Both the position numbers and the translations under genes were made by a program. A DNA stretch of 64,000 bases, taken from the NCBI GenBank assembly GCA_905178155.1, contig CAJINV010000008.1, positions 682,001 through 746,000 of the forward strand. Reading direction: 5' to 3'. Origin of the DNA: Amoebophrya sp. A120. Taxonomy: Eukaryota; Protista; Dinoflagellata. The notes under the pieces are model-generated. The model saw nothing but the letters and a program-made list of their open reading frames with translations, was not told the origin of the DNA and ran no database searches. Below, piece after piece: positions 1-64,000 of this stretch; within the stretch, counting starts at the first letter, position 1, and each line of letters begins with the position of its first letter.

Positions 1-137
<137 letters not shown>

Positions 138-740
138 CTATCGATCAGAGTTAAGTTCCTCCAATAGGTCCCTGTTGCGGTTTAGATAATGTTGTGGAAT
201 TGAGACGCAAGGTGTTGAGCTGCTACTAACTAATGGATAAACGTTCTTTAGATTTTCAGACCTCGCAAATTTCTGCTCGGATCGCGATTTCGGACCACGT
301 TTTGGAATGGATCGATTTGGACCTCTCGTCACAAAAGTGGTGAAGAATTTGAACAATCCCTGGAAGGTCATCGTCTAACGAGAATCTATTTTGGATCGCG
401 AAGGCAATTTTTTTTTGGCCTCTCTTTCGGTTGCTTCCATTAGATCTTAATATCGGAATCATTTGAGGATCTAGATTTTTATGTCCGAGCGAAGATCATG
501 TCCTTGTTGCTGAAGCGGAACAGAGTGCTGCTACGAAGCATGCCTCCTCCTCCGATTTCATTTTTTCAGCGATAGATCATAGATATCTTGAAAAAAAAAC
601 ATCGCAAACGTGCAATTCATTGAATGGAAGAACGCGCGCGTGCGCTGCAATACACACACAATCCAGGTAGTTCAGCGATCCCAAATACAGAGTTCGATGC
701 TCGCATGTTCAGCTCCGATCACACAGTGCGCCTGCTCCGC

Positions 741-3700
741 TCATTTCATGGACATCAGATCCAACATGGATATCAGATGTCGCACGAGGCCGATCCTGCC
801 CTGCTTCCCCTCGTTCTCCCAACGATGCGCGGCAGTCAGCAGGTGCGTCGGATCTATCTTGGTCAGCTCTCCCAGTAGCTTGTACAGCGACAATGCGGCG
901 TTCCATCTCAAACACTCCTCGCTTTGCTGCATGACACGCATCACCGGTTCTGAGCTAAACTCGAAACGCTTCGCACCTCTTGGTGCCCCGGAAACGGGCT
1001 CACCTGTGAAAAACAAAATCAACCCTTTGCTCGCTTCTTTTGGCCGCGAGTAACTGTCTAACATATGAAAAACAAAATCAAAAAATTGTTGGGTTGTCAT
1101 CCGCTGCGCCGATAAATCTTCTGCGAAAGGTGTGCTGAAGATGTCGTAATTATCAAAATCCTGCTTATGGTACAAAACGTTTTCTCCCTTACCCTTTGCC
1201 GCGCCGAGACGTACGACTCCAATCGCTTCTCTTTCCTCTTCGGCGATCCAACCGATGGGAATGGGATCTGCATTCATGCTGCCGTCCCCTAAAACGCTGC
1301 TCTCCGCCATCACAACCTCCATCGCCGCTTTTGGTTTTTGCTCGCCGTCGTGGCTCGATACAATGGGCGTCAATGGGTGGTTTGGCTGCGGTGGCAGGGA
1401 CAGGTTGAGGTCCATGAGCTGCAATACACTGTCGGAGACGAGCGGGAAAAACAGCTCGCCGTTGTTCATCTGCACGATTCTCGGGTCCAAATCCGAAAAG
1501 TGCGGGGCCTCCATGAGCAAAATCCTCCGTGCCGCGTCGTCGTACAGCTGCGACTGCAGCGATTTGGTCTGAATCAGGTGTCCCGGCGTCTGCAGGAAGA
1601 GCCGCAGAATCTCGCTGGAGAACAGTAGCAGCTGTGGTGGCGTCGGCCGGACAAACAGCGGCTGCAGCGTCGGGGTGTGCTTCGTTTTCAACAGGGTTCG
1701 GATCTGCGCAAAAATGTCGCGGACCTCCCAAAGCGGGTGGTCTTGCGTGGCGGAAACGACCAATAGATTGCTCTTGCTCCCGGTTCGGGGTACGACGTTG
1801 TACTCCTTCGCGTCAGACGGGCTCACGTTCGACTTAGTTGTATTTTGCTGCTGCTTGGACGTCGGTGCTGTTCCGCTGGTTGTGTATTAAAAGGAAAAAT
1901 CCCCCCTCCCCATATCGAAAAGGTATGTTTCCGGAAATTTGTGTTGCTGATTTGAGCCTTAATTCCAAATGATATCCGTAGGCCTCGTTGGGGGTCCCTC
2001 ACCCCCAACACGCCGAACTTCCTCCTTCCATCCGCAGCGTTGGAGGGGTCGCACGTAGCCCTGGAGGTGATAAACGAGGGTGGCGCCTGTATATGCAGTA
2101 AAATACTGCACAGGAAATGAGGATGTCACAAGGGAACACAAATGTTCTGGGATGACTGATTAGGAACAACCCAACAACCTCCGCCAACCACTGCCCTCGA
2201 ATACACAAGAGAAAGCCGAAGCTAACTCAACTCCGGATACCCATCCCGAAGCTGACCTGAACCGTTCGCATCCACAGGTCAGCGACGAGGCAATGCCCTG
2301 AGGGGACCGTTAGGAACCTCCCCAAACAATCGTCATGTCGTATCGCCGAAGCGAAACAGGCTGACGAAAGAGACGCACTACCAGTACTCAGCGGCAAGTA
2401 CACGGTAGGCATGGGCATAGGAGAACCGAAACGCACAACCACTCGACCGAGGTAACCCAGGGGGCCCTGTCCGTAGCAGCCCTGGGGACCAAACGACAGC
2501 AGCGGAGGAAAAACAGAAGCCAAAATGACTACCAGTCAAGCAGCACAGGAGCGTGAACACGAGGGAGCGCCGACAGGGGACAAACCCTTGCCGAGCCCGG
2601 GCACAGCCCCATGAACCCGCCCCCACACCGCAAGCCCCGGAGCAAGCTCCGATAGCCACCCTGACCCCGTCTACCCCCGAAGCAGCGTCGGCAAGCGATT
2701 TGAGACCTCAAATCACGTCTGTCTTGCAAGAAGGCAACTCGACAAGCTCCGCAGCATTGTGCAGGCGGTTTGTGATGCTGATGGGCCTACAGCACGGACG
2801 TTTCTCATGCTAGACGCCTAGGCCAGAACCTCTCTACTTAGGCTTAGTATGGGGCTGCATTCCTCTCCAGCAAGACAAATCTTATTTGTGTACGCAAATC
2901 CTGCATCAGAGACCTCGTTTTGATATGGGGAGGGGGGATTTTTCCTTTTGATATTGTGGAGGTCTTCTCCTTCACCACGGTTGCAACGCAGTTTGTGTGG
3001 TATTTGGATCGCATATCAACTGTAAAAATGTCTGGGTCTGGAAACTTGTGATGCTGAGTGGCGTAGCATGAGGAGGACACAAGTGCTGGCTCAGCATGAC
3101 AAATTTCTGAGCTTGTAGGTGTTGCCTATTCTGCATGACAAATTGCGTCTCCGCATGACAGAAAAATGCGGCTCTTGGGCAACGTGCATGACAGATTTAA
3201 TAGTCATGCCAGACAAGCATGACAAACATGCATTCTTCCAGACCCAGACATTTTTACATTTGATATCGCAGAAGCAGGAACAAGATTTCCGCCGCGTTCA
3301 GCCGGGCTTGCGTCGCCTTTTCCAGGGACGTCTCCCGAATTTCCTTCATCTTCATGGCGGTCAAGTCGTCCTCATCTGTTTTGTTCATGTTGATCCGCTC
3401 CTGCTGCTCTAAAGACCGAGCAACTCGTTTGTAGTACTCGACGTCGCAGTATGACGGTGCACAACTACTCCCCCTCCCCCTCATTTGTATAGCATGATTG
3501 CTATACAAGCATCAGCAAGCGTGCCGGTTTTGCATGACAAATTTGCACTGGAGTGTAGTGCTATTTGGGCTACCAGAACTTGTCATGCAAACAGTGCCAA
3601 GAGACAAAGGGCGGATTGGGTATTTTGCATGACAAATGAGGGGGAGGGGGAGTTGTGCATTGTCATACGCACACGAGCGCAGCGAGGCAGTGTAAAATTG

Positions 3701-6700
3701 TGGCAGGCAAGTGATTCAAACAGTCCGAGAGGTTCTCCACCTCCCACGCCTTGTTCTCCGTGCTCACCGTTTCCACATCCTGGAACTTGGATATCACCAG
3801 TGTGCGGAGCACCGACAGCGACTGCGCCAGCACGAAGTAAGGCGTGGTTTGCACGAGAACCGTGTTAGTAGTAGACGATGTTGTTGTAGTAACTTCTTGC
3901 TGCTCCTCATCATCGGCGGGTAGCAGCGAAGAGTTTTCTTGCGTGTTGACCTCACTTACTTCCTCCACGACAATGTCGTCCTCATCTTCGTCCAGCTCCT
4001 CAATGTACGGATCCTCGGGTACCACTTCGACCTCTTCCTCTGACGTTTTCGAAGCGCCATCCGCGACTTTTCCCGGCGCGGCCGCGTGCCCGTCCGCCAG
4101 TGCGGCAACAGCCGCTGCTTGCTCGCCGATTTTTTTGTTGACTTCGTCTAATGTCTTGGGCATCTTCTTGGGTTTGTCCGGCGGGCTCTTGGTCGCGTTC
4201 TCCAAAACTGGAGTGAAGCAGGAAAACATGTTGGCGATGAAGTTTTTGCGCTCCATTTCGTATTTCCCCTCCGCGTAGCTCTCATCGGTGTCGATGTCGT
4301 CCATGTCCAGCTTGACGACGACCTTGCTTGCCGTATTTGCGCCTCGGTTTCGGTAGTACCAGTCCTCGCGCTGGAGCAGGTCCGCGGCCAGCCGCAGGGC
4401 CTGCAGCCGGGTCTGGCTTTCCTCGCCGGGGTCCGCGAAGTTCTGCAGCCCGACCGCGATCGGCTTGCAAAGGACGATCTTCTGGATCGGCAGCACCCGA
4501 CAGAAGGCGCGAAACGACGCGAAGTTGTGCTTCGTGAAGGCCACGAGTTCCTCCTCCACGTCGTCCACCCTGACCTCCAGCCACGTGCTCACGCGAAGCA
4601 GCTTCTCCAACGGCGTGCTGGCAGATTTTCTCGTTTTGGTCTTGCCCTCGTGCGTTAGCGGACACGAGTTTGCTTCGAAGAATTCCGGTCCGGCAGCTGG
4701 TGTCGCAGTAGATGGAAATTTTGTTCTCGTTGTTCCTGCTCCTCCCTCAGTGCCGTCTTTGCTCAAATCCATTTGCTCCGACAACTCTTGGATCTCCTCC
4801 ATGGTGGTTGCTTTTCTGTACTCCTCCAAACCCGCCACCAGCGCGACCGCGAGAACGAGTAGCTTACACCGCAGCTCTCGGCTCAAGGCTTGCGGACCGA
4901 GCCGCGCCACCATCACGACCAGGTTCCACATGGTCTCGGCCACCGGCAGCCCGTCGCTGTTGCACGGATCCTGAATCAGGTCGCAGTCCCCGAGCTTCTT
5001 GATCAGAGGCGGGACCACAGCCTCCAAATGCCCGAGTGTCGATGCTGTGTGTGAGTTCATCTTTTCCGTCAACCAAAACTTTTCGAGAGATGTGATCCCT
5101 CCGTCCAACATGCGGGTTAGCAGATGAAAGACAGCCAGCCGCTGCTCCAGGTACCACACCGTGTCGATCGAAAAGCTGTCTTCGTACTGCAGCCAGATCG
5201 TACTGGGCTCGACGTAGCTCCCAATCAATTTGCCGATCAAGTCGTAACTGGCGGCTAATTCGGCGGAACCGGATAGGTACGCTTTTCCGGAATAGAATCT
5301 GAATTTAGTTTTACAGCCATTTTGTCTTTTCCAATAATTTCTGCCACGAGTTCCGATCAAACAAAACCAAGCATGATGCACACGAACAGCAACCGAGCGG
5401 GTGCAGGATTAGCAAAGCGAGAAAATTTGTACTTGATTAGCGCCTCCGAAATGCTGCTCAACCATTCGGTGATGTTGTCTTCGGCGTAGGCGACACACAT
5501 CGTCAGCAGGCGCGACGCATTGAGCATGTTGCACTCCCTGAAGTCCAGCACGTTGTTAAACAATGCCTTGATGAATCGACGAATGTGCGTCCGCACCCAC
5601 ATGCGCGCGCCCAACCGTGGCCGTGGCAGTCGCTGCGACACGTAAAGACAGTCCAGGTAATGCCACGAGTAGCTGGTGTTTTCGGGGAAGAATAAGGATC
5701 ACACTGGTCGTTTCTGACCTGATTTCTGAGAGAGAGAAAGGGAGAAGTTGTAGCGCTGTAGCATAACACCGCTCCGAAGCGTGGGTCGGAGAGTGTAGTA
5801 AACAACGCGTTACTTTTGCAAGAATCAAAAAACCCAGCGCAATGAAGAGCGTGCGAAGGGTCCGATAAAGTCTTGCGGAAGTTCACAGATTTTGATCTTT
5901 CTCCTAAGAAACTGGATCCCTTTTATATACTGTGCTACTTCACCAGTAAACTAAAAATTAATTGTCGAAGCACATGGATTGTCCGAGAGGGTGAACTTTC
6001 AATATTCAGTCTACAATCGAAAGTAAACTTTTACTCTCTTTTTGGCAGTTCCACGATGTGCTCCTCGGAGTCCCCTCTTCCGACGTCCAGGTCGGCCGGT
6101 CGTGTCTCCTCCGCGCGCTTACCCTGAAAATCCGGCCCCTGCGGCTGCGTTCGCTGGCGGATGTCGCTGCGCCACCGGCCCTGCAGCGGGAAAGGGACCA
6201 GGACCTTGCCCTTGTAGGTCCAGGCGGCGTCGAGCCCGTACTGCTTTTTTTCCCGCAAGTCTTTCTCGTTGTCCACCTCGTACTGTGCGCCGCAGGCCTC
6301 GAGCAACCAGAAGGTTTCCAGGGCGATGTCCTCATTTTCGTCGTATAGGCCCGACAAGAGGTACGGAAATATGTGCGGCTCGTGGTCGACGTGGTCGGGC
6401 AGGCGCAACAGCCAGTAGGCCATATCAAATGTAAAAATGTCTGGGTCTGGAACAGGAGAAATTTGTCATGCATACCCGACTGCGCCACATCGAAAACCTT
6501 TGCACCGTCGCCGCAAGCAGCTTCGGACGCAAGAGATCTAGGGTCAGAACCGCGAAAAACATACACATGCACATTTTCCATGATCCATGATGTCTGTGAT
6601 GTATGCCATAGCATCACAGATTTTTTGAGCGCCTATCGATGCGCATCCTGCATGACAAATGCCCTCTCCGCGTAGCCAAATTTGAATCCTCTTGCTGTTC

Positions 6701-8568
6701 ACGCAATACAGTTCTTTTTAGCATCCAAATGCAGCATCACAAGTTGCAACCTTCCAGACCCAAACACATTTGATAGGCCAGCGTCTCGAACCAGAACCGC
6801 CGCACCGCGGGGTGCCGGTCGAAAGTGAGCGACGAAAAGTAGTTCACGGTGGTGACGTGTTCGTACATATCGTGGGGAAAAATCTCCCCTCCCCACACTT
6901 AACGTGATGCAGATTTGTGGCCACAGATCTGTGTTGCAAGAAGGCAAACTACGCCGCGGCAACCGCCGTACTATGGAGGAGCGGGCCTACAGGGCAGGCG
7001 CTTCCCATGCTAAACAGCTAGACCCTTACGTCCCTAAACCGGCTAAGAATCTCGCTGCAGTTCCTTGCAGCAAGACAGGCCTCCTTTGTGTACGCAAATC
7101 TAGCATGAGAAACTCAGTTTGTTATATGGGACCGGGGGACTTTTCCTTGTAATAGTAGAAGGACTTGATCGGCACGGAGTTGGGGTCGCTCCACGCGACC
7201 AGGAGCTGAAAGACCTCGTGGTTGTGCTTCCACGTTCCGCAGTGCAACACCGCGGTCAAGGTTTGCAGCGCCGCGATGCGGAGCTTGAAGTGGTTGTGCA
7301 CCAACGAGCTCGTCACGGACCGCCCCAGCGGCTCCGTGAAGTGCAACAGCACTTCGTGGTGGTTGTAGCAGAAGGTGCTCAGAGTTTCGCAGCCCACCTG
7401 CTTCACGCCCGCGTAGGGGTCCATGCACAACGCGCGTAGTAGGCCGCAGAGCTCGTCCACGAAACACAGAACCTATGGGAGGTACTTGTCATGATCCACC
7501 CGCGGGTGGGTCATTCAAAATTTTGCGTCTCTCTGGCCTAAACTTGTTTATGTTTCACTGGCATCGGTAGAATATCGGTGGCCGCTTTCTGAAAAAGAAG
7601 TAAGTACCTCTGCCACTGCATGAAAAAACGAAGATGGAAATTAGTACCTGCTGTGTGCTTATCCTTTCCACGAAGGCCTGGATAAAGAGCGCCAACTGCA
7701 GGCGCACCTCCTCGCTGGGTTCCGCGGGCGTGCGAATCTCGCACGGCCGTTGCTCTGGGTTGGGGCGCATCACGGGCGGCAGGTGGGCGACCCCGTCCAG
7801 ATCCTCCGCACCCAGCCTGGAAACGAGAATCGGAATCACGTACCGCAGTACGCTTCCCACCGTTTCCGCGGGCGCGCACTCAACCAACGTTTTCAGAATG
7901 ATGGAGGACTTCTCGCGAATCTTCTCCGCGGAATCGCGCTGCAGCCGTTTCAGCAGCGGCTTCGACAACTCCTCAAGCGCGCAGTCGAGGATGTCCGTGG
8001 GCAGGTTCGCATGGTTTTGGATGATCAGCAGATCCAGCTTCTTCAGCGCCCGCAGTCGCGTTTTTAAATCTACCTCGCTGCCACTGTCCAACACATTCAC
8101 ATCTCGTTGCAGGTGTGCCAGAAACGCTTCCGGAGAATCCAGCGGCACATTTTCCGCGATCGGCTCGTATGACTGCTCGAGGCTGCACGTCGCGTCACCC
8201 ACGTCGCTCGACGTAGATGTTGTGGTTTCAGGCTCAGCGTCTGTGCTCGCTGCGGTAGAACTACTTGCCCCGCCAGTTCCCGCCGTGTGGGAGCTTTTCT
8301 GCCTACCGGCGGAGCCGCTGCTGCTGCTAGTGCTCGAGTTGCTCTTCGCGATGCCGTAGTTTGCGAGCCACGACAACGAAGCTGCTTGCTTGCTCGCGCT
8401 TTGCGAATTCGCGATGCTCCCGTACCCACCCTGTAGCTGAAACTTGCTTTTTTCGTTCCCCGGTTTTTTCTTGGTCTTCTGAAACTGTGGCAACGAGGTA
8501 TTTTTCGTTGGCTTCACAGCCGCTTCGGCCTTCATGGCCGCCCAAATTTCATCGATATCGTCCGACAT
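741..8568 (-). CDS. DNAAF5: Multi-exon HEAT-repeat protein, dynein axonemal assembly factor 5 (HEATR2)-like; 5 introners plus canonical introns
   Basis: Motifs KPLLKRLQRDSAEKIRE, EPSEEVRLQL, DPYAGVK, WLLRLPDHVDHEPHIFPYLLSGLYDE. ORFs 3663-5381, 3254-3508, 2844-3080 and 741-1826 join in frame after removing the introners (..LVCDVEYY.., ..LLLRSKYH.., ..EKTSTTSG..). Exon structure between 5381 and 7555 only partly resolved. Confidence 0.72.
1885..2953. mobile_element. Long introner/MITE, family C (1069 bp)
   Basis: TIR TATTAAAAGGAAAAATCCCCCCTCCCCATATC / GATATGGGGAGGGGGGATTTTTCCTTTTGATA; TSD TTGTG; removal restores the frame. Confidence 0.9.
3014..3265. mobile_element. Introner/MITE, family A
   Basis: TIR TATCAACTGTAAAAATGTCTGGGTCTGGAA / TTCCAGACCCAGACATTTTTACATTTGATA; TSD TCGCA. 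Confidence 0.93.
3450..3667. mobile_element. Introner/MITE (C-related)
   Basis: TIR TATGACGGTGCACAAC..CTCCCCCTCCCCCTCATTTGT / ACAAATGAGGGGGAGGGGGAGTTGTGCATTGTCATA; TSD CGCAG/CGCAC; frame restored. Confidence 0.88.
6423..6775. mobile_element. Introner/MITE, family A
   Basis: TATCAAATGTAAAAATGTCTGGGTCTGGAA ... TTCCAGACCCAAACACATTTGATA; TSD GGCCA. Confidence 0.9.
6868..7154. mobile_element. Introner/MITE, family C (diverged)
   Basis: TATCGTGGGGAAAAATCTCCCCTCCCCA ... TGGGACCGGGGGACTTTTCCTTGTAATA; TSD GTACA/GTAGA; right part resembles 2720-2953. Confidence 0.8.
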
Positions 8569-9081
8569 TTTTTGCAGATGAAAGAGGTGTCTTAGAATGA
8601 AGAAGAAGAAGAACTCGAACCTGTGTACAAGACGGGGAAAAATAGAAACAAACCACAGAAGGAAGAAAAACTCGTTAGTGCAAAAGCAACACTAGTACCA
8701 GACACGAAATAAGAGTGCCAACACCATGCTGTTCCACAGCAAACACGGGCTCGGGGAATCAAAGGGTACCTCTCTTGTTCCCAACACAGAAAGACAAACG
8801 AAAGAAAACGCGCGTGCGCGGCTCGCTCCTCTTTGTCACTTGCCCAAGTTTGCGCTACCCTCTTTGGCTCTCAAAAAAAGCCTCTCAGATAAGCGTGGCA
8901 GAACATGATGACCATTGCTGCATTCTAGTGCTGCGCCTGCGCGCTTCTTTGCGTTAGGCTCAAAATATTTGTGTTGTATTCTTATGCGCTATGTCGACAG
9001 TGTAAAAAAAAGTAGGCGTGTGCGAATGTTGATAGGCTGGCAAGGACCCACAGTGCAGATCCTTTTCGCCGCTTTTCCATC

Positions 9082-9467
9082 CTACCTCGCTTCGTACATC
9101 ATACCCGCTGTTGTTCGCTTCTTGTACAAGATACCTGTTTTTTTGGTTGATGTTTGGTATTAGACGTGCGGAGACCCTGCCATCGCAAAAGCTAAAACAC
9201 AACGAATTCCATGATTCAATTTTTGCAACAAAAACAAAGAATTATACGATGTCCGCAGTATCGACACCGAACGTTGTCGCTGAGCTTGAGATCTACGTCC
9301 TTCCCGCAGTTTCCGCAAATGTATTCTACGCCAGTTTGATTTTTGTTTGTCTTGTTCTGTGCATCGGTGAGCTTGATCAAATCGGTTGCTTTGTCGGGTA
9401 CCTTCTTCTTCTGCTTCGCGCTCTGCCCGGGCAGATTGTACAAGTTGAAACCAAGTTTCGGATCCAT
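9082..9467 (-). CDS. RPB12: RNA polymerase I/II/III shared subunit RPABC4 (Rpb12); GT-AG intron 9135-9247
   Basis: VEYICGNCGKDVDLKLSDNVRCRYCGHR joins ILYKKRTTAGMMYEAR* across a canonical intron. Confidence 0.92.
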
Positions 9468-10149
9468 GGTGATAGAAAATCGGTTCTACGATTTTTACAA
9501 AAGGAAAAGAAAAGAGAATCGGACGGTTTGTGGCAGTGTATAAATCAGAATCTTCCTACCCGCCGGATTCTGTCGCACTTTGATGACGAAAAATACCTAT
9601 CTTTCTACTAGACCACCAAGTGCCGACAGACCTGAGTGCAAATTCCGGCCCTGTTGCTGTTAGATGTGGACCCCCTTATTTTCGGAAAGCAAGAGTAACA
9701 CTATCGCCTTGCACACTCTAGGTACTCTCTGGCTCTGCCGTGAACCTGTGCTGCAGTGTCGAAAAATAGAATTTTGTTTACTGGGAAACGCACGGCATAC
9801 CTGCTCTCATGTACTTGCTTTCCAGATCGTCTTTCCTCTTATTCGATCGTAGTCAGCATCATTTTCAGAGGGATCATTCATTTTTTTCGTTCATTGAAGA
9901 TTCGAGCAGGCATTCGACGCTCATTCTAAAGGATCTTCCATTTCTGCAGAACAAGAACCGCATAGTCACTCATGGGTGAATTTTAGTTTGTGCTTTCGAC
10001 GTTGTCTTGCGTTTATTCTTAGTGCCTAGTGCAATCGAAACCAGTGCAGCAGGTCACACACGAATCACTGAGAGGTGCTTGTTCCTGTTCATTTTTATAC
10101 GAAGTATTCATGTCACCGTGCCTGCTAAGCCTGGTAGCCGACACTTGGC

Positions 10150-11684
10150 TCATTCTTCGTCCCGCACAAGCACGTACTCCTCATCGTCCAGCGCGATTTC
10201 GTCCAAGAGATCACTCTGTTGCGCATTGGCGAGCACGTCCATGTTTGGAAGGCCCTCTGCTTGTGCAGTTGCTTCGACAACCGCACGCGTGTAGTGACTG
10301 CCGTTTGGAACCGTAACGCCGTTTTCTGCCGCTCGACTCGAGTTGTCGCCCGCTGGGACAAAGGTATGCGATGCAATTAGGTTATCTCCTTGGCTGCTAA
10401 CGCTCTGGGTTGTGTGCGCGGGGCCGCTCATTGGGCCTTCTTGCTCAGAAATATTAATCTTTCGCGCCGACAACGGAATTTCTACTGCGGAACTGTCATT
10501 CCCCGCATCTGTTGTCGCGGTCTCATCCTCCCGTTCGGTTGACGGTACGGCTGTCTCGTCTTCAGATGGTGCGGAACCCTGACCGGAATGAGCATTGTGC
10601 ACGGAAACTGCGGGTACAGATGGGTTTTCTTGCGGCTGCGTTTCGTTCGTGTTCGCCTCCGCACGACCCTGCTGGCCCTCACTATTCCGGCCGACTACTG
10701 ATGTGCTCCGCGACCCACTTCGAGTCGCCTGGATGACCAATTGCTCCACCCAGACGAAAAACGCGGTTTGACTGCTGCGCCAAATTCCCGTCTTGCACCA
10801 GAATGCCATGTGCTCGCAGTTCGCATGCAGCAACGTGTTGAAATCGTATGGACGCTCTTGCCGCGCTTGGCGGAGGCAGGCGGCCCGTACCAGCGTCTCT
10901 TCGTCCGTGTCCGCAGCCTCTGCGTAACACGTACCTGGTGAAGAAAAGGGCAGTTTTACGCAGTAGCTCGCTCTGCTTGCTGTGCAATCATCATACACAC
11001 ACAAACATCGGACACTCGGATATTTTTATGGGATTACTTTACGACGTTCTGTGAAGATGGTCGTGTTCTTCGTCAGTACTGGATTGGTTTTCGGTCCATG
11101 AAAAAGATTCATCGAGCGCAGCAGCTTACACAAAAAAATCGAATACCACTTCGCTTCACTAACAGCTCCCATGGTTGCGCCGCGTACTTCGCCTTCTTCA
11201 GCACTCTTCCATTACAGAAGTCCCTGAGGGTCACTTGGTGCACCGAAGCGAGTGCGTCACGCCGCTTGCCGGACAGGATAGCGAAGGACGCGTCCATGAA
11301 AAGTTTGCGCCCTAGCTCCGGCAGGGACGCCGATGCGGTCGGCGCCGACGTTGGTCCACTCGGCGTCGCGTCCGGAGTTGGGGTCCGCGACTCCACGGGA
11401 ATGGAGCTCGCACTAGTCGCGCTTTCATGGTCAACTTCGCCAACGTGGTTGTCCTCGGAAACTTGTTCTTTGGCGTGGTCCAGGGGGAAGAAGTGCGTGA
11501 CCAGTATGCGATCGCACAGCTCGGCTTGGAACGCCTCGTCCTCCTCGTCCTGAAAAGAGCCGGCCTCAAGAATTTCGGTTACGATGCCGTGGTGCTGGTG
11601 CAGCGCGAGGGGACCCCATACGTAAACGTGGTCGCCTGGTTTCAGGGTGCTGTAGTCGCGCACCGTGTGCAGTAAGTGATTCAT
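10150..11684 (-). CDS. LRAT / NC-domain (NlpC/P60 acyltransferase-like) protein, one intron near 11010-11140
   Basis: LKPGDHVYVWGPLALHQHHGIV and YDFNTLLHANCEHMAFWCKTG (NCEH motif); start taken at MNHLLH. Confidence 0.82.
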
Positions 11685-12237
11685 GGTTGAGAAATGTCTA
11701 AGTAGTAGAAGACTTCTTTTTAACAACGCGCGTGTACGTCGAAAAAGATCATTTGAGAACAGACAAGCGTGGTCTAAGTGTGCATCAAGAGTGGCATAAC
11801 TCCTACTTGAAACTTTTCTTATGGGTAGAATGGGTAGCGGGAAGAAAAGTTTCACTGTAATGAAACAAACGCACAAAAGCGAGATCGATGCCACGAGGAG
11901 ATTGCACACGATCACAAGCAATTTCTCGTTTGCAGTTGTTTTTGTATCGTACACACAAGGAGCAGAAAATTCCACTTTTGTCGCTCGGTGTCGGTTGCAA
12001 AAGAAACGTTGCTGACCAAAGAAAATATCTTCGACCGACGAAAACTTCCAAAAACGACCGAGAAATAAGTATCCCGCGACACAAAAAGCGAGACCGATGA
12101 TGTACCCAACATGCGATTGCAAAGTCAGTTGGTTTTTGCAAGGAACACAAGCACCTTCCTGCTGCTTGATTCGTAGAAACGAACCGCTCCCGATTGCTTG
12201 AATGCATGAATTTGTACGACAAGGAGCCGTAAAAAAA

Positions 12238-15200
12238 TTACTCGTACAACTTCAGAAAGTCGTAAATGCGAAAGTTCTGCAAAAGCTTAGCGGACCAGCG
12301 CTTGGTGTTTTGGTCCATCACGGGCGGAAGATAAGCGTTTTGCAGCATGTGTTGCAGTATCAAATGCAAATATGTCTGGGTCTGAAAGAGGGTGATGCTG
12401 TTTGTGCATGACACAGAAGGTCTGGCATGCAAGTCCTAGCAACACAGGTTTTGGGCAGGTTAAGTGATGCCTAATCCGCATGACAAGTTCCCTCTTTGGG
12501 TGACAAGAAATGAGCAACTTTTGCTGTCCATGCATGACAGATTTTTTCGTGGTCTCAAATGCGCATGAGAAGTTTACATGTTTCCAGACCCAGACATATT
12601 TGCAATGCATATGCAGCTTCGGATTGTTCTTCCACTCAACCTCCCACTCCTCCTCACTGGCCGACGTGTCCTCTATGTCGCCCGTGTCACTGCGCACGTG
12701 CTGCGTCAGCGCGTTTTGCAGTAGGCCGGAAAGGTAGTAGGAGTAGAACACGAAGCAGAAGGAGGAAAACAAAAGGAAAATCGTTGCCGCGTTCGCCACT
12801 TGACTTTGCTCGTACCATGACGGACCTTTATCGTCGCTGGCTTTGTCATCTTGATCTACCGCCCTGTTTGCAGCTCCGAGCAAGGCGTTCGAAGACACTA
12901 CAGTTGTTCCCTCCTGGTCTACCCCGGCGGAAAAGAAGAAGAGCCCCGGGACGATCTTGACGAAGAGCCAGCCCGACACGAAAAACTGCATCCAGGAAAT
13001 CGCCAACAGCATCGCTTGCAGCACCAAAGGAAGCAGTTTGTCGACGGCTTCCTCCTGATAGCTTGAGTACATATCCTGTGCAAAAGTATCGTACTCGTAG
13101 TAATTGCATTTCTGCATTACAAATCTCTTTTCCAAGGTAAATGAGCATTACAAATTGAATTTGTAATGCTGGGCTAATTTGTAATGCAATTCATACTAGT
13201 ACGATGCTTTTGCAGTTCATAGTACACCGAGTAGAACAAATTGTACTTGTCGGTCCGATACTTGATGTAGAAAAGAAGGGACGCCAAAAAGGGCACCGCG
13301 GGAACGCACACGCCGAAAAAGAGCCCCTGAAACAGAATTACCAAGCTCCACGCGTACCAGTACCCCCAGTCAAACGGCCACGGCGCAGTCAGTGTGTCCG
13401 AGTCTGAAACAGAAAAAGCAGGGAGCGGCGAGATAATCATTCCTCTCGGTGTCGGTTCGGTAAACGCCATCAAGTTGTAAAGACTTGCCAAATTACGCCC
13501 TGACTTTTTACCTAAAAAGAAACAAATAGTTGCGCACCCACTCGCTTCAGGGAACGCTTCGTAGGAGGTGGAAAACTACTCAGGCACATTGTCAGTCGCT
13601 AAACCGACAAACCGACAGCGGTGCCAAGCAACTTTTCTCCTACGAAGTGTTGTTTTGTCAAAACAGCGTTTGAACCATTTTTGTACGCCACCAGAGAAAA
13701 CGATGCAAAAGTTTCTTGCCGCCTCCCTGTCTTGTTTCATCCCTTACTCTTTCCAGATCGGTGACGGCCACAAACCTCTGCATGAAGAAGCGGTAAAACG
13801 CCTGCGAAACTTGCGTGAGCTGCGTACTGGCCGTGAGGAAAGCGCAGTTGATCAGGTATCGCAGGGTGAAAACGCCGGACACGGAGAACGCAATGGACTC
13901 TCCGAAGCGCAACCAGAAGTTTTCGTTCGCCCCGCTCGTCAAACCTGCTGCTTCATCTCCCTCCGTCCGCGCTGCTGTAACCGCGGCAGTCGCCCGGCTC
14001 CCCGCCGGCGGGGGCCCGGCGTTGTAGATTTCAAACTGCAGCAGCGCCTGCAGACTGGTGAAACCTACGAGGGGCAGAAGCACGACGTTGAGCGTGGAGT
14101 ATCCTGAGCAAAAACGTCCCCACACTAGAGTCAAGATGGGAAATCTGCTAGACAAATCAACTAGCTTTCGTTGTTTGGCATGACAAGTTTGTCCTCGTAG
14201 TGTAATCCTGTTGAGCTAGCTCCAGCAGCATCACAGATCTAGCATAGCATGCTGATTAGAGCATCACAAATTCTACAACACGACTAGAAAACGCTTCTCA
14301 TGGGGCTCCGCATGAGAAACTTTTTTGGCATGCAGATTTGCATGACAACTCTGGGGTGGGGACGTTTTTCCTCATGATATGGAGGTGAGCAGGTTCAGGC
14401 GCAAGCAGGTGACGTCGTAGTCGCTGCGGAGCTCATATCCTGTGCAAAAGTATTGCACTCGTAGTAATTGCATTCATACATTACAAATCGCGTTCTTAAG
14501 CTAAATCCGCATCACAAATTTCATTTCTCATGCTGAGGAAATTTGTAATGCATTTATACGAATACGATACTTTTGCAAAGCATAGCTCGCCCCGCTGCCA
14601 CCGCGCGATCCAGGAGATGAGGAACGGCACCAGCACCGTGTTGATAGCGTATTGTCAGAAAAAATCCCCCCTCCCCATATCAAAATCAAAATTTGTGGTG
14701 CTAGTCTGTGACCACTAATCAGATTTGTCTTGCAGACGCTGCCTGCCGGTATTTTCTAAGCCTGTTCGGGTATGCAGAAGGCTAGCAATTAGGCATGGCA
14801 AACAGGCTTGCAGTAGTCGAAAGCGCATGACAGACTGGCTGTAGAATGCGCCACAAGGCTCCTATTACCATATAGGCAAGACATTCTTATCTAGGAAAAG
14901 ATTTGTGACTACAAATCAGCATTACAAGTTTCCATTTTGATATCGGGAGCGGGGATTTTTCATTTTGATATAGCGAGTAGCATCACGATGGGGAGGTAGT
15001 CCGTCAGGTAGCTCCAGAATACCTCGTCGTACCGGTCGAGCGCCTTGGTCAGGTACTTTTCCCACCGGCTCGTCCCGTTCTTCACCGCGTTTACCAGCGG
15101 TGTGATGGCCAATCCTGAGCAAAAAGTGTTGCAGTTACACACCCTAATGGAAGACAAGCAAGACAGACACCCTCTGTCATGCAGGAAATGCTTGTCAGCC

Positions 15201-18200
15201 TCATTTCATGCTTTTTTTCCCCTTGAGTCTGCGCATTACAGCTTTTCTTTGCCACGTCGAGCAACTTTGTGATGCAGAAACTCCAACAAATGTGTAATTG
15301 TAACACTTTTTTCCTGTGATATTGCCTGGGTGATGACCACGGGCGTGACCAGGACGAGGAGGAAGAGGAACAGCAGCAGCGTATTCTGAGTAAAAACGTC
15401 CCACCCCATAGTCAAGATGGGAAAACTGCTAGACAAATCTACGAACTTAGGTTGTTGCGCATGACAAGTTTGGCCTCATATAATTGTAATGCTGTTTAGC
15501 TCGTTCGGAAGCATCACAAATCTGGCCTACCATGCTGATTGGAGCATTACAAGTTCCAAAACACGAGTAGAAATTGCTTCTCATGGGGCTCCGCATTAGA
15601 AACATTTTGGGCATGCGTTTTTGCATTACAACTCTGGGGTGGGGACGTTTTTACTCAGAATACAGCGTCAGCGTCCACCGCACGGTCCCGCGCCACACGT
15701 CCGACACGTGCACGTTGCTCCAGAAAATGTCCGAGGGGCTGGGCGCCCGCGAGGCCTCCAGCGTGATCGCCTGGAAGGGCGGGCGTCCGAAGGAAAACGT
15801 CCCGCTGCGCACCAGCTTTTTCGCGTCCTTCGAGCTGCGAAAGGTGACGAAGGCAAGCCCGGACAGGCTGCCACTGGAAGTGAGCTTTTCCACCAGCTTT
15901 TCACTCACCGTCAGCAGGCAAGCCTTGAGATACATCACGCGAATCTGCAGAAACGCCTCCAACAGCCAGTAGAACGTCAAAAACGCCTGCACTCTGGCGA
16001 TGAAGGACTGCATCAGCCGGTCGAAGCAAGTGGTGGCATTGGTGGGAACGTCGGCAGAGTTGTCATGATCCGGAAGCGGGAGTGAAGTTGTGTCGTGAGT
16101 CTGCTCCCCAGTACGAAGCAGCGGCGCACTACTTATCGTCGCCTCTACGTGTACCTCCCGCGTAGCGACCGGTTCAGCCGCGTGCACGGAGTTACCGCGG
16201 CCGAGTTTGGTTCTGACGGTTTCTAACCGGTCCTGAAAGTGCGCCAAAGCGGCACACGCATCGGCATACTGGCGCTGCAAGTCTAGTACTTCTGCGCAGC
16301 TAGGAACAACGTGCACTGCCAAAATCCGCCCTTTGCTTGTTGTCAACGCCGTCGCTCCACCTTCCGTGCTCGCAAAGACAGCTGCGGCGGCCGCGTCGAT
16401 TGAAATCCGGGTGTCGGGGAGGATGAGTTCGTTTGACGAAGCGGAAGATCCGGGAGCGAGTATGCGCATGTTGTCTTCCTCGTCCAGGAGGCGGAACTCG
16501 TAGCCGCTCGCTGATCTCTCGCGCTCCGCGTAGTACACTGTGTCTCGCTGCTCTACCTGTGACACGCCCGGCTTTTGGTCCACTCCACCGGTAAATTCAG
16601 ACAGGTGCGGAAGACCACCGTCTCGCGAAGACGACCCCCGGGGCGTTCCTTTGCGCGCACTTGCGCTGCGACCTTTGCTTTGTTGCGCGAGAAATCTGCG
16701 CACGATCGGATGCTCGCGGGCGACCTCGGCGAGCTCCAACGGCTTTCCGTCGTTGATGCGCGCTATCAACTGATCTGTAAACCGAGAGGAGCAGGCGGGC
16801 TCGGCTTGGAAGTATTCGTCACCGAGACGAATACGGGACAGCGAGTCCGCAGGCTCGCGACGCCGCGCTTTTTCTGCCTCGAGGAGTGCGACGGGCGAAT
16901 TCATCGTGACCGGCGTTGCGACGCCCGGCGGAGTTACAATAGTGCGGCTGCTTTCTTCTGCTTTGGAGGACGATCTATGCCCATTACCGAACAGCGGCGG
17001 CGTTTGTTGCGCGGAAGTCGCCTCAACTTTCCGGGCTCTCCACGGTGCGGCCTCTAGCGGGCGCAACGTCGGGGATTCCGGATCGTCCTGATCCGAGCGG
17101 CTGCTGCTGCTACTCCGAGCAGCGGGACCTCCATCCCCACCGGAAGCTGCCAGATCAATACTATCTTGGTGCTCGGGCCGTGGCGAAATCAAGTGAACGG
17201 GAGGGCTGTAGAATCCAGCCTCGAAATTGCTTCGCTCCTGCGCGGTCATGCTGCTCTTTTGCTGTTCGCGCTGCACGAACCACAACACCAACGCATCACG
17301 TAAGTCCCGCTCGACTCGCACTACGTCGCGCCGCGACATGTCGAACAGATCGGTTGCGGTGACTCGGCCACCGGCTACTGCTGCACCAGGAAGCAGTGGC
17401 CCGAAAAAGTAGGAGCGCGGGCCCCGCGGAATGCCACGGAGGAGGACGGTGGTCCGCGAACAGTGCCTCCCCCAGCTGTACTGCAGTGGAACCAAAATGC
17501 TGCGCAGGAATTTGTGGACGTAGAAGAGCGTTGTGATGGTTGAAACCCAAATTACGAGGTAGGTGCGCCAGAACTTGTGCTTGGAATCTAGCTGGATCGC
17601 GATAGGTACCACATCTCCAATCTCGCCCTGCTGCAATACGTCCGGCAGGAGAAAAAGCATGTTCACGACACCCAGTGTTGCGAACAATTGGCATAGATTC
17701 CAGAGAAAGGCAAGGTAGTTCCGAATCGCGACGTTTACGAGTGCGTCGTCGGCGGCATCCTCTACAACGTCCCACATCTTGCTGTTCGCAACCCGCTCCG
17801 CAAAAGTGGCGCGCTTCGTGAACCCTGCCGCCGACTCCGGGCGCTTCCCGGAAAGGAAAGGCGTTGCGGAGGGGGTCGCATAAGTCGGTCGGTCCCGCGG
17901 TGAGACAAGCGAGTGCGGGCGGCGGCCGGCATTGATCGAGGCAACGCGGCTCGGTCGCCGGTGGTCCGGCAGAAGGCCTTCCGCTCCGGTAGCCTCGATA
18001 GTTTGCTTTCGCCGCCCGCGGGTGAGGAGGTCCGAGACCGCAACGGACGGTCGATCCGGCGGAAGAACGGAAGGGCGATGACTTTCGCCGTCGGAGTCCG
18101 AGCGCCGGTTTGGGTAGCCGAGTTCATCTCCAAGGACCTGTACTGCCCGGCCGCTTCCATCGGAGCGCTGCGAAGGCGTTCGTGCATCGAGTGGAGCCTG

Positions 18201-18386
18201 CTCCCAAGGGGCACCGGTTGGCTTTCGTACAATACTGGGCCGGAGGTCAGGCACATTATCCCACCGTCGATGTCGGGTCAGCAGGAATACCAAGAAAGAA
18301 ATGCCGAAGATGAAGATATCAAGCGCGAAGGTGAGAAGCACGCCGCGCCAGCTTTCGAGCTCCCTTGCCGCGCCGCCCGCTGTCAT
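12238..18386 (-). CDS. CSC1/OSCA/TMEM63 (ERD4-like) calcium-permeable stress-gated channel; 7 introners
   Basis: N-terminal TM helix, RNYLAFL, TTVLLRGIP, GLAFVTF, APSPSDIFWSNV, FDWGYWYAWSL, IKYRTDKYNL, C-terminal AYLPP; exons separated by TIR elements. Confidence 0.85.
12358..12611. mobile_element. Introner/MITE, family A
   Basis: TATCAAATGCAAATATGTCTGGGTCTG ... CAGACCCAGACATATTTGCAATGCATA; TSD TGCAG. Confidence 0.9.
13072..13221. mobile_element. Introner/MITE, family D
   Basis: TATCCTGTGCAAAAGTATCGTACT ... AGTACGATGCTTTTGCAGTTCATA; TSD GTACA. Confidence 0.88.
14100..14379. mobile_element. Introner/MITE, family B
   Basis: TATCCTGAGCAAAAACGTCCCCAC ... GTGGGGACGTTTTTCCTCATGATA; TSD TGGAG. 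Confidence 0.9.
14436..14584. mobile_element. Introner/MITE, family D
   Basis: TATCCTGTGCAAAAGTAT ... ATACTTTTGCAAAGCATA; TSD GCTCA/GCTCG. Confidence 0.85.
14650..14970. mobile_element. Introner/MITE, family C
   Basis: TATTGTCAGAAAAAATCCCCCCTCCCCATATCAAAAT ... ATTTTGATATCGGGAGCGGGGATTTTTCATTTTGATA; TSD TAGCG. Confidence 0.88.
15111..15321. mobile_element. Introner/MITE, D-like (diverged)
   Basis: AATCCTGAGCAAAAAGTGTTGCAGTTACAC ... GTGTAATTGTAACACTTTTTTCCTGTGATA; TSD TGGCC/TTGCC. Confidence 0.78.
15382..15662. mobile_element. Introner/MITE, family B
   Basis: TATTCTGAGTAAAAACGTCCCACCCC ... GGGGTGGGGACGTTTTTACTCAGAATA; TSD CAGCG. Confidence 0.92.
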
Positions 18387-18554
18387 AGCGAGCGGAAGGC
18401 GATCCTAGTGTGCTTGCGGGCCATTTCTCTATTGTGGCGGCTGCCGACCCAGGCGACTGCTAACGAAAGCAACAAATCATCCCAAAAGCCTGGGGGACTA
18501 CGCAATGCGGGCGAAATTGGGCGCGCTACTTTGAAACGCGGCGAGAACTTCGAG

Positions 18555-19475
18555 CACCCGCAGGGCGCCGGCCGGACCGGGCAAGGGCGCCGGCCGGACC
18601 GGGCAAGGGCGCCGGCCGGGCCGGGCATTTTATTGGCCCCAGCCTTGAGCCAGTCGCAGGGCCGTCTGGTCCCAAAAGAGCACAGCGCCTAGAGGCGTCG
18701 CCGAAGCGAGATCGCCCTCGCCCGAACGCGAACACCCGAGGCCGGAGCGGCTTCAGCGGCCGCGACCCGGCGGTGGGGAACCAGGAAACACCGAACCAAA
18801 GGGCGAACGCGAATCCGCAAAGGCGCCGCCTGAGGCGCTGCACATCGCACCCCGCGGCGACAAGTCACCGGGGCGCAACGAGTCCTGCGAACTGGATCAC
18901 GGCCGAAGCCGAAGCAGCGCAAAGCAAGCGCACTGATGCGCGACCACCAATCAAAGGGAGGGAGGTTGGGAAAACAAAAACCGTCCTGGGCACAAACGAG
19001 TGTCCCGGGAGCAGCTTTCCCTGCTGCCCAAACATACAAGGCCGATGGCGCAAAGGCCTGAAAGGCCCGCGGTCGCGCTCCCGCGTAGCACGGCGCGACC
19101 GGATCGCAGCGAGATGCCAATGCCGCACCCTGGCAACCAGAGATGGAGCCTGGAATGCCCCTACGGGCAAATCTGGGCCAAAGCATGCGGAATGCCTTGA
19201 ACAGAAAGGGCCCCGCAAGGGGAGCAGGGGCCGCGCCCTCCGAACGCCTTCCGCGGACCGCGCCAGCGGCGGCCTTCCGCCCTGGGCAAGGGTGCCCGCC
19301 CCTGCGCACCTGCAGGCCCGCCCAGCACACCAGACGGCCACGACCTTGGCCACGTCTGGGCCAATCAAACCGCGCGCATTCGGCAGGCTTAGACACCCAC
19401 AAGGGCGCCGGCCGGACCGGGCAAGGGCACCAGCCGGACCGGACAAGGGCACAGGCCGGACCGGGCAAGGGCGCA
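18555..19475. repeat. GC-rich segment bounded by two clusters of a 22-bp unit (AAGGGCGCCGGCCGGACCGGGC)
   Basis: About 3 tandem copies at 18560-18627 and 3-4 degenerate copies at 19401-19475. Confidence 0.75.
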
Positions 19476-19479
19476 GGTC

Positions 19480-19809
19480 GCCAATCGGAGGGAAATGTCG
19501 GAAGCTGGTGGCCAATCGCGGCAAAATATCACAAGCGGGTGGCCAATCGAGACAAAATCTTGCAAGCTGGTGGCCAATTGGGACAACATGTCACCAGTAA
19601 GTGGCCAACCGGGGCAAAATCTGGGAAGCTCATAGCCAATTGAGGCAAAATATTATAAGCTGGCGCCGATCACAGCCAAACTGCTGCAAGTGGGTGGCCA
19701 ATTCGAGCAAAATCTTGCAAGTTTGTGCCCAATGGAGGCAAAATATCATCAGTCGGCGGCCAATAAAGATGAAATCTTGCAAAATTGCGGGAAATTAGGA
19801 CAACCTGTC
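19480..19809. repeat. Degenerate 31-bp minisatellite, left part (consensus about GCAAAATCTTGCAAGTTGGTGGCCAATNNNN)
   Basis: CAAAAT-like anchor recurs about every 31 nt (19646, 19677, 19708, 19739). Confidence 0.85.
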
Positions 19810-21018
19810 CGATGAAATTCGATCATGAGTGATCATTTCTCAGCTGTCCAGGAGCATGAGCGATGAGTGACAATTGAGGACTACACGTACGGGAAGATAT
19901 TGGTGGAGTAGCAGAGTCGTTTGAGCTTATGAGGAGTACGCGTAGCTTTTGTGGTTCGTAGGTCGATATATTCTTCGGAATAAAGACGTAGATGCACGAA
20001 TCAAAGAACGACGATGATGATTTTGGACTCACTGTGATTCCGAACATATAGGCCATGTTTTTTTCGCAATTGGGGACCAAAAAAAGAGGAAGAAGCTGCT
20101 CGTCGGAGGACGACGCGAAAGAAGCACGCCTTTCAGTGCATTTTAGATGTGCCGCCGCTGTGTCCGCCTTATGTAAAGGTCAAAAGTACAAGAAATCCGT
20201 CGATTCGGTCTTCATTTTCATCGCTTTCAGTACTATACTATGTCGGTTTTGATCGTCGTAGTCGTCCGCGGCTGTATTTAGATGGTCGCGCTCGGTTTTA
20301 GATCACGTTTGACTACTTCTAGTTCATTTCCGCCCTGCATCTGTTGCTCGGTCTTCGAGGAGATACGCGTCTCCGCTGTCAGTACTGAGAATACTGCTAA
20401 GAAGCACTTGAGGAAGTACCTTTTGTCGCTCGTTTTCGGTCGCGATTAGCCCCGTTTTTAGTACTATTTTTGTCTGTATTCGCCCGCTATGAGCGCGCCA
20501 TGCAAATCATTGAAAAACCTATGGGACGACGTCTCTGACCGTGTCGAAGTACTAGAGGAACGTATTCTAAAGCTAGAGCAGGATCTACAGAACCGTGAAA
20601 AGAAGACACTACTAAGGTCGGTCGGGGCCGTTTTTAAGAACCTTTTTATGCGCATCATGCCATGCAAGTAAGGTTATTTTTTCGTTACAGTGTTGTAGGT
20701 TTAGGGTTTAGAACAGTTCCCCGTATCTTTTTGCTCGCATTTCACCCAAGGATATCAGTGAATCTGTATTCTACCATGCAAATAGTACCCAGTACGAATA
20801 GTATCAGCGGCGTATCATTATCCTAATCGCGGAGCACATCATGCTCCTTCTCGCGATGTTTTTGTCCTCTTTTTCGGCCCCACGCGGGATCCCGAAGGCG
20901 ATGCGAGACGCCATTAGAGTCATCTTTTTTACGCACAGCGTCACGACTTTGACGTCGATGTTCCGATCGCACGACGCGCTCGACAACCGAGGGGCACACA
21001 CTCTTCCATTTTGTATCG
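19810..21018 (+). repeat. 5' LTR (CGATGAAA...TTGTATCG)
   Basis: Matches 39515-40723; four substitutions seen by eye (19881, 19938, 19941, 20026). Confidence 0.97.
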
Positions 21019-21033
21019 TGGCACCCCTGACGG
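21019..21033 (+). promoter_or_regulatory. Primer-binding site TGGCACCCCTGACGG
   Basis: Directly abuts the 5' LTR and begins TGG, the complement of tRNA CCA. Implied tRNA 3' end ...CCGUCAGGGGUG-CCA resembles tRNA-Arg (inference). Confidence 0.8.
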
Positions 21034-21251
21034 TTAGACAAAGCACCCGCAAAAGATCAACCAAAACAACAAATCATACGGAATCAGACCTGTACCACTT
21101 TTACTATCGCGACCATTATTTAGAAACTGAATCGGCGGTGGCGGAGTTAATAAACAGCAACATAAATAATCGGCGGCGGCACATAGTAACAAGTGTGAGA
21201 GAGTTTTTCACCAAGAAACTAGTAGAGAAGAAGAAGAAAAAAACAAACGAG

Positions 21252-24200
21252 ATGCAGTCCTTCAACTGGCGCGAGCTCCCTACTAAGGAGCAGTTGAAGG
21301 CTGAGAAGGAGCCCCGCAAGAGGCTGGGATTCATTGAAGGGCTGAATCCCAACACGAGGAGCATGTACATCAAGCGCGAACGCTTTTTCGCAACTGTTGC
21401 GATGCATCAGAGCAGCTCCTCCACGACGTTCATGCCGACCTGCATCTCCGGCAAAACGTGGCCGCTGAAGGTGACTAACCTCGCGGGAGAAGATGCTGCG
21501 GAAGAACTCCCGACGTGGATCCAGTGCGCTGTTGTGGTCCCCGCGCTCGAGAGTTTGTCGGAAGAGGTCAAGAAGAAGAAATTACATGTGGCGACGTACT
21601 TCCTCCGCGCCAGGAGCTTCTTGACGTACTTTACGAAGAAGCACACTGCGGACGACAGAGTCCTCATCTGCAAGTGGATCGCGGTCAACGTGTTTACGAT
21701 TTCGACCGACTTTATCACGAAAAACATGCGGTTCGAGGCGGGGGCGAACGGCTTCTTTTCAACACGGATGCTCATGTCGCAGTTTGGTGTTCTGACCGAG
21801 AACGGACAGCCCGTCCCGTACTCCGATTCGATGGACTCCGTGGTCGACAAATGGGTGGAGTACTGGGGTATCGACGAAGAAGGGGTATATGTTGATGATG
21901 ATGCAGATGAAGATTTTTTAGCAAGCATCAGTGACATCGAATGTGTTGAGTTTAAGATTTACGGGGAGGACGACGACCAGTTGTCGAACCTGTTCGCGTA
22001 CGAACCGGCAGCACCAAGCCCGAACAAGGCGCTGATGGGATCCACGTTCGACCAGAAAAATAACAACCTCCTCGCAGAAGGACCAAGCGAACTTCCTACC
22101 CCGGGCCAGATGCAGACGCCAGCGGTCACAACACCGAATAGCAAGAAGCCCGCTGCTTCGATTGCACCTCCTGCTGCTACAACTACCCCCGCCGTTATCC
22201 CGGCCCTGCACGACTACCTGACTAAAATTTTACCGGCACCGGCACCGGCGCAGCAGTCGCAGAACAAACTCCCGATCGTCGACGACGGCCTGCATCAAGT
22301 CCCTTCTACCCCGATGCCGCCTGCATCGCGGAAGCCATCGAAGACAGCTGCTGACACCATGTCGACGAAGGACCAAATTGCAGCGTTGATCGAGGACGTT
22401 TTGATCGAGAAGAGCCCGTTCCCGGTCAAGCACTGCAAGTACCTTACGCCGTACCTGGGTGCAAAGAGCGACGTTTTGTGCTCGGATTATAACACGACTC
22501 TGCGGAAAATCGCCCAGTCGTACGAAGTCCCAGAACAGATGTTGACAGCGCCGAAGATGAAAGCGGGCGGGATGTTCGAAAAGGGTCTGGAGTCGCTGGA
22601 GCTCCCGAAGAGTGCGGCGGTGTTTGGTTTTGAAAAAAATGAAGCGCTGCAAGTAACGGACGCGGAATTCAAATCATTTCCAGTTTTGGAAGACACGCCG
22701 TACAACTGGATCGAGGAGCGCGACTTGATCCTCACCTGGATGTTCCAAACCGCGGACGCACGATCGTACAAGAAGCACCAGCAGCAGTCGCACCTGTACC
22801 CGCTGACGATGTCCGCATTTCGACGCATAACGAAAAAGAAGGTGTCCATGTGGGTGCAATGCATGAGAACTGCGGACCAGAGCCAGACGTTGTCGGTGGC
22901 GCAGCGGTTTTTGAATGGCTTTACCCTCGCGGAGAAGACTTTCGCGCGGGATCAGCAGAACTGGCTCGACGGATCGAAGGCAGGGGAGTACCGGGTCTTG
23001 GTGAAGACTGTGGGAAACTACGTCGACGCGATCTGGTCGGACACCGCGATGGTTTTTCTGGAACTGCAGATGGGATTGTGGACCCTCGTCATGCTCCGGT
23101 TGGCGATCGACTGCGAGCGCGCGGAGAGGTTCAGGATCAGCACGGAGGAGGCCCGGGTGTTACAAGATGTATTTGTCGGACGATGGCCCAAGCTCGAAGA
23201 AATTTTCAACAACGTCTACGACCGCTGCATCCGACCCCATGAGATGCACCAGAGGCGTGCATCCCTCGCCGTCTTTGACGTGTGCCTCGCCGCGATGGGA
23301 GTGTTACAGTCCAACCAGAAAGGAGTAGTCGCGATGGAAAAGAAAACCGATAGAACCGGTGCGATGAACACACCGCAGTACCACCTCCGCGAAAAGAAAA
23401 ACTACTACGTCCCGAAGCAGGACTACGGCACTGTGAGTGGCGTCCAGCAGGTAAAGATGAGCATGGCGTCTGCGCACGGGCTTTTGGCGCAGGGTGATGA
23501 CGACATCGAAGTTTTCGACAACGCGAACCCCCGCTCAGTCGATGCGAGATCCCGATCTGGTACCATGCAGTCCGCTGATGTCCCCATTTGGAGCTGGGAG
23601 ACAGATGAGAACGCATCCTTCGGCGCCGCTGGTAGCGACAAGCTGGCGGGAGTGCCCGACTGCCCCGTGCCGGAGAGCAAACGGTGGACCACCCGGGAGT
23701 ACCAGGCGCACACGGAGTGGTGGGCGCGATGGGAAATGCAGTTGACGGGAGCGCACTTTTTGTACATCGTGTATGACGACGGGAAGGACCTGCGCGGGAT
23801 CAAGGTGTTCGGTCCCGGCCCGAAAGGGGGATCTGAGTGCTTCCTGGCGATTTTTGACTGCTGCTATTCCGGAATGCGTTGCGGATGCGCTGATTTGCAG
23901 GTGGACTCTAAGGCGAAGGAGAGTGCCCGTGCGAAGCTGAAAGACCTCGGAGTCACGCATGCTGATGTCGAACTGGTCCAGAAAGTGCACACCGCGTTTC
24001 TCGCGAGCGGAAAACGGAAGTACTACGAGAAATTTGCCGGGAAAACAACCGCGGAGCAGAAGATTACTGGGGAAGAATATCGAATCCGGAATCCGACGAA
24101 GATTTCCTTCCCGGAATGTGAACAACTCGGTGAACAGTACAGGAACCTCCGTGTTGCGATTCCGACGCCGAGTGGATTTATTACGGAAGCAGGACCGGAA

Positions 24201-24284
24201 ATTTTAACTGCCGAAGAGAAGGCGCGGCTCCAGGAGCTGAAGACCCTCCTCGGACGAGTCCAAGTCTCGCAGCTTTTTCAGTAG
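21252..24284 (+). CDS. ORF1, Gag-position protein (about 1010 aa)
   Basis: First in-frame ATG downstream of the PBS (MQSFNW...). The ORF-track start at 20841 lies inside the LTR. Gag identity rests on position only; no CCHC knuckle recognised. Confidence 0.7.
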   Translation: MQSFNWRELPTKEQLKAEKEPRKRLGFIEGLNPNTRSMYIKRERFFATVAMHQSSSSTTFMPTCISGKTWPLKVTNLAGEDAAEELPTWIQCAVVVPALESLSEEVKKKKLHVATYFLRARSFLTYFTKKHTADDRVLICKWIAVNVFTISTDFITKNMRFEAGANGFFSTRMLMSQFGVLTENGQPVPYSDSMDSVVDKWVEYWGIDEEGVYVDDDADEDFLASISDIECVEFKIYGEDDDQLSNLFAYEPAAPSPNKALMGSTFDQKNNNLLAEGPSELPTPGQMQTPAVTTPNSKKPAASIAPPAATTTPAVIPALHDYLTKILPAPAPAQQSQNKLPIVDDGLHQVPSTPMPPASRKPSKTAADTMSTKDQIAALIEDVLIEKSPFPVKHCKYLTPYLGAKSDVLCSDYNTTLRKIAQSYEVPEQMLTAPKMKAGGMFEKGLESLELPKSAAVFGFEKNEALQVTDAEFKSFPVLEDTPYNWIEERDLILTWMFQTADARSYKKHQQQSHLYPLTMSAFRRITKKKVSMWVQCMRTADQSQTLSVAQRFLNGFTLAEKTFARDQQNWLDGSKAGEYRVLVKTVGNYVDAIWSDTAMVFLELQMGLWTLVMLRLAIDCERAERFRISTEEARVLQDVFVGRWPKLEEIFNNVYDRCIRPHEMHQRRASLAVFDVCLAAMGVLQSNQKGVVAMEKKTDRTGAMNTPQYHLREKKNYYVPKQDYGTVSGVQQVKMSMASAHGLLAQGDDDIEVFDNANPRSVDARSRSGTMQSADVPIWSWETDENASFGAAGSDKLAGVPDCPVPESKRWTTREYQAHTEWWARWEMQLTGAHFLYIVYDDGKDLRGIKVFGPGPKGGSECFLAIFDCCYSGMRCGCADLQVDSKAKESARAKLKDLGVTHADVELVQKVHTAFLASGKRKYYEKFAGKTTAEQKITGEEYRIRNPTKISFPECEQLGEQYRNLRVAIPTPSGFITEAGPEILTAEEKARLQELKTLLGRVQVSQLFQ

Positions 24285-24324
24285 ACCCCTCTATCGCACC
24301 GAAATTTTATACCGGTAGAGGGGT
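24272..24324 (+). promoter_or_regulatory. Candidate -1 ribosomal frameshift signal
   Basis: G CTT TTT, 6-nt spacer CAGTAG, then 12-bp stem ACCCCTCTATCG / CGGTAGAGGGGT (24285-24324). ORF2 is in the -1 frame, which is open across the ORF1 end. Confidence 0.6.
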
Positions 24325-27300
24325 GATCAACGAAGAAGAAGATTTTTTCAACAACTATGATTTTTTTGAGGACGGAGAACTTCTTGATGTCTTTTGCACC
24401 CCGTGCGTCGCAGAAACAAACTTCCTCATGATCGAAAACGACGCGACGCCCAGCTCTAGCGAGTGGGACGGCGGGGTCAGCGTTGATGACAGTTTTGAGG
24501 AACAGGGCGCTTCATTTTCCCTTTTCTCCGTCGGGATCACCGCACGAAATTTTGAAGAGCGTGTAGACATTGCGGCACGAGAAGCAGCAGAATTTAACTG
24601 GGACGAGTGGATTCGCAGTGATGGGTGGAAAGCGGAAACGTTTTCAGTAACAATCACGACCCACGATTCGTCGCTGCGTTCCGCCCCTACGCTCGACATC
24701 TCGACGACGAGCGAGTTCAAGATCCCGGACGATCTAGCCGAGGCGTGCGGTGGCGAAGACCACAAGAGCGCAATCGCGGGGTTCGGAAAATACCTATCTG
24801 AAAACAAAAATGTAGTACGCGAATTTTTGAAGCGGTTCATCGATCGGAACTGCGAGACACCTGCTGATAGAGCCCAACTTGTGCATGACTACCAGTCCGA
24901 GCTTTGTGCGGGGCACATTTACGCGAAGATTTTGAACTTTGCGCTTTTTGGGGCGTCGTCGACCAGCGGGTCCCGACAATTGGAGACACCACCGCTGCCG
25001 TGTACCGGCACCACAGGGCACGATGTTGAATTTTCGCAGGCCGACGTTGTTGACCCACCAGAGCGGATTAGGCGTCTGTGGGAACGTGCAGACACGCTAG
25101 TCAAACTCTTCCAGGAGGAATGTTCACGGTTCGACTGGGAAGAATGCGTGCACGTGTGGAAGCAGAGCATCGACTCGTTGGAATTTGCTGTCGTAAATAA
25201 AACGACCGGAGCACTCCTTGGAACTCCAGGCGAATCCTGCCCCCGTATTTCGATCCAACGAGGATCTTCGGAGTTGGGGAACCCGTTCGTACTCCCTGTG
25301 GATGACCAGTCGGACCGAACGCGTGCTGACGTCTGCGTGAAATTTGGTCGGTTCCTCGGCACTGCGGACGCGGAAGCGATGGCCCGCACTTTCCTGCATA
25401 AGAAAGAGGTCTACACGAAGGTGGTAGGTAGCAAAAGATGCGTTTTTGAATGTAGTTGTGCTCCGGAACTCTGTCATGGTGTTATCTGGGCAAAAGCATT
25501 CCAAGTATTCAAGGAGAAGTGGTTCTCAACGCTCGCTGCGACAAAGTCGCCGACACCAGCACGAGCTTCTGTACCCCGCGAGCAGATACGGACATTCGGA
25601 GCATTGCAGAGTGCCTCCTTCTTGACGGACGACGCAGTGGATTTTGGCGATTCGAAATCGTGCCTCATCGAGTTCGACGCGGAGGAAATACTGCCGTTCT
25701 CGCTTGTCGTCACACGCCCTGCGTTGACATCGGCGTTGCTAGCCGACAGGTCGTACGACGAAGAATTTTCACCGTCAGTCGCTATTGCTGCAGATCAACT
25801 CGAAGAAGAGAAGCAAGAATTTTTCAATGCGGCGCAGCATCCCGAGAGTGTTCTTCTTGCAGCAGAAGGAGCAGCGGACGAACTGTCACCAGAATCTGTC
25901 GAGTATGGCGCTCATTTGTACGACGCGATATCCGCAGGACCGGCGGAGGAAGAAAATTTATTACGCTCAACGCCACTTGTGGCCGGTCCTGCGGTAGAGG
26001 CGATGATACAACCGCAGGACCGGATCCGGTATTCTTCTAACGCTTTTCATTTTGAAAATAGCATGAAGAACGATCCGGTCCTTGTTGATGATGATTGTCA
26101 TGTGTCCCCTGAGCTGTCGCTCCCTTCCCCTAAACTACAACAACAGCGTGGTGACAGCGACGACAGCGACTCGTGTCCCGACCTCGCGCAGATAGCGGCA
26201 GAATTTCGTATGGCAACTGAAATTCCGTGCCAATCGATGGCGGACTACATCGAATTCCTCACGGCCGTGACCAAGTGTGAGTACTTGTTTGAGCAAGACG
26301 AGATCGCAATGGGGTACGAAGCGGGGTGGGCGACGCGTCACCATGGGAAGGTGGATGGAGTACCAGGGTCGATGGACTTTGTCGAGTTCCCGCAGGCGTC
26401 ACGATGGACGGTTTTGCGAAGACCGCATGTTGAGGATCGATCGCTGCAGAGGAAGCATACATTTTTGTACTTCAAGAACAATGGCCGCGTTTCTCGGCTA
26501 CAACGTGCAGGAAACGATCCGGAAAAATTTTATTACCACGGCGAAAAGGACGTCTTGGACTTCGTCGCGCTCCCGCGAACTGTTCGATTTGTTTCAACGG
26601 AACGGTCTGGATCTCATGAAACAATTCTTATGAGTCTCGCGGCGTTGGAATACAGCGACGTCTTGCCTGCGATCTTGAGCCCGATGCTCTGTGAGCCCCC
26701 GTGTACTTTGACAGATCTCCCACAAATCGACTCTGACCCTAGCCTGGGGCTACCGTCACGGCAATTCTACCATGTTGCGAAAACCATGAAAGAAGGTGGT
26801 GTCGCGACTGTGTGGGGTGTGTTTGGTGCTGGAAAGAGTCGGAGTATCGCAGCAGTAATCGCTGAATTGATCAAGAAGAACGTGTACAACAAAATCCATT
26901 TTGCGGCGACGCAGAATGTCGCTCTCGACTCGGTCCTGAAGCGACTTACGAATTTGAAGATCTCTGTCGTCCGATACAGCAGTAAAGCGTACATCGAGAG
27001 GGCCGGCGCGACGAGCACCTGCGATTTGGAAAACGTTGCTGCGAAAGTTGCGAAACGGCGTGCCAAATCTGCGTTCGCGGAATATGAAAAAATAAAGAAG
27101 CGGAGGTCTGTCATGCTCAAGAAGAAAGCACTTTTCCCCAAGGTGGAGAAGAAATACCTCCAGGTAAAGAAAGAATGTGTCGAGATTGTCAACAGAAACA
27201 CGAAGTGCTTTTGCTCTACTGCGTCGAGCCGTCCGGCAACGGGGACGACGAGCGAGCTGACGATTTACGACGAAGCAGGTCAAAGTACCGAGTTTGCCGC

Positions 27301-30300
27301 AGCGACAATCCTGGTCGGGACAAAGCGAGTGATCATGGTTGGTGACCAGAACCAGTTAGGGCCGGTATTGAAATCGACGCGCAAGAACAAGAGGCACAAA
27401 GCGGTAGACGGGCTGGTAGATACGATATTCGAGGAAAGCATCGACGTCGAGGTCTGCGGAGAGAGCATTTTTGCTCGACTCGTCGAAAAAGGGCGCGGAG
27501 CGACAGTTTTCATCGACACCCAATACCGTTGTCCTCCGGTGCTTGCGGACTTTCTATCGGAGGAATTCTATGGTGGAAAACTAAAATCAGCACCGTCGGC
27601 TCCTGCAGAAGCGAAATACAGCTTCGAGACGCCTGTTGTGTCCGTGCGCACGAGTGCGGACATACTCCTCGCAGGGCAGCAGTCTCCGGACGGAAAACTC
27701 CCACCGTACATCTCCCCGTCAACAATCGCGGCTGCGAGCCGGATCCGGCAAATTCTGCTAGATAAGGGCGTCACCGCGGCCGACATCAAAGCGGTCAGTG
27801 TGTATCGTGCGGGGAATGAAATAAAATCCCGCGTTGCTCCGATGACAATAGCAGGTGTCGACTCGTACCAAGGAGGAGAAGTGCAAATTCTGTTCGCGTT
27901 CATCATGTGTCCGAAGTCTGGTCCGACGATCTGGGTCGCTAACAGGAAACGGATCCTTGTTCTCCTTTCGCGCGCCGTGTCGTGTTTGTTCGCTTTCATG
28001 CCCGACGAGGTTGAACGTGAAGAAGGATGCCTCGAGAGGTTCAGCAAGTACACGAAAACAACGGAGAAGTGCCTTCATATCCAGAACCCAGAGGATGCCG
28101 TGAAGATGGCGGTCAAGAAAGCGCCGGAAGTGATCATAACGACCGCGGAAAGCACCTGCGAGCCTGCTGTTGTCGAGCACATCGTCACTGACCTCGACGG
28201 GGGTGAATCACACGCACCTGAATCGCCGTGGTGTTCTTCGAACATGATGTCTGCTTGCCTCGGCGCTCCTGCAGATGGCGGGATGCACAAGATTACAGAA
28301 GCAGTCGACACCGAGGATTTGATGTATTTTGACTTCGAATCGCAGGCAGATCTTGTTTCTGATGACTCCGTTATCGCAGCGCTTCGTGGCGACAGCGATG
28401 CTGCCGTATCCGCGATCCGCGACGCAGAAGCTGCGTGTACTGGCCTATGGCTAGATCCCCACGCCTTCGGAGAAATCACCGCTGGCACCCTTCGGGTGGT
28501 CGCGCCTCTCGCGCCAGAAGATACACTGAAAAGCGGAAAGAACCGGTACGGAAATAAGGAGATTTCAGCACACGAGGTTTTCCGCACGAAGAACGGATGC
28601 AGTGTGTGGATCGGTAACTATGCGGCAGCAGTAGCAGAGAAGAAAAATTTCGACACGCATATCAACATGACTGCGAATGTAGAAGAGATCGACGGATGCA
28701 ACTACCACTACCGCGTTCCGCTAGTTTTTGGCGCCCTCCGGCGGAACATCAGGTCTGTCCGCATGAAGTTCAAGACAGTTCTCCGGCGCGTTCACGCGGG
28801 AAAGAAGGTATTGTTTTTCTGTGTCGCCGGGAAGGACCGTTCGTCTCAAGGCGCAAGAATGTTGGCGTACTTCCTTGACGCCGAACGACCGGCGCTCGAG
28901 ATCCAGCAGATTATTTCTACTGCGAGGCCAGAAATTCGGTACTCTTTTCCCCGGCTGGACAACTTCTTCACACAAATCATCGCTGCTGATACTTCAACAC
29001 GAATCCGGCTTCTTGACCCCGACAACACACGTATTGAACTTCTCGTCGAGGACGCAAAGGCGAACATGGCTTCTTCTTTTTTTTCGCTTGACCCAGACGT
29101 TGTCGCAGAAGATCGGTCAGAGGTCCCCCCTGTTATCCAGACGACAGCGCCGGCAGTCGCGGAGATCCCACAGTCGAACTTCGTGTACCGCAGGACAGCT
29201 ATTGCGAGCCACACGTACAGCCGCAATTGGAGACTTATGAATTACAACCCGGACTCGCTCAACTCGTTTTTTGAAAACAGACCAGAACATGTAGACGCGC
29301 TTTTCGAGTACCGCTCTGCGACGACAATATTCCCAGAGACGAAGCTAACTGAGGACACAGCGACGATTGCGACGAAGAATCTGGAGAAGAAGGGGCATGA
29401 TGTCGTGCATTTTTTGAACGAAGATAAGAAAGGAGAGCATGGTCTTTCTGTCGCGACACCGAAGGGCGAGCTCGCAGAGGGGCAGCTGCTTCCGCACTCC
29501 ATCACCCGTGGTCCGTCGCGGGAAGGACGGCTTGCACTTTTGGAATACGAGAATTTTTTTGTCGTCGCGGAGTATGCCCCGAATCGGCGTCCAGGACAGT
29601 ATGAGCAGTATGACACTGACATCCGGGGGTACCTCCGGGAGCTGGTGAAGAATCTCCGAAAACCATTCATCTTGTGTGGTGATCGGAACGTCACCCCGGA
29701 AGCACGTGACGTTTCAGCGCACCCCCGGTACTCCGACAACATACCATCGACGCGCGAAGTCGAAGATCGTGTTCCGTATCGCGCACTGATCGAAGAATTT
29801 GATCTTGTTGACGCGTGGCGCGCTTTGAACCCCGATGCTGAAGGGCACTACACATCGTTCTACCAGCAGGGAAACCTCTTACGACAAAACGCAGGAGTGC
29901 GGATCGACTTGTTTCTCGTGCAGAAACCGCTTATGAAGTTTGTCAAGCACTGCGGCATCGTGACCACGATTCACAAGGCGAAAGGGGACCACCACCCAAT
30001 CTACCTCGACATGCTTCTTGATTTCGGAACAGAAACACTCCGGCAAAAAGCACGAGAAGGGCTTGACTTCGTGCGATCTCTCCCTGTCGGTGACGACCCT
30101 GCTGTCGCGACCGCGCGTGCGCGAAACGCGACCCCTTTCGTAGGATATCGAGAATTCTTTTCCACGTTCAACACCCTCGATCTTGAAGGGGACGAAGAGC
30201 AGGCGTCGAAAGACGACGAGGAGGACGAGGATGAGGAGCCAGATGCTCCTGGTGGAGAGTCGGAAAAAGACGCATTCAAGGCGCTAGACATGCTCATGGA

Positions 30301-33300
30301 GGGGTTCCAGGACGCGTGTGCGGAAGCGTTCGCGAAGTTCGACACGAAGAAGGAATATTTGAAAGTCGTTTCTGTTCTGCAAGAATGGGTCGATGGAAAG
30401 AAGGCAGCGGGGTTTTCGTGTAGCACGATTTTCCAGATGCTCATGATGGACGACGCGACCGCCGCCATCTTTGGTGTCGGCGACGCAATGCTGAAACTCC
30501 TTCTCAACATCGGCGCCGCGAAGAAGCTGAATTGCAAATTTGGCAGCAAAAAGACTCAGACCCTCTCGGGGTTTGCGAAGTCCTGCGGGTACATCGTACA
30601 AGGAGGGTGGATTTCGGTGCCAGCAGCTCTCGTTAATGACCTCCGCGCGATGGCGCGGATCCCACCAACACCACGTCTTTGCCGCAGGTTGCTGGGGAAG
30701 CTTGCGTTTGCGCCGACAGCGCTCGCGATGGAATATTCGCGCATCCTGCCTACTCTGACAGCGTTATCGCGGAAAACAATGCAGCAGTACTTGAAGGACG
30801 CTTTGACAGAAGAGTCGATCGCAGCGTTCGAAATAATTATCAACTCAGCTGCAATAAACCCGCTGTGTCCGATCGACTGGGAGAAGGTCGATTCTGGGTT
30901 GTGGATCCCGCTGGGACAACCAGATGGTCATGCAGTTGGATGGGGTGCAGTTTTGATCACGATCGACCGCGAATGTTTCTTCTCGGACGCAGTAGACAAT
31001 GTTCGCGACTTCATCCGGATTCACGGGATCAAATCGGCTCCGTTCCCAGAGCGACTCCGATACCGGTGCCCCGCCGAATCTGAAACATACGCGAGCTTGG
31101 GGTATCACCAGTACCTCGACTACTTGATGCAGAACAGGACGCGATATTGGACGAACGATAATTCCAACGTGGGCCAGATCGAGACTGAGATGCACCGCTG
31201 CTCGGTGAAATCTTGGAACACAGCAATCGGGTACTTGGCGCGATTTTTCCAATCCCCGGGTCTTGAACGGCTGGTCCTTCCGGAGTCGCTGCTTGTATGG
31301 GCAGACTGCGCGGGAAGAATGCATAAGAACTGCGTCGTAGCGCAGACACTGGTCCAGCAGTTGGTCGCGTCACCAAAGAAGCTTCTTGCAGTTCTTTTCC
31401 CGCATGTTGATTTCGACAAGAGAGACAAAATCTCTGAGAAAGAGAAGGAAGAGTTCAAGAAAGCAGCGGCGGCAGCAATGACGACTTCTTCGTTCCGTGT
31501 CGCAATTTCGCCTGAGGGAGAAGATGTCGTTGATCCATCGCGTGGGGGTGAATCTGCATTCCTCCTAGTTCAGGGTCAGGAGTTCCCGACACCGGAGACT
31601 TTGCCGGGATTTGAGTACCCGGAGGGCCCGATTTTTTCGGAAGAGAATTTCGACGACGCAACGTTTTTGCACGGATCTTTCTTCCCATCGCAGGTGCGAG
31701 ACGTGATCGAGGATGAAGAAGAAGAGAAGCCGCTCTACCAGTATAAGATTACTTCTGTGGAGCGCAGTGCAGCGATCCTGTCCACCATAAAGTCACGCGC
31801 AGATCGGATTCGAGTTTTCGAATTCGATCAAGTTTTCTTTGACGACGATGACTACACGCTGGCGCGAAAGGGACTACTCCTCCTCAAAACAAGGACGAAA
31901 ACTTCTTCGGAATTTTGGCTGGTGATGGCGCACGACGTTCTTCGTGGGACAGCTGCGGTGGAAGCTGCGCTTGCAGAGATTGTAGGGATCAAAATAACGC
32001 AAGAACAGTTTTTAGACCGGTACTGTGGCGAGTTTAGCCACAAGGTGACTTCTGACAAGTATCCGCTCCGTGTCGTCGCGCACACCTCTGTTCGAGAAGT
32101 CTACTGCAACTACGGCGCACAGCAATTTGTGGATTTCTCGCACTCCGTGAGTATGGTGTACTACACGCCCCGCAGTGGGTATGAGGAATTCCGGTACCCA
32201 ATGACTACCGGTATAAACGTCCTCCGGATTAGACAAAAATCAGTTGGATCATCGCAGATCGAAGACCTCGAGCTTCTCTTCCGCATCCGCGAATTCCGGG
32301 TTGATGATAGTGTTGCCGTGCGCGCTTGCGAACATCTTCCGATTCTCGACTTGATCAACCCGCGTCTCGCTTCTTGTTTCCATGACTCGACGACAAATTT
32401 TGGATTTGCAAAGAGGACCGCTGAAGAAGACGATTTTCTTGCCGAGAAGCGCAAGAGGGGATCCATGGACGAGAACTCACTCGAGGCCGAAGAAGGAGAT
32501 TTTTTTTGCCCGCAGTCGGACGCAGAAATTTTACCCGAGGGGGGTACGGCCTCGGCAAAAGACGGGGAGGACACCGCCTCGGCAAAAGAAGGAGGCGCGG
32601 GAGTGTCGCCAGAGCAGAAAAAGCCGTTGTATTTCCGGATGGATTCTGATGATGAAGAGATAAATGACGACGGCGAGACAACAGAGTTGATCAACCTCAT
32701 CAAGAAACGGAAGAAGCCAATCACGATCCACGACGTGCACGACATTTACCGGAGTCTGATCAAAAACTCTGACTTCGTTGGGATGCCGAATCTCCTCCGG
32801 CAGCTCCCGGGTGCGAAGAAGAGCGAAGATCGCGGTCCGATCAAGTTGACAGACGATGAACTTCTCGCGCTACATCAACGCGACTTCCACCGCCCTGCTA
32901 AGGAGCTAGCGTGGGCGCTCTCGTGTGCGGGGTACGAAGTAACAGAAGAACGGTGCAAGAAGATCATTACTTTCAAGTGCTACTGTCGCGGGGTGAAGTT
33001 TAATCGACACTATCCGAAAAAACGCGCAAGCTTGAACCCGCCTTCGGTGCACGATTGGCATGCTGATCTTCTCTACTGCAAGTGGTCTGACGGAGTCCTC
33101 CACCTCCGCGACAGAATTCCGGAGTACGACGAGAAACCGCTCACGAAGGAAGAATGGTCGAAGGTCGATCGCGCAGACATTTACTCCATGATTGGCACTG
33201 GCATGTGGGACAGCGACACGGTTCCGGTGGAGCGGGAAAGCATGACGAAACAGTTTATCAGATGCGAATCGTCGAAGGGGTTCAACGTTAAGTGCTTCTT

Positions 33301-36300
33301 CCTCAACGTCAGCGACACCCGTGCACGCGGACAAGCAGTGCTTTCTTTGCCAAGCGTAAAAACAGACGTCCCTCTTAACCCGTTTTTTGCACCGGACCGC
33401 GCGACAGGAGTCGTCTCGGAGCAGCAATTTATGTTCAAATGTCTTTGGGGAGATTTGCATCCGATCGCACTCGAGCTGCAACTTTCGCGAGAAGAAAAAT
33501 GCAGCCTGGTCAACGCGAAAATGGGGATGATGTCGTCGGTCAACATGGAGTGGCTCTTGCCAGGGCGCGACACGCTTTTCCAAGTGCAACGGTCTCTTGT
33601 CGGTCTTGTCGATCTGCACCTCGTCCGGGTCATGATGCAACCCCGCGTACAGCGAATGCTTCGTGCTCGTACGCGCGACAGGTATGGCTTGATGATGCCT
33701 CCGACACGTGACACGAGTGTGAACAAGCAGGAACTGATCCTCTTCGAACATCCGCAGCACGGCCTTGTGGAAGGAACACTTGAAGCACAAAAGAGCAACA
33801 CGATTGCTGCTGCTGGTGGTCGGACGTACGTGGTCATCGGAGAAGCCGCTTTGCACGAGCGAGCGCGCCGTGCGAAATTTCCGTACTCGTACTTTGCGAC
33901 TTTCCCGCGGCACGTTGCTTTGAAAATCAACCTTGTGTACGGTGACTGGAGTTCCTACTTGGTCAAACCCCTGCAGAGCGACCCGATTGAAGGCCCTGTG
34001 AGTGGTGCTGTGATTGAAGAAGCATGGCGGCAAGCGTCTCTACAACCAGCTGGGTTTTTTCGTGTCCGCGCAGGAGGACAGCACGCCCTCGCTTTTGAGG
34101 CGAAGCAGGGCGAGCCAGTGATTCACACAATTGGATTGCACAAGATCGAGACGGGTATTTTGTGCTTTACGCGGTCTTCTCCTGTTCTTGGGGCACCCCG
34201 GCACATATACGGGTACCGTATCCCCAACGGGATCGCCGTAAACGGCGTCCGGAGAGATGCGATGTACTGGCAGTGGCATACACACGTCCCCGGAAGTTAC
34301 GATGCGGAAACAGCAGAGGACGCTTTCTCAGTAACAGCGCGTCTATGGCTGAAGCGAATTGATCTTGAACAATGGGCTGGATCCGGCCGGTTCAACGCGC
34401 TCGGCGGCGTTGATGAATTTGAAGACACACGGCCCGCTCCTTCTGTCGCCCCTGTCGTTGTGGCGCCCACTGTACGACAACGAGATGAGCCGTTCTTCGC
34501 GTCTATTTTCCACGAAGCTGCTTCTTTAGCTGCGCTGTCCGCTCGCGTGCGCAGGATCCCGGAACAGATTGCGAAGTCTGTCGTCCAAACGCCATCTGGA
34601 TTCGAAGTAGTCTTGGGTGACAATAGGCTCCTCCTCGTCGAAAACACACAACTAAACGAATGGCGGTTCGAGACGAAGAACCGCGAAACAACATGCCTTC
34701 AGTTGTTTGCAGAAAATTCAGAGGACAGCACATCCGCATTTTCTGCTTGCGGTCTTGCGGTCGAAGCTGCTTCCGTCGCAAATTCCCCGGGAACCTCGTT
34801 GTACAAGCTGACGGAAGCGTGCTACCAGTACACTGCTGGTGGATCGTGGGACGAGGAAGATGCGGTTTGCTATTTCAATGCAGCTCGTGTGGCACCGGGA
34901 GATTCCGTTCCAGAACAGTACGTCACGTGCAAAGTTTTTTTCGATGCTGCAGACGCCCTGGAACAACATTTCCTGCCATCGGATTTTGAACTAGAAGAAC
35001 CGCACGATCCCGGAATTCCTTCCTTCTGTCGCGTGCGTGAATCGACGACAGCAGAGAGCATAGTCGCAGCACAAGAAAAGCAACTAGAAGATGCTGTGAA
35101 GCCGCCCGTGGAAGTCGCGGGGACAGTTGCGAAGGGTCAGTTTTCGGACCGCGTCGTGGACTCTGTCGACATTGTGATCGACGCAGTCCGGAAGGGAGAA
35201 ATTGTTGCAGGGCACGACTTAGATGCGTTCGAGAAGAACGCGTTCTACATCGGAAAACACCTCCCCGGGCTCGCGTACTACTTGCGGGACCGCGTCGCAC
35301 TGCTAATTGCGCGATTAGACGCACCGGAAACTCCACCAGAGGGCTCTACGTGGGAAGAGATTCGACAGTATGTTGTCGACTTCATCGTCTCTGCCATCAC
35401 TGATACCGGGTGTGTCGCAGGACCCCAGTTTGATGTCGAAGGCGCGAAGACGCGGCTCCGCGGGTGGGTTGAAGGATGCAAATTGCGGAAAGAAAAAGAG
35501 GCAGAGGAGATTTTCCAGTCGTTGCTGGCCATCCTCGAGTCACCTTCTGGCGTGCATGACCGCGCGCGACTCGACTTGTGCAATGGGACTATCACTCTGT
35601 CGACTGCTGAGGCCACAGGACCACATGCAATCGAAGTTCTCCTCCGCCACTTTCAAGGACAGGCGCACCTCGTGTCGGGGTTTACCGGAGGGAGCCGTGA
35701 TACGAACCCGGCTGTTCTAAGGATGCGGGTGTACCTCCAGGACAGTCGGACCGGACGACTCCACCTCACACCATGGCTAAATCAATATGTCATGAGGTGT
35801 TGGGGTCGATCTGCCCCGAAATGCGAAACGCTTGGGTTTGCATTTGGTGTTTGTGACCTCGTCAAACTCGGTTACCGTCCTTGCGGGCTCGAGAGCGCGT
35901 TCAACTTCCCAAACGGCGCGGCACTACATGTTGCGAACCTCATCAAGCTGCGAGGTGCTTCTCCTGGAACAGAGACGGCAACAGTAAAAGCAGTGCAGTC
36001 CCGCTTCCTGACAGCGCCAGGCGAACAAGACGGTGACTTGACGCTCGTTGCCGGGCAGACTGCAACTGCGGTGATCCGTGTTGATAACTTTCTCGCAGGG
36101 CAGCGGATTTGCATCTTCTTTTCGAACCCCGGAGACAACGAGCGACTGATTTTGACGCACAATGGGACCGTCGTTCCTCTCGTGATGCCAGTGCCTTCGT
36201 CACGGGAGATTCGCCTATCGGTGGAAACGACGAAGCAGCGAGTGAAGATTAAGAACGCAAATATCGGGCTGACGATGAAACCGCTGGACGGGGAGGACCC

Positions 36301-37435
36301 GGTCCATTTTCGACAGCAACTGGAGGTCGTCGGAAGCGAAATTGGCCTCGATGCTGCAATGCGTGTCCTCGACCCCGATGTAGACGACGACATCGCCGAA
36401 GAAGAGACGACGGATGCGACTTTTGGAGCCGCCGGAGCAGTGAGTACGAATCCAGACTTGACCCCAGAGTACCTCGAGAACTGCAAACGCGAACACGAAG
36501 ACTTTATGAAGACTCTGAACTCTTCGAACGAAGGATCGTCGCAGTTCCAAGCAGAGCTCTACCTCCAGCTGTTGCGGACGATGAACTACGGCTCACTTCG
36601 TCGCGCATGTGAAAAAGACGGGTACGACATCGAGGAGACGATTTCTTTGTGGGAGGCGTTTTGTTTTGCGATCGCGGCGTGGGCAGGGCATTCCGGGTTC
36701 ATGACAGATGGTCATCAAATACCAAAATTCGATTTCCCGGGGTGTGGCGTGGAACTACTGAACCCCCACGCTTCGGTGGACCCACAGCCCCGTCGTGTGC
36801 GGAACCCTCCGGAGTTGGATTGGATTCTCGGGCAGCTGGCTACTCAGGACGTATCAGTCGGGATAATCGAACTTTTCGATTCTTTGAAGCACGGATTTGT
36901 GCGGTTCTGTTCGAACACGATGTGGGCGAAGAGGTCGAAACTCTACCAGGGGCGCATCGTGAACATCTACAAAACACCGAACAAAATCGCGAACCCGTGT
37001 TTTTGTTACAGCATAATACCGTCACAGATCCTCGAGACGCTCCGCCATTCGAGCTGCGTCGGCTACTTGGAATTGGACATAAAACGCGCGTTCCAGGGGA
37101 TTCAAGTCCACTTGGAATTATCCTTGTGGCTCAGTCTTGTCATCGGAACTGAAATCTACCTGCCGAACCGCGCCAGCCTGGGATTTGCCCCATGGCCTGG
37201 CATTTTTGGGCAACTGACGACCCCGCTGTTCGCGTCGCTGAAGTGCGGACCAGCAGCTGCGATGCAGTTTTTTTCCGAGATGCGAGGCCCACTTGCAGAG
37301 CTACATGAAGCACTAAAAGTTGCAGGGCTTGCTGGTCGATACAAGTCGATTGCAGAAGGATATCGAGCACACGTGACGCACCAAAAGCAGCAGCTGAACG
37401 CCTCCCAGAGGAGTGGGGGAGGACAGTTAGCATAG
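24323..37435 (+). CDS. ORF2, 4370-aa polyprotein: DUF4326 - SF1 helicase - DSP phosphatase - ExoIII/APE - RT C-half/RNase H - CYTH-like - integrase - JAB-like - protease-like - RT N-half
   Basis: Uninterrupted 13.1-kb ORF; individual motifs are listed in the domain features. Confidence 0.9.
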   Translation: MINEEEDFFNNYDFFEDGELLDVFCTPCVAETNFLMIENDATPSSSEWDGGVSVDDSFEEQGASFSLFSVGITARNFEERVDIAAREAAEFNWDEWIRSDGWKAETFSVTITTHDSSLRSAPTLDISTTSEFKIPDDLAEACGGEDHKSAIAGFGKYLSENKNVVREFLKRFIDRNCETPADRAQLVHDYQSELCAGHIYAKILNFALFGASSTSGSRQLETPPLPCTGTTGHDVEFSQADVVDPPERIRRLWERADTLVKLFQEECSRFDWEECVHVWKQSIDSLEFAVVNKTTGALLGTPGESCPRISIQRGSSELGNPFVLPVDDQSDRTRADVCVKFGRFLGTADAEAMARTFLHKKEVYTKVVGSKRCVFECSCAPELCHGVIWAKAFQVFKEKWFSTLAATKSPTPARASVPREQIRTFGALQSASFLTDDAVDFGDSKSCLIEFDAEEILPFSLVVTRPALTSALLADRSYDEEFSPSVAIAADQLEEEKQEFFNAAQHPESVLLAAEGAADELSPESVEYGAHLYDAISAGPAEEENLLRSTPLVAGPAVEAMIQPQDRIRYSSNAFHFENSMKNDPVLVDDDCHVSPELSLPSPKLQQQRGDSDDSDSCPDLAQIAAEFRMATEIPCQSMADYIEFLTAVTKCEYLFEQDEIAMGYEAGWATRHHGKVDGVPGSMDFVEFPQASRWTVLRRPHVEDRSLQRKHTFLYFKNNGRVSRLQRAGNDPEKFYYHGEKDVLDFVALPRTVRFVSTERSGSHETILMSLAALEYSDVLPAILSPMLCEPPCTLTDLPQIDSDPSLGLPSRQFYHVAKTMKEGGVATVWGVFGAGKSRSIAAVIAELIKKNVYNKIHFAATQNVALDSVLKRLTNLKISVVRYSSKAYIERAGATSTCDLENVAAKVAKRRAKSAFAEYEKIKKRRSVMLKKKALFPKVEKKYLQVKKECVEIVNRNTKCFCSTASSRPATGTTSELTIYDEAGQSTEFAAATILVGTKRVIMVGDQNQLGPVLKSTRKNKRHKAVDGLVDTIFEESIDVEVCGESIFARLVEKGRGATVFIDTQYRCPPVLADFLSEEFYGGKLKSAPSAPAEAKYSFETPVVSVRTSADILLAGQQSPDGKLPPYISPSTIAAASRIRQILLDKGVTAADIKAVSVYRAGNEIKSRVAPMTIAGVDSYQGGEVQILFAFIMCPKSGPTIWVANRKRILVLLSRAVSCLFAFMPDEVEREEGCLERFSKYTKTTEKCLHIQNPEDAVKMAVKKAPEVIITTAESTCEPAVVEHIVTDLDGGESHAPESPWCSSNMMSACLGAPADGGMHKITEAVDTEDLMYFDFESQADLVSDDSVIAALRGDSDAAVSAIRDAEAACTGLWLDPHAFGEITAGTLRVVAPLAPEDTLKSGKNRYGNKEISAHEVFRTKNGCSVWIGNYAAAVAEKKNFDTHINMTANVEEIDGCNYHYRVPLVFGALRRNIRSVRMKFKTVLRRVHAGKKVLFFCVAGKDRSSQGARMLAYFLDAERPALEIQQIISTARPEIRYSFPRLDNFFTQIIAADTSTRIRLLDPDNTRIELLVEDAKANMASSFFSLDPDVVAEDRSEVPPVIQTTAPAVAEIPQSNFVYRRTAIASHTYSRNWRLMNYNPDSLNSFFENRPEHVDALFEYRSATTIFPETKLTEDTATIATKNLEKKGHDVVHFLNEDKKGEHGLSVATPKGELAEGQLLPHSITRGPSREGRLALLEYENFFVVAEYAPNRRPGQYEQYDTDIRGYLRELVKNLRKPFILCGDRNVTPEARDVSAHPRYSDNIPSTREVEDRVPYRALIEEFDLVDAWRALNPDAEGHYTSFYQQGNLLRQNAGVRIDLFLVQKPLMKFVKHCGIVTTIHKAKGDHHPIYLDMLLDFGTETLRQKAREGLDFVRSLPVGDDPAVATARARNATPFVGYREFFSTFNTLDLEGDEEQASKDDEEDEDEEPDAPGGESEKDAFKALDMLMEGFQDACAEAFAKFDTKKEYLKVVSVLQEWVDGKKAAGFSCSTIFQMLMMDDATAAIFGVGDAMLKLLLNIGAAKKLNCKFGSKKTQTLSGFAKSCGYIVQGGWISVPAALVNDLRAMARIPPTPRLCRRLLGKLAFAPTALAMEYSRILPTLTALSRKTMQQYLKDALTEESIAAFEIIINSAAINPLCPIDWEKVDSGLWIPLGQPDGHAVGWGAVLITIDRECFFSDAVDNVRDFIRIHGIKSAPFPERLRYRCPAESETYASLGYHQYLDYLMQNRTRYWTNDNSNVGQIETEMHRCSVKSWNTAIGYLARFFQSPGLERLVLPESLLVWADCAGRMHKNCVVAQTLVQQLVASPKKLLAVLFPHVDFDKRDKISEKEKEEFKKAAAAAMTTSSFRVAISPEGEDVVDPSRGGESAFLLVQGQEFPTPETLPGFEYPEGPIFSEENFDDATFLHGSFFPSQVRDVIEDEEEEKPLYQYKITSVERSAAILSTIKSRADRIRVFEFDQVFFDDDDYTLARKGLLLLKTRTKTSSEFWLVMAHDVLRGTAAVEAALAEIVGIKITQEQFLDRYCGEFSHKVTSDKYPLRVVAHTSVREVYCNYGAQQFVDFSHSVSMVYYTPRSGYEEFRYPMTTGINVLRIRQKSVGSSQIEDLELLFRIREFRVDDSVAVRACEHLPILDLINPRLASCFHDSTTNFGFAKRTAEEDDFLAEKRKRGSMDENSLEAEEGDFFCPQSDAEILPEGGTASAKDGEDTASAKEGGAGVSPEQKKPLYFRMDSDDEEINDDGETTELINLIKKRKKPITIHDVHDIYRSLIKNSDFVGMPNLLRQLPGAKKSEDRGPIKLTDDELLALHQRDFHRPAKELAWALSCAGYEVTEERCKKIITFKCYCRGVKFNRHYPKKRASLNPPSVHDWHADLLYCKWSDGVLHLRDRIPEYDEKPLTKEEWSKVDRADIYSMIGTGMWDSDTVPVERESMTKQFIRCESSKGFNVKCFFLNVSDTRARGQAVLSLPSVKTDVPLNPFFAPDRATGVVSEQQFMFKCLWGDLHPIALELQLSREEKCSLVNAKMGMMSSVNMEWLLPGRDTLFQVQRSLVGLVDLHLVRVMMQPRVQRMLRARTRDRYGLMMPPTRDTSVNKQELILFEHPQHGLVEGTLEAQKSNTIAAAGGRTYVVIGEAALHERARRAKFPYSYFATFPRHVALKINLVYGDWSSYLVKPLQSDPIEGPVSGAVIEEAWRQASLQPAGFFRVRAGGQHALAFEAKQGEPVIHTIGLHKIETGILCFTRSSPVLGAPRHIYGYRIPNGIAVNGVRRDAMYWQWHTHVPGSYDAETAEDAFSVTARLWLKRIDLEQWAGSGRFNALGGVDEFEDTRPAPSVAPVVVAPTVRQRDEPFFASIFHEAASLAALSARVRRIPEQIAKSVVQTPSGFEVVLGDNRLLLVENTQLNEWRFETKNRETTCLQLFAENSEDSTSAFSACGLAVEAASVANSPGTSLYKLTEACYQYTAGGSWDEEDAVCYFNAARVAPGDSVPEQYVTCKVFFDAADALEQHFLPSDFELEEPHDPGIPSFCRVRESTTAESIVAAQEKQLEDAVKPPVEVAGTVAKGQFSDRVVDSVDIVIDAVRKGEIVAGHDLDAFEKNAFYIGKHLPGLAYYLRDRVALLIARLDAPETPPEGSTWEEIRQYVVDFIVSAITDTGCVAGPQFDVEGAKTRLRGWVEGCKLRKEKEAEEIFQSLLAILESPSGVHDRARLDLCNGTITLSTAEATGPHAIEVLLRHFQGQAHLVSGFTGGSRDTNPAVLRMRVYLQDSRTGRLHLTPWLNQYVMRCWGRSAPKCETLGFAFGVCDLVKLGYRPCGLESAFNFPNGAALHVANLIKLRGASPGTETATVKAVQSRFLTAPGEQDGDLTLVAGQTATAVIRVDNFLAGQRICIFFSNPGDNERLILTHNGTVVPLVMPVPSSREIRLSVETTKQRVKIKNANIGLTMKPLDGEDPVHFRQQLEVVGSEIGLDAAMRVLDPDVDDDIAEEETTDATFGAAGAVSTNPDLTPEYLENCKREHEDFMKTLNSSNEGSSQFQAELYLQLLRTMNYGSLRRACEKDGYDIEETISLWEAFCFAIAAWAGHSGFMTDGHQIPKFDFPGCGVELLNPHASVDPQPRRVRNPPELDWILGQLATQDVSVGIIELFDSLKHGFVRFCSNTMWAKRSKLYQGRIVNIYKTPNKIANPCFCYSIIPSQILETLRHSSCVGYLELDIKRAFQGIQVHLELSLWLSLVIGTEIYLPNRASLGFAPWPGIFGQLTTPLFASLKCGPAAAMQFFSEMRGPLAELHEALKVAGLAGRYKSIAEGYRAHVTHQKQQLNASQRSGGGQLA
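25187..25503 (+). other. DUF4326-like domain in ORF2
   Basis: ISIQRGSSELGNPF ... RADVCVKF ... FECSCAPELCHGVIW fits the IGR.S.WGNPF / C.C.P..CHG pattern. Confidence 0.7.
26750..28060 (+). other. Upf1/DNA2-like superfamily 1 helicase domain in ORF2
   Basis: Walker A GVFGAGKS (26816-26839), ATQNVALD, IYDEAGQ, VGDQNQLGP, QYRCPP, VDSYQGGE, VLLSRA. Confidence 0.92.
28560..28980 (+). other. Dual-specificity phosphatase domain in ORF2
   Basis: VWIGNYAAA, HINMT, KVLFFCVAGKDRS (CX5R at 28820-28840), ARPEI. Confidence 0.88.
29225..30010 (+). other. Exonuclease III / AP endonuclease (EEP) domain in ORF2
   Basis: LMNYNP, PETK, EGR, YAPN, ILCGDRNV, LVDAWR, YTSFY, GVRIDLFLV, GDHHPI. Confidence 0.92.
30420..31320 (+). 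other. RT C-terminal half (motif C, thumb, connection) plus Ty3-type RNase H
   Basis: QMLMMDD (MMDD 30443-30454), KTQ...SCGYIV, PPTPRLCRRLLGKLAF, PDGHAVGWGAVL, CPAESETYA, TNDNSNV, VWADCAGR. Confidence 0.82.
31730..32300 (+). other. Degenerate CYTH-like domain in ORF2
   Basis: FDQVFFDDDDYTLARKGLLLLKTR resembles CYTH D.YFD..d..L....LR.R; the ExExK motif is not preserved (QYK). Confidence 0.4.
32850..33800 (+). other. Integrase-like domain (HHCC zinc site plus divergent core)
   Basis: LHQRDFH...KCYC, WHADLLY (first D), FAPDRATG...QF (second D); third acidic residue not evident. Confidence 0.68.
34130..34335 (+). other. JAB/MPN+-like motif in ORF2
   Basis: IETGILC ... WHTHVPGSYDAETAED approximates E...HxH-x7-S-x2-D, with an 8-residue spacer and T for S. 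Confidence 0.45.
35555..35880 (+). other. Retropepsin-like protease domain, divergent
   Basis: RARLDLCNGTITLS (for ALLDTGA...IS), VSGFTGG flap, FAFGVCDLVKLG (for ILG.DFL..g); lies upstream of the RT N-half as in gypsy pol. Confidence 0.5.
36740..37240 (+). other. RT N-terminal half (fingers, motifs A and B); no motif C before the stop
   Basis: DPQPRR, VGIIE, FCSNTMWAKR, GRIVNIYKTPNK, LELDIKRAFQGIQV (motif A, D at 37076), YLPNRASLGFAPWPGIF (motif B). Confidence 0.88.
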
Positions 37436-38215
37436 ATCAGAAAATTTTTTTTCACAGCGGAATAATATCAGACGCCTCACCATTTTGATACAATTTTGTT
37501 CCACAAAACCACCCTTTTTCTTGTGCCGAGCTCGAAGATCCGGACGACAATTTTGTTTTTGATCAATGCAATTCTGTTTTATTTTTGTATGCTCGTGTGT
37601 TATAATCCCGACGTAATCGTAGGCTTTTCTGGAGTAGGTAGTAGCAACCACGACTACTCAAGGAAGAGAAAAAAAAGAATGTCGTACGTCGCCTTCGCGG
37701 GAACGATTATTTTATCAGACCGAGACGGAAGTCCTCGCGCGTTACAAACGGCACCGGTTAGTCTTTCAGAAACGATCTACTGGCGAGGGAGCGGATCATT
37801 TACTTCATCGAGATTACGAGAAAACGATCTTCAATACGCACCTCCTAGTAGCGAAAGCAGTTCTAGTTCTAGTAGCGAAAACAGTTCTAGCACTAGCAGT
37901 AAAAGCAGTAGTAACGAAAGTAGTTCAAGCAGCACAAGTTCACACCGCGCTCCAACCGCTAATCAAAGAAGGAGGAAATCACCAATGAGCGGACAGTTGC
38001 CGTGTAGTTCTATGCACCCAGGAGGGTTTGGCCCTATTTGAGTTCCTTTTCCGTTTTTACGAAAAAAAAAAGAAAGACTAAGTAAGAAAAGAACAAACTA
38101 CGAAAAAAAGAACGACGCTTTTCTCTGACTTTACAATAAATAAACTTCATCCGTTTATTTTGTCTTTTCTCATTTTACTACTGTTCCTCCCCTCGCTCCG
38201 GTCGCCACCTTCACG

Positions 38216-38974
38216 ATGCCCGAGAACACCAAGATCGACACGGCCACTGCCGGATCTTCTTCTGGTGTCGACAAGAAGCCCGAAGACAAGGTCGGTAAAA
38301 CCGCGCGCAAGCGCAACAGCCGTGGACAGTTTTGTGCGGGTGGTGCGCCCAAGGAAGCCTCGAAAGAGACTTCGATGAAGTCGAAGAAACAGCGACGTGA
38401 TTCTGCTGATCGCCAGCTCGAGGAGGACATCAAGAACTGTGACCGCATCCGGGAGCTGGACGACAACCCGTTTTTCAAGGAGAAACCCGATGACAATCCT
38501 GACTCTGCTCTGCAAATCGCGTACAGCACGTGCTCCCGCGAAAATCGAGAATTGAAAGAGGAAATGGCTTCTATGCATTCCGAAGTGCAGCGATTGCGCA
38601 ATGAAAACAATGACTTCAAGCGGGTGGAAGAAGTAGGTCGGTTGCGGGAACAGTTGTACAACACCCAGCGCGAGAATGCGGAATTGCGGGACGAAATTGG
38701 ATGGATCAAGGGCTACGGGAAAAAGGGAGGAAAAGGTGGCGAAAAGAAAGGGAAGTTCCGTGGGTTCCTCGACGAGGAGTTCTCCGATTCGGATGATTAC
38801 TTTGGAAAGAAAGGGAAAAAGGATGGTGAAAAGAAAGGGAAGAAAGGGGCCGGTAAAACGGGAATCAAGAAGGACGGTCCGGCGGTTTTCGACAAGGATG
38901 GAAAAAAAGGAGCGCTGCCCTTGTTGCACGGCAAAATCGATGCGCCTGCTACCCAGGATTCAACGTCTTCGTAA
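38216..38974 (+). CDS. ORF3, accessory 252-aa protein: coiled coil plus Gly/Lys-rich basic tail
   Basis: ATG-started ORF between pol and the 3' LTR; heptad-like ENRELKEEM...ENAELRDEI; KGYGKKGGKGGEKKGK. Confidence 0.7.
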   Translation: MPENTKIDTATAGSSSGVDKKPEDKVGKTARKRNSRGQFCAGGAPKEASKETSMKSKKQRRDSADRQLEEDIKNCDRIRELDDNPFFKEKPDDNPDSALQIAYSTCSRENRELKEEMASMHSEVQRLRNENNDFKRVEEVGRLREQLYNTQRENAELRDEIGWIKGYGKKGGKGGEKKGKFRGFLDEEFSDSDDYFGKKGKKDGEKKGKKGAGKTGIKKDGPAVFDKDGKKGALPLLHGKIDAPATQDSTSS

Positions 38975-39514
38975 GCAACACGCAGTGACACCATCCGATG
39001 CGATTTTAGATCTTTTGAACTCTCCATCATAGATTCCCGCATTACAAATTTGATCTTATCGTCGCGATAAAATTTTATAGTTGAAAGATCGCCACTTCAA
39101 AATACTACTCGCCAACAATCACGTCTTTTTATGTGGACTTCAGATTCTTATCCGGTACTAAGAAAAAAACCCTCGTAACCACAGCGAACATCAAATACAA
39201 AAAAAATTTCATAGGGTTAGCAAAAAGACATGAAAAATATATCCCCGTAAAAAGAACGCACAGCAGCCCGCGTTCATTCAAATACAAAAAAATAAGAAAA
39301 TCCTCAAATACAAAAACAAAAGAAAATATGAAAAAACCAAAAAATTTCCTTATCCTGAAAGACATGAAAAAAAAATAAAACAGCTTAGGGAGGATAAAGC
39401 GGACTTCTGTCGAAAACCCCTTGTAGAAATCACATGAGCCTCTTTTACTATTATTTTTTACTACCAACGTTTTTGGCATCAGTGCCATCACTCATGCTCC
39501 TGGAGCAGACGGCA

Positions 39515-40723
39515 CGATGAAATTCGATCATGAGTGATCATTTCTCAGCTGTCCAGGAGCATGAGCGATGAGTGACAATTGAGGATTACACGTACGGGAA
39601 GATATTGGTGGAGTAGCAGAGTCGTTTGAGCTTATGAGGAGTGCGTGTAGCTTTTGTGGTTCGTAGGTCGATATATTCTTCGGAATAAAGACGTAGATGC
39701 ACGAATCAAAGAACGACGATGATGATTTTGAACTCACTGTGATTCCGAACATATAGGCCATGTTTTTTTCGCAATTGGGGACCAAAAAAAGAGGAAGAAG
39801 CTGCTCGTCGGAGGACGACGCGAAAGAAGCACGCCTTTCAGTGCATTTTAGATGTGCCGCCGCTGTGTCCGCCTTATGTAAAGGTCAAAAGTACAAGAAA
39901 TCCGTCGATTCGGTCTTCATTTTCATCGCTTTCAGTACTATACTATGTCGGTTTTGATCGTCGTAGTCGTCCGCGGCTGTATTTAGATGGTCGCGCTCGG
40001 TTTTAGATCACGTTTGACTACTTCTAGTTCATTTCCGCCCTGCATCTGTTGCTCGGTCTTCGAGGAGATACGCGTCTCCGCTGTCAGTACTGAGAATACT
40101 GCTAAGAAGCACTTGAGGAAGTACCTTTTGTCGCTCGTTTTCGGTCGCGATTAGCCCCGTTTTTAGTACTATTTTTGTCTGTATTCGCCCGCTATGAGCG
40201 CGCCATGCAAATCATTGAAAAACCTATGGGACGACGTCTCTGACCGTGTCGAAGTACTAGAGGAACGTATTCTAAAGCTAGAGCAGGATCTACAGAACCG
40301 TGAAAAGAAGACACTACTAAGGTCGGTCGGGGCCGTTTTTAAGAACCTTTTTATGCGCATCATGCCATGCAAGTAAGGTTATTTTTTCGTTACAGTGTTG
40401 TAGGTTTAGGGTTTAGAACAGTTCCCCGTATCTTTTTGCTCGCATTTCACCCAAGGATATCAGTGAATCTGTATTCTACCATGCAAATAGTACCCAGTAC
40501 GAATAGTATCAGCGGCGTATCATTATCCTAATCGCGGAGCACATCATGCTCCTTCTCGCGATGTTTTTGTCCTCTTTTTCGGCCCCACGCGGGATCCCGA
40601 AGGCGATGCGAGACGCCATTAGAGTCATCTTTTTTACGCACAGCGTCACGACTTTGACGTCGATGTTCCGATCGCACGACGCGCTCGACAACCGAGGGGC
40701 ACACACTCTTCCATTTTGTATCG
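39515..40723 (+). repeat. 3' LTR
   Basis: Direct repeat of 19810-21018, followed by TSD CTGTC. Confidence 0.97.
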
Positions 40724-40728
40724 CTGTC

Positions 40729-41232
40729 GCGAAATGGCGGCGAAGTGGACCAAAATATCGCAAATTGACGGCCAATCTGGGCAAAATATTGCGAGTTCGT
40801 AGCCAGTCAGGGCAAAATCTTGCAAGCAGGCGGCGAATTAAGGGAAAATTTTGCGAGGTGGCGGGTAATTTGGGCAAAATCTTGCAAGTTGGTCACCACG
40901 CAGGGCAAAATCTTGTGTCAGCTTGGCAAAATCTTGCAAGTTGGTCGCCAACGAAGGCAAAATCTTGCAAGCTGGCGGCCAATCAAAGCAAAACCTTGCA
41001 AACTGGTAGCAACTCGCGGCAAAACCTGGCGAGTTGACAGCCAATCACTGCAAAATCTCGCAAGTTGGCGGCCAATGAGGGCACAATTATGCAAGTTGAC
41101 GGGAAATCGTGGCAACTTCTTGCAATTTTGCAATCAAGTAAAGCACAATCTTGTAAACTGGCGGCCATTCAAGACACAATCAGGCACAACAGCAGACAAT
41201 TAACGCAAAATATGGGGCAAAATCATACAAAA
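40729..41232. repeat. Degenerate 31-bp minisatellite, right part
   Basis: Same GCAAAATCTTGCAAG unit as 19480-19809; phase continues across the empty site. Confidence 0.85.
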
Positions 41233-42199
41233 TGCGATCCACTTCACATAGAGGAGGTCTTGTAATCTCTTTTGTTGTCACATTTGGAAGCGTGTGCTCC
41301 TCGTCTTTGGTCTTCTATGTTACCCAAGAACGCGGGCGCCCCAGATGCCTAGTACGTTGCTTGGTTGAGCCTGTGTGTCCCCATAACAGGCGTTCGCCTG
41401 CCCGCGAAATGTGCAGGCGGACCTCCCGGATCCCATCCTGGTACTACCATGGAGGGCGTTTTACGTTGTCGACCTAGTACAGAGCACCGCGCACTCTTCT
41501 CGCGGACCCTGATCATGCAGAAGCGCCCGCGAGCCGCCCGCGGGGCCCCTCCTTTGCCCGCCGCCAAACGAGCGCGCCACTAATCACGCCCGGAGACCCG
41601 CCCGGGGCACACAGATAACGGGGCGCACGGCAGGACGGCTTTACGTTCTTCCCGCGGGCCCGGGCTTATCTAGCAGCTTGTGCAGTTACCACGCGAGGAG
41701 CGCTCCGCGGCGCAGCGAAACGCGTCGGGCCCCAGCAGTGTCGTGCCGTTCATTCTGCGCGCGTTGTTTCATCCTGCAGCTGCGCACGAAATGCGCATGC
41801 TCCGATCGCATTCCCTTGCTCGCTGATCTATTGCGTGTCGCGGGTGCCCCCGTGCCGATATTTCGCCGCGCTGCTAGTGGTACACGATAACTTGAGAGAA
41901 AAAGCGAGCCAAGTTGATAGCATGTGGATTAGTTTTGGAGACCGCCCGAGAATGCGATGGATAGCGCCTCGCCTAACGATTTCGGATGCTGCGCTGATTG
42001 TGCTTACCACCGTTATGTGTGAGCACCCGAAGAAAATAAATGGCTCAGGAGTCCCATTACAGGTAGAAAGTTCATACAAAGTGTTGCTCGGGCGCGTGTG
42101 CACAGGTGCCGTGCTGCGTCCGGCGCAATTTTGGAAGTACTCGTGTAAAAAGAAATGCTCGCATCCCCTTGCGAGCCATGCGTATGCTAGCCACGCAGA

Positions 42200-42760
42200 A
42201 TGACGCTCGCCTCTGCCGCACGCAACACGAGTCCAGACACACACAGTGCGGGGCTATGGGCCGTCATTACCTCAGCAGACTCGCCGGCGCTCTCGCATCA
42301 GGCGCGAACATCGGCGCTAAGCGGAAAAAGCAGCCCGAGTACCGCGCAGGTCCTACCGGTTCCCCTAGTCGCAGGAGCTCCTACGTCCACCGTCGATGCA
42401 GCGCGAGCAGCCTCTCCCCGGCACCACGAGCCGACCTCCAACCGCGCTGGCAGAAACGTCCCATTTTGCGGACCACTGCTGACAGTCGTCGTGTTTTTCT
42501 TGGTGCTTCCCGAGATACCGGATTCCGCCCCCGGCGCGACGGAGCTCGGAACAGTACCCGTCATCGTCGGACGCCGTTACATATCTGTGCTCTACCTGCT
42601 GCTGATTGGAATCGTCCTTGTCGCGACAGGATATGCAATGTCGCGACGTGCTCTTCGGGGACCACGTACCAAGTACTCTTGTTTGCGTTTGTCGAGTAGA
42701 ACTTACAACAGTCAGTCACTTCCCTTTGACATGATCCATCAGCCATCGAACCGATGTTAA
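42200..42760 (+). CDS. Hypothetical membrane protein
   Basis: 186-aa ORF with two hydrophobic stretches; no family recognised. Confidence 0.3.
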   Translation: MTLASAARNTSPDTHSAGLWAVITSADSPALSHQARTSALSGKSSPSTAQVLPVPLVAGAPTSTVDAARAASPRHHEPTSNRAGRNVPFCGPLLTVVVFFLVLPEIPDSAPGATELGTVPVIVGRRYISVLYLLLIGIVLVATGYAMSRRALRGPRTKYSCLRLSSRTYNSQSLPFDMIHQPSNRC

Positions 42761-43409
42761 GCAAAAGTAGTGCGGCCGAACCTGCCGGTGTCATGGACCA
42801 CGATAATGTCACTGAAAACAGATATTTCTCCGTGGCTCAGCCCGAGCCGTTTGCTCGCGGAGCAGCAAAATCGGCGACAGCCCTGGATGTATCTGCACGA
42901 GTTGCAGAGGTGGCGGATCACCTCCTTTCAACTCCAGCCGCGGCCGAAGGCACGCACGTGGTACAGCCGGTTGCGGCACTTCCTGAAGCCATGCTGGAAG
43001 CCGGTTACAGATTGGGCCAAGAAGCAGGGCGGCATCTTGCGAACAAACTCGCAGGGGTCGCTTTCCGATCTCCGCCGGTTACAGCTCCGGCCGCTAGTGG
43101 ACAAGCTCGCGAGGAAGTTCCCCGGGAAAAGTGCCCTGGTAACGGCTAAGGAGGCACTCACAAAATCACCAACCACGCGAAAACACGACAGTAAGCGAAC
43201 CAGTACGGCGAGGAACTTTCACCGCTGGTGATCGCACACAGGAACGCTCGCACGGACCGCCGCGGACATTTTTTCTGCATTCGAAAATTGTTATCAGATT
43301 AGAAATATTACTAATCCAGATTAACTGCGGCGTTAAGTGCTCCTTCCAGTGTGTCTTCTACTGCGGATTTTTTGTCTGTAGTTTCATAAACGACGAATCT
43401 TTTGGGGAT

Positions 43410-44492
43410 GTGGTTCCGACGGCAAGCGAGAGCAGCTTGCCGAAGGCTTCCACGGTTGGACATTCGCGTGCTGCGCGGACCTCGCCGAAGCTTCGAAAGT
43501 CAGCTGCGCGGCGAAAAATCCAGCAGAAAAAGGAAGGCGCCTTGCGGCCAAGGCAGCGTCTCGTACAACGAAAGCATGGGATAGAGCGACACCGCTTTGC
43601 GAGGCTATATGATATCTTGGATAGCAGCACGCCGGTAGCGAAAAGCGGTAACAAGAGCAGCGATATTGTGTCGCGGAGCCGAACTGCTCAAGAGGCGTTG
43701 CGCCTGCAGCCTCTACCCGTAACGACGCTTGTCACCATCGCGGTTCTCCACACGCGGCTCCTATTTGCTTTGGTCGTACTCTCCGCGGGTGCTGCCCATT
43801 TTTCTTCCCGGAAGCGAAGCGGCTTCACGGTCGAAGATGTGGCTGAGAGTGTCTCGTCCCTACGTTCGAGCCTCGCGGCCTCCGCCGTCGTTTACACGTT
43901 GGGGGTTTTCACGGCCCAGCGACTCGCTGCGATCTATCTTCCGGATCCCGAGAGCCCGCGCGCACATCACACATGGAAGAAACAAGCCGGAGCGGCAACA
44001 AGTAGCCCCGCCGCACGAGGGCGGAGCCACTCTGCTGCAGCGCACCCGCCAGTTTGCGCACGGTTTGTGTCTTCGGTTTGGCGTGCGGCGAAGCATTTTC
44101 TGCTCGGCCTGTACGGTCCGATCACCGGTGTGTTTTTGCGGCCCAAGGAGGAGCCTGCTCCACTGCCCCCCCGCGCCTCTTCGCAAGTCATAACCCGATT
44201 TCGGAACGTGGCCCCTTTGGCCCTGGGCTACGTCTGCCTGGACGTCCCGCTCTTGCTGCTCGTTCTCGTGCTCTTCGTGCTTAGCTCGGCAGCGGTCGCG
44301 GCTATTGGGCTTTTCTGTTCTGGTGCAGCAGTGTTGGGGATTCGGCGACACCTGTTCCTGCATGCGCTCCCGGAACTGTATCACGGCACTTTCTACGCGG
44401 TCCGCCTCGTGTACCAAGAGCAAAAATCGATCGCCGCCGCCCGTTGGAACCATATCAACCGCTCCAGAATTGCCGCCACCAAGTTGGGGTAA
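43410..44492 (+). CDS. Hypothetical multi-TM protein
   Basis: 360-aa ORF with several hydrophobic helices; start uncertain. Confidence 0.45.
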   Translation: MVPTASESSLPKASTVGHSRAARTSPKLRKSAARRKIQQKKEGALRPRQRLVQRKHGIERHRFARLYDILDSSTPVAKSGNKSSDIVSRSRTAQEALRLQPLPVTTLVTIAVLHTRLLFALVVLSAGAAHFSSRKRSGFTVEDVAESVSSLRSSLAASAVVYTLGVFTAQRLAAIYLPDPESPRAHHTWKKQAGAATSSPAARGRSHSAAAHPPVCARFVSSVWRAAKHFLLGLYGPITGVFLRPKEEPAPLPPRASSQVITRFRNVAPLALGYVCLDVPLLLLVLVLFVLSSAAVAAIGLFCSGAAVLGIRRHLFLHALPELYHGTFYAVRLVYQEQKSIAAARWNHINRSRIAATKLG

Positions 44493-45103
44493 GGAATAAG
44501 AAGGTTGTTCGCGGACCACAGGACTTTGCAAGTTAATGCTTGGTAAAGCTCCAGCCAAAGCCAAAGGTCGTCCTCCTCGTGCGAATTCTCTTTAAAGCGT
44601 TTTCAGAATCTCTAAAGAAAGAGAAACGATTTCATGTAAGTAGTTTCTAGCATGCATAAGCAGCTACCCGGCCTACTCGGAGAAGTTTATTGAGACTTTT
44701 TTTGCAAAGTAGTCCGCTTGTTTCCACGACCCGGGACACTAATTTGTGCGAGCAAAATCGATTATCGGCTGCAGGAACACTCCTCAGGCGCAGTCGTGTT
44801 CGCTGTGGCACCGGTTCTATTTTTCTGTGCAGAAAGTAGATCCGCAGGCAGTTTACCGCCGATTGTGCTTTTGTTTTCGAAAGCAAAATTAATGATCTCT
44901 TTCGCCGGCCACACCCACGCCGACGCCCCCGGGCACGACAGCTCCTTGTTTGACGCGATCTCATTTATTGTTCTTATTGTTTTCTATTGGTTGTTGAAGC
45001 ATCTTGACTAATTTTGCGCGTAAGTGCTGCGATACGCTTTCGTCGACATGGCGGTGGTAAAAACAAATCGCTTCTGTGCAACTTCTAGGAAGTGTTTGCA
45101 AAA

Positions 45104-48100
45104 ATGAAGGAGTACATAAGCAGCTATCGCGGGTTGATCTTTTTTTTCGTCGGCGCAGTCCATGTCTTCTTTGCTACGGGCGTCCAAAGCGCGGAGCAGG
45201 CAGGTGCGGAAACTGAGCAGAAGGGTCGACCGCCCGGCGCGACAAATAGGAACGATGGGTCCATCGAACAGGAGCGGTCGACGACCCCAGCGGCCCTGGC
45301 CGGGCTCCCGCAATCTGCGAGTTCCCTAGCGGAAAAGCAAGGCGTGGACAGCTACATGGAAGGACCGCGCAAGTATGTGTCGAAAGTTTTTTCCGAGGGA
45401 AGCAACACACAAGTGCGGGTGTTCGTGAACAAGGTCTGGCCGTTATCCTATGTAAAAACGTACCCACCCCAGAGTTGTAATGCAGATCTGCAAGCACCAG
45501 AGCGCTTGTCATGCGCATCCCCATGAGAAGAATTTCCAATCGTGTTTTGGAACTTGTAATGCTATAAACAGGATAAGGAGATGGATTTGTGATGCGGCTT
45601 CCCTTGCTAAACTGCACTAAACTACAGCCTGCAATTTGTCATGCGTGGTTCCCAAAACTTCAAGGTTTGTGTTGCAAAATCCCCATCTTGACTCTGGGGT
45701 GGGGACGTTTTTACTCAGAATAGCCGTCCGGAAGCCCGTCCGAAACGTACAAGTACTACGACGTTCCGCTCGCCTGCGCCCCAGACTTGGTGTATCAAAT
45801 GTAAAAATGTCTGGGTCTGGAAACTTGTGATGCTGGGTGGCGTCTCGTGACGAGGCCACAAGTGCTGGCTCAGCATGACAAGTTTCTGAGCTTCTAGGTG
45901 TTGCCTATTCTGCATGACAAACTGCGTTTCTGCATCACAGAAAAGTGGATCTCTTGGGTAACGTGCATGACAGATTTAAGAGTCATGCCAGACAAGCATG
46001 ACAAACATGCATTCTTCCAGACCCAGACATTTTTACATTTGATATGGTGTACCCCCAGCTGATGTCACTGGGACAGATAGTGAAGGGTAAGCTTAATATC
46101 TCACACCGTATGAAATTGAAGCTAAATGCATAGAATATATAAACAGATTTGATTTCTTCTGGCCACCGCGAGAGGTGAAGATATTCACTCCGCTATAATG
46201 AAGGCGCATTGATAGTTTCCACCTAACAGAATTTTTTTTTCCAATTTGAAAATTGATTGCAGTTCATTTTTGAGAACGCCAGGAGTTCTCTTCCAATTCC
46301 CCACTGGATATTTATTGTCTATCCTCTACAGGCGACCGGCTGGTCTCCAGTGCCTTTGACTTCGCCAGGCTGCCTGCGCACCTGCACGAGACGGAGTATC
46401 AAATGCAAAAATGTCTGGGTCTGGAAGATTCTGACACTTGTCATGCATGTTTTGCATGAGCCCTGATGTCTGTGATGCATACCCTAGCATCACAGATTTT
46501 TTGAGACCTTCTTGATGCCTATTCCGCATGACAAATGCCCTCTCCGCGTAGCAAAAATTACATTCCCTTTGGTACTCATGCAATACAGATTTTTTTGGAA
46601 TCCAAATGCAGCATCACGAGTTGCATTCTTCCAGACCCAGACACTTTTACATTTGATACGGAGGCAGTGGACGCGACGCAGGAGTATATTCACCAAGAAC
46701 CGGGTATGGATGTGTCAGGATCGAAATCGACAAAATCGAAAAACTTGTGATGCGTCAAATGTAGGGCACTGAAAGCCTGCACTGGGGAGCAGGCAAATGA
46801 GGCCGATTGTAAGCCTGTTTAGGGGTATACAATGCGCTGCCAGAGTAGCATGACAGGAGCAGTCTTCTTTGCCCAAACAGCATGACAGACTGGATTTGGG
46901 CGCTCCCGGAATTTGGTATGCGCCGCTTGCAAACTGAGCCTCCAACTGGTATCGATTTTATGCATCACAAGTTTTTCGATTTTGTCAACTTCGATTCTGA
47001 CACATCCATACCGGAGCGGAAGATTTGCACACGGTACTTCACGCCCGACCAGGTGACCGAGCTGAAGCAGATGGTGGACCTATCCTATGTAAAAACATAC
47101 CCACCCCAGAGTTGTCATGCAGATTTGCAATGACACGAACATTTGTGATGCGCATCCCTATGATGGGCATTTCCAGTCGTGTTTTGGAATTTGTAATGCT
47201 GTAAACAGGATACGAATCTCGATTTGTAATGCGGCTGCCCTTGCTAACCTGCACTACACTACGGGCTGCAACTTGTCATGCGTGGCGTCCAAAGCTCCTG
47301 GATCTGTGTTGCAGAAATCCCAACTTAACTATGGGGTGGGTACGTTTTTACTCAGGATAGGACCGTTTTTTTGTGGCCGAGGTGCAGGTGGACGAGTTTC
47401 CCGTGACGAGTTTCGTCGGTCTGAAACTGGACAAGGAAACCGTATGAAATGCAAAAATGTCTGGGTCTGGAAGAGTGTAAACTTGTCATGCAGGTTTTCC
47501 ATGACCCTTGAGGTCTGGAATGCAGGACCTAGCATGACGGAGTCTGTGAGGTCTCTTTCATGCCTATCCTGCGTGAGAAACTCCCTCCCAACTTGGTCGA
47601 AAGTGGACAGCTTTTGGCACTCATGCAACACAGATTTTTGCATGATTCGGATTTAGCATGACAAGTTGCAATCTTCCAGACCCAGACTTTTTTGCATTTG
47701 ATAAACCGTGAAGATCTACCAGGACATGGAGAAGCAGCAGGCGAAGGAGGCGGAAGCGGGCGGGTCCGCGCGCTACACCGCGGACCGCATGTGGGGCGAG
47801 TATCACGCCGACCTGTTTGCTGCAAATACAGGAGCAGACCCATCAACGGGGAACAAGCGTGTTGAGGACGGCATCGGCGTTGCCACGAGCAAGGAAGAGG
47901 GGGATAAGGATGGTAGCCACTTCCGTTACTTCCTGATCACGCGGTTCGAGTTATCAAGATGAAAAGTGCAGCTCCACCACCAGAAAAGCCGAACACTTTG
48001 TATGGGAAACTTGCTTCTACACGGAAACTTTTTGTATTGCATGAAGACAAGGCGACACCGGGATCGCATTGCGTTTCAGAACCTAAGCCATTAATATGCA

Positions 48101-50263
48101 ACTGCAATCAGAGAGAGCATGCATACTGTGGCGCTGTGCGACACGAAACTTTCGCTCCGCTGGCTTGAATATCTGCCATCTGCTGAGGCATGCAAGAACG
48201 TGGCAGATGTTTCCATTGGGATCTTGAAACAATGTGCCAAGCATTCCCGTACTCTGGGGTCCTCGTGGGGCGGGACGCTTTTCAACAGGATAAGGATTCA
48301 TCATCACCCACACCGGAGGCGACGTGCGGCAGGTCAAGCTGTCGCAGCCGCAGTTGTCCGACATGACGGACATTACCGAGATGCCGAAGGACGGCAGCTA
48401 CCTGAAGGCGGATTTCTCGGTGACGGTGTCCTGGTACCCGCACATCGCGAACTACCCGGAGACCCGGGAACAGGCGATCGATACGCAGATCGAAGAGAAC
48501 GACTATCACTTGTGGCACGACCTGGACCCGGACGTGGACAACGAGGCCAAACAGGCCAAGAACTGGGACTGGCTCCACCTACCCGACGCCCCGCGCTTCC
48601 AGATGAAGGTCCACTGGCTCGGCATCTTCAACGGGCTGGCGGTCATGCTGTCGATCTTCACCTTTGTCGTGTACTACTTGATCAACCACGTGAAGGAGGA
48701 CCTGCGGGAATTCGGCCTTCCCGTCGCCACCACGAGCAAGTACGCACCGGTGGAGGCACCACAGACCAGCGGTATATCAAAATAGATAAAGAGAGCACTA
48801 CTTATTCGGTGGTTTTTGCGTGTGTCTCGTATTCTTGTTTTCTGCCAGTACGTAGTTCGTCCTGATGTTTGCATCCGAGTTCGTTGGATGATAGATGTTA
48901 TTTTGCGATTATTTTGCTGGAAGTTTTTAAAATGTCACGAACAAGAATACAGAATGTTGAGAACAAGCTGTCCTTGTTACAGGTTGGAAGCTAGTCCACG
49001 CGGACGTGTTTCGTGCCCCGCCTGCGAGACTCTGGTTTTGCGCGAGCATCGGCGCAGGCACGCAATTAGCGATAATGGCGGGATTCACGATCCTTTGCGG
49101 CTGCGTCGAGCACTTCCACCAGCGCGGGTCCGTCGTGCAAACGATGGCGTATGCGTACCTGGTGTCGTCCATCTGCGGGGGCTACGTGTCGGGGAACTGG
49201 TATCAGAAGTTGGGCGGGCAAACTTGGACGCTGAACATGTTCGTCACCTGCCTCACCTTCGCGTTGCCCTGCTTCCTGGTGTGGGCAGTGTGCAACACAA
49301 TCGCGATTGCGTACCAGTCCACCGCCGCGTTTCCGTTCGGCTACATCTTGCTGCTCTTTTTTCTCTACTTTTTCGTGACCGTTCCCTTAACGCTGATCGG
49401 GTGCGCGCTGGGAAAGCAGATCGCGCTCCGCGACCTCAGGCGGAACGAGCAGGCCGCGGGTAGCTACTTTCCGTGCCGCACGAACAAGCTGGAGCGGCAG
49501 ATTCCGGGCGCCGAGGCGGGCACGCTCCTGTCCGGGGGACTCATGCTCAACGTGACACAGTGTTTCACAACCAGCTTCCTGCCCTTTGTCAGCATCTACG
49601 TCGAATTGCACTACATCTTTGACAGCATGTGGGGGCCGGCGAGGTACACGGTTTACGGGATTCTGCTGGTCAGTGTGCTCTTAACGGTGATCAACAGTTG
49701 CCTCCTCAGTTTGTTTTTTCTGTACCTGCAACTCAAGCGGGAGGACTGGCGGTGGTGGTATTACAGTGAAAAACGCCCCACTCCCAAAGTTGCAAAAATT
49801 TGTGATGCGAAGTTTCCAACTGAAAAACTTTGCCATGCATGAGAGGAGTATGAATCTTTCTGATGCAGAGCCTAGGCGTGTATCGCATCGCTTGCATGAC
49901 AATACAGATTTTTGCTATTCACGATTGGAAACCTGTGATGCTGATAGATGCAAGAGGGCAAATGTTTCATTTAGAAAGGTTTGCAACACAAATGCTCCCA
50001 AGTTCGGGGGTGGGGGCATTTTTCATTGCAATAGGTGGTGGCAAAGCTTTCTGTCCGGAGCGAGCTTCGTTTTCTGCTTCCTCCTTTACTGTTTTTACTT
50101 CTTTTTCCGGCTGGGGCACATGGATAGCTTCCTGCAAAGCAGCTTTTTCTTTCTCTACTCCTTCCTTGTCGCGTACGGGCTCTTTCTCATGATGGGCGCC
50201 CTGACATTTTTAGCGAGCGCAACATTCATGCGGTACCTATATTCGCATGTGAAAGGTGATTGA
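45104..50263 (+). CDS. Transmembrane 9 superfamily (EMP70/TM9SF) protein; 8 introners and 2 GT-AG introns
   Basis: Reconstructed VNKVWPSGSPSETYKYYDVPLACAP, SLGQIVKGDRL, VHWLGIFN, GWKLVHADVFRAP, FLPFVSIYVELHYIF, EDWRWWWQSFL, C-terminal VKGD (KxD signal). Confidence 0.93.
45444..45722. mobile_element. Introner/MITE, family B
   Basis: TATCCTATGTAAAAACGTACCCACCCC ... GGGGTGGGGACGTTTTTACTCAGAATA; TSD GCCGT. Confidence 0.9.
45793..46044. mobile_element. Introner/MITE, family A (close copy of 3014-3265)
   Basis: 30-bp TIR; TSD TGGTG; same 252-bp length. Confidence 0.93.
46397..46658. mobile_element. Introner/MITE, family A
   Basis: TATCAAATGCAAAAATGTCTGGGTCTGGAAGA ... TCTTCCAGACCCAGACACTTTTACATTTGATA; TSD CGGAG. 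Confidence 0.92.
46705..47010. mobile_element. Introner/MITE, family F
   Basis: TATGGATGTGTCAGGATCGAAATCGACAAAATCGAAAAACTTGTGATGC / GCATCACAAGTTTTTCGATTTTGTCAACTTCGATTCTGACACATCCATA; TSD CCGGG/CCGGA. Confidence 0.9.
47081..47359. mobile_element. Introner/MITE, family B
   Basis: TATCCTATGTAAAAACATACCCACCCC ... GGGGTGGGTACGTTTTTACTCAGGATA; TSD GGACC. Confidence 0.92.
47443..47703. mobile_element. Introner/MITE, family A
   Basis: TATGAAATGCAAAAATGTCTGGGTCTGGAAGA ... TCTTCCAGACCCAGACTTTTTTGCATTTGATA; TSD AACCG. Confidence 0.92.
47952..48292. mobile_element. Old, decayed introner (B-like)
   Basis: TATCAAGATGAAAAGTG ... CGCTTTTCAACAGGATA; flanks CGAGT/AGGAT no longer match, but removing the element plus 5 nt restores the frame. 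Confidence 0.7.
49759..50033. mobile_element. Introner/MITE, family E
   Basis: TATTACAGTGAAAAACGCCCCACTCCC ... GGGGGTGGGGGCATTTTTCATTGCAATA; TSD GGTGG; removal gives DWRWWWQSF. Confidence 0.92.
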
Positions 50264-50622
50264 AGAACAAGGGACCTCCACTGGTTTGTGCTTAGAAGAA
50301 TCTATTTTACGCGCGTGCACATGATGCAAAAGCAAATTTTCAACATCTTGAAGATCAAACAGAATAATGCAAATAAGACATGACAACGCAAGCGATGCCT
50401 CTCGGACGGGAGAAAAAAAGTTCAATATATGAAGTTTCCTTTCGCCTTCGAGTTTTGTCGTCATCAATTCTCTTTTTTGACCTCGTCGTCCGCAAGTCAC
50501 ACTCTAAAATGATGTCATGTCAAATCACTGTGTAGCTGCACAAAAACCCGATATTTTCCTGAACCAGTTTGGATGTACTTTTTTTGTGAAACGATGAATG
50601 TTGTGTTTGTGAACCTCTGTAA

Positions 50623-51987
50623 ATGACGAATATCCCAAGAAGAAAAATGTTACCGGCTTTTTTCCTCTACATGTGCTGGGCAGCGGCCGGATTAGTGCCG
50701 TCTACCTCGTGCCACCGGACCGCGCGCGTAGTGCCTCCGGTCTATTTTCAACAACTGCGCATTGAACCTGCGCCGCCGGCTCGCACCAGGCCGTCCGTAA
50801 CGGCGCCGCCCGTTTCAGCCGTGAGTACGGTCCCGCCGGGAGGTCCTCTCTACGCCGGAAGCTTCTCTCGTGGAAGAGGGGCGTCCGACACTGCTTTTGC
50901 ACTGTACCGCGCTGCCGATGACACGGCAAGACACACGAACGAAAGGAGGAACTCGTCGCGACTTCTCCTACCGACGCCAGCAGCAGGAGCTGTTGCCAGT
51001 ATGTGCTTGAGCAGATGGGCGACGCGGGGCAAGGCGAGAAATAATAAGGTAGCACCACCGACGAGAGAGACGAGAGCTCTTGGCAGCGTAGTCGCAGAAG
51101 ATGAAGAAGAAGGCTACTACTGCAGAGCAGATGGTTGCGGAAGTCCACCCTTGCGGACACAAATTTCGGTCGAAGAGATACCGAATGAGACGGTGCCGGC
51201 ACTCTGGACTGGGGGTGGCTGCGATGGCGGTGGTGGGGGCGGAAGCACCGACATTGCGGACGCTTTTGACAGTGGCTCGCCAAAGCCAGCCAGAATCGAC
51301 GAATTTCTGGATCTCTTCGCGAAAGTGCGGGCCAAATGTGCAGGAAAAAGCTTGAAGCAGAAAATCAAAAAGGTCATTTCCAATGGAAGCTTAGCAAAGC
51401 TAAACGCGGATGGAGACACAGCTGGCCAAAAACCAAATGTAAGTGACGACTCAACAAACAACTCCGAAACGACGGCAAAATGTGATGTTCCTGGTCGAAG
51501 AGCGAATATCAGCAGCTTTGCTGATCCAACCAACCTGTTTCCCGGGGTACAATCTTCATGTCCAGCGAGCTTCACGTCTGACTTTCCTTTGACAAAAAGC
51601 GCCTGCGCGAAAGCCGTGGCGGCTGCGTTACTGGTGGCCGCACGCCAGTCCTCGGTAATGTGGAATTTGTTCGACACTGCCCAGGAACTTGAGACCGCAA
51701 TTGAAGATGTGATTTTGGGTGCGGTATCGGTGACCCCACTTCCGAATGCCGAAGAGAACAGCGAGTTTTGTTTCCGGGCAATGGAAGATCTACTGGAATA
51801 CCGGGATCGGCTTTTGGCATCCAACTCGTGTCACCTGCCGGGAGACGGCGGCCCGCTTGCGGCAGCTAAATCAGTAGTGGCAACGACCAGTGAATCGGTT
51901 TTTCCGCCTGCTGCAAAAGCGTTCCTGTTCGAAAATGGAGGAATGGTCCCGGCTGGTTCAGCAGACTACAAGCGCTTCCTCTTCTAA
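50623..51987 (+). CDS. Hypothetical protein with N-terminal signal-like helix
   Basis: 454-aa ATG ORF; no family recognised. Confidence 0.5.
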   Translation: MTNIPRRKMLPAFFLYMCWAAAGLVPSTSCHRTARVVPPVYFQQLRIEPAPPARTRPSVTAPPVSAVSTVPPGGPLYAGSFSRGRGASDTAFALYRAADDTARHTNERRNSSRLLLPTPAAGAVASMCLSRWATRGKARNNKVAPPTRETRALGSVVAEDEEEGYYCRADGCGSPPLRTQISVEEIPNETVPALWTGGGCDGGGGGGSTDIADAFDSGSPKPARIDEFLDLFAKVRAKCAGKSLKQKIKKVISNGSLAKLNADGDTAGQKPNVSDDSTNNSETTAKCDVPGRRANISSFADPTNLFPGVQSSCPASFTSDFPLTKSACAKAVAAALLVAARQSSVMWNLFDTAQELETAIEDVILGAVSVTPLPNAEENSEFCFRAMEDLLEYRDRLLASNSCHLPGDGGPLAAAKSVVATTSESVFPPAAKAFLFENGGMVPAGSADYKRFLF

Positions 51988-52605
51988 GCGTCGAAACATG
52001 CACATGTTGGTAAGTTGTGCACGCAAAAATGAACCGCGCGTCTCTCGTCGTAGACATGATATCTACTAACCGCGACGATTGGAAGAACATTTGTATGAAT
52101 TCGCTATGACGATGTCCCTGCGCAAAAAGATAAAAAGGACTACGGATTGCAAAACTCTCTATGATGTTTGCTCGCTTTTGGATTGTGTGTGTCACCAACT
52201 GCCGCGAGGCCACTGTCGCTTGTGGTCGAACAGTGGGAAGATTCAGACAGAGGTGGCTTCGCAATTTTCGATTCAGGTCACGCTTTCTTGCTATTAGTCT
52301 TCCGATGTTCCGTGGTAGTTGATGCATGAGCTTGATCTGTTTCGATTGAGTGATACGAATCGCCATCGTGGTCGCACTCTTCGCTCTCGGGGGAATCCAA
52401 ATATCGTGCTTCGTCCACCAATCGTCTATTCGTTTCAAAGTCCGTATTTTCTGTTGCAATCATATGAATTTTGTGAAACTTATTTTCGAGTGCAGTGTAG
52501 ATTGATAGAGGTGTTTTTCAACATTCTACAGAAAGTCACACCATCCTAGCTAAGAAAGCTATTCCCAATCGATTACTCTCGCGGAACGTGGACTCCAAAA
52601 AAAAG

Positions 52606-55600
52606 ATGAGGCGCACAGTCGTACGGCTTTCGGTTGGTTTGACTTGCCTTGGAATAGTGTCCCGATGCGAGGAGGAGGACACCCAAGCACACGGGCCGCA
52701 GCAGGCCGTCTCGCCACCCGCTAAAAAAACTTCGTTCCGGAAGCCCGGACATGCCGCGGCCAAAGCTCTGCAGCAAAGTTTGCGCAAAGCAGCAGCGCTC
52801 GCGAGCCACGACGGGTATAAGAATTCTGATGGTGCCGAGAGTGCGCAATTTTCGTCGTTTCTGCAGAACGCGTTTGCCGCGCTTTTACCCGCTAGTCTGC
52901 AAGCGCGAGCGCACGATGCACAGGTGGACGAGCCACACGTACTAGGGCAAACACGGCGCGAACCACCGCACCCCCCGCATGCTGCCAACGCACACACGCC
53001 ATTGGTAGAAAACGGTAAAGTACCACCCGCGAGCGCCACGGCAAAGGCCGCCGCAAAGAAGGCGCTGGAGGAGCTTTCGATGCTGCAGCTCGGTGGCGGA
53101 CTCGTACAAACACCGCCGCACTTAGCGGAAAAGGAGTTCGTCAGCCATCCCCCCGATGGCGTCCGCTTTTCCGTGGCAGAAGCACGACGGAACTACGATC
53201 AGGATCGTGGCTCGTCGCTGCCTCACGTCACCCCGCGGCGTGATTCAACCCCCACCGCATCGGAGGAACAAATCAGCGACAATCTCCCGCCCAGCAGTTT
53301 CGTGCAAACAGCGCCAGAGCGGGCGGGCGCCGCACCAGTTCTGGTTGCGGGTGCTGACGACATAGGATTGCACCTTAACACGGGTTCATCTGGAAACTAC
53401 GCCGAGCCCAGCTCCCTCCTGAGCGTCGCACAGCAACAGGAAGACCGGGCGGCAGTGGAGGCTGCGCGAGCGGCGGACTTCGCGGGCGGCCAGGATGTTG
53501 TGCAGATCGTGTCCCTTGAACCGCTTGGAGCGAGCGGCGCTGGCGGTGTGCCAGGAGGCCTCCCGCTGCCCCCGGCGGGCGCGGGTGGATACGAAAGCAG
53601 TGATCCTTTGAGTAATCTGGCGGCGCTTCCAGCTGAGCTGGAAGTGGCGATGGAGCAACAGGTGATGCAGCAGCGCGAAGCGGAACAAATGGAACAGCAG
53701 TATTACAGTGAAAAGTGCCCCCCACCCCCAAAGTTACAAAAATTTGTGATGCGAAGTTTCGAAATGAAAACTTTTTGTCATGCATGAAAGGAGTATGAAT
53801 CTTTCTGATGCAGATTCTAGTCGTGTTTCGCATCGCTTGCATGACAAGCGCCACTCTTGCTGGGATCTTTTGCAATGCAAATTTTTGCTATTCACGATCG
53901 GAAATCTGTGATGCTCATACATGCAAGAGGGCGAGTGTTTCATTTGGAAAGGTTTGCAATACAAATGCTTTCCAGTTCGGGGGTGGGGGCATTTTTCATT
54001 GTAATAAGCAGGAGATGAGCTGGATGGCGCTGACCGCGCTGTCCAAGTTGATGTATCAAATGTAAAAATGTCTGGGTCTGGAAACTTGTGATGCTAAAAT
54101 TGAATGGTAGACGGACTGCAATACGCAGCTATGCATGACAAATTTTTTGGCTCCCATGTCTTACGTATTCCGCATGACAAACTGCGTTTTTGCATGACAG
54201 GCAGGAGGGCCTTTTCGTGCCTATGCAACACAGATTCTCGAGTCATGCCAGACAAGCATGACAAACTTGCATTCTTCCAGACCCAGACATTTTTACACTT
54301 GATATGATGGAATTGTCGACCATCGTGATCGAGGACGAGACCGCTTCCTCTCAACAGGGAGCGCAGGTTGTGCCAGGGGAGATGCTCGTGACCACGACGG
54401 ACGGTCTCCAGTCGCGGGATTTCCTCCCGGTTGTAAGTGACGTGGATGTCGTGCAGTTTTACCGCAACCTGGGCGCAAGTTCATCGACGGACTCGCTGAT
54501 CGCCAGTCTGCAGGAACAGGAGACCTGCATGGACCGCAAGATGAAGCTGCAGCAGATCCCGCACAAGGGGAAAGCCAAGGAGCTGAAGTGGTCGTCGAAC
54601 GGGCGGTGCGGACCGCAGTTCGGGGATATGCACTGCAAAAGTATCGCACTAGTAGTAATCGCATTACAAATTGGCTCAGCGTGACAGATGAAATCTGTCA
54701 TGCTGTTTTGCCTTGGGATGGAGATTTGTAATGCATGACTGCGATTACTACGAGTGTGATACTTCTGCACAGGATAGGGGACACCGCCTGCAAAACCGGG
54801 TGCTGCTCCGCGTTCGGGTGGTGCGGCAGCGGCCACGACTGGTGCGACTGCGGCGTGTGCCAGGCCGAATTCGGGCGATGCGGCCAGACCTCGTGGCAGC
54901 AGTACGAGATCGGCGAGAACCTGTGCATGTTGCCCGACCACCTGGAGCAGGCGGTGTACGAGCTGTTTCAGAAGAACGCCGGTTCGGACGACGTCGCCGC
55001 GAAGAACCTGCAGACGACGCTGCAGCAGATCCACCGCTCCATGCCCCACGCGTCCTTTGAGCAGCTGTACTACGGCTTCGAGTGTCTGCTGGAGAACGTG
55101 GACGAAAAGCTGACGCTGTCCAAGATCGAGAAGATGCTGGCCGTGGTGAGCAAAAAGGCCAGCTACAAGCAGGTGATTGACACCACGGTCCTGCTCCGGA
55201 ACTTTCCGGACGTCAGCAACGGCCAGAGCGCCTCCTTGGAGTACGCGTGGATCTACCTGTTGGCCTTCCAAAGCGCGCTTTCCGAGCCGCAACGCGCGGG
55301 ACAGGCCGCGTCGTCGGGGGAATTTGTGAGCACCGCCTTGTTCCTGAGCGCGATTCAGAATCACCTGACGAGTCGCCAGCGAAGCGGCACTAGTACCGCT
55401 TCCTGGTTCGGCGGGTCCTCGAGCGCCAGTGCCGCGGGCACCAGCGGACCAACCTTGCAGCTGCTGCTCACGGAGCTGACCAAAGTGGTGCAGCGATTCC
55501 CGCAGAACACGCTGAGCGACATTGACCGCGCCTACACGGAGCTGCGGCTGGTGTATGACAACGTGGACTTTCTGGGCTTTGCCGCCGCGCTGGAAGTTTT

Positions 55601-58305
55601 GATTCCGATGCGCAAGACCGAGCCGCTCTCGGCCGCGATGCGGGCTCGGGCGGCCTCCACCGTCGCGCCGGCGTTGCCCCCCGGCGACGTGGAGCGCTAC
55701 AGCCAGGCCTTCCAGCGGCTGAAGTCGCGCTGCTACCTGGATCCGAAGGAAGAGGTGAAGACGATCGCGGACAACGTGGTCCTGCTGAAAAAGATCTTTC
55801 ACGAGGGCGACGAGGACCCGGTGAAGGTCCTGGGTGCGCTCGGCGACCTGATGGAGCAGTTTCACCTGACGAAGTCCGGCTCGGTGACCGCCACCTTGCA
55901 GGAGGGAAAGATGGCCGAGCGTGTCTTCGGCAGCGCCGGCGACAATTCCTTCAGTGCCGTCGCGCGCTACCTGACCCAGGTGCGGATGCTGTACATCAGC
56001 CGGGGCGGCGTCTTCTCCTCCTCCCCGCCGACCCTGGAGCAGTGCCTGGAACTGAGCGCGGTCTTTCTGCACGAGAAGGGAAACCAGATCCCCGATCGCC
56101 GGAACTTGGACGTCGTTCTGCAAAAAATGCAGGAGGTCGGCCCGCCGAACTTCGACCCCGCCGCGCTGCAGAAGGAAGTCGAGAAAGAAACGGCCGCTGG
56201 GTCCGCGGACGAGGCGAGTTCCACATCGCTCGGTTCCTTTTTCGTGACCGCTGCGAAACCCGCCGAGCAGGCGGATGCGGCGAGTGTCGGGGACGCGGTC
56301 CAGCAGCTTGTGCAAGCCTACGGCGTCACTGTCCAGCAGGCGAAACACAGCCTCTTGCGGCTCGGCAACCGGTGGAAGGGCTTGAATCTTGACGAAGTTG
56401 TCAAATTCCTGCTGGATTTCCAGGCGGCCAATGGTCGGAAGTATAGCCTGTCCGTGATCGTGTCAAGTCTAGACGCGTTGGCCCGGTTCTCTGACGCCGC
56501 GCCGCTCCGGGATGGCGGTCGAGACGAAAGCCGAACTAGGGGCAGCACGGACGGTGGTTCTTCTAGCAGCAGCAGCGCCGCAGTAGATGCCGACGCGCTC
56601 CCGCCCACCTTCGGGCAGTGCGGCGAGGTGCTGATCGACATGGCCAAACAGCTGGAGTCGTCGGACGAACTGCACGCCGTCGCGGTGGACTTTTCCTCGC
56701 TGAAGGTCGCCCTGGAGGACGCTGCGGACGCCGCCTCCACGGACGGCCGCAACGGTCTCCAGGCGGTGTGGGGCGTGTTTGTGCTGCTGAAAAACGAGTT
56801 CGCGGAGGGGGAGCAGCCCTCGTCGTGGAAACAGGTCGCGGACGACGTGCACAAGCTGCTGTTGAAGTTCCGGCACACGCAGAATTTGCACCGGTTGTAC
56901 GCGCTGCTGACGGGGCTGAAGGAGGCCTACAATGACAAGCTGTCTCTGACCGCGATCACGGACATTCTTCTCACCTTCGAGCGCGAGTTCCCCGAGCTCT
57001 GCAAGGAGCAGGACGGCGCGCTGGAGTGGTTTTTGGATTTTCTGATCCGCATCAAGGCCGTGGATTTTATTCCCGCCGAGGAGATGGTGTCCATGGACTC
57101 CAAGTCGCAGTTGCTCACCACGGTCGAGGCTGTGGTGGAGATGAAGGCGTTCGGAAAGCGGTTCGCGACGGCTAAAGACTTCTTTGCCACGCTGCTCGAG
57201 GCCGTGCAGGTGCTGGAGCCCGCGTTCGGGCCGGCCGGCCGGATCTGGACGCTGAGCAGTGCCACGGGCAGTCCGCTCACGTTTTCGCAGCTGGCGGCTT
57301 CCTTCGCCCGGTTTCATGCGGATTTCTTGCTCGTGGCGCAGGAAGTGACGCTGCACGACCTGATCATGGCCTTGAAGCGGCTGCACGACTACTTCTACCA
57401 GTCCAGCCTGCCCGCGATCCTGACCAGTCTCGGTCGCCTGCCCGGGCTCTTCCCGGAGCTGAACCTCCACCAGCTCATCGAGGAGATCGCGGAGGTTAAA
57501 AGCACGGTCCCCGACCTCACGGTCCTCGTCGAAACGCTGGCGCAGTGGAAGCAAAAGGAACCGCTCCTGTCCTGGCGAACCGCGAGGGAAAGGTAGAGAT
57601 GATGAAAAAATGTGACTTGGAAGAGGAAGTTAGTAGATAATCGCAATTTTTCGTTTCTTGAGGTAATAAGTCAGAAGTTTTTGGGATCATGGGATCGACG
57701 TCGCATCATGTAGTAATCCTACATAGAAACAAAAAATAATCAGGTACGCGCAGGAGCACACGACTGCAGGGGGGACACTGTGCAGTTGGCTGCTGATTTC
57801 CACCGGCGTGCTGTTCCTTCTGTGCGTTTCGCAGGACCACTTGCGCACCAGGAAGCAGCGGGGCCGCTTCAGCAACCATGCCGACGCGTACGGCGCGATT
57901 CCACCGGAGGACAGCACTGTCGCGGCGACCACTACAACCGCGACCGCTAGCTACCTGAAGCCCGGCGCCTCACTACTGGATCGGTTTGCTGCAAAGTTTC
58001 TCGGCGCGGGAAGCTACGCGCTCGGCAACGGGCGCAGCGGGGGCTTGGAAACAAGTACAACAACCACCGGGGGAGGTGGAAGCAAAAAGACCATTGTACA
58101 CGTGTCCACCAGTAAACAAACGCTAGAACAACAAGCACGACAGTCTGGAAGCAAGAGCAGCCCCCTGCAGCGACGGAGCAAGCAGAGCACCGCTAACACA
58201 TCAGACGTGCCGGATCCCTTCGCTACGACATCCTCGAAGGGGTCCAACTCAACGGCAACGGTGCAGCAAAAACTGGATTTCGAAATGGATGACATTCTGG
58301 GGTGA
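52606..58305 (+). CDS. Large putative type I membrane protein with a hevein/ChtBD1 chitin-binding domain; 3 introners and GT-AG intron 57593-57743
   Basis: Signal-like MRRTVVRLSVGLTCLGIV; reconstructed SSNGRCGPQFGDTACKTGCCSAFGWCGSGHDWCDCGVCQAEFGRC; C-terminal TM LCSWLLISTGVLFLLCV. Confidence 0.75.
53701..54006. mobile_element. Introner/MITE, family E
   Basis: TATTACAGTGAAAAGTGCCCCCCACCCCC ... GGGGGTGGGGGCATTTTTCATTGTAATA; TSD AGCAG; homologous to 49759-50033. Confidence 0.92.
54054..54304. mobile_element. Introner/MITE, family A
   Basis: Family A TIRs; TSD TGATG. Confidence 0.92.
54627..54776. mobile_element. Introner/MITE, family D, splitting the hevein domain
   Basis: TATGCACTGCAAAAGTATCGCACTAGTAGTAATCGCA ... 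TGCGATTACTACGAGTGTGATACTTCTGCACAGGATA; TSD GGGGA. Confidence 0.9.
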
Positions 58306-58932
58306 GAGTATTCAGTAAGAGGTTTCAACACTGCCTTCTAGGCTGGGATTTTCTCATCAAGTAAAAGAAGATTTCTACGACTTTATTTGGAAATTAATTG
58401 TTTGAACGATCTTCTGTTACCGTAACCGTATCGAAGATTCCACAGTAGCTAAAAAGAATCTTACGACTTTTTGTAGTTATGACCGTGACCGTATCCTATC
58501 GACATTGTACAAATTTCAACTCTTTTGAATCTCTTCGTGTAAAATGTATCAAACAAACTACTCAAATAGTGATGAGGCACGCGATGCTAATTCGAAAAAA
58601 TGATCTTGCTTGTTTCACAAACTGTACAAAGAAAGATATCTTCAGCCCTGCGGGACAAGAATGATGAACATGGCTAAGCCAACACGCCCCGTTTTCTAGG
58701 AATTGCAGACGGTGCGAGGCTGAGTCTGAGTCAACTACACGAAAATAATGCTTTTGGTTTCGCATGTTCGTACTGGCTCTCTTTGACCTGACCACTTTCG
58801 CGTACCTCTGACTGATGCATCCGCATGCGAGATTCAGGACAAGAGGAAGGAGCATATGACAAAACAGAGCGTCGTAGCAAATAATGCAGCGCGAGCGCCG
58901 CCAGAAGCCGTCTGGAAACGCTTCGTTCGACA

Positions 58933-59769
58933 ATGACGGAGGTCCGCCATGTAGCCGCCAGACTGCTCAGCGTTCCGCTTTTTTCGCAGTCCCTGAGGTT
59001 CTTCTCGTCGCAGTGGCTGCTGGCATCCATGCCGCAGACGACGGCAGCTACCTCCAGCATGAAGGGACACTGGGAGTATCGGGTGTTTTTTCCGGATAGT
59101 ACGGAAAATAACGCGCGCTTTGAGCAGATGCTGAACGATTTCCCAGATTTGAGGACTGTAACCCCGAAGGAGCGCACGGACGTGTACCTCTACCCGCGAC
59201 TGGACCACGCGAAAGCGCTGTTTCCCCACGGCGTCAAACTACGCAACGTCAAAGGCGACGGCTCGTCGGCTGGAGCGAGCGCGGCCGAGCAGGCTGCCAC
59301 TGCTGACTCGCTGGAAGTCAAGCTCCGCCTCGAAAAATACCAATCAAACGGCATGGCCGGCGCCGAAAAATACAAAAAGCACCGGATCGAGTTGGGGAAC
59401 CACGAGACGACGGGTGAGAAAAAGTGGGAGAAATTGATTTCCTTTCTGATCGACAGCTCTGAGGACTACTATACGACACAGCACGTCGAAGGGAAGTATG
59501 TCGCTCGCACGACGCGCACCACGCTTGAGGACGTGGACTCCTGGCACCACATTGCGCTCGCCAAGGAGGTGCGGAAAGTACACGTCGGCCCGTTCGTGGT
59601 GGAAGCCACCAAAGTGACCACGGTGGCGGACCAGGAAGTTTGGTACTCACTATGTGTCGAGGGAACCACGGGAAAGACGAAACCTGAGGACATGTACGAT
59701 TTTGCGGAGAAAAACTCCGCGGCGCTGGCGGAGTTCCTGGCGGAACCGACGCCGGATCATTCCTTATAG
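58933..59769 (+). CDS. CYTH-like (triphosphate tunnel fold) hypothetical protein
   Basis: WEYRVFF, ERTDVYL, GVKLRN, LEVKLR, KEVRK, VEATKV, WYSLCVEG. Confidence 0.6.
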   Translation: MTEVRHVAARLLSVPLFSQSLRFFSSQWLLASMPQTTAATSSMKGHWEYRVFFPDSTENNARFEQMLNDFPDLRTVTPKERTDVYLYPRLDHAKALFPHGVKLRNVKGDGSSAGASAAEQAATADSLEVKLRLEKYQSNGMAGAEKYKKHRIELGNHETTGEKKWEKLISFLIDSSEDYYTTQHVEGKYVARTTRTTLEDVDSWHHIALAKEVRKVHVGPFVVEATKVTTVADQEVWYSLCVEGTTGKTKPEDMYDFAEKNSAALAEFLAEPTPDHSL

Positions 59770-60612
59770 CAGCGAAAAATGTACTAGTATCCGTGTCATG
59801 TGTTCGTAAAAAAGCGTTTCGTAACTAGACACACTTACAAATGAGTTGCTTTATGCATCAAGCCACTTAATACTAGTCATAAAACGAAGCACGCGGGAGT
59901 TATGCGATTGCATCATGGGCAGGTACGTTTTTCGCCCGGACGACAGCACGATTTGGATTTGCTCATCGGAGGCTATCCGCATTTCATACAGCATTTGGTC
60001 CTGGGAATCGAGGGGAACAAACGGGATGAAGTGTAGGAAAAGAAATAGAAGGGCCTTTTCTCGCAAGAACACACGGACACCTCGGTTAGTGAACGGGAAC
60101 ATTGTATGCTGCGTCAGTCCGCTGTTGCATAGATAAGAAAAGCTGGATAAGAACATCAACTGTTTGGTGCGCGAGCACGAATTCTTGCACCGCATTCGCT
60201 TGAAGCCATTGCACAAAAAGCCCACGGCAGGTGTTCTGCCTGTCTGATGATCCGGTCTTGTGCCAAGCGATGCTAGTACACCACTCTGGACGTCGTTTCC
60301 TGCAATAGAGACGACCCACGTTCAGTCGCCGCAAGGACGGTGTGCCAATTTTCCCTTTGGAAACCAGTAATTGCACTGCTATTATTCATGATCGTCCATG
60401 TCCAAAAGTTAACGTTCCGACAAGAGATCAGTTTTCACACGCGTGAAGTAAAACATTTTTTGGTTCACGCCAAGCAGCAGGCTTTTCATTGCGCGGATCC
60501 ACCTACATCATCTTGGTTGCGAGGTTCTACTTGAGAAGATCATGCCGCGACAGGTCCTGTTCAGTTTTGCTCCTTAGGGTTGCAGTGTAAAGGAAGTTCT
60601 CCGCCTGAATCG

Positions 60613-62086
60613 ATGGCGATGGCGCGTCAAGAGGCGGCGGACGACGGGCGGGCGCTACCGGTGAACACGCCAAAGTTCTGGGGGGACGAGCGCGCGAGGC
60701 TGGTGGAGTGCATCGATTCCGGGTGGATATCGTCGGAGGGTCCGTTCGTCAAGGAGTTTGAAACCGCGTTCGCGAGGCAGTGCGACCGCAAGTACGGAGT
60801 GGCGGTGGCCAACGGAACCGCCGCTTTGGACATCGTAATGCAGGTGCTGCAGGTCGGCCCGGGGGACGAAGTCATTCTGCCCACGCTGACCATCATCAGC
60901 TGCATTCAGCAGGTGGTCAAGTCCGGCGCGACACCCGTTTTGGTGGACTGCGAGGCGGGGGGCTACAATTTCGACCTGGCCGCTGTGCGGGACCGCATCA
61001 CGGCAAAAACGAAGGCGGTGCTCGCCGTGCATGTGTACGAGTACCCCGTGGACATGGTCCGCCTGCTAGCGCTGGTGCAGGAGAAGGAGCGAGAATTGCG
61101 GGGCGGAAACAAGATCTACGTGGTGGAGGACTCCGCGGAACTGATCGGGGGCCAGTTCCAGGGCCGGCCGTGTGGGAGCTTCGGCGACTTTTCCACGGTG
61201 AGCTTTTACCCCAACAAGCACATCACGACCGGGGAGGGCGGGATGGTGTTGTGCGACGAGCTGGAGTTGTGTGAGGCCGCGAGAAAGGTCCGGAACCTCT
61301 GCTTCGATCCAGACAAACCTAGGTTTGTGCACGCGGACCTGGGGTTCAACTATCGCATGACCAGCCTCCAGGCGGCGCTGGGGCTGGCGCAGCTTCCCCA
61401 TTTGGCACAAGCGATCGAGCGAAAGCGGGAGATCGGGCGTCTGTACAACAAATTCTTCCAGAACGAGATGAAAGAAGTGCTGCCGTATGTGCGAATACCA
61501 AGCGAAACGGATCAATTTGGTTCCGAAAACATCTTTTGGGTTTACATGATTGAGGTATAGTGCTGCTTACTACCTTGTTCCTAAGCTGCTTTTCTGAACA
61601 TGGAAGGTGTTTGGTGAAGGGAATATTGACCAATAGCAAGTTCTTGCATCTCTTTCAGGCTGCAACTCGCGATTTAGATAGAATCGGTGTGAGAATTCCT
61701 GTTGGGCAATCACGATCACAGACGACCCCTTGGCTGGCCACAAAATTATTATTTTTTGTTTTTGAATTTGAAGCGAAGCACTTCTTTGCCATCAGATAAC
61801 CCACCCGACTCTGACGGCGGCTGCGTTGATGGCTTTACTGGGCAAAGCGAAGGTCGGGACGCGCCCTTGCTTTTTCCCGCTGCATCGGCAGCCGGTGTTT
61901 ATCGGTGACGATCCGAAGAGCCGCTACCACCAGCCGCATTTTGTGGGTGCCCGGTTTCCTCACGCGGAGCGTTTGGCCGAGAAATCGTTCTACCTGCCCA
62001 GCGGTCTCGCGCTCACAGACGAGGACGTGCGAATTGCCTGTCTAAGATTTCGAGATGTGCTGCTGCAAGCAGTAGCGGAAACATGA
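60613..62086 (+). CDS. DegT/DnrJ/EryC1/StrS PLP aminotransferase, GDP-perosamine synthase-like; GT-AG intron 61555-61795
   Basis: SGWISSEGPFVKEFE, ANGTAAL, VEDSAE, SFYPNKHITTGEGGM, GFNYRMT, TRPCFFPLHRQP, YLPSG; exons join in frame. Confidence 0.92.
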
Positions 62087-63125
62087 GCATTGATTGCCTG
62101 AGTAGGGGGCAAACTTGGAGAGGCTGCGGCGTCCCTGCCACTACCTAGGCAATACACTGATTTACTTTCAGTAATGGTACGCTGCTAGAAGCACGATAAA
62201 AAAAGGCGGCGCGTGCCCGAAAATTAGAATAAGGTCGTAGCAAGACCGCATACATTGTTCCAGCGAGAAGTTTATCGATAGATCCCTACTTAATTCTGGA
62301 TGACAACATCACGCGCAACAAAGATCCATTTCATGACGCTTTGTGTCGAAGTCCGTGGTTTGCTAAGCGGTACAGCGATTTTGCTTGACCGAGAAGACGG
62401 TTCTATCTATGACGTGATGTTACTGACAGCCGCCGTTTTGGCGTCAACGAAGTAGTTAGCCGCAGCTTCATTGAACGGTCATAGTAGCAAAACTTGTATG
62501 CATAGATACCGCTCTCCTGCTAAAGCATTGCCACGAGAAAGCACGCGATCCGGTGCGCATGCAAATTACAACATGTTGTTTCTGTCACTTTTGGCGTCTC
62601 CAGGGGGCAGTTCATCTCTTTACTAGCTTTTTGTGTTGATGACTGCATGGTCGTCCAGTGTGCAAGTCAACCAAGGTAGCCAGTAGGAACTCTTTCACAG
62701 AAAAATAAGTCATAATCTTTGCTGTGCACCACTAGACGCTTACTTGGAACATACTAACACAACCAGAGTTTCACATGCCTGTATACTATCGCTGAAAGAG
62801 ACACTCCTCCTTCCGGCGTTCAACAGATAATAAACACGTAGCTCACGTCGACGGTGAAGATTGATCAGTACTTATTTTCTTACTTTAGAAGAACGGTAAT
62901 AGAGACCCCATCTTCTGTGTAAAGACGTCATTATTTGACCCGCACCGGTCCGCAAGCGGGGAAGCAGCTGTCACAACAACCGTAGCAACATTTGCTTGTC
63001 ATAATATCATTGACGTCCTCACCGCCATAGGAAGAGAGGCGGTAACGAGCTAGAGATTGCCCGCATTAGGTCAACACAAGAACCACTTGCACAAGAACAC
63101 TAGAAATCGAATCAGTTCGACCAAA

Positions 63126-64000
63126 ATGTCCGGCGAAAAGAGTGAAGCGGGAAAAATGAAGATTACGGCCACTGGCCGGGTGGGGACCTATGTGTCTTAC
63201 GCCAGCAAACTCTTCAACGAAGACGAACTGGACACGTAAGAATATGACTCTTGATACAGTTGTAGTCTTCATACAGTGTAAGATTCGAGGAGCATCCGAT
63301 TGTTTTTAATCGCGTTAAGTGCATGCATGGTCAAACGCAAATCTATTTGATGAATGACTGTGGAAGTTGTACATACCAACAAAAACAGGATCTCGCTCAT
63401 CGCTACGGGAACTGCACTGCCGACCTGCGTGACCACCGCAGAAATCCTAAAGCGACGCTTCAAGGGTCTGCACCAGGTAAACAAAATCGGAACCTTGGAA
63501 ATTGAAGGAGAGGACGAGGAAAAGGAAGGCGAAGAAGCGGTACAGATAAATATGTATCCGTTCTTTTTTATCGCATGCAATCCATGCGTAGTAGTTGCAG
63601 AAGCTACGACAGGGCCGCAGGTTGTATCAATGTATGGAAAATAAATTCTGGAGGCAGTTGGGCGATTCAGTCGCTGCATGATCTGTGAAACTGACAAATA
63701 AGTCGCCGACAAAATGTATAAATAACAGGTGACCTTCACGCGGCGTGTGTCCTTTATCGACATTACCCTGACACTGAACAAAAGCAAAATCAACGTGAAA
63801 GATTCTGGGTATCAGGAGCCTCTGCCAGAGGAATTGGTCAAGGAACAGCCGAAGTCTGGCACCACCGAGGATGGCGACGAGGAGAAGCCCAAGCGAAAGA
63901 GCAAGGGTAAGGGAAAGAAGGGCAAGAAAGGCAAGGGGAAGAAGGGCGAGAAGAAGGGAAAGGGCAAGAAGGGTGAGAAGAAGGGCAAGGGTAAGAAGGG
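63126..64000 (+). CDS. Alba/Rpp25-family nucleic-acid-binding protein with Gly/Lys tail, multi-exon, runs off the window end
   Basis: MKITATGRVGTYVSYA, ISLIATGTALPTCVTTAEILKRRFKGLHQ, RRVSFIDITL, SGYQEP, KGKGKKGKKG. Confidence 0.9.

Follow-up and report, generated by a model that had tools for sequence, protein, structure and literature searches.

A giant LTR retroelement and its reading frames

The window (the whole stretch of Amoebophrya sp. A120 DNA analyzed, 64,000 nucleotides) contains, at positions 19810..40723, a giant LTR retroelement of approximately 21 kb with intact LTRs, target-site duplication (TSD) and ORFs. Its ends, reading frames and associated signals are the following (coordinates, strand, feature):

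19805..19809, no strand, left TSD, CTGTC
19810..21018, +, 5' LTR, 1,209 nt, termini CGAT...ATCG
21019..21033, +, PBS-like motif beginning with TGG and abutting the 5' LTR
21252..24284, +, ORF1, likely Gag, 1,010 aa from the ATG at 21252 (open frame 20802-24284)
24134..37435, +, ORF2, Pol polyprotein, in the -1 frame relative to ORF1, with a 151-nt overlap
24272..24324, +, candidate -1 frameshift site: imperfect slippery heptamer (24272-24278) and hairpin (24285-24324, z -2.56)
38216..38974, +, ORF3, 252 aa, coiled-coil-like, Lys/Gly-rich
39479..39582, +, long hairpin (z -3.96) spanning the start of the 3' LTR, the usual site of the polypurine tract
39515..40723, +, 3' LTR, 1,209 nt
40724..40728, no strand, right TSD, CTGTC

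As the earlier note had counted, the 2 LTRs of 1,209 nt have exactly 4 differences (0.33%); they align without gaps, and all 4 differences are transitions located within the first 217 nt. The TSD that it had named is present at both ends of the element, and the insertion splits a 31-bp tandem array that is found on either side. The low LTR divergence, the perfect TSD and the 13.3-kb open frame show that the insertion is recent. The PBS is a candidate one, a TGG-initial motif directly after the 5' LTR, at 21019, recognized by its sequence pattern only, and no tRNA gene was found within the 64-kb window. Purine runs of at least 11 nt are absent from the 600 nt preceding the 3' LTR; the nearest one begins at 38900.

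The contiguity of the locus was borne out in run X1, where a single unbranched contig of 16,900 nt corresponds to positions 20989-37888 with 0 differences and covers the coding region of both ORF1 and ORF2. The junctions between the internal region and the 3' LTR and between the 3' LTR and the flank were likewise recovered. Because X1 is possibly the source sample of the window, these data back the assembly and do not represent an independent organism. The LTR read depth (88.3) corresponds to 2 copies of the LTR, and read-depth and contig evidence indicate a single copy of the element, so there is no copy burst pointing to ongoing activity. A second, diverged, collinear copy also appears in run X1. 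RNA runs X4 and X5 produced one read each on the element; X4 and X6 also lacked coverage of the neighbouring host genes, and all three runs are thus uninformative. In the contigs of RNA run X7 the host genes were covered at low depth and the element was not, which is no evidence of silence.

The 3 ORFs described as intact in the earlier note are indeed so (1,010, 4,433 and 252 aa). ORF2 measures 4,433 aa from stop to stop, 4,335 aa from the first Met and approximately 4,385 aa from the likely frameshift, close to the 4,370 aa first proposed for the polyprotein. ORF1 is likely Gag, judging from its position and from its homologue at the equivalent position in L001 (27% over 275 aa, E 3e-23), a locus retrieved in one metagenome scan. 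It has a Cys-rich zinc-finger-like motif near its C-terminus and no Pfam match, and an atlas search with its C-terminal 301 aa gave only matches under 0.9. A caspase-like protease, considered in ORF1 on the basis of 2 motifs, was rejected: the L001 homologue does not keep these motifs, and the Cys cluster aligns with a CCCH-like zinc finger. The -1 overlap of L001 contains a perfect in-frame heptamer and a hairpin, whereas the heptamer of the window copy is imperfect, which counts against the proposed frameshifting. No family and no homologue were found for ORF3, and a search for an Env or fusion glycoprotein in ORF3 and the unassigned stretches of ORF2 did not yield any Pfam family.

A reverse transcriptase in two pieces

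The domains located in ORF2 are listed below (coordinates, strand, feature):

25244..25486, +, DUF4326 domain, aa 371-451 (E 7.5e-5; 2.9e-6 on fragment)
26741..28033, +, Upf1/SMUBP2-like SF1 helicase (E 3e-15), Walker A/B and motifs III-VI present
28541..28993, +, dual-specificity-phosphatase-like domain, intact Cx5R, weak match (E 0.06)
29231..30013, +, ExoIII/APE1-like endonuclease (PDB match, E 1.6e-15), catalytic motifs present
30416..30883, +, RT C-half: motif C MMDD (Asp 2106-2107), motifs D/E, thumb
30896..31348, +, RNase H-like domain immediately following the thumb, with four acidic motif positions conserved
32846..33733, +, integrase-like domain, identified by motifs: HHCC-like zinc motif, two invariant Asp (2978, 3061)
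35270..35902, +, retropepsin-like aspartic protease, DTG at 3757
36029..36295, +, all-beta domain that may be dUTPase-like (several dUTPases at Z 4.7-5.2, with Ig-like folds scoring equally)
36461..37288, +, RT N-half: helical extension, fingers, motif A (Asp 4315), motif B', short tail, stop

The RT of ORF2 is in 2 pieces, with the break between motifs B' and C, and these pieces lie approximately 2,200 aa apart in swapped order. The C-half (xxDD, thumb, RNase H) occupies aa ~2095-2405 and the N-half (fingers, motifs A and B') aa ~4110-4385, at the end of the protein, which gives the module order RT-C/RH, IN, PR, RT-N and a distance from motif A to motif C of -2,209 aa. Together the halves tile known RTs: CaMV RT (N-half on 139-293, E 3.4e-4; C-half on 298-407), MMLV RT (N-half on 29-208; C-half on 222-312, starting at YVDD) and Ty3 RT (N-half on 36-203; C-half on 205-302). 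By fold, the N-half matched the RT N-halves of HIV-1, Ty3, foamy virus, MMLV and CaMV (Z 8.9-11.9). The 2 ORF2 pieces are thus the halves of one RT cut between B' and C. This split, order-swapped RT, which the earlier note had missed, is the defining feature of the family to which the element belongs.

Assignment of the other Pol domains is of uneven strength. The RNase H-like domain has no Pfam or PDB sequence match; its four acidic positions and a structure model with the RNase H order of strands and helices (pLDDT mostly 70-95) suggest that it is an RNase H. The integrase-like domain also lacks Pfam and PDB matches. Across the family its HHCC-like motif is present in 14/14 covering rows and both Asp in 15/15, and a Glu at D+35 is found in 1/15 (the window copy only); given this and the missing database match, the element is only putatively autonomous. 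The protease Asp is kept in 12/12, and the fold matches the FIV, EIAV and RSV proteases moderately (Z 4.8-5.8); both these scores and those of the dUTPase-like domain are within the range that the fold-search tool labels common. From the C-terminal structure model only the part from aa ~3730 onward was used, the underlying alignment being wrong over the first ~480 residues. A CYTH-like domain, seen by eye at aa ~2540-2780, was discarded (no Pfam match, model pLDDT mostly under 50), and this stretch carries no assignment. Concerning the accessory cargo, 4 domains have database support, one of them only at E 0.06 (the phosphatase-like domain, which has a homologue in the relative P0014, E 2e-5), and a fifth is the weak dUTPase-like fold, so the earlier count of about six was somewhat generous. 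The likeness to an RNA virus replicase proved to be loose, the helicase being closest to cellular Upf1/SMUBP2-type proteins and the nuclease to ExoIII/APE1.

The Pfam cut-offs are passed by neither RT half and by none of RNase H, integrase and protease (RVT_1 was weakly matched by 4/14 N-halves, best E 0.033). Such elements would therefore escape notice or be labelled as helicase or repair genes of the host.

The family and its closest known systems

We found 29 relatives, 13 of which are long polyproteins (1,387-5,098 aa), and none is named a retroelement. In all 14 long family proteins (the window ORF2 and the 13 relatives), the RT is split and retains the three catalytic aspartates (motif A Asp and motif C DD), at 20-38% identity. 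The halves occur in three different orders, found in 10, 1 and 3 proteins: the motif A-to-C distance is -1,951 to -2,442 aa in 10 of them, +1,859 in 1 and +263 to +304 in 3; it is never under 263 aa, and the textbook PR-RT-RH-IN order occurs in 0/14. The order of the window element (order 1) is shared by 9 other proteins and by the L001 DNA, and in order-1 proteins the stop of the N-half comes 48-84 aa beyond motif B'. In 3 relatives the RT halves are joined by a linker of 184-227 aa. Each half carries family-wide extra helices beside the break (~25-35 aa per side) that are absent from known RTs. When 4 proteins were left out of the module profiles, both of their halves were still matched (E 1e-30 to 1e-63). 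P0017 is truncated, and in P0022 no protease was detected.

Trees of the N-half, the C-half/RNase H and the integrase contain largely identical groups, which indicates that the halves are inherited together while their order changes. Accordingly, the window element is sister to P0001, which has order 2, with support of 98/96 in the C-half tree and 82/85 and 89/90 in the other trees. Because the trees are unrooted, contain family members only and have several weak deep forks, no sequence of rearrangement events can be derived from them. Among the 13 long relatives, P0002 alone is also represented by DNA, namely L001. The metagenome scan that recovered it gave 9 loci, with L001 as the sole family member and the other 8 matching the AP endonuclease stretch alone. 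Scans of viral contigs revealed no relative, nor did anything point to an extracellular virus stage. The 29 relatives support the distinct lineage of giant retroelements proposed earlier.

In Ty3/gypsy elements (Metaviridae), pol has the order PR-RT-RH-IN, the RT is contiguous with motif A ~70 aa before motif C, the integrase has HHCC plus D,D(35)E, the termini are TG...CA and a polypurine tract precedes the 3' LTR. With these elements and other Ortervirales our element shares LTRs, a 5-bp TSD, a PBS-like site, the -1 overlap of ORF1 and ORF2, a retropepsin-like protease, an RT fold followed by thumb and RNase H, and an HHCC-type integrase motif; the Ortervirales RT structures matched were those of Ty3 (4OL8/7Q5B), CaMV (8R0S), MMLV (8WUS) and foamy virus (7O0G/H). 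The paired LTRs with TSD, the RT with its thumb and the retropepsin protease place it among the LTR retroelements, with the RNase H assigned by motifs and model. In contrast to Ty3/gypsy, its RT is in 2 pieces in the order RT-C/RH, IN, PR, RT-N, its ends are CG...CG, there is no polypurine tract at the 3' LTR, the third integrase carboxylate is not conserved and the divergence goes beyond the Pfam cut-offs. Opening the Ty3/gypsy order PR-(dUT)-RT-RH-IN within the RT yields the order seen in our element. Ty1/copia elements (Pseudoviridae) have an RVT_2-type RT and the order PR-IN-RT-RH, and differ from the family both in module order and in that 4/14 N-halves weakly match RVT_1. In the RdRps of birna- and permutotetraviruses the palm is permuted, with motif C upstream of A and B, but locally, within one folded domain; in our element the parts are approximately 2,200 aa away from each other, with other enzymes in between, and motif C is accompanied by thumb and RNase H.

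The large size and the polyprotein with several enzymes, both stressed in the earlier note, are already known from the planarian gypsy-like Burro/GYPSM1 elements, which in the excerpted description exceed 30 kb and code for a polyprotein of 4,873 aa that includes numerous additional domains (PMC6431247). Common to both are a length above 20 kb, the giant polyprotein, many accessory domains and, tentatively, a dUTPase-like domain lying between protease and RT (PMC6431247). In that account Burro carries the usual PR-RT-RH-IN set, its Gag is typical and has CCHC knuckles, Env is encoded in frame, the cargo is of the apoptosis/ubiquitin type and copies run into the thousands; a split RT is not mentioned in the excerpt (PMC6431247). 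SF1 helicases fused to LTR-element proteins are described from insects, again in an excerpt (PMC6338049). The novelty is therefore the split, order-swapped RT. A parallel is offered by splipalmiviruses, fungal narna-like viruses whose RdRp is, in the excerpted accounts, divided into pieces with motifs F/A/B and C/D that are proposed to re-associate (PMC7816673, PMC11405419). In both cases a right-hand palm is cut between motifs B and C (PMC7816673), although the splipalmivirus pieces are described as lying on separate RNA segments, with no protease and no DNA stage (PMC7816673, PMC11405419), and in our case a single ORF of an integrated retroelement encodes both RT pieces. By analogy, assembly of the RT from 2 subunits likely parallels that proposed for the divided RdRp.

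Proposed assembly of the two halves and its meaning

An artefact of assembly or gene calling has next to no probability as the origin of the permuted order and is largely refuted: run X1 may be the window's own source, but its contig crosses ORF1 and ORF2 unbranched, it holds the diverged collinear copy, and 9 other proteins as well as the L001 DNA have the same order. We also regard it as highly improbable that the RT is rejoined in RNA, by back-splicing or a circular RNA in order 1 or by removal of the intervening part in orders 2 and 3. Circularizing 30.4-37.3 kb would restore the textbook gene order, and non-canonical introns are abundant in the likely, Amoebophrya-type host group, according to an excerpt (PMC7789003). 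However, the break is flanked by the family-specific helices, the linkers are open, variable, protein-like sequence, the order-1 N-half runs into a stop shortly after motif B', and three orders would demand three splicing routes. The possibility that the RT, and perhaps the integrase, no longer copies, the halves being kept for another job while a helper moves the element, draws on the very long branches, the MMDD instead of YxDD in motif C and the absence of a conserved third acidic residue in the integrase. It is nevertheless very unlikely, since the RT aspartates, the RNase H acidic positions and the protease Asp are kept in every long relative at 20-38% identity, and the odd ends and absent polypurine tract fit a foreign helper poorly.

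It is also unlikely, though less so, that the halves are never cut and the RT forms by folding back of the polyprotein, either in cis or from a pair of unprocessed Pol chains, integrase and protease being pushed out as loops. We did not identify a cleavage site in the polyprotein, and a loop could span the 184-227 aa between the halves of 3 relatives, but in 11/14 proteins ~1,900-2,400 aa including integrase and protease intervene, in either direction, and the protease Asp is invariant. Moreover, Pol proteins of LTR elements are normally processed.

We consider it probable that the halves of the two-piece, swapped RT of this intact, single-copy LTR retroelement, once freed by the protease, pair into a two-subunit enzyme, likely in a Gag particle. 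Building on the LTRs and TSD, the ORFs, the identity of the halves, the break, the aspartates in 14/14 proteins and the three orders, we infer a cycle in which a ~20-kb genomic RNA would be translated into Gag-Pol via -1 frameshifting and the element's own protease would free the RT halves by a candidate cleavage. These would pair, probably aided by the helices beside the break. Minus-strand synthesis would be primed by a tRNA at the PBS and plus-strand synthesis, in place of a polypurine tract, perhaps from the hairpin at the 3' LTR start; the deviant integrase would then insert the CG ends with a 5-bp stagger. Optional cargo, namely the helicase, the phosphatase, the AP endonuclease and the possible dUTPase, may assist in copying a very long RNA or in countering host defence. 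Historically, an insertion in the B'-C loop, of which the linker in the 3 relatives may be a remnant, is likely to have led to independent half modules that were shuffled more than once. Somewhat better than even, in our estimate, is the chance of the broader reading: the element would be the type member of a so far undescribed superfamily of active, giant retroelements from marine alveolates, with an obligate two-subunit RT freed by proteolysis, modules in any order, non-DDE-type integration at CG ends and hairpin plus-strand priming, some members of which may be free viruses.

To our knowledge, the three catalytic aspartates are on one chain in all RTs known, and we found no published description of such split-RT retroelements in the open PMC and bioRxiv literature. 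The window copy, complete and young, is a good experimental starting point. A natural active site distributed over 2 pieces and kept through deep divergence and three orders shows that separable modules suffice to build the palm, and that they part where divided viral RdRps do. With this family, the assembly of a polymerase from two subunits can be tested directly, and RT engineering gains a natural place to split the enzyme.

The reverse transcriptase of ORF2

The element has the following features:
19810-40723, forward strand, LTR retroelement with its LTRs, flanked by CTGTC
from an ATG at 21252, forward strand, ORF1 (likely Gag), 1,010 aa
24134-37435, forward strand, ORF2 (Pol polyprotein), 4,433 aa stop to stop
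ORF3, small 3' ORF, 252 aa

Pfam searches of ORF2 did not detect a whole reverse transcriptase (RT), only a match to positions 57-139 of RVT_1 (E 0.25) at its extreme end. A block with motif C, thumb and RNase H (C-half, RT-C/RNase H) was found by eye 2,200 aa upstream of this match. Searching 1.84 billion representatives with aa 2080-3220 returned 29 matches, 13 of them long, which together with ORF2 form the 14 long proteins considered here. A profile of 8 collinear proteins matched the CaMV RT (E 1e-6) and those of MLV/XMRV over a stretch that begins at YVDD and takes in the thumb, and a profile made from the 14 N-halves (RT-N; fingers, motifs A and B') matched CaMV RT 139-293 (E 3.4e-4). 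The predicted N-half structure aligned to the fingers and first part of the palm of the HIV-1, Ty3, foamy, HERV-K, MMLV and CaMV RTs (Z 8.9-11.9, rmsd 3.4-5.3 Å, 140-204 residues); among the 48,161 chains searched, RT chains occupied the top 12 rows, the next row having Z 6.1. On known chains the 2 halves abut (CaMV 293/298, Ty3 203/205, MMLV 208/222). The break point falls behind the helix that follows motif B' and ahead of the motif C strand, and most members carry extra helices beside it in each half.

The protease Asp is invariant and the match to the retropepsin fold is moderate. Between protease and RT-N lies a beta domain that may be dUTPase-like, but its fold match is tied with Ig-like folds; Burro has a dUTPase-like domain between protease and RT (PMC6431247, available part). 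In the integrase-like domain, for which the database search gave no match, two Asp residues are conserved together with an HHCC-like motif, and Glu at D+35 is present in 1 of 15 such sequences, the element's own copy.

Module orders and accessory domains of the relatives

Module profiles made from 10 collinear proteins were applied to all 14 long proteins. In order 1, shared by the element and 9 others, RT-C/RNase H is followed by integrase, protease and, last, RT-N. Order 2 (RT-N, integrase, protease, RT-C/RNase H) was found in the relative P0001, in whose cluster 8 of the 11 members are identical in length (4,020 aa). Order 3 (integrase, protease, RT-N, a linker of 184-227 aa, RT-C/RNase H), in which the RT is split but not permuted, is complete in P0019; P0022 shows it with no protease detected by the module profiles, and P0017 in a truncated form. 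Trees built without an outgroup, and containing some long branches, from 14 N-halves, 14 C-half/RNase H sequences and 13 integrases (P0017 has none) had their main groups in common. Order 1 requires 3-4 changes on these trees; counting well-supported branches alone, 2-3 are forced for the RT halves and 1 for the integrase.

Among the relatives, species names are given only for those of Amoebophrya sp. AT5.2 and A25. The copia-like first ~1,300 aa of P0003 are probably a gene-model fusion. L001, the DNA encoding P0002, carries an ORF1 homologue and, in a -1 overlap, a perfect slippery heptamer together with a hairpin; an LTR pair was not found within its contig. Its region 3' of Pol (L001:17831-23167) has ORFs of 198 aa (short HHCC-like motif), 1,028 aa (Cys/His knuckle-like motifs) and 472+ aa, unrelated to the element's ORF3. 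For ten of the 11 P0001-cluster members the contig is roughly as long as the element (15.1-17.4 kb). Such contigs represent either multi-copy repeats that have been collapsed or free elements present in metagenomes.

Pfam and PDB support DUF4326, an Upf1/SMUBP2-like SF1 helicase and an ExoIII/APE1-like nuclease in ORF2, and a weak dual-specificity phosphatase match; catalytic motifs are kept in these enzymes. The cargo set varies between relatives: helicase was detected in 7, phosphatase in 6, AP endonuclease in 5 and DUF4326, at differing positions, in 3 of the 14 long proteins (the Pfam scan covered all but P0012 and P0019, because of their length), and PP2C was found in P0020 and NADAR in P0025. 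The giant multi-enzyme polyprotein described by the earlier note is real, but its size and cargo are not new, both being known from Burro (PMC6431247, available part).

Integrity, copy number and surroundings of the element

Sequence comparison bore out the intact ORFs and the young LTR pair proposed from the sequence: each LTR is 1,209 nt, the 4 differences are all transitions, and CTGTC is present on both flanks. The element interrupts a 31-bp tandem array that continues on either side; tandem repeats with units of 22 bp and 31 bp make up the insertion site (18540-19747, 40746-41181). ORF2 is in the -1 frame relative to ORF1, with an overlap of 151 nt. In the matching sequencing run X1, which may be the window's own source, a single unbranched contig of 16,900 nt covers 20989-37888 with 0 differences. 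Depth is 44.5 on this contig, 88.3 on the LTR contig and 43-44 on nearby single-copy host DNA. Therefore, the element is correctly assembled and single-copy, without near-identical solo LTRs. A second X1 contig (depth 43.6) matches six short element stretches in the same order, showing that the run contains a diverged relative. Its DNA-level matches at 37666-37746 and from 37814 onward suggest a conserved RNA signal; a Ser-rich open frame of 191 codons (37466-38041) lies between ORF2 and ORF3. The expected polypurine-tract site is occupied by a hairpin (z -3.96), whose stability was equalled in 1 of 200 shuffles. Each LTR holds a 60-codon ATG-started ORF (20489-20671; 40194-40376) whose translation resembles a coiled coil with an amphipathic helix.

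The flanking genes are eukaryotic (EMP70, DNAAF5-like), and the flanks are rich in very deeply covered repeats of ~250 bp that carry terminal inverted repeats and resemble the introner elements known from Amoebophrya (PMC7789003, available part). The host is likely a member of the Syndiniales. Such repeats lie inside host genes (3014-3265, 45793-46044, 46397-46658, 54054-54304 and others), with a summed X1 depth of 1e4-3e5. A flank ORF (60535-61560) matches DegT/DnrJ/EryC1/StrS aminotransferases (E 1.6e-77), a mostly bacterial family, and was possibly acquired by horizontal transfer.

Explanations of the split

From its sequence, the element is predicted to work like Ty3/gypsy, from which it differs in module order, in the absence of a contiguous RT and in its CG ends instead of TG/CA termini. 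In the accessible open literature we found no description of a split or permuted RT.

The split and permuted order being an artefact has a practically negligible chance. All 14 long proteins keep the Asp of motif A and the DD of motif C, and a dead RT in an element moved by a helper is quite improbable; re-joining of the RT at the RNA level is highly improbable. That the uncut polyprotein folds back to bring the halves together is unlikely. The most likely explanation is proteolytic release followed by pairing: the element's own protease would cut the polyprotein, and the freed halves would pair, rebuilding the active site. By analogy, RdRps of fungal narna-like viruses are divided at this same point, with F/A/B on one piece and C/D on the other, and their re-association has been proposed (PMC7816673, PMC11405419, available parts). 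With release and pairing the modules would be independent, so that module order could change while the halves stay co-inherited.

Follow-up and report, generated by a model that had tools for sequence, protein, structure and literature searches.

A 20.9-kb LTR retrotransposon of Amoebophrya sp. A120 with an ExoA/APE1-type nuclease domain in its polyprotein

The window, a stretch of 64,000 nucleotides of Amoebophrya sp. A120 DNA, contains an intact LTR retrotransposon of 20.9 kb that is flanked by a target-site duplication of 5 bp and encodes a nuclease within its large polyprotein. The structural features and open reading frames are as follows.

19805..19809, + strand: target-site duplication, left copy, 5 bp; the identical 5 bases stand at 40724-40728, and lengths of 3, 4, 6 and 7 fail to match
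19810..21018, + strand: 5' LTR, 1209 nt, with ends CGAT...ATCG (not TG...CA) and 4 mismatches to the 3' LTR
20802..24284, + strand: ORF1 in the Gag position, 1160 aa from stop to stop, homologous to ORF1 of the related locus L001 (E 7e-24)
21019..21036, + strand: primer-binding-site-like stretch that starts with TGG and abuts the 5' LTR; putative role, from its position
24134..37435, + strand: ORF2 polyprotein, 4433 aa, with a start that overlaps ORF1 in the -1 frame
38198..38974, + strand: ORF3, 258 aa, basic and coiled-coil-like, an open reading frame of no clear family
39502..39514, + strand: purine-rich stretch at the position of a polypurine tract, abutting the 3' LTR; putative role
39515..40723, + strand: 3' LTR, pair of the 5' LTR, with 4 mismatches in 1209 nt
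40724..40728, + strand: target-site duplication, right copy, matching 19805..19809

LTRs, a target-site duplication, and the primer-binding-site and polypurine-tract positions, as in Ty3/gypsy LTR retrotransposons, are all present. A Pfam search of ORF1 gave no match. One short-read contig of 16,900 nt corresponded to positions 20989-37888 without any difference, and its depth was 44.5 over the element body and 88 over the LTR; these values, together with the difference-free contig, are consistent with one young full copy. Because the short-read run may come from the source sample, the contig speaks against a join error but does not provide independent support. The same run revealed a second, diverged element with matches within the nuclease, then the DD motif and C-terminal half of the reverse transcriptase (RT), and then RNase H, in conserved order. 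An assembly artefact was ruled out by the identical domain order in L001/P0004 and P0005. Three RNA runs from other samples with the same species label yielded 1-2 partial reads each and are uninformative on expression. An LTR pair was looked for across the 23 kb of L001 and none was found, so that LTRs are demonstrated for the element of the window only.

ORF2 encodes, in this order, DUF4326, a superfamily-1 (SF1) helicase, a dual-specificity-phosphatase (DSP)-like domain, the ExoIII-family nuclease, the RT C-terminal half, RNase H-like, integrase-like and protease-like domains, and the RT N-terminal half.

25244..25486, + strand: DUF4326 domain (Pfam PF14216, 28.8 bits, cut-off 25)
26771..27991, + strand: superfamily-1 helicase, Upf1/IGHMBP2-like (Pfam AAA_11 and AAA_12; TIGR00376 at 5e-22, under its cut-off)
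28607..28939, + strand: dual-specificity-phosphatase-like domain (Pfam DSPc E 0.002, under cut-off), with a CxxGxxRS motif at 28820
29225..30010, + strand: ExoIII/ExoA/APE1-family nuclease domain, aa 1698-1959 of ORF2 (profile, PDB sequence match and predicted fold)
30011..30355, + strand: linker that joins the nuclease to the RT C-terminal half and includes an acidic run (sequence)
30356..30853, + strand: RT C-terminal half with MMDD at 30443-30454, palm strands and thumb (family profile against MMLV, CaMV and Ty3 RT, best E 1.6e-7)
30851..31393, + strand: RNase H-like domain with a D, E, D, D pattern by eye (alignments and motifs; library search blank)
32711..33733, + strand: integrase-like domain by motifs only, H-H-C-C and then two conserved Asp (alignment)
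35336..35878, + strand: aspartic-protease-like domain with a DTG motif and a long insert (12-member alignment; motif level only)
36791..37303, + strand: RT N-terminal half, the last domain of ORF2 (Pfam RVT_1 at E 0.27 only; 29% identical, E 4e-18, to the matching part of P0016)

The active site of reverse transcriptases is a triad of aspartates. Two of the three lie in the RT C-terminal half and the first lies in the N-terminal half, at the other end of the ORF. The first-pass annotation had placed the nuclease directly upstream of the RT catalytic half; this half does carry two RT aspartates and does follow the nuclease, but the remaining aspartate is distant, and 147 aa including the acidic linker separate the nuclease from the DD motif. 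Both RT halves are present in order in P0016. The profile of the C-terminal half matched MMLV, CaMV, foamy and Ty3 RT, which indicates an LTR/retroviral RT within which gypsy and its sister groups are not separable. Alignment of the N-terminal half against the PDB gave no RT match, with a profile dominated by flanks. Instead of PR-RT-RH-IN with a contiguous RT, the window has RT-C, RH, IN, PR, RT-N, one of three domain orders observed within the family. In the integrase-like domain, H-H-C-C and two Asp are kept and the third acid is not conserved; searches of this domain against Pfam, PDB, Atlas and copia integrase were all blank, which was not counted as evidence against it. The accessory zone varies between members, with helicase, DSP, PP2C, NADAR and DUF4326 gained or missing: PP2C stands between helicase and RT-C in P0018, and NADAR is additionally present in P0023/P0046. 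A single-sequence fold of 770 aa reached pLDDT 37 and was unusable.

The nuclease domain at 29225..30010 was confirmed, in frame in ORF2, and the motifs EGR, YAPN, LVDAWR, YTSFY and RIDLFLV were all found in frame at 29522, 29573, 29804, 29849 and 29900, respectively. Its catalytic residues are N1705, E1735, Y1814, D1850, N1852, D1925, D1952 and H1953; the catalytic set in APE1 numbering we take to be N68, E96, Y171, D210, N212, D283, D308 and H309. TIGR00633 scored the domain at 99.6 bits, a narrow margin over the cut-off of 99.05 (E 2e-28). The best PDB sequence matches were B. subtilis ExoA (5e-17) and human APE1 (2e-15), and none of the 52 PDB sequence matches at E<=1 was a LINE endonuclease. 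The family profile scored ExoA at 118 bits, APE1 at ~95, E. coli ExoIII at 78, yeast Apn2 at 64, and the LINE-1 endonuclease at 49. A structure model from six family members (pLDDT 74, pTM 0.81) matched APE1 in Foldseek, and comparison with 48,161 chains revealed the DNase I-like four-layer fold, with ExoA at Z 26.3 and an rmsd of 2.8 over 241 residues. The Z values for APE2/Apn2 were 23.3 and 22.6, and those for LINE endonucleases were 22.9 (LINE-1) and 17.9 (TRAS1 and R1Bm). The top Atlas cluster for the nuclease was 49% viral, mostly Nucleocytoviricota.

Sequence matches, family profile and predicted structure thus all favor a nuclease of the cellular ExoA/APE1 type and not of the LINE type, as the first-pass annotation had proposed. 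Both the profile (49 against 118 bits) and the structure (Z 22.9 and 17.9 against 26.3) place LINE enzymes below ExoA, the trees below being without LINE rows; nor is the host element of the LINE type, which would have an intact APE-RT ORF and no LTRs, since LTRs and a 5-bp duplication are present. The nuclease could be imagined to nick target DNA for integration like the APE of LINEs, offsetting an unusual integrase, and the integrase-like domain does have no conserved third acid and is unrecognised by libraries. This role is highly improbable, however: the nuclease is not LINE-type, the LTRs are nearly identical and have inverted ends, the 5-bp duplication is clean, and nuclease-free members retain the same integrase-like domain.

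The distribution of the nuclease was examined by an HMMER search of 1.84 billion representatives using positions 30251-33433, a query that leaves out the nuclease, which yielded 26 proteins. Word-index searches missed the family, whether performed with the nuclease alone, with nuclease, RT-C and RNase H among longer proteins, or with the family alignment (one bacterial-type match). Sixteen rows were mapped, and P0023 (P0046 cluster) and the fragments P0010, P0011 and P0016, in which the N-terminal zone is uncovered, were dropped, leaving 12, window included. An ExoIII-family domain was found in 8 of these 12 giant polyproteins, so that the possibility of its absence from most family members, raised in advance as an objection, did not materialize. 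Four profiles found no such domain in P0012, P0017, P0018 and P0020, as judged from the polyproteins, beside which a separate ORF is possible; P0012 has just ~480 aa ahead of RT-C and may be incomplete. Among members with a helicase and a covered N-terminal zone, the nuclease is present in 6/9 and missing in 3/9. The domain of P0022 scored E 0.039 on a profile built without element rows and 75 bits with P0019, with motifs kept. Of the relatives that carry a name, the closest come from Amoebophrya AT5.2 and A25, and the viral contigs and prokaryote genomes searched contained no relatives of the element.

Across the eight nuclease-bearing members, the nuclease is separated from the RT DD motif by 147, 180, 186, 195, 320, 349, 1342 (P0027) or 2091 aa (P0003); the nuclease therefore stands 147-349 aa ahead of the motif in six, and in P0003 it stands before the RT N-half instead. 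On the simplest reading, the nuclease is probably most often the last module of the variable accessory zone.

Nuclease trees were computed from the element domains and 61 prokaryotic and viral references, a sampling without LINE sequences or eukaryotic APE1/APE2, host included. Six of the element domains (type I) formed a clade with support of 100/99 and 100/100 in two models, and P0019 and P0022 (type II) formed a separate one; P0019 is 18-20% identical to type I. All element domains lie on very long branches. The placement of the two types among the references was unstable, and a single joint clade was not rejected (p-AU 0.23). In the core-domain tree, the type I label needs 3 changes and falls on both sides of the midpoint. 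As judged from sequence, this distribution fits an old capture followed by repeated loss; transfer between elements is also possible.

The nuclease appears to have been maintained. Each of the eight catalytic columns is kept in 8/8 element domains, as the first reading of the window domain had suggested. The nuclease of the window is 42% identical to that of P0004. For the same pair, identity reaches 48% in RT-N and 44% in the protease, is 32-34% in RT-C, RNase H, integrase and helicase, and falls to 21-30% in the linkers. Against L001, pN is 0.42 and synonymous sites are saturated; near-identical cluster members differ at just 10, 15, 5 and 3 residues. These comparisons indicate that the nuclease is as conserved as RT and protease, suggesting long-term constraint. 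A decayed domain was ruled out by the intact catalytic columns and the conservation level, which also answers the earlier concern that the domain might be inactive, as far as sequence can indicate activity.

Two pocket positions of the window domain were located by alignment with APE1.

29855..29857, + strand: Ser1908 at the APE1 F266 pocket position (aligned to the Ala of the APE1 F266A structure 5WN3)
29897..29899, + strand: Val1922 at the APE1 W280 pocket position (alignment)

The window domain does not have the aromatic abasic-site pocket (F266/W280) of APE1/ExoA-type enzymes. The 61 references, gathered with a bacterial ExoA-type query that left APE2-like enzymes unsampled, are aromatic at the F266 column in every case (61/61), compared with 0/8 element domains, which have S five times and H, A and G once each; Ser is found in both type I and type II. 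At positions -2 and +1 relative to this column, the aromatic residues are kept in 8/8. Only two of the 60 columns conserved in >=90% of references are lost in all eight element domains. At the W280 column, W, L or F occurs in 61/61 references, V, M, S, Q, E and Y occur in type I, and type II has gaps. The column of APE1 D70 is D or E in 6/6 type I domains and Asn in 51 of the 54 readable references (7/61 unread), and N174 is kept in just 4/8 element domains.

In APE1, the F266A change is reported to raise exonuclease rates ~20- to 50-fold (PMC5785985; PMC6122073 agrees), and APE2, which has no F266/W280 pocket, is described as favoring exonuclease substrates (PMC5785985). APE1 D70, on the other hand, is reported to dampen 3'-end cleaning and mismatch exonuclease activity (PMC2665217). 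The suggestion of the first-pass annotation that the nuclease may help process ends thus gains an argument at the level of sequence, in that the loss of the F266 residue in 8/8 domains would bias the enzyme toward end processing or exonuclease activity. The element domains lie on very long branches, so that rules derived from APE1 may not transfer. It is improbable that the enzyme acts mainly as an AP endonuclease, working in the base-excision repair of integration gaps or of cDNA that is damaged or contains uracil. Its profile and fold are closest to ExoA/APE1 and its D70 position is acidic as in APE1, but F266 is lost throughout, W280 is replaced in type I, and the Pfam matches of the 11 polyproteins scanned include no glycosylase domain.

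The exonuclease ExoN is a fidelity factor of large nidoviruses. By analogy, the nuclease might be a true proofreader of the RT and raise its fidelity far enough for a genome of 21 kb with an open frame of 13 kb to persist. The pocket change toward exonuclease, the location 147-349 aa ahead of the RT DD motif in 6/8 members or, in P0003, immediately ahead of the other RT half, a constraint as strong as that on the RT, and the retention of two very different nuclease versions in the family are in favor of this role. We nevertheless consider it rather unlikely. The nuclease is absent from P0017 (5038 aa), P0020 (4237 aa) and P0018 (3695 aa), and in P0027 and P0003 it is as far as 1342 and 2091 aa, respectively, from the DD motif. 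In the core tree, no end branches are longer than those of P0027 (1.55) and P0046 (1.41), both of which carry the nuclease. The acidic residue at D70 also argues against it. Burro and Ogre reach 25-30 kb, and no exonuclease is named for either in the available text of PMC6431247.

Polyproteins without the nuclease are 5038, 4237 and 3695 aa long, compared with 4020-5265 aa for those with it (rank test on polyprotein lengths, p 0.26, n=3 and 6). An enzyme that enables size in the manner of ExoN would be present in all large members, and 3/9 are without it. The strong form of the nidovirus analogy, put forward in the first-pass annotation, was consequently not supported: the domain is missing in 3/9, the polyproteins without it are no shorter by the rank test on these few members, at least 3 changes are needed on the core tree, and adjacency to the RT is not fixed. 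It is correspondingly doubtful that this is the first proofreading exonuclease encoded by a retroelement, namely an ExoA-type enzyme, possibly captured twice, which has opened its abasic pocket (Ser at F266 in both versions) and edits the cDNA 3' end for a two-piece RT. These findings suggest that large size does not depend on the nuclease, which is probably an optional accessory and not what makes the elements large, a reading that rests on the several equally large relatives without the domain.

A role in conflict with the host or other mobile elements was also considered, in which the nuclease, together with helicase, phosphatases and NADAR, would degrade foreign or exposed nucleic acid or undo host attack. 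The content of the accessory zone shifts between members, evolution is fast, and accessory domains of retrotransposons have been suggested to act against viruses (PMC6338049). Conservation at the level of the core between P0001 and P0004 would be unusual for an arms race, and we see only a small chance of such a role.

Taken together, we favor, with a probability of about one half, the reading that the nuclease is an optional enzyme for 3'-end trimming and repair of the element's own cDNA and not the integration nuclease. Its source may be an ExoA-type gene of a cell or a giant virus, captured early in the history of the family. The enzyme would be translated with Pol via a -1 shift and packaged in the particle, and would clear the cDNA of 3' nucleotides that are mismatched, damaged or blocked, both while the cDNA is being synthesized and at strand transfer. 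Trimmed 3' ends would allow the RT to resume after stalls or strand transfers and would leave ends fit for the integrase. That the nuclease stands before an RT half probably reflects where the accessory zone of the N-terminal part, with helicase, phosphatases, NADAR and DUF4326, gives way to the core enzymes. Near-identical LTRs and the 5-bp duplication fit integrase-type insertion, in line with the favored reading; the acidic D70 in type I, the retention of N174 in 4/8 and an integrase-like domain recognized by motifs only stand against it.

To our knowledge, reverse transcriptases have no proofreading domain, a lack that is often named as a constraint on how large retroelements can become. 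LTR elements of more than 20 kb with an intact, apparently retuned and long-kept ExoIII offer a direct test of a self-supplied editing or end-repair enzyme. The system is tractable, with one soluble domain of 265 aa, APE1 mutants from which clear predictions follow, and a natural set of relatives in which the nuclease is either present or missing. Even an optional end-cleaning helper would be a new entry beside the captures of DEDDy, AlkB and methyltransferase.

Accessory domains described for LTR elements comprise chromodomain, DEDDy exonuclease, SF1 helicase, AlkB and adenine methyltransferase (PMC6338049, PMC5408684, PMC9289625, 10.64898/2026.05.21.726589), and APE is described as characteristic of Helentrons and of elements that have no LTRs (PMC5718144, PMC6431247). 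The main text of the Amoebophrya genome paper touches briefly on LTR and non-LTR families (PMC7789003). In a search judged from titles and abstract beginnings, with subscription journals, Repbase and GyDB outside its scope, no paper was found that describes an LTR retrotransposon with an ExoIII/APE domain. What is new here is the loss, read from the alignment, of the F266 pocket residue across all element domains, in an LTR retrotransposon with a captured processing enzyme.

Compared with known systems, the nuclease has its fold, catalytic residues and TIGR00633 in common with ExoA/APE1 (B. subtilis 5CFE, human APE1) and with the ExoIII-family genes of giant viruses; it differs from ExoA/APE1 in being embedded in a retrotransposon polyprotein, in the loss of the aromatic pocket, and in its very long branches. 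The missing F266/W280 pocket is shared with APE2/Apn2, of which APE2 favors exonuclease substrates (PMC5785985). Since APE2/Apn2 scores below ExoA/APE1 (64 versus 118 and 95 bits), this likeness is probably convergent, although the trees are without APE2. The AP-endonuclease domains of LINEs and Helentrons belong to the same superfamily and also reside inside a mobile element (PMC5718144, PMC6431247), whereas the present nuclease matches cellular enzymes better and its element has LTRs, RNase H, and protease-like and integrase-like domains. The rotifer LTR retrotransposons Juno and Vesta, with a DEDDy 3'-5' exonuclease in ORF3, and a 25-kb orchid Gypsy with AlkB likewise have a captured processing or repair enzyme that is patchy in the family (PMC5408684, PMC9289625). 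DEDDy, whose role is putative, and AlkB have other folds and are encoded in separate ORFs, whereas the nuclease is in frame in Pol here. With the giant Ty3/gypsy elements Burro and Ogre, the window element has in common the LTRs, the 5-bp duplication, the overlap of ORF1 and ORF2, an LTR/retroviral RT, and a size of >20 kb. It differs from Ty3/gypsy in its split and permuted RT, the protease-like domain behind the integrase-like domain, the CGAT...ATCG ends, and the large enzyme-rich accessory zone.

The reverse transcriptase (RT) of the family is split, with the break point behind the fingers/palm half, as observed in the element itself (window 30356-30853 and 36791-37303) and in polyproteins P0003, P0016, P0017, and P0020. 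Across the family, the halves were found in three arrangements: one permuted, and two in which the order is kept, with the halves separated by approximately 150-220 aa in one and by approximately 1750 aa in the other. On the tree of the family's core domains, the permuted order required three changes. The accessory modules (PP2C, NADAR, DSP, DUF4326, and SF1 helicase) differed between polyproteins P0018, P0022, P0004, and the P0023/P0046 cluster, and the position of DUF4326 varied among P0001 (the window's own polyprotein), P0004, and P0022. In P0005 of Amoebophrya AT5.2, copia-type integrase and RT matches were detected at the start of the gene model (aa 465-1289); this part is probably a neighbouring or nested element joined on by the gene caller.

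The integrase-like domain (window 32711-33733) matched nothing in any library searched. Comparison of 13 members revealed that H-H-C-C and two aspartates were kept, while the third acid was not conserved. The LTR termini of the element are CGAT...ATCG. The 5' and 3' LTRs differed at four positions, all transitions, which were confined to window 19881-20026, that is, to 146 of 1209 nt (P ~0.006 under an even spread). Template switching, conversion, and an assembly effect are candidate readings of this clustering. The element lies within a 31-bp tandem repeat array that runs on at both flanks (window 19486-19808 and 40746-41182).

The window also contained numerous short MITE- or introner-like elements bearing terminal inverted repeats (among them 3011-3270, 6420-6786, 12345-12616, 45780-47708, and 54041-54309), as well as host genes:

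7555-8691, DNAAF5-like repeat
48961-49842, EMP70
60535-61560, DegT/DnrJ aminotransferase

ORF2 overlaps ORF1 in the -1 frame in the window (24134-24284) and in L001, the related 23-kb locus (3947-4028). L001 carries a standard slippery site, G GGT TTT, in the ORF1 frame; the window shows only G CTT TTT, immediately ahead of the ORF1 stop. Downstream of ORF2, L001 encodes two additional long ORFs, neither with a Pfam match:

18475-21561, 1028 aa
21752-23167, at least 472 aa

In this region, the window has only the 258-aa ORF3.

Follow-up and report, generated by a model that had tools for sequence, protein, structure and literature searches.

A 20,914-bp LTR retrotransposon of Amoebophrya sp. 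A120 encodes its reverse transcriptase (RT) as two separately placed halves in swapped order. The element lies at 19810-40723 of the whole 64,000-nt stretch of DNA that we analyzed, here called the window. Its domain order is RT(C)-RH-IN-PR-RT(N), that is, the RT half with motif C (C-half), RNase H (RH), integrase (IN), protease (PR), and the RT half with motifs A and B (N-half), and a contiguous A-B-C RT domain is absent. Cutting a circularized Ty3 pol between motifs B and C would give exactly this order, so the circular permutation proposed in a preliminary description of this DNA stands. Judging from sequence, we think it probable that the element's protease cuts the RT halves free and that they then join as the two chains of one enzyme.

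Boundaries, ends, and reading frames of the element

The ends of the element carry the following features.

19805..19809, no strand: left target-site duplication CTGTC, from terminal repeat comparison
19810..21018, + strand: 5' LTR, 1209 bp, with CGAT..ATCG ends
21019..21036, + strand: likely primer-binding site by position, with a TGG start, directly abutting the LTR
39487..39569, + strand: hairpin over the start of the 3' LTR, at the place expected of a polypurine tract
39515..40723, + strand: 3' LTR, 1209 bp
40724..40728, no strand: right target-site duplication CTGTC

The two members of this direct LTR pair differ at 4 of 1209 positions (99.7% alike), and all 4 differences are transitions. 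The 5-bp duplication CTGTC flanks both outer LTR sides and the ORFs are open, which bears out the earlier claim of recent transposition. The insertion site is an array of 31-bp repeats (family D1) that runs on along both flanks.

LTR termini in Ty3/gypsy elements (Metaviridae) are usually TG..CA, with known exceptions. Here they are CGAT..ATCG and not TG..CA (19810-19813 and 40720-40723), and the primer site follows without a spacer, so integration would join a 3' G. No polypurine tract adjoins the 3' LTR; the closest purine run of at least 9 is at 39366, ~140 nt upstream. The junction hairpin has a 14-bp perfect stem in which 39491-39504 pairs with LTR bases 38-51, and its energy of -45.2 kcal/mol (z -4.09) was reached by 0/200 shuffles, as computed for the pre-LTR sequence plus the first 55 LTR bases. 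Both the CG..CG ends and the junction hairpin are known from the window element alone (n = 1). A 60-aa coiled-coil-like ORF lies within the LTR at 20489-20671 and is also present in the 3' LTR copy.

A 16.9-kb contig of run X1 spans 21019-37888 with zero differences and zero gaps relative to the window. Run X1 is possibly the window's source sample, and the matching contig is not independent. As a single contig that passes through both RT halves, it argues against a scaffolding error, and the misassembly that had been named as an alternative did not appear.

Between the LTRs we found three ORFs, the second of which carries cargo domains ahead of pol.

21252..24284, + strand: ORF1, called Gag-like from its position, 1010 aa long with its Met at 21252
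24134..37435, + strand: ORF2 polyprotein, 4,433 codons between stops, in the -1 frame relative to ORF1, whose end it overlaps
25244..25486 (aa 371-451), + strand: DUF4326 (Pfam E 5.7e-7)
26762..28000, + strand: Upf1-like superfamily 1 helicase (AAA_11 and AAA_12; E 3e-15 and 5e-15)
28586..28990, + strand: dual-specificity-phosphatase-like domain (E 0.0012, below the curated cut-off; also in 5 relatives)
29180..30019, + strand: ExoIII/APE-like nuclease domain (E 4e-5; also in 5 relatives)
38216..38974, + strand: ORF3, 252 aa, coiled-coil, Lys/Gly-rich

ORF2 has no internal stop. Its residues are numbered here from nt 24134, after the preceding stop, and the numbers of the preliminary description were 63 lower. 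Pfam detects only the cargo in ORF2 (DUF4326 and the Upf1-like, phosphatase-like, and ExoIII-like domains) and gives no match for ORF1, capsid domain included. Acidic or low-complexity linkers border the ORF2 modules. The cargo of the relatives described below varies, with a PP2C phosphatase in P0022 and a NADAR domain in P0027 (P0015 also belongs to the varying-cargo set), and DUF4326 is near the N terminus in the window and ahead of the RT N-half in P0004. Relative P0005 shows copia-type rve and RVT_2 matches at aa 465-547 and 1148-1289, before the family's own pol, which probably represent a nested element or a merged gene model.

Elsewhere in the window, several families of 250- to 400-nt elements with terminal inverted repeats occur (3001-3270, 6415-6790, 12345-12616, 45444-47710, and 54041-54317). 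They are MITE- or introner-like and recall the introners described in the accessible part of PMC7789003. Two host genes were recognized, an EMP70/TM9SF exon at 48961-49842 (E 1.6e-69) and a DegT/DnrJ aminotransferase, of a family common in bacteria, at 60535-61560 (E 1.6e-77).

The two halves of the reverse transcriptase

The pol modules follow the cargo in ORF2.

30266..30418, + strand: pre-C helical segment behind an acidic linker, with helicity predicted from its sequence and a relative's low-confidence model
30419..30880, + strand: RT C-half, with motif C, motifs D and E, and thumb
30881..31390, + strand: RNase H, with D2264, E2317, and D2342 in 15/15 aligned rows and D2391 in 14/15
31754..32341, + strand: family-specific domain in the RNase H-integrase interval, from comparison with relatives
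32816..33991, + strand: integrase-like domain, with an H/H..C/C zinc finger, D2978, and D3061, named from motifs
35381..35881, + strand: aspartic-protease-like domain, with D3757, D-T-G, flap, and G-x-x-D-L, named from motifs
36443..36820, + strand: family-specific helical extension that accompanies the RT N-half in its different positions, from comparison with relatives
36824..37225, + strand: RT N-half, with fingers, motif A, and motif B
37226..37333, + strand: post-B helical segment, with the ORF end soon after

Motif C (MMDD) occupies aa 2104-2107 (nt 30443-30454) with aspartates D2106 and D2107, and motif C, thumb, and RNase H together span aa 2096-2419. A C-half profile of 11 rows (the window C-half, 9 short relatives, and P0019) matched the CaMV RT structure 8r0s from motif C onward as its best PDB match (E 1.9e-9), confirming that the MMDD segment aligns to an RT palm and thumb. 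MMLV RT followed at 2e-8 to 1e-7 and Ty3 RT 4ol8 at 0.045. The RT profile matches were to CaMV, MMLV, foamy virus, and Ty3 RTs only, which marks the sequence as LTR/Ortervirales-type. An ESM Atlas score of 0.87 for the C-half is a lead only. The preliminary description had placed a connection domain and RNase H after the thumb; a structural model of a relative instead resembles an RT thumb with one RNase H fold behind it (Z 9.4, rmsd 8.1, 173-185 residues aligned), and the window protein is accordingly predicted to have a single RNase H fold there.

The N-half lies at the other end of pol. Its motif A, LDIKRAF, is at aa 4314 (D4315, nt 37076) and its motif B, LGFAPWPGIF, at aa 4349, so motif C stands 2,244 aa ahead of motif B in the window protein. 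ORF2 stops 83 residues past the motif-B Gly and its last DD is at aa 4084; there is therefore no motif C downstream of B, and the earlier observation that the ORF ends without a YxDD was correct. In the ESM Atlas the top N-half matches scored 0.96 to RVT_1-bearing clusters, a level that about 1 in 100 shuffled proteins also reach. The N-half gave E 0.24 against Pfam RVT_1 (profile positions 57-136). Alone it found no significant Pfam or PDB match, PDB searches with single halves returned no relevant match, and a 12-row N-half profile by itself found no RT in the PDB. A 17-row profile aligned the N-half weakly to CaMV RT 189-290 (independent E 1.7, conditional 9.5e-6). AlphaFold modeled the window N-half alone at a mean pLDDT of 38.6.

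On CaMV RT the C-half aligns to 299-394, and the N-half match stops nine residues before 299. The two matches are adjacent and do not overlap, which indicates that the halves are complementary and that the cut falls in the short loop connecting the motif-B helix to the motif-C strand. The claims of a split into complementary halves and of a cut between motifs B and C thus both held, the N-half side with the weak match given above.

The intervening enzymes were assigned from motifs, and neither matched Pfam. The integrase-like domain, used also as a profile, found nothing relevant in the PDB either. One His and both Cys of its zinc finger are present in 13/14 rows and both Asp in 14/14. A Glu at D+35 is found in 1/14 rows, that of the window protein only and one residue off; the third carboxylate is not conserved. 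The target duplication of the window element is nevertheless a clean 5 bp. All 11/11 swapped rows keep the protease Asp, D3757. In the window protein a Phe-centered pattern marks two module borders, yet it turns up at six other places too.

Relatives and the order of their domains

A search of 1.84 billion protein representatives with aa 2040-3239 found 30 relatives. Half of the matches (15/30) were short fragments, covering the RT C-half, RNase H, or integrase, that are uninformative on order. All 14 long relatives carry both RT halves, each once. Ten of these have the window order, with C-half/RNase H first and then integrase, protease, and N-half, and they end 47-76 aa past motif B, compared with 83 in the window; other copies with the order of the window element, which the preliminary description had called for, thus exist. 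Three of the 14 have the halves in normal order with a B-to-C gap of 228-269 aa; among these three, only P0020 shows the complete order IN-PR-N-C-RH, since P0019 begins within the protease and P0023 is without a protease match. The remaining order is that of P0003 (N-half, integrase, protease, C-half/RNase H), in which the halves are in normal order and 1,824 aa apart, and 7 additional full-length copies of P0003 came from other records. In fragment P0013, B and C are 112 aa apart. This is the shortest distance among the 30 relatives, none of which has the canonical short B-C loop, and the canonical PR-RT-RH-IN order is found in 0/14 long relatives.

Relative P0005 is from Amoebophrya sp. AT5.2. 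A metagenome scan gave nine loci, of which L001 is the sole family member; L002-L009 were dropped, as they match by the ExoIII-like domain alone. Locus L001 encodes P0004 and has the same ORF1/-1 ORF2 layout as the window, and its ORF1 is homologous to the window ORF1 (E 3e-23). At the ORF1/ORF2 overlap L001 has an in-phase G GGT TTT, and the window has a less regular T run just before the ORF1 stop. The L001 contig has no LTR pair. After pol it carries long ORFs at 18475-21561 (1028 aa) and 21752-23167 (at least 472 aa), with no Pfam match. A second X1 contig (16,354 bp, similar depth) is a diverged family member that matches the window in short pieces and in order at the ExoIII domain, motif C, RNase H, the integrase end, and the 3' region; the N-half was not seen in these short matches. 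Viral contigs contained no family locus, and word-based homologue searches found nothing. Pfam RVT_1 reaches E 0.05 in just 1/11 long relatives, so such elements escape standard annotation and are probably undercounted in protist genomes.

No substitution occurs at the catalytic residues D4315, D2106, and D2107 or at the RNase H D/E/D in 15/15 full rows, at 17-38% identity to the window. N-half and C-half identities covary (rho 0.60, Mantel p 2e-4, 105 pairs), which shows co-inheritance and not contact, as any two linked domains of related sequences do likewise. Within-cluster variation (1-15 variable sites per cluster) is too small for a selection test.

Trees of the N-half (15 rows), the C-half/RNase H (15), and the integrase (14), built from family members only, largely agree. 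All three share four groups: the window with P0003; those two with P0004 and P0005 (loose in the C-half tree); P0011, P0014, and P0015; and P0009, P0022, and P0031. The sister of the window is P0003, in which the two halves have traded places, with support of 99/97 in the C-half tree, 81/85 in the N-half tree, and 94/94 in the integrase tree. In the C-half tree the swapped P0027 joins the linked P0019 and P0023 with support of 99/98. AU tests reject the swapped order as one clade (p 1e-11 and 4e-5) and the four linked rows as one clade (p 1.7e-5), and a 16-row tree requires five order changes. Neither main order is monophyletic, so the order changed repeatedly; the preliminary description had not anticipated more than one fixed swap. 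Because the trees are unrooted with long branches, they do not show the direction of change, which we infer. The swapped and linked orders are two openings of a ring PR-N-C-RH-IN, of which Ty3 is a third, and P0003 breaks the ring. A possible route is tandem duplication of pol followed by loss.

Segments at both cut ends recur across the family. The 40 residues past motif B keep gapless spacing in 16/16 rows, and a helix-like segment ending in Trp/Tyr lies ~20 residues ahead of motif C in most rows. The preliminary description was right that helical-looking segments flank the cut; they are real and recurring, but they are also present in unsplit relatives, and P0013 has little beyond them between B and C. 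They therefore resemble an insertion subdomain with the break inside it, and since the linked forms and P0013 carry both, the B-C loop insertion probably came first. Left-out profiles built from swapped rows recovered the post-B segment in 3/5 other rows, with one strong match, but never the pre-C segment (0/5), so the helices are weakly conserved. From sequence, the zipper role that had been suggested for them is conceivable.

Assembly of the halves and comparison with known systems

In the mechanism that we favor, Gag-Pol would be made by a -1 frameshift at the ORF1/ORF2 overlap and the element's protease would free the modules. The N-half would give fingers, motif A (D4315), and motif B, and the C-half motif C (D2106, D2107), thumb, and RNase H; the halves would then fold together, with D4315 meeting D2106 and D2107. 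An ancestral insertion in the B-C loop, with its two helical segments in all relatives, likely made the loop a tolerated break point, and the flanking helices may add interface. Halves that have no need of a covalent link would be free in their polyprotein position, and we propose this as the origin of the three orders. AlphaFold of the single-chain P0020 (aa 4118-4945, 17 rows) gave a mean pLDDT of 50.7 and was confident for the thumb and RNase H only, with pLDDT <50 through most of the RT core. Three raw RNA runs under the same species label yielded 1, 1, and 2 partial reads and were uninformative on expression and splicing.

The halves might instead complement each other uncut, within one un- or partly cleaved polyprotein or between two in a particle. 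This is compatible with the Phe-centered pattern, which is not specific to module borders, and with the one-chain joining stretches of three relatives (228-269 aa) and of P0013 (112 aa). We nevertheless consider it unlikely. Integrase and protease are normally released from the polyprotein in LTR elements; here they lie between the halves in two of the three orders and must normally be released, and the protease Asp is invariant.

Rejoining at the RNA level, by back-splicing, trans-splicing, or circular RNA, could yield an ordinary one-chain RT. The cyclic order PR, N-half, C-half, RNase H, IN fits 14/15 full rows, and unusual splicing is reported for the probable host group in the accessible part of PMC7789003. 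P0003, however, would require another event, the removal of IN and PR; the post-B tails of 47-83 aa end at a normal stop in 11/11 swapped rows; and the longest word common to the break regions is 11 nt, a length of at least which 38/452 random region pairs reach. On these grounds rejoining is improbable. We think equally little of an inactive split RT mobilized by the intact RT of another family: the integrase triad does look incomplete, but at 17-38% identity every catalytic residue of RT and RNase H is still in place, a conservation for which a passenger would have no use, and the 30 matches include no short B-C loop member (shortest 112 aa).

Joining of the halves by split-intein-like protein trans-splicing is very improbable, for although there are extra segments at both cut ends and a window Cys soon after motif B, no intein/Hint family matched these fragments with an E limit of 10, relatives do not conserve the Cys, and no His-Asn precedes motif C. 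We give just as little credence to an assembly artefact or a one-off rearranged dead copy, since the matching X1 contig, though possibly from the window's own sample, runs through both halves with zero differences, the ORF is open at both joints, and the order is common to 10 relatives from other records and locus L001.

A two-chain assembly of cleaved halves remains our preferred reading, and in the literature searched (mostly non-subscription, without Repbase and supplements) no natural split or permuted RT was found. Nor does that literature report a natural RT that draws its catalytic aspartates from two pieces placed apart. The family preserves a series that begins with a 112-aa insertion, continues with 228- to 269-aa linkers, and ends with complete separation in either order, so that the path toward a split enzyme can be tested, and a natural split site with its own putative docking helices could guide split-RT tools.

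Ty3/gypsy elements (Metaviridae) have the pol order PR-RT-RH-IN and an integrase with HHCC and D,D(35)E motifs. The window element resembles them in its LTRs and 5-bp target duplication, in a likely primer site starting with TGG, in an ORF1 that is Gag-like by position and has pol in the -1 frame, in an RT palm and thumb with one RNase H behind them, and in a pol order that is a circular permutation of theirs. It differs in its two-piece RT, the integrase upstream of the protease, the CG..CG termini, the lack of a polypurine tract, the third integrase carboxylate that is not conserved, and a polyprotein of 4,433 aa that includes helicase, phosphatase-like, and ExoIII-like domains as cargo. As its domain order and the contiguity of its RT depart from theirs, we do not file it in Metaviridae, although it is Ty3-type in working. 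Ty1/copia elements (Pseudoviridae) have the order PR-IN-RT-RH and an RVT_2-type RT; membership there was rejected, since the order differs and neither half matches RVT_2. The case appears evenly balanced for a new giant LTR retroelement lineage of marine protists, with a two-chain RT of freely movable halves and departing end processing, in which an integrase without the third carboxylate joins CG ends and a hairpin stands for the polypurine tract.

Birnavirus and permutotetravirus RNA-dependent RNA polymerases (RdRps) are permuted to C-A-B by the move of a short motif-C segment inside one folded chain. Motif C likewise stands ahead of A and B in the window element, but it moved together with thumb and RNase H, 2,200 aa off and with other enzymes between.

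The bdelloid LTR retrotransposons Juno and Vesta have extra ORF3s encoding a DEDDy exonuclease or GDSL esterase, and the accessible part of their description does not mention a split RT (PMC5408684). Accessory enzymes vary by family there as here; theirs are separate ORF3s, whereas the window cargo is fused before pol. The supplements of PMC7789003 may list elements like the window's as unclassified repeats.

The closest analogue is the type I divided RdRp of splipalmiviruses, which, in the accessible part of its description, is cut between motifs B and C into F, A, B and C, D, lies on two genome segments, has a single reported division event, and has its reassembly backed by homology models (PMC10131275). 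The likeness, drawn from that part of the account, is one of working and not of membership: the cut is the same, but the window enzyme is an RT, both of its parts are in one ORF, and the order has changed several times in the family. The same break in RNA-virus polymerases and in this RT suggests that the B-C loop may be a seam common to right-hand polymerases in general.
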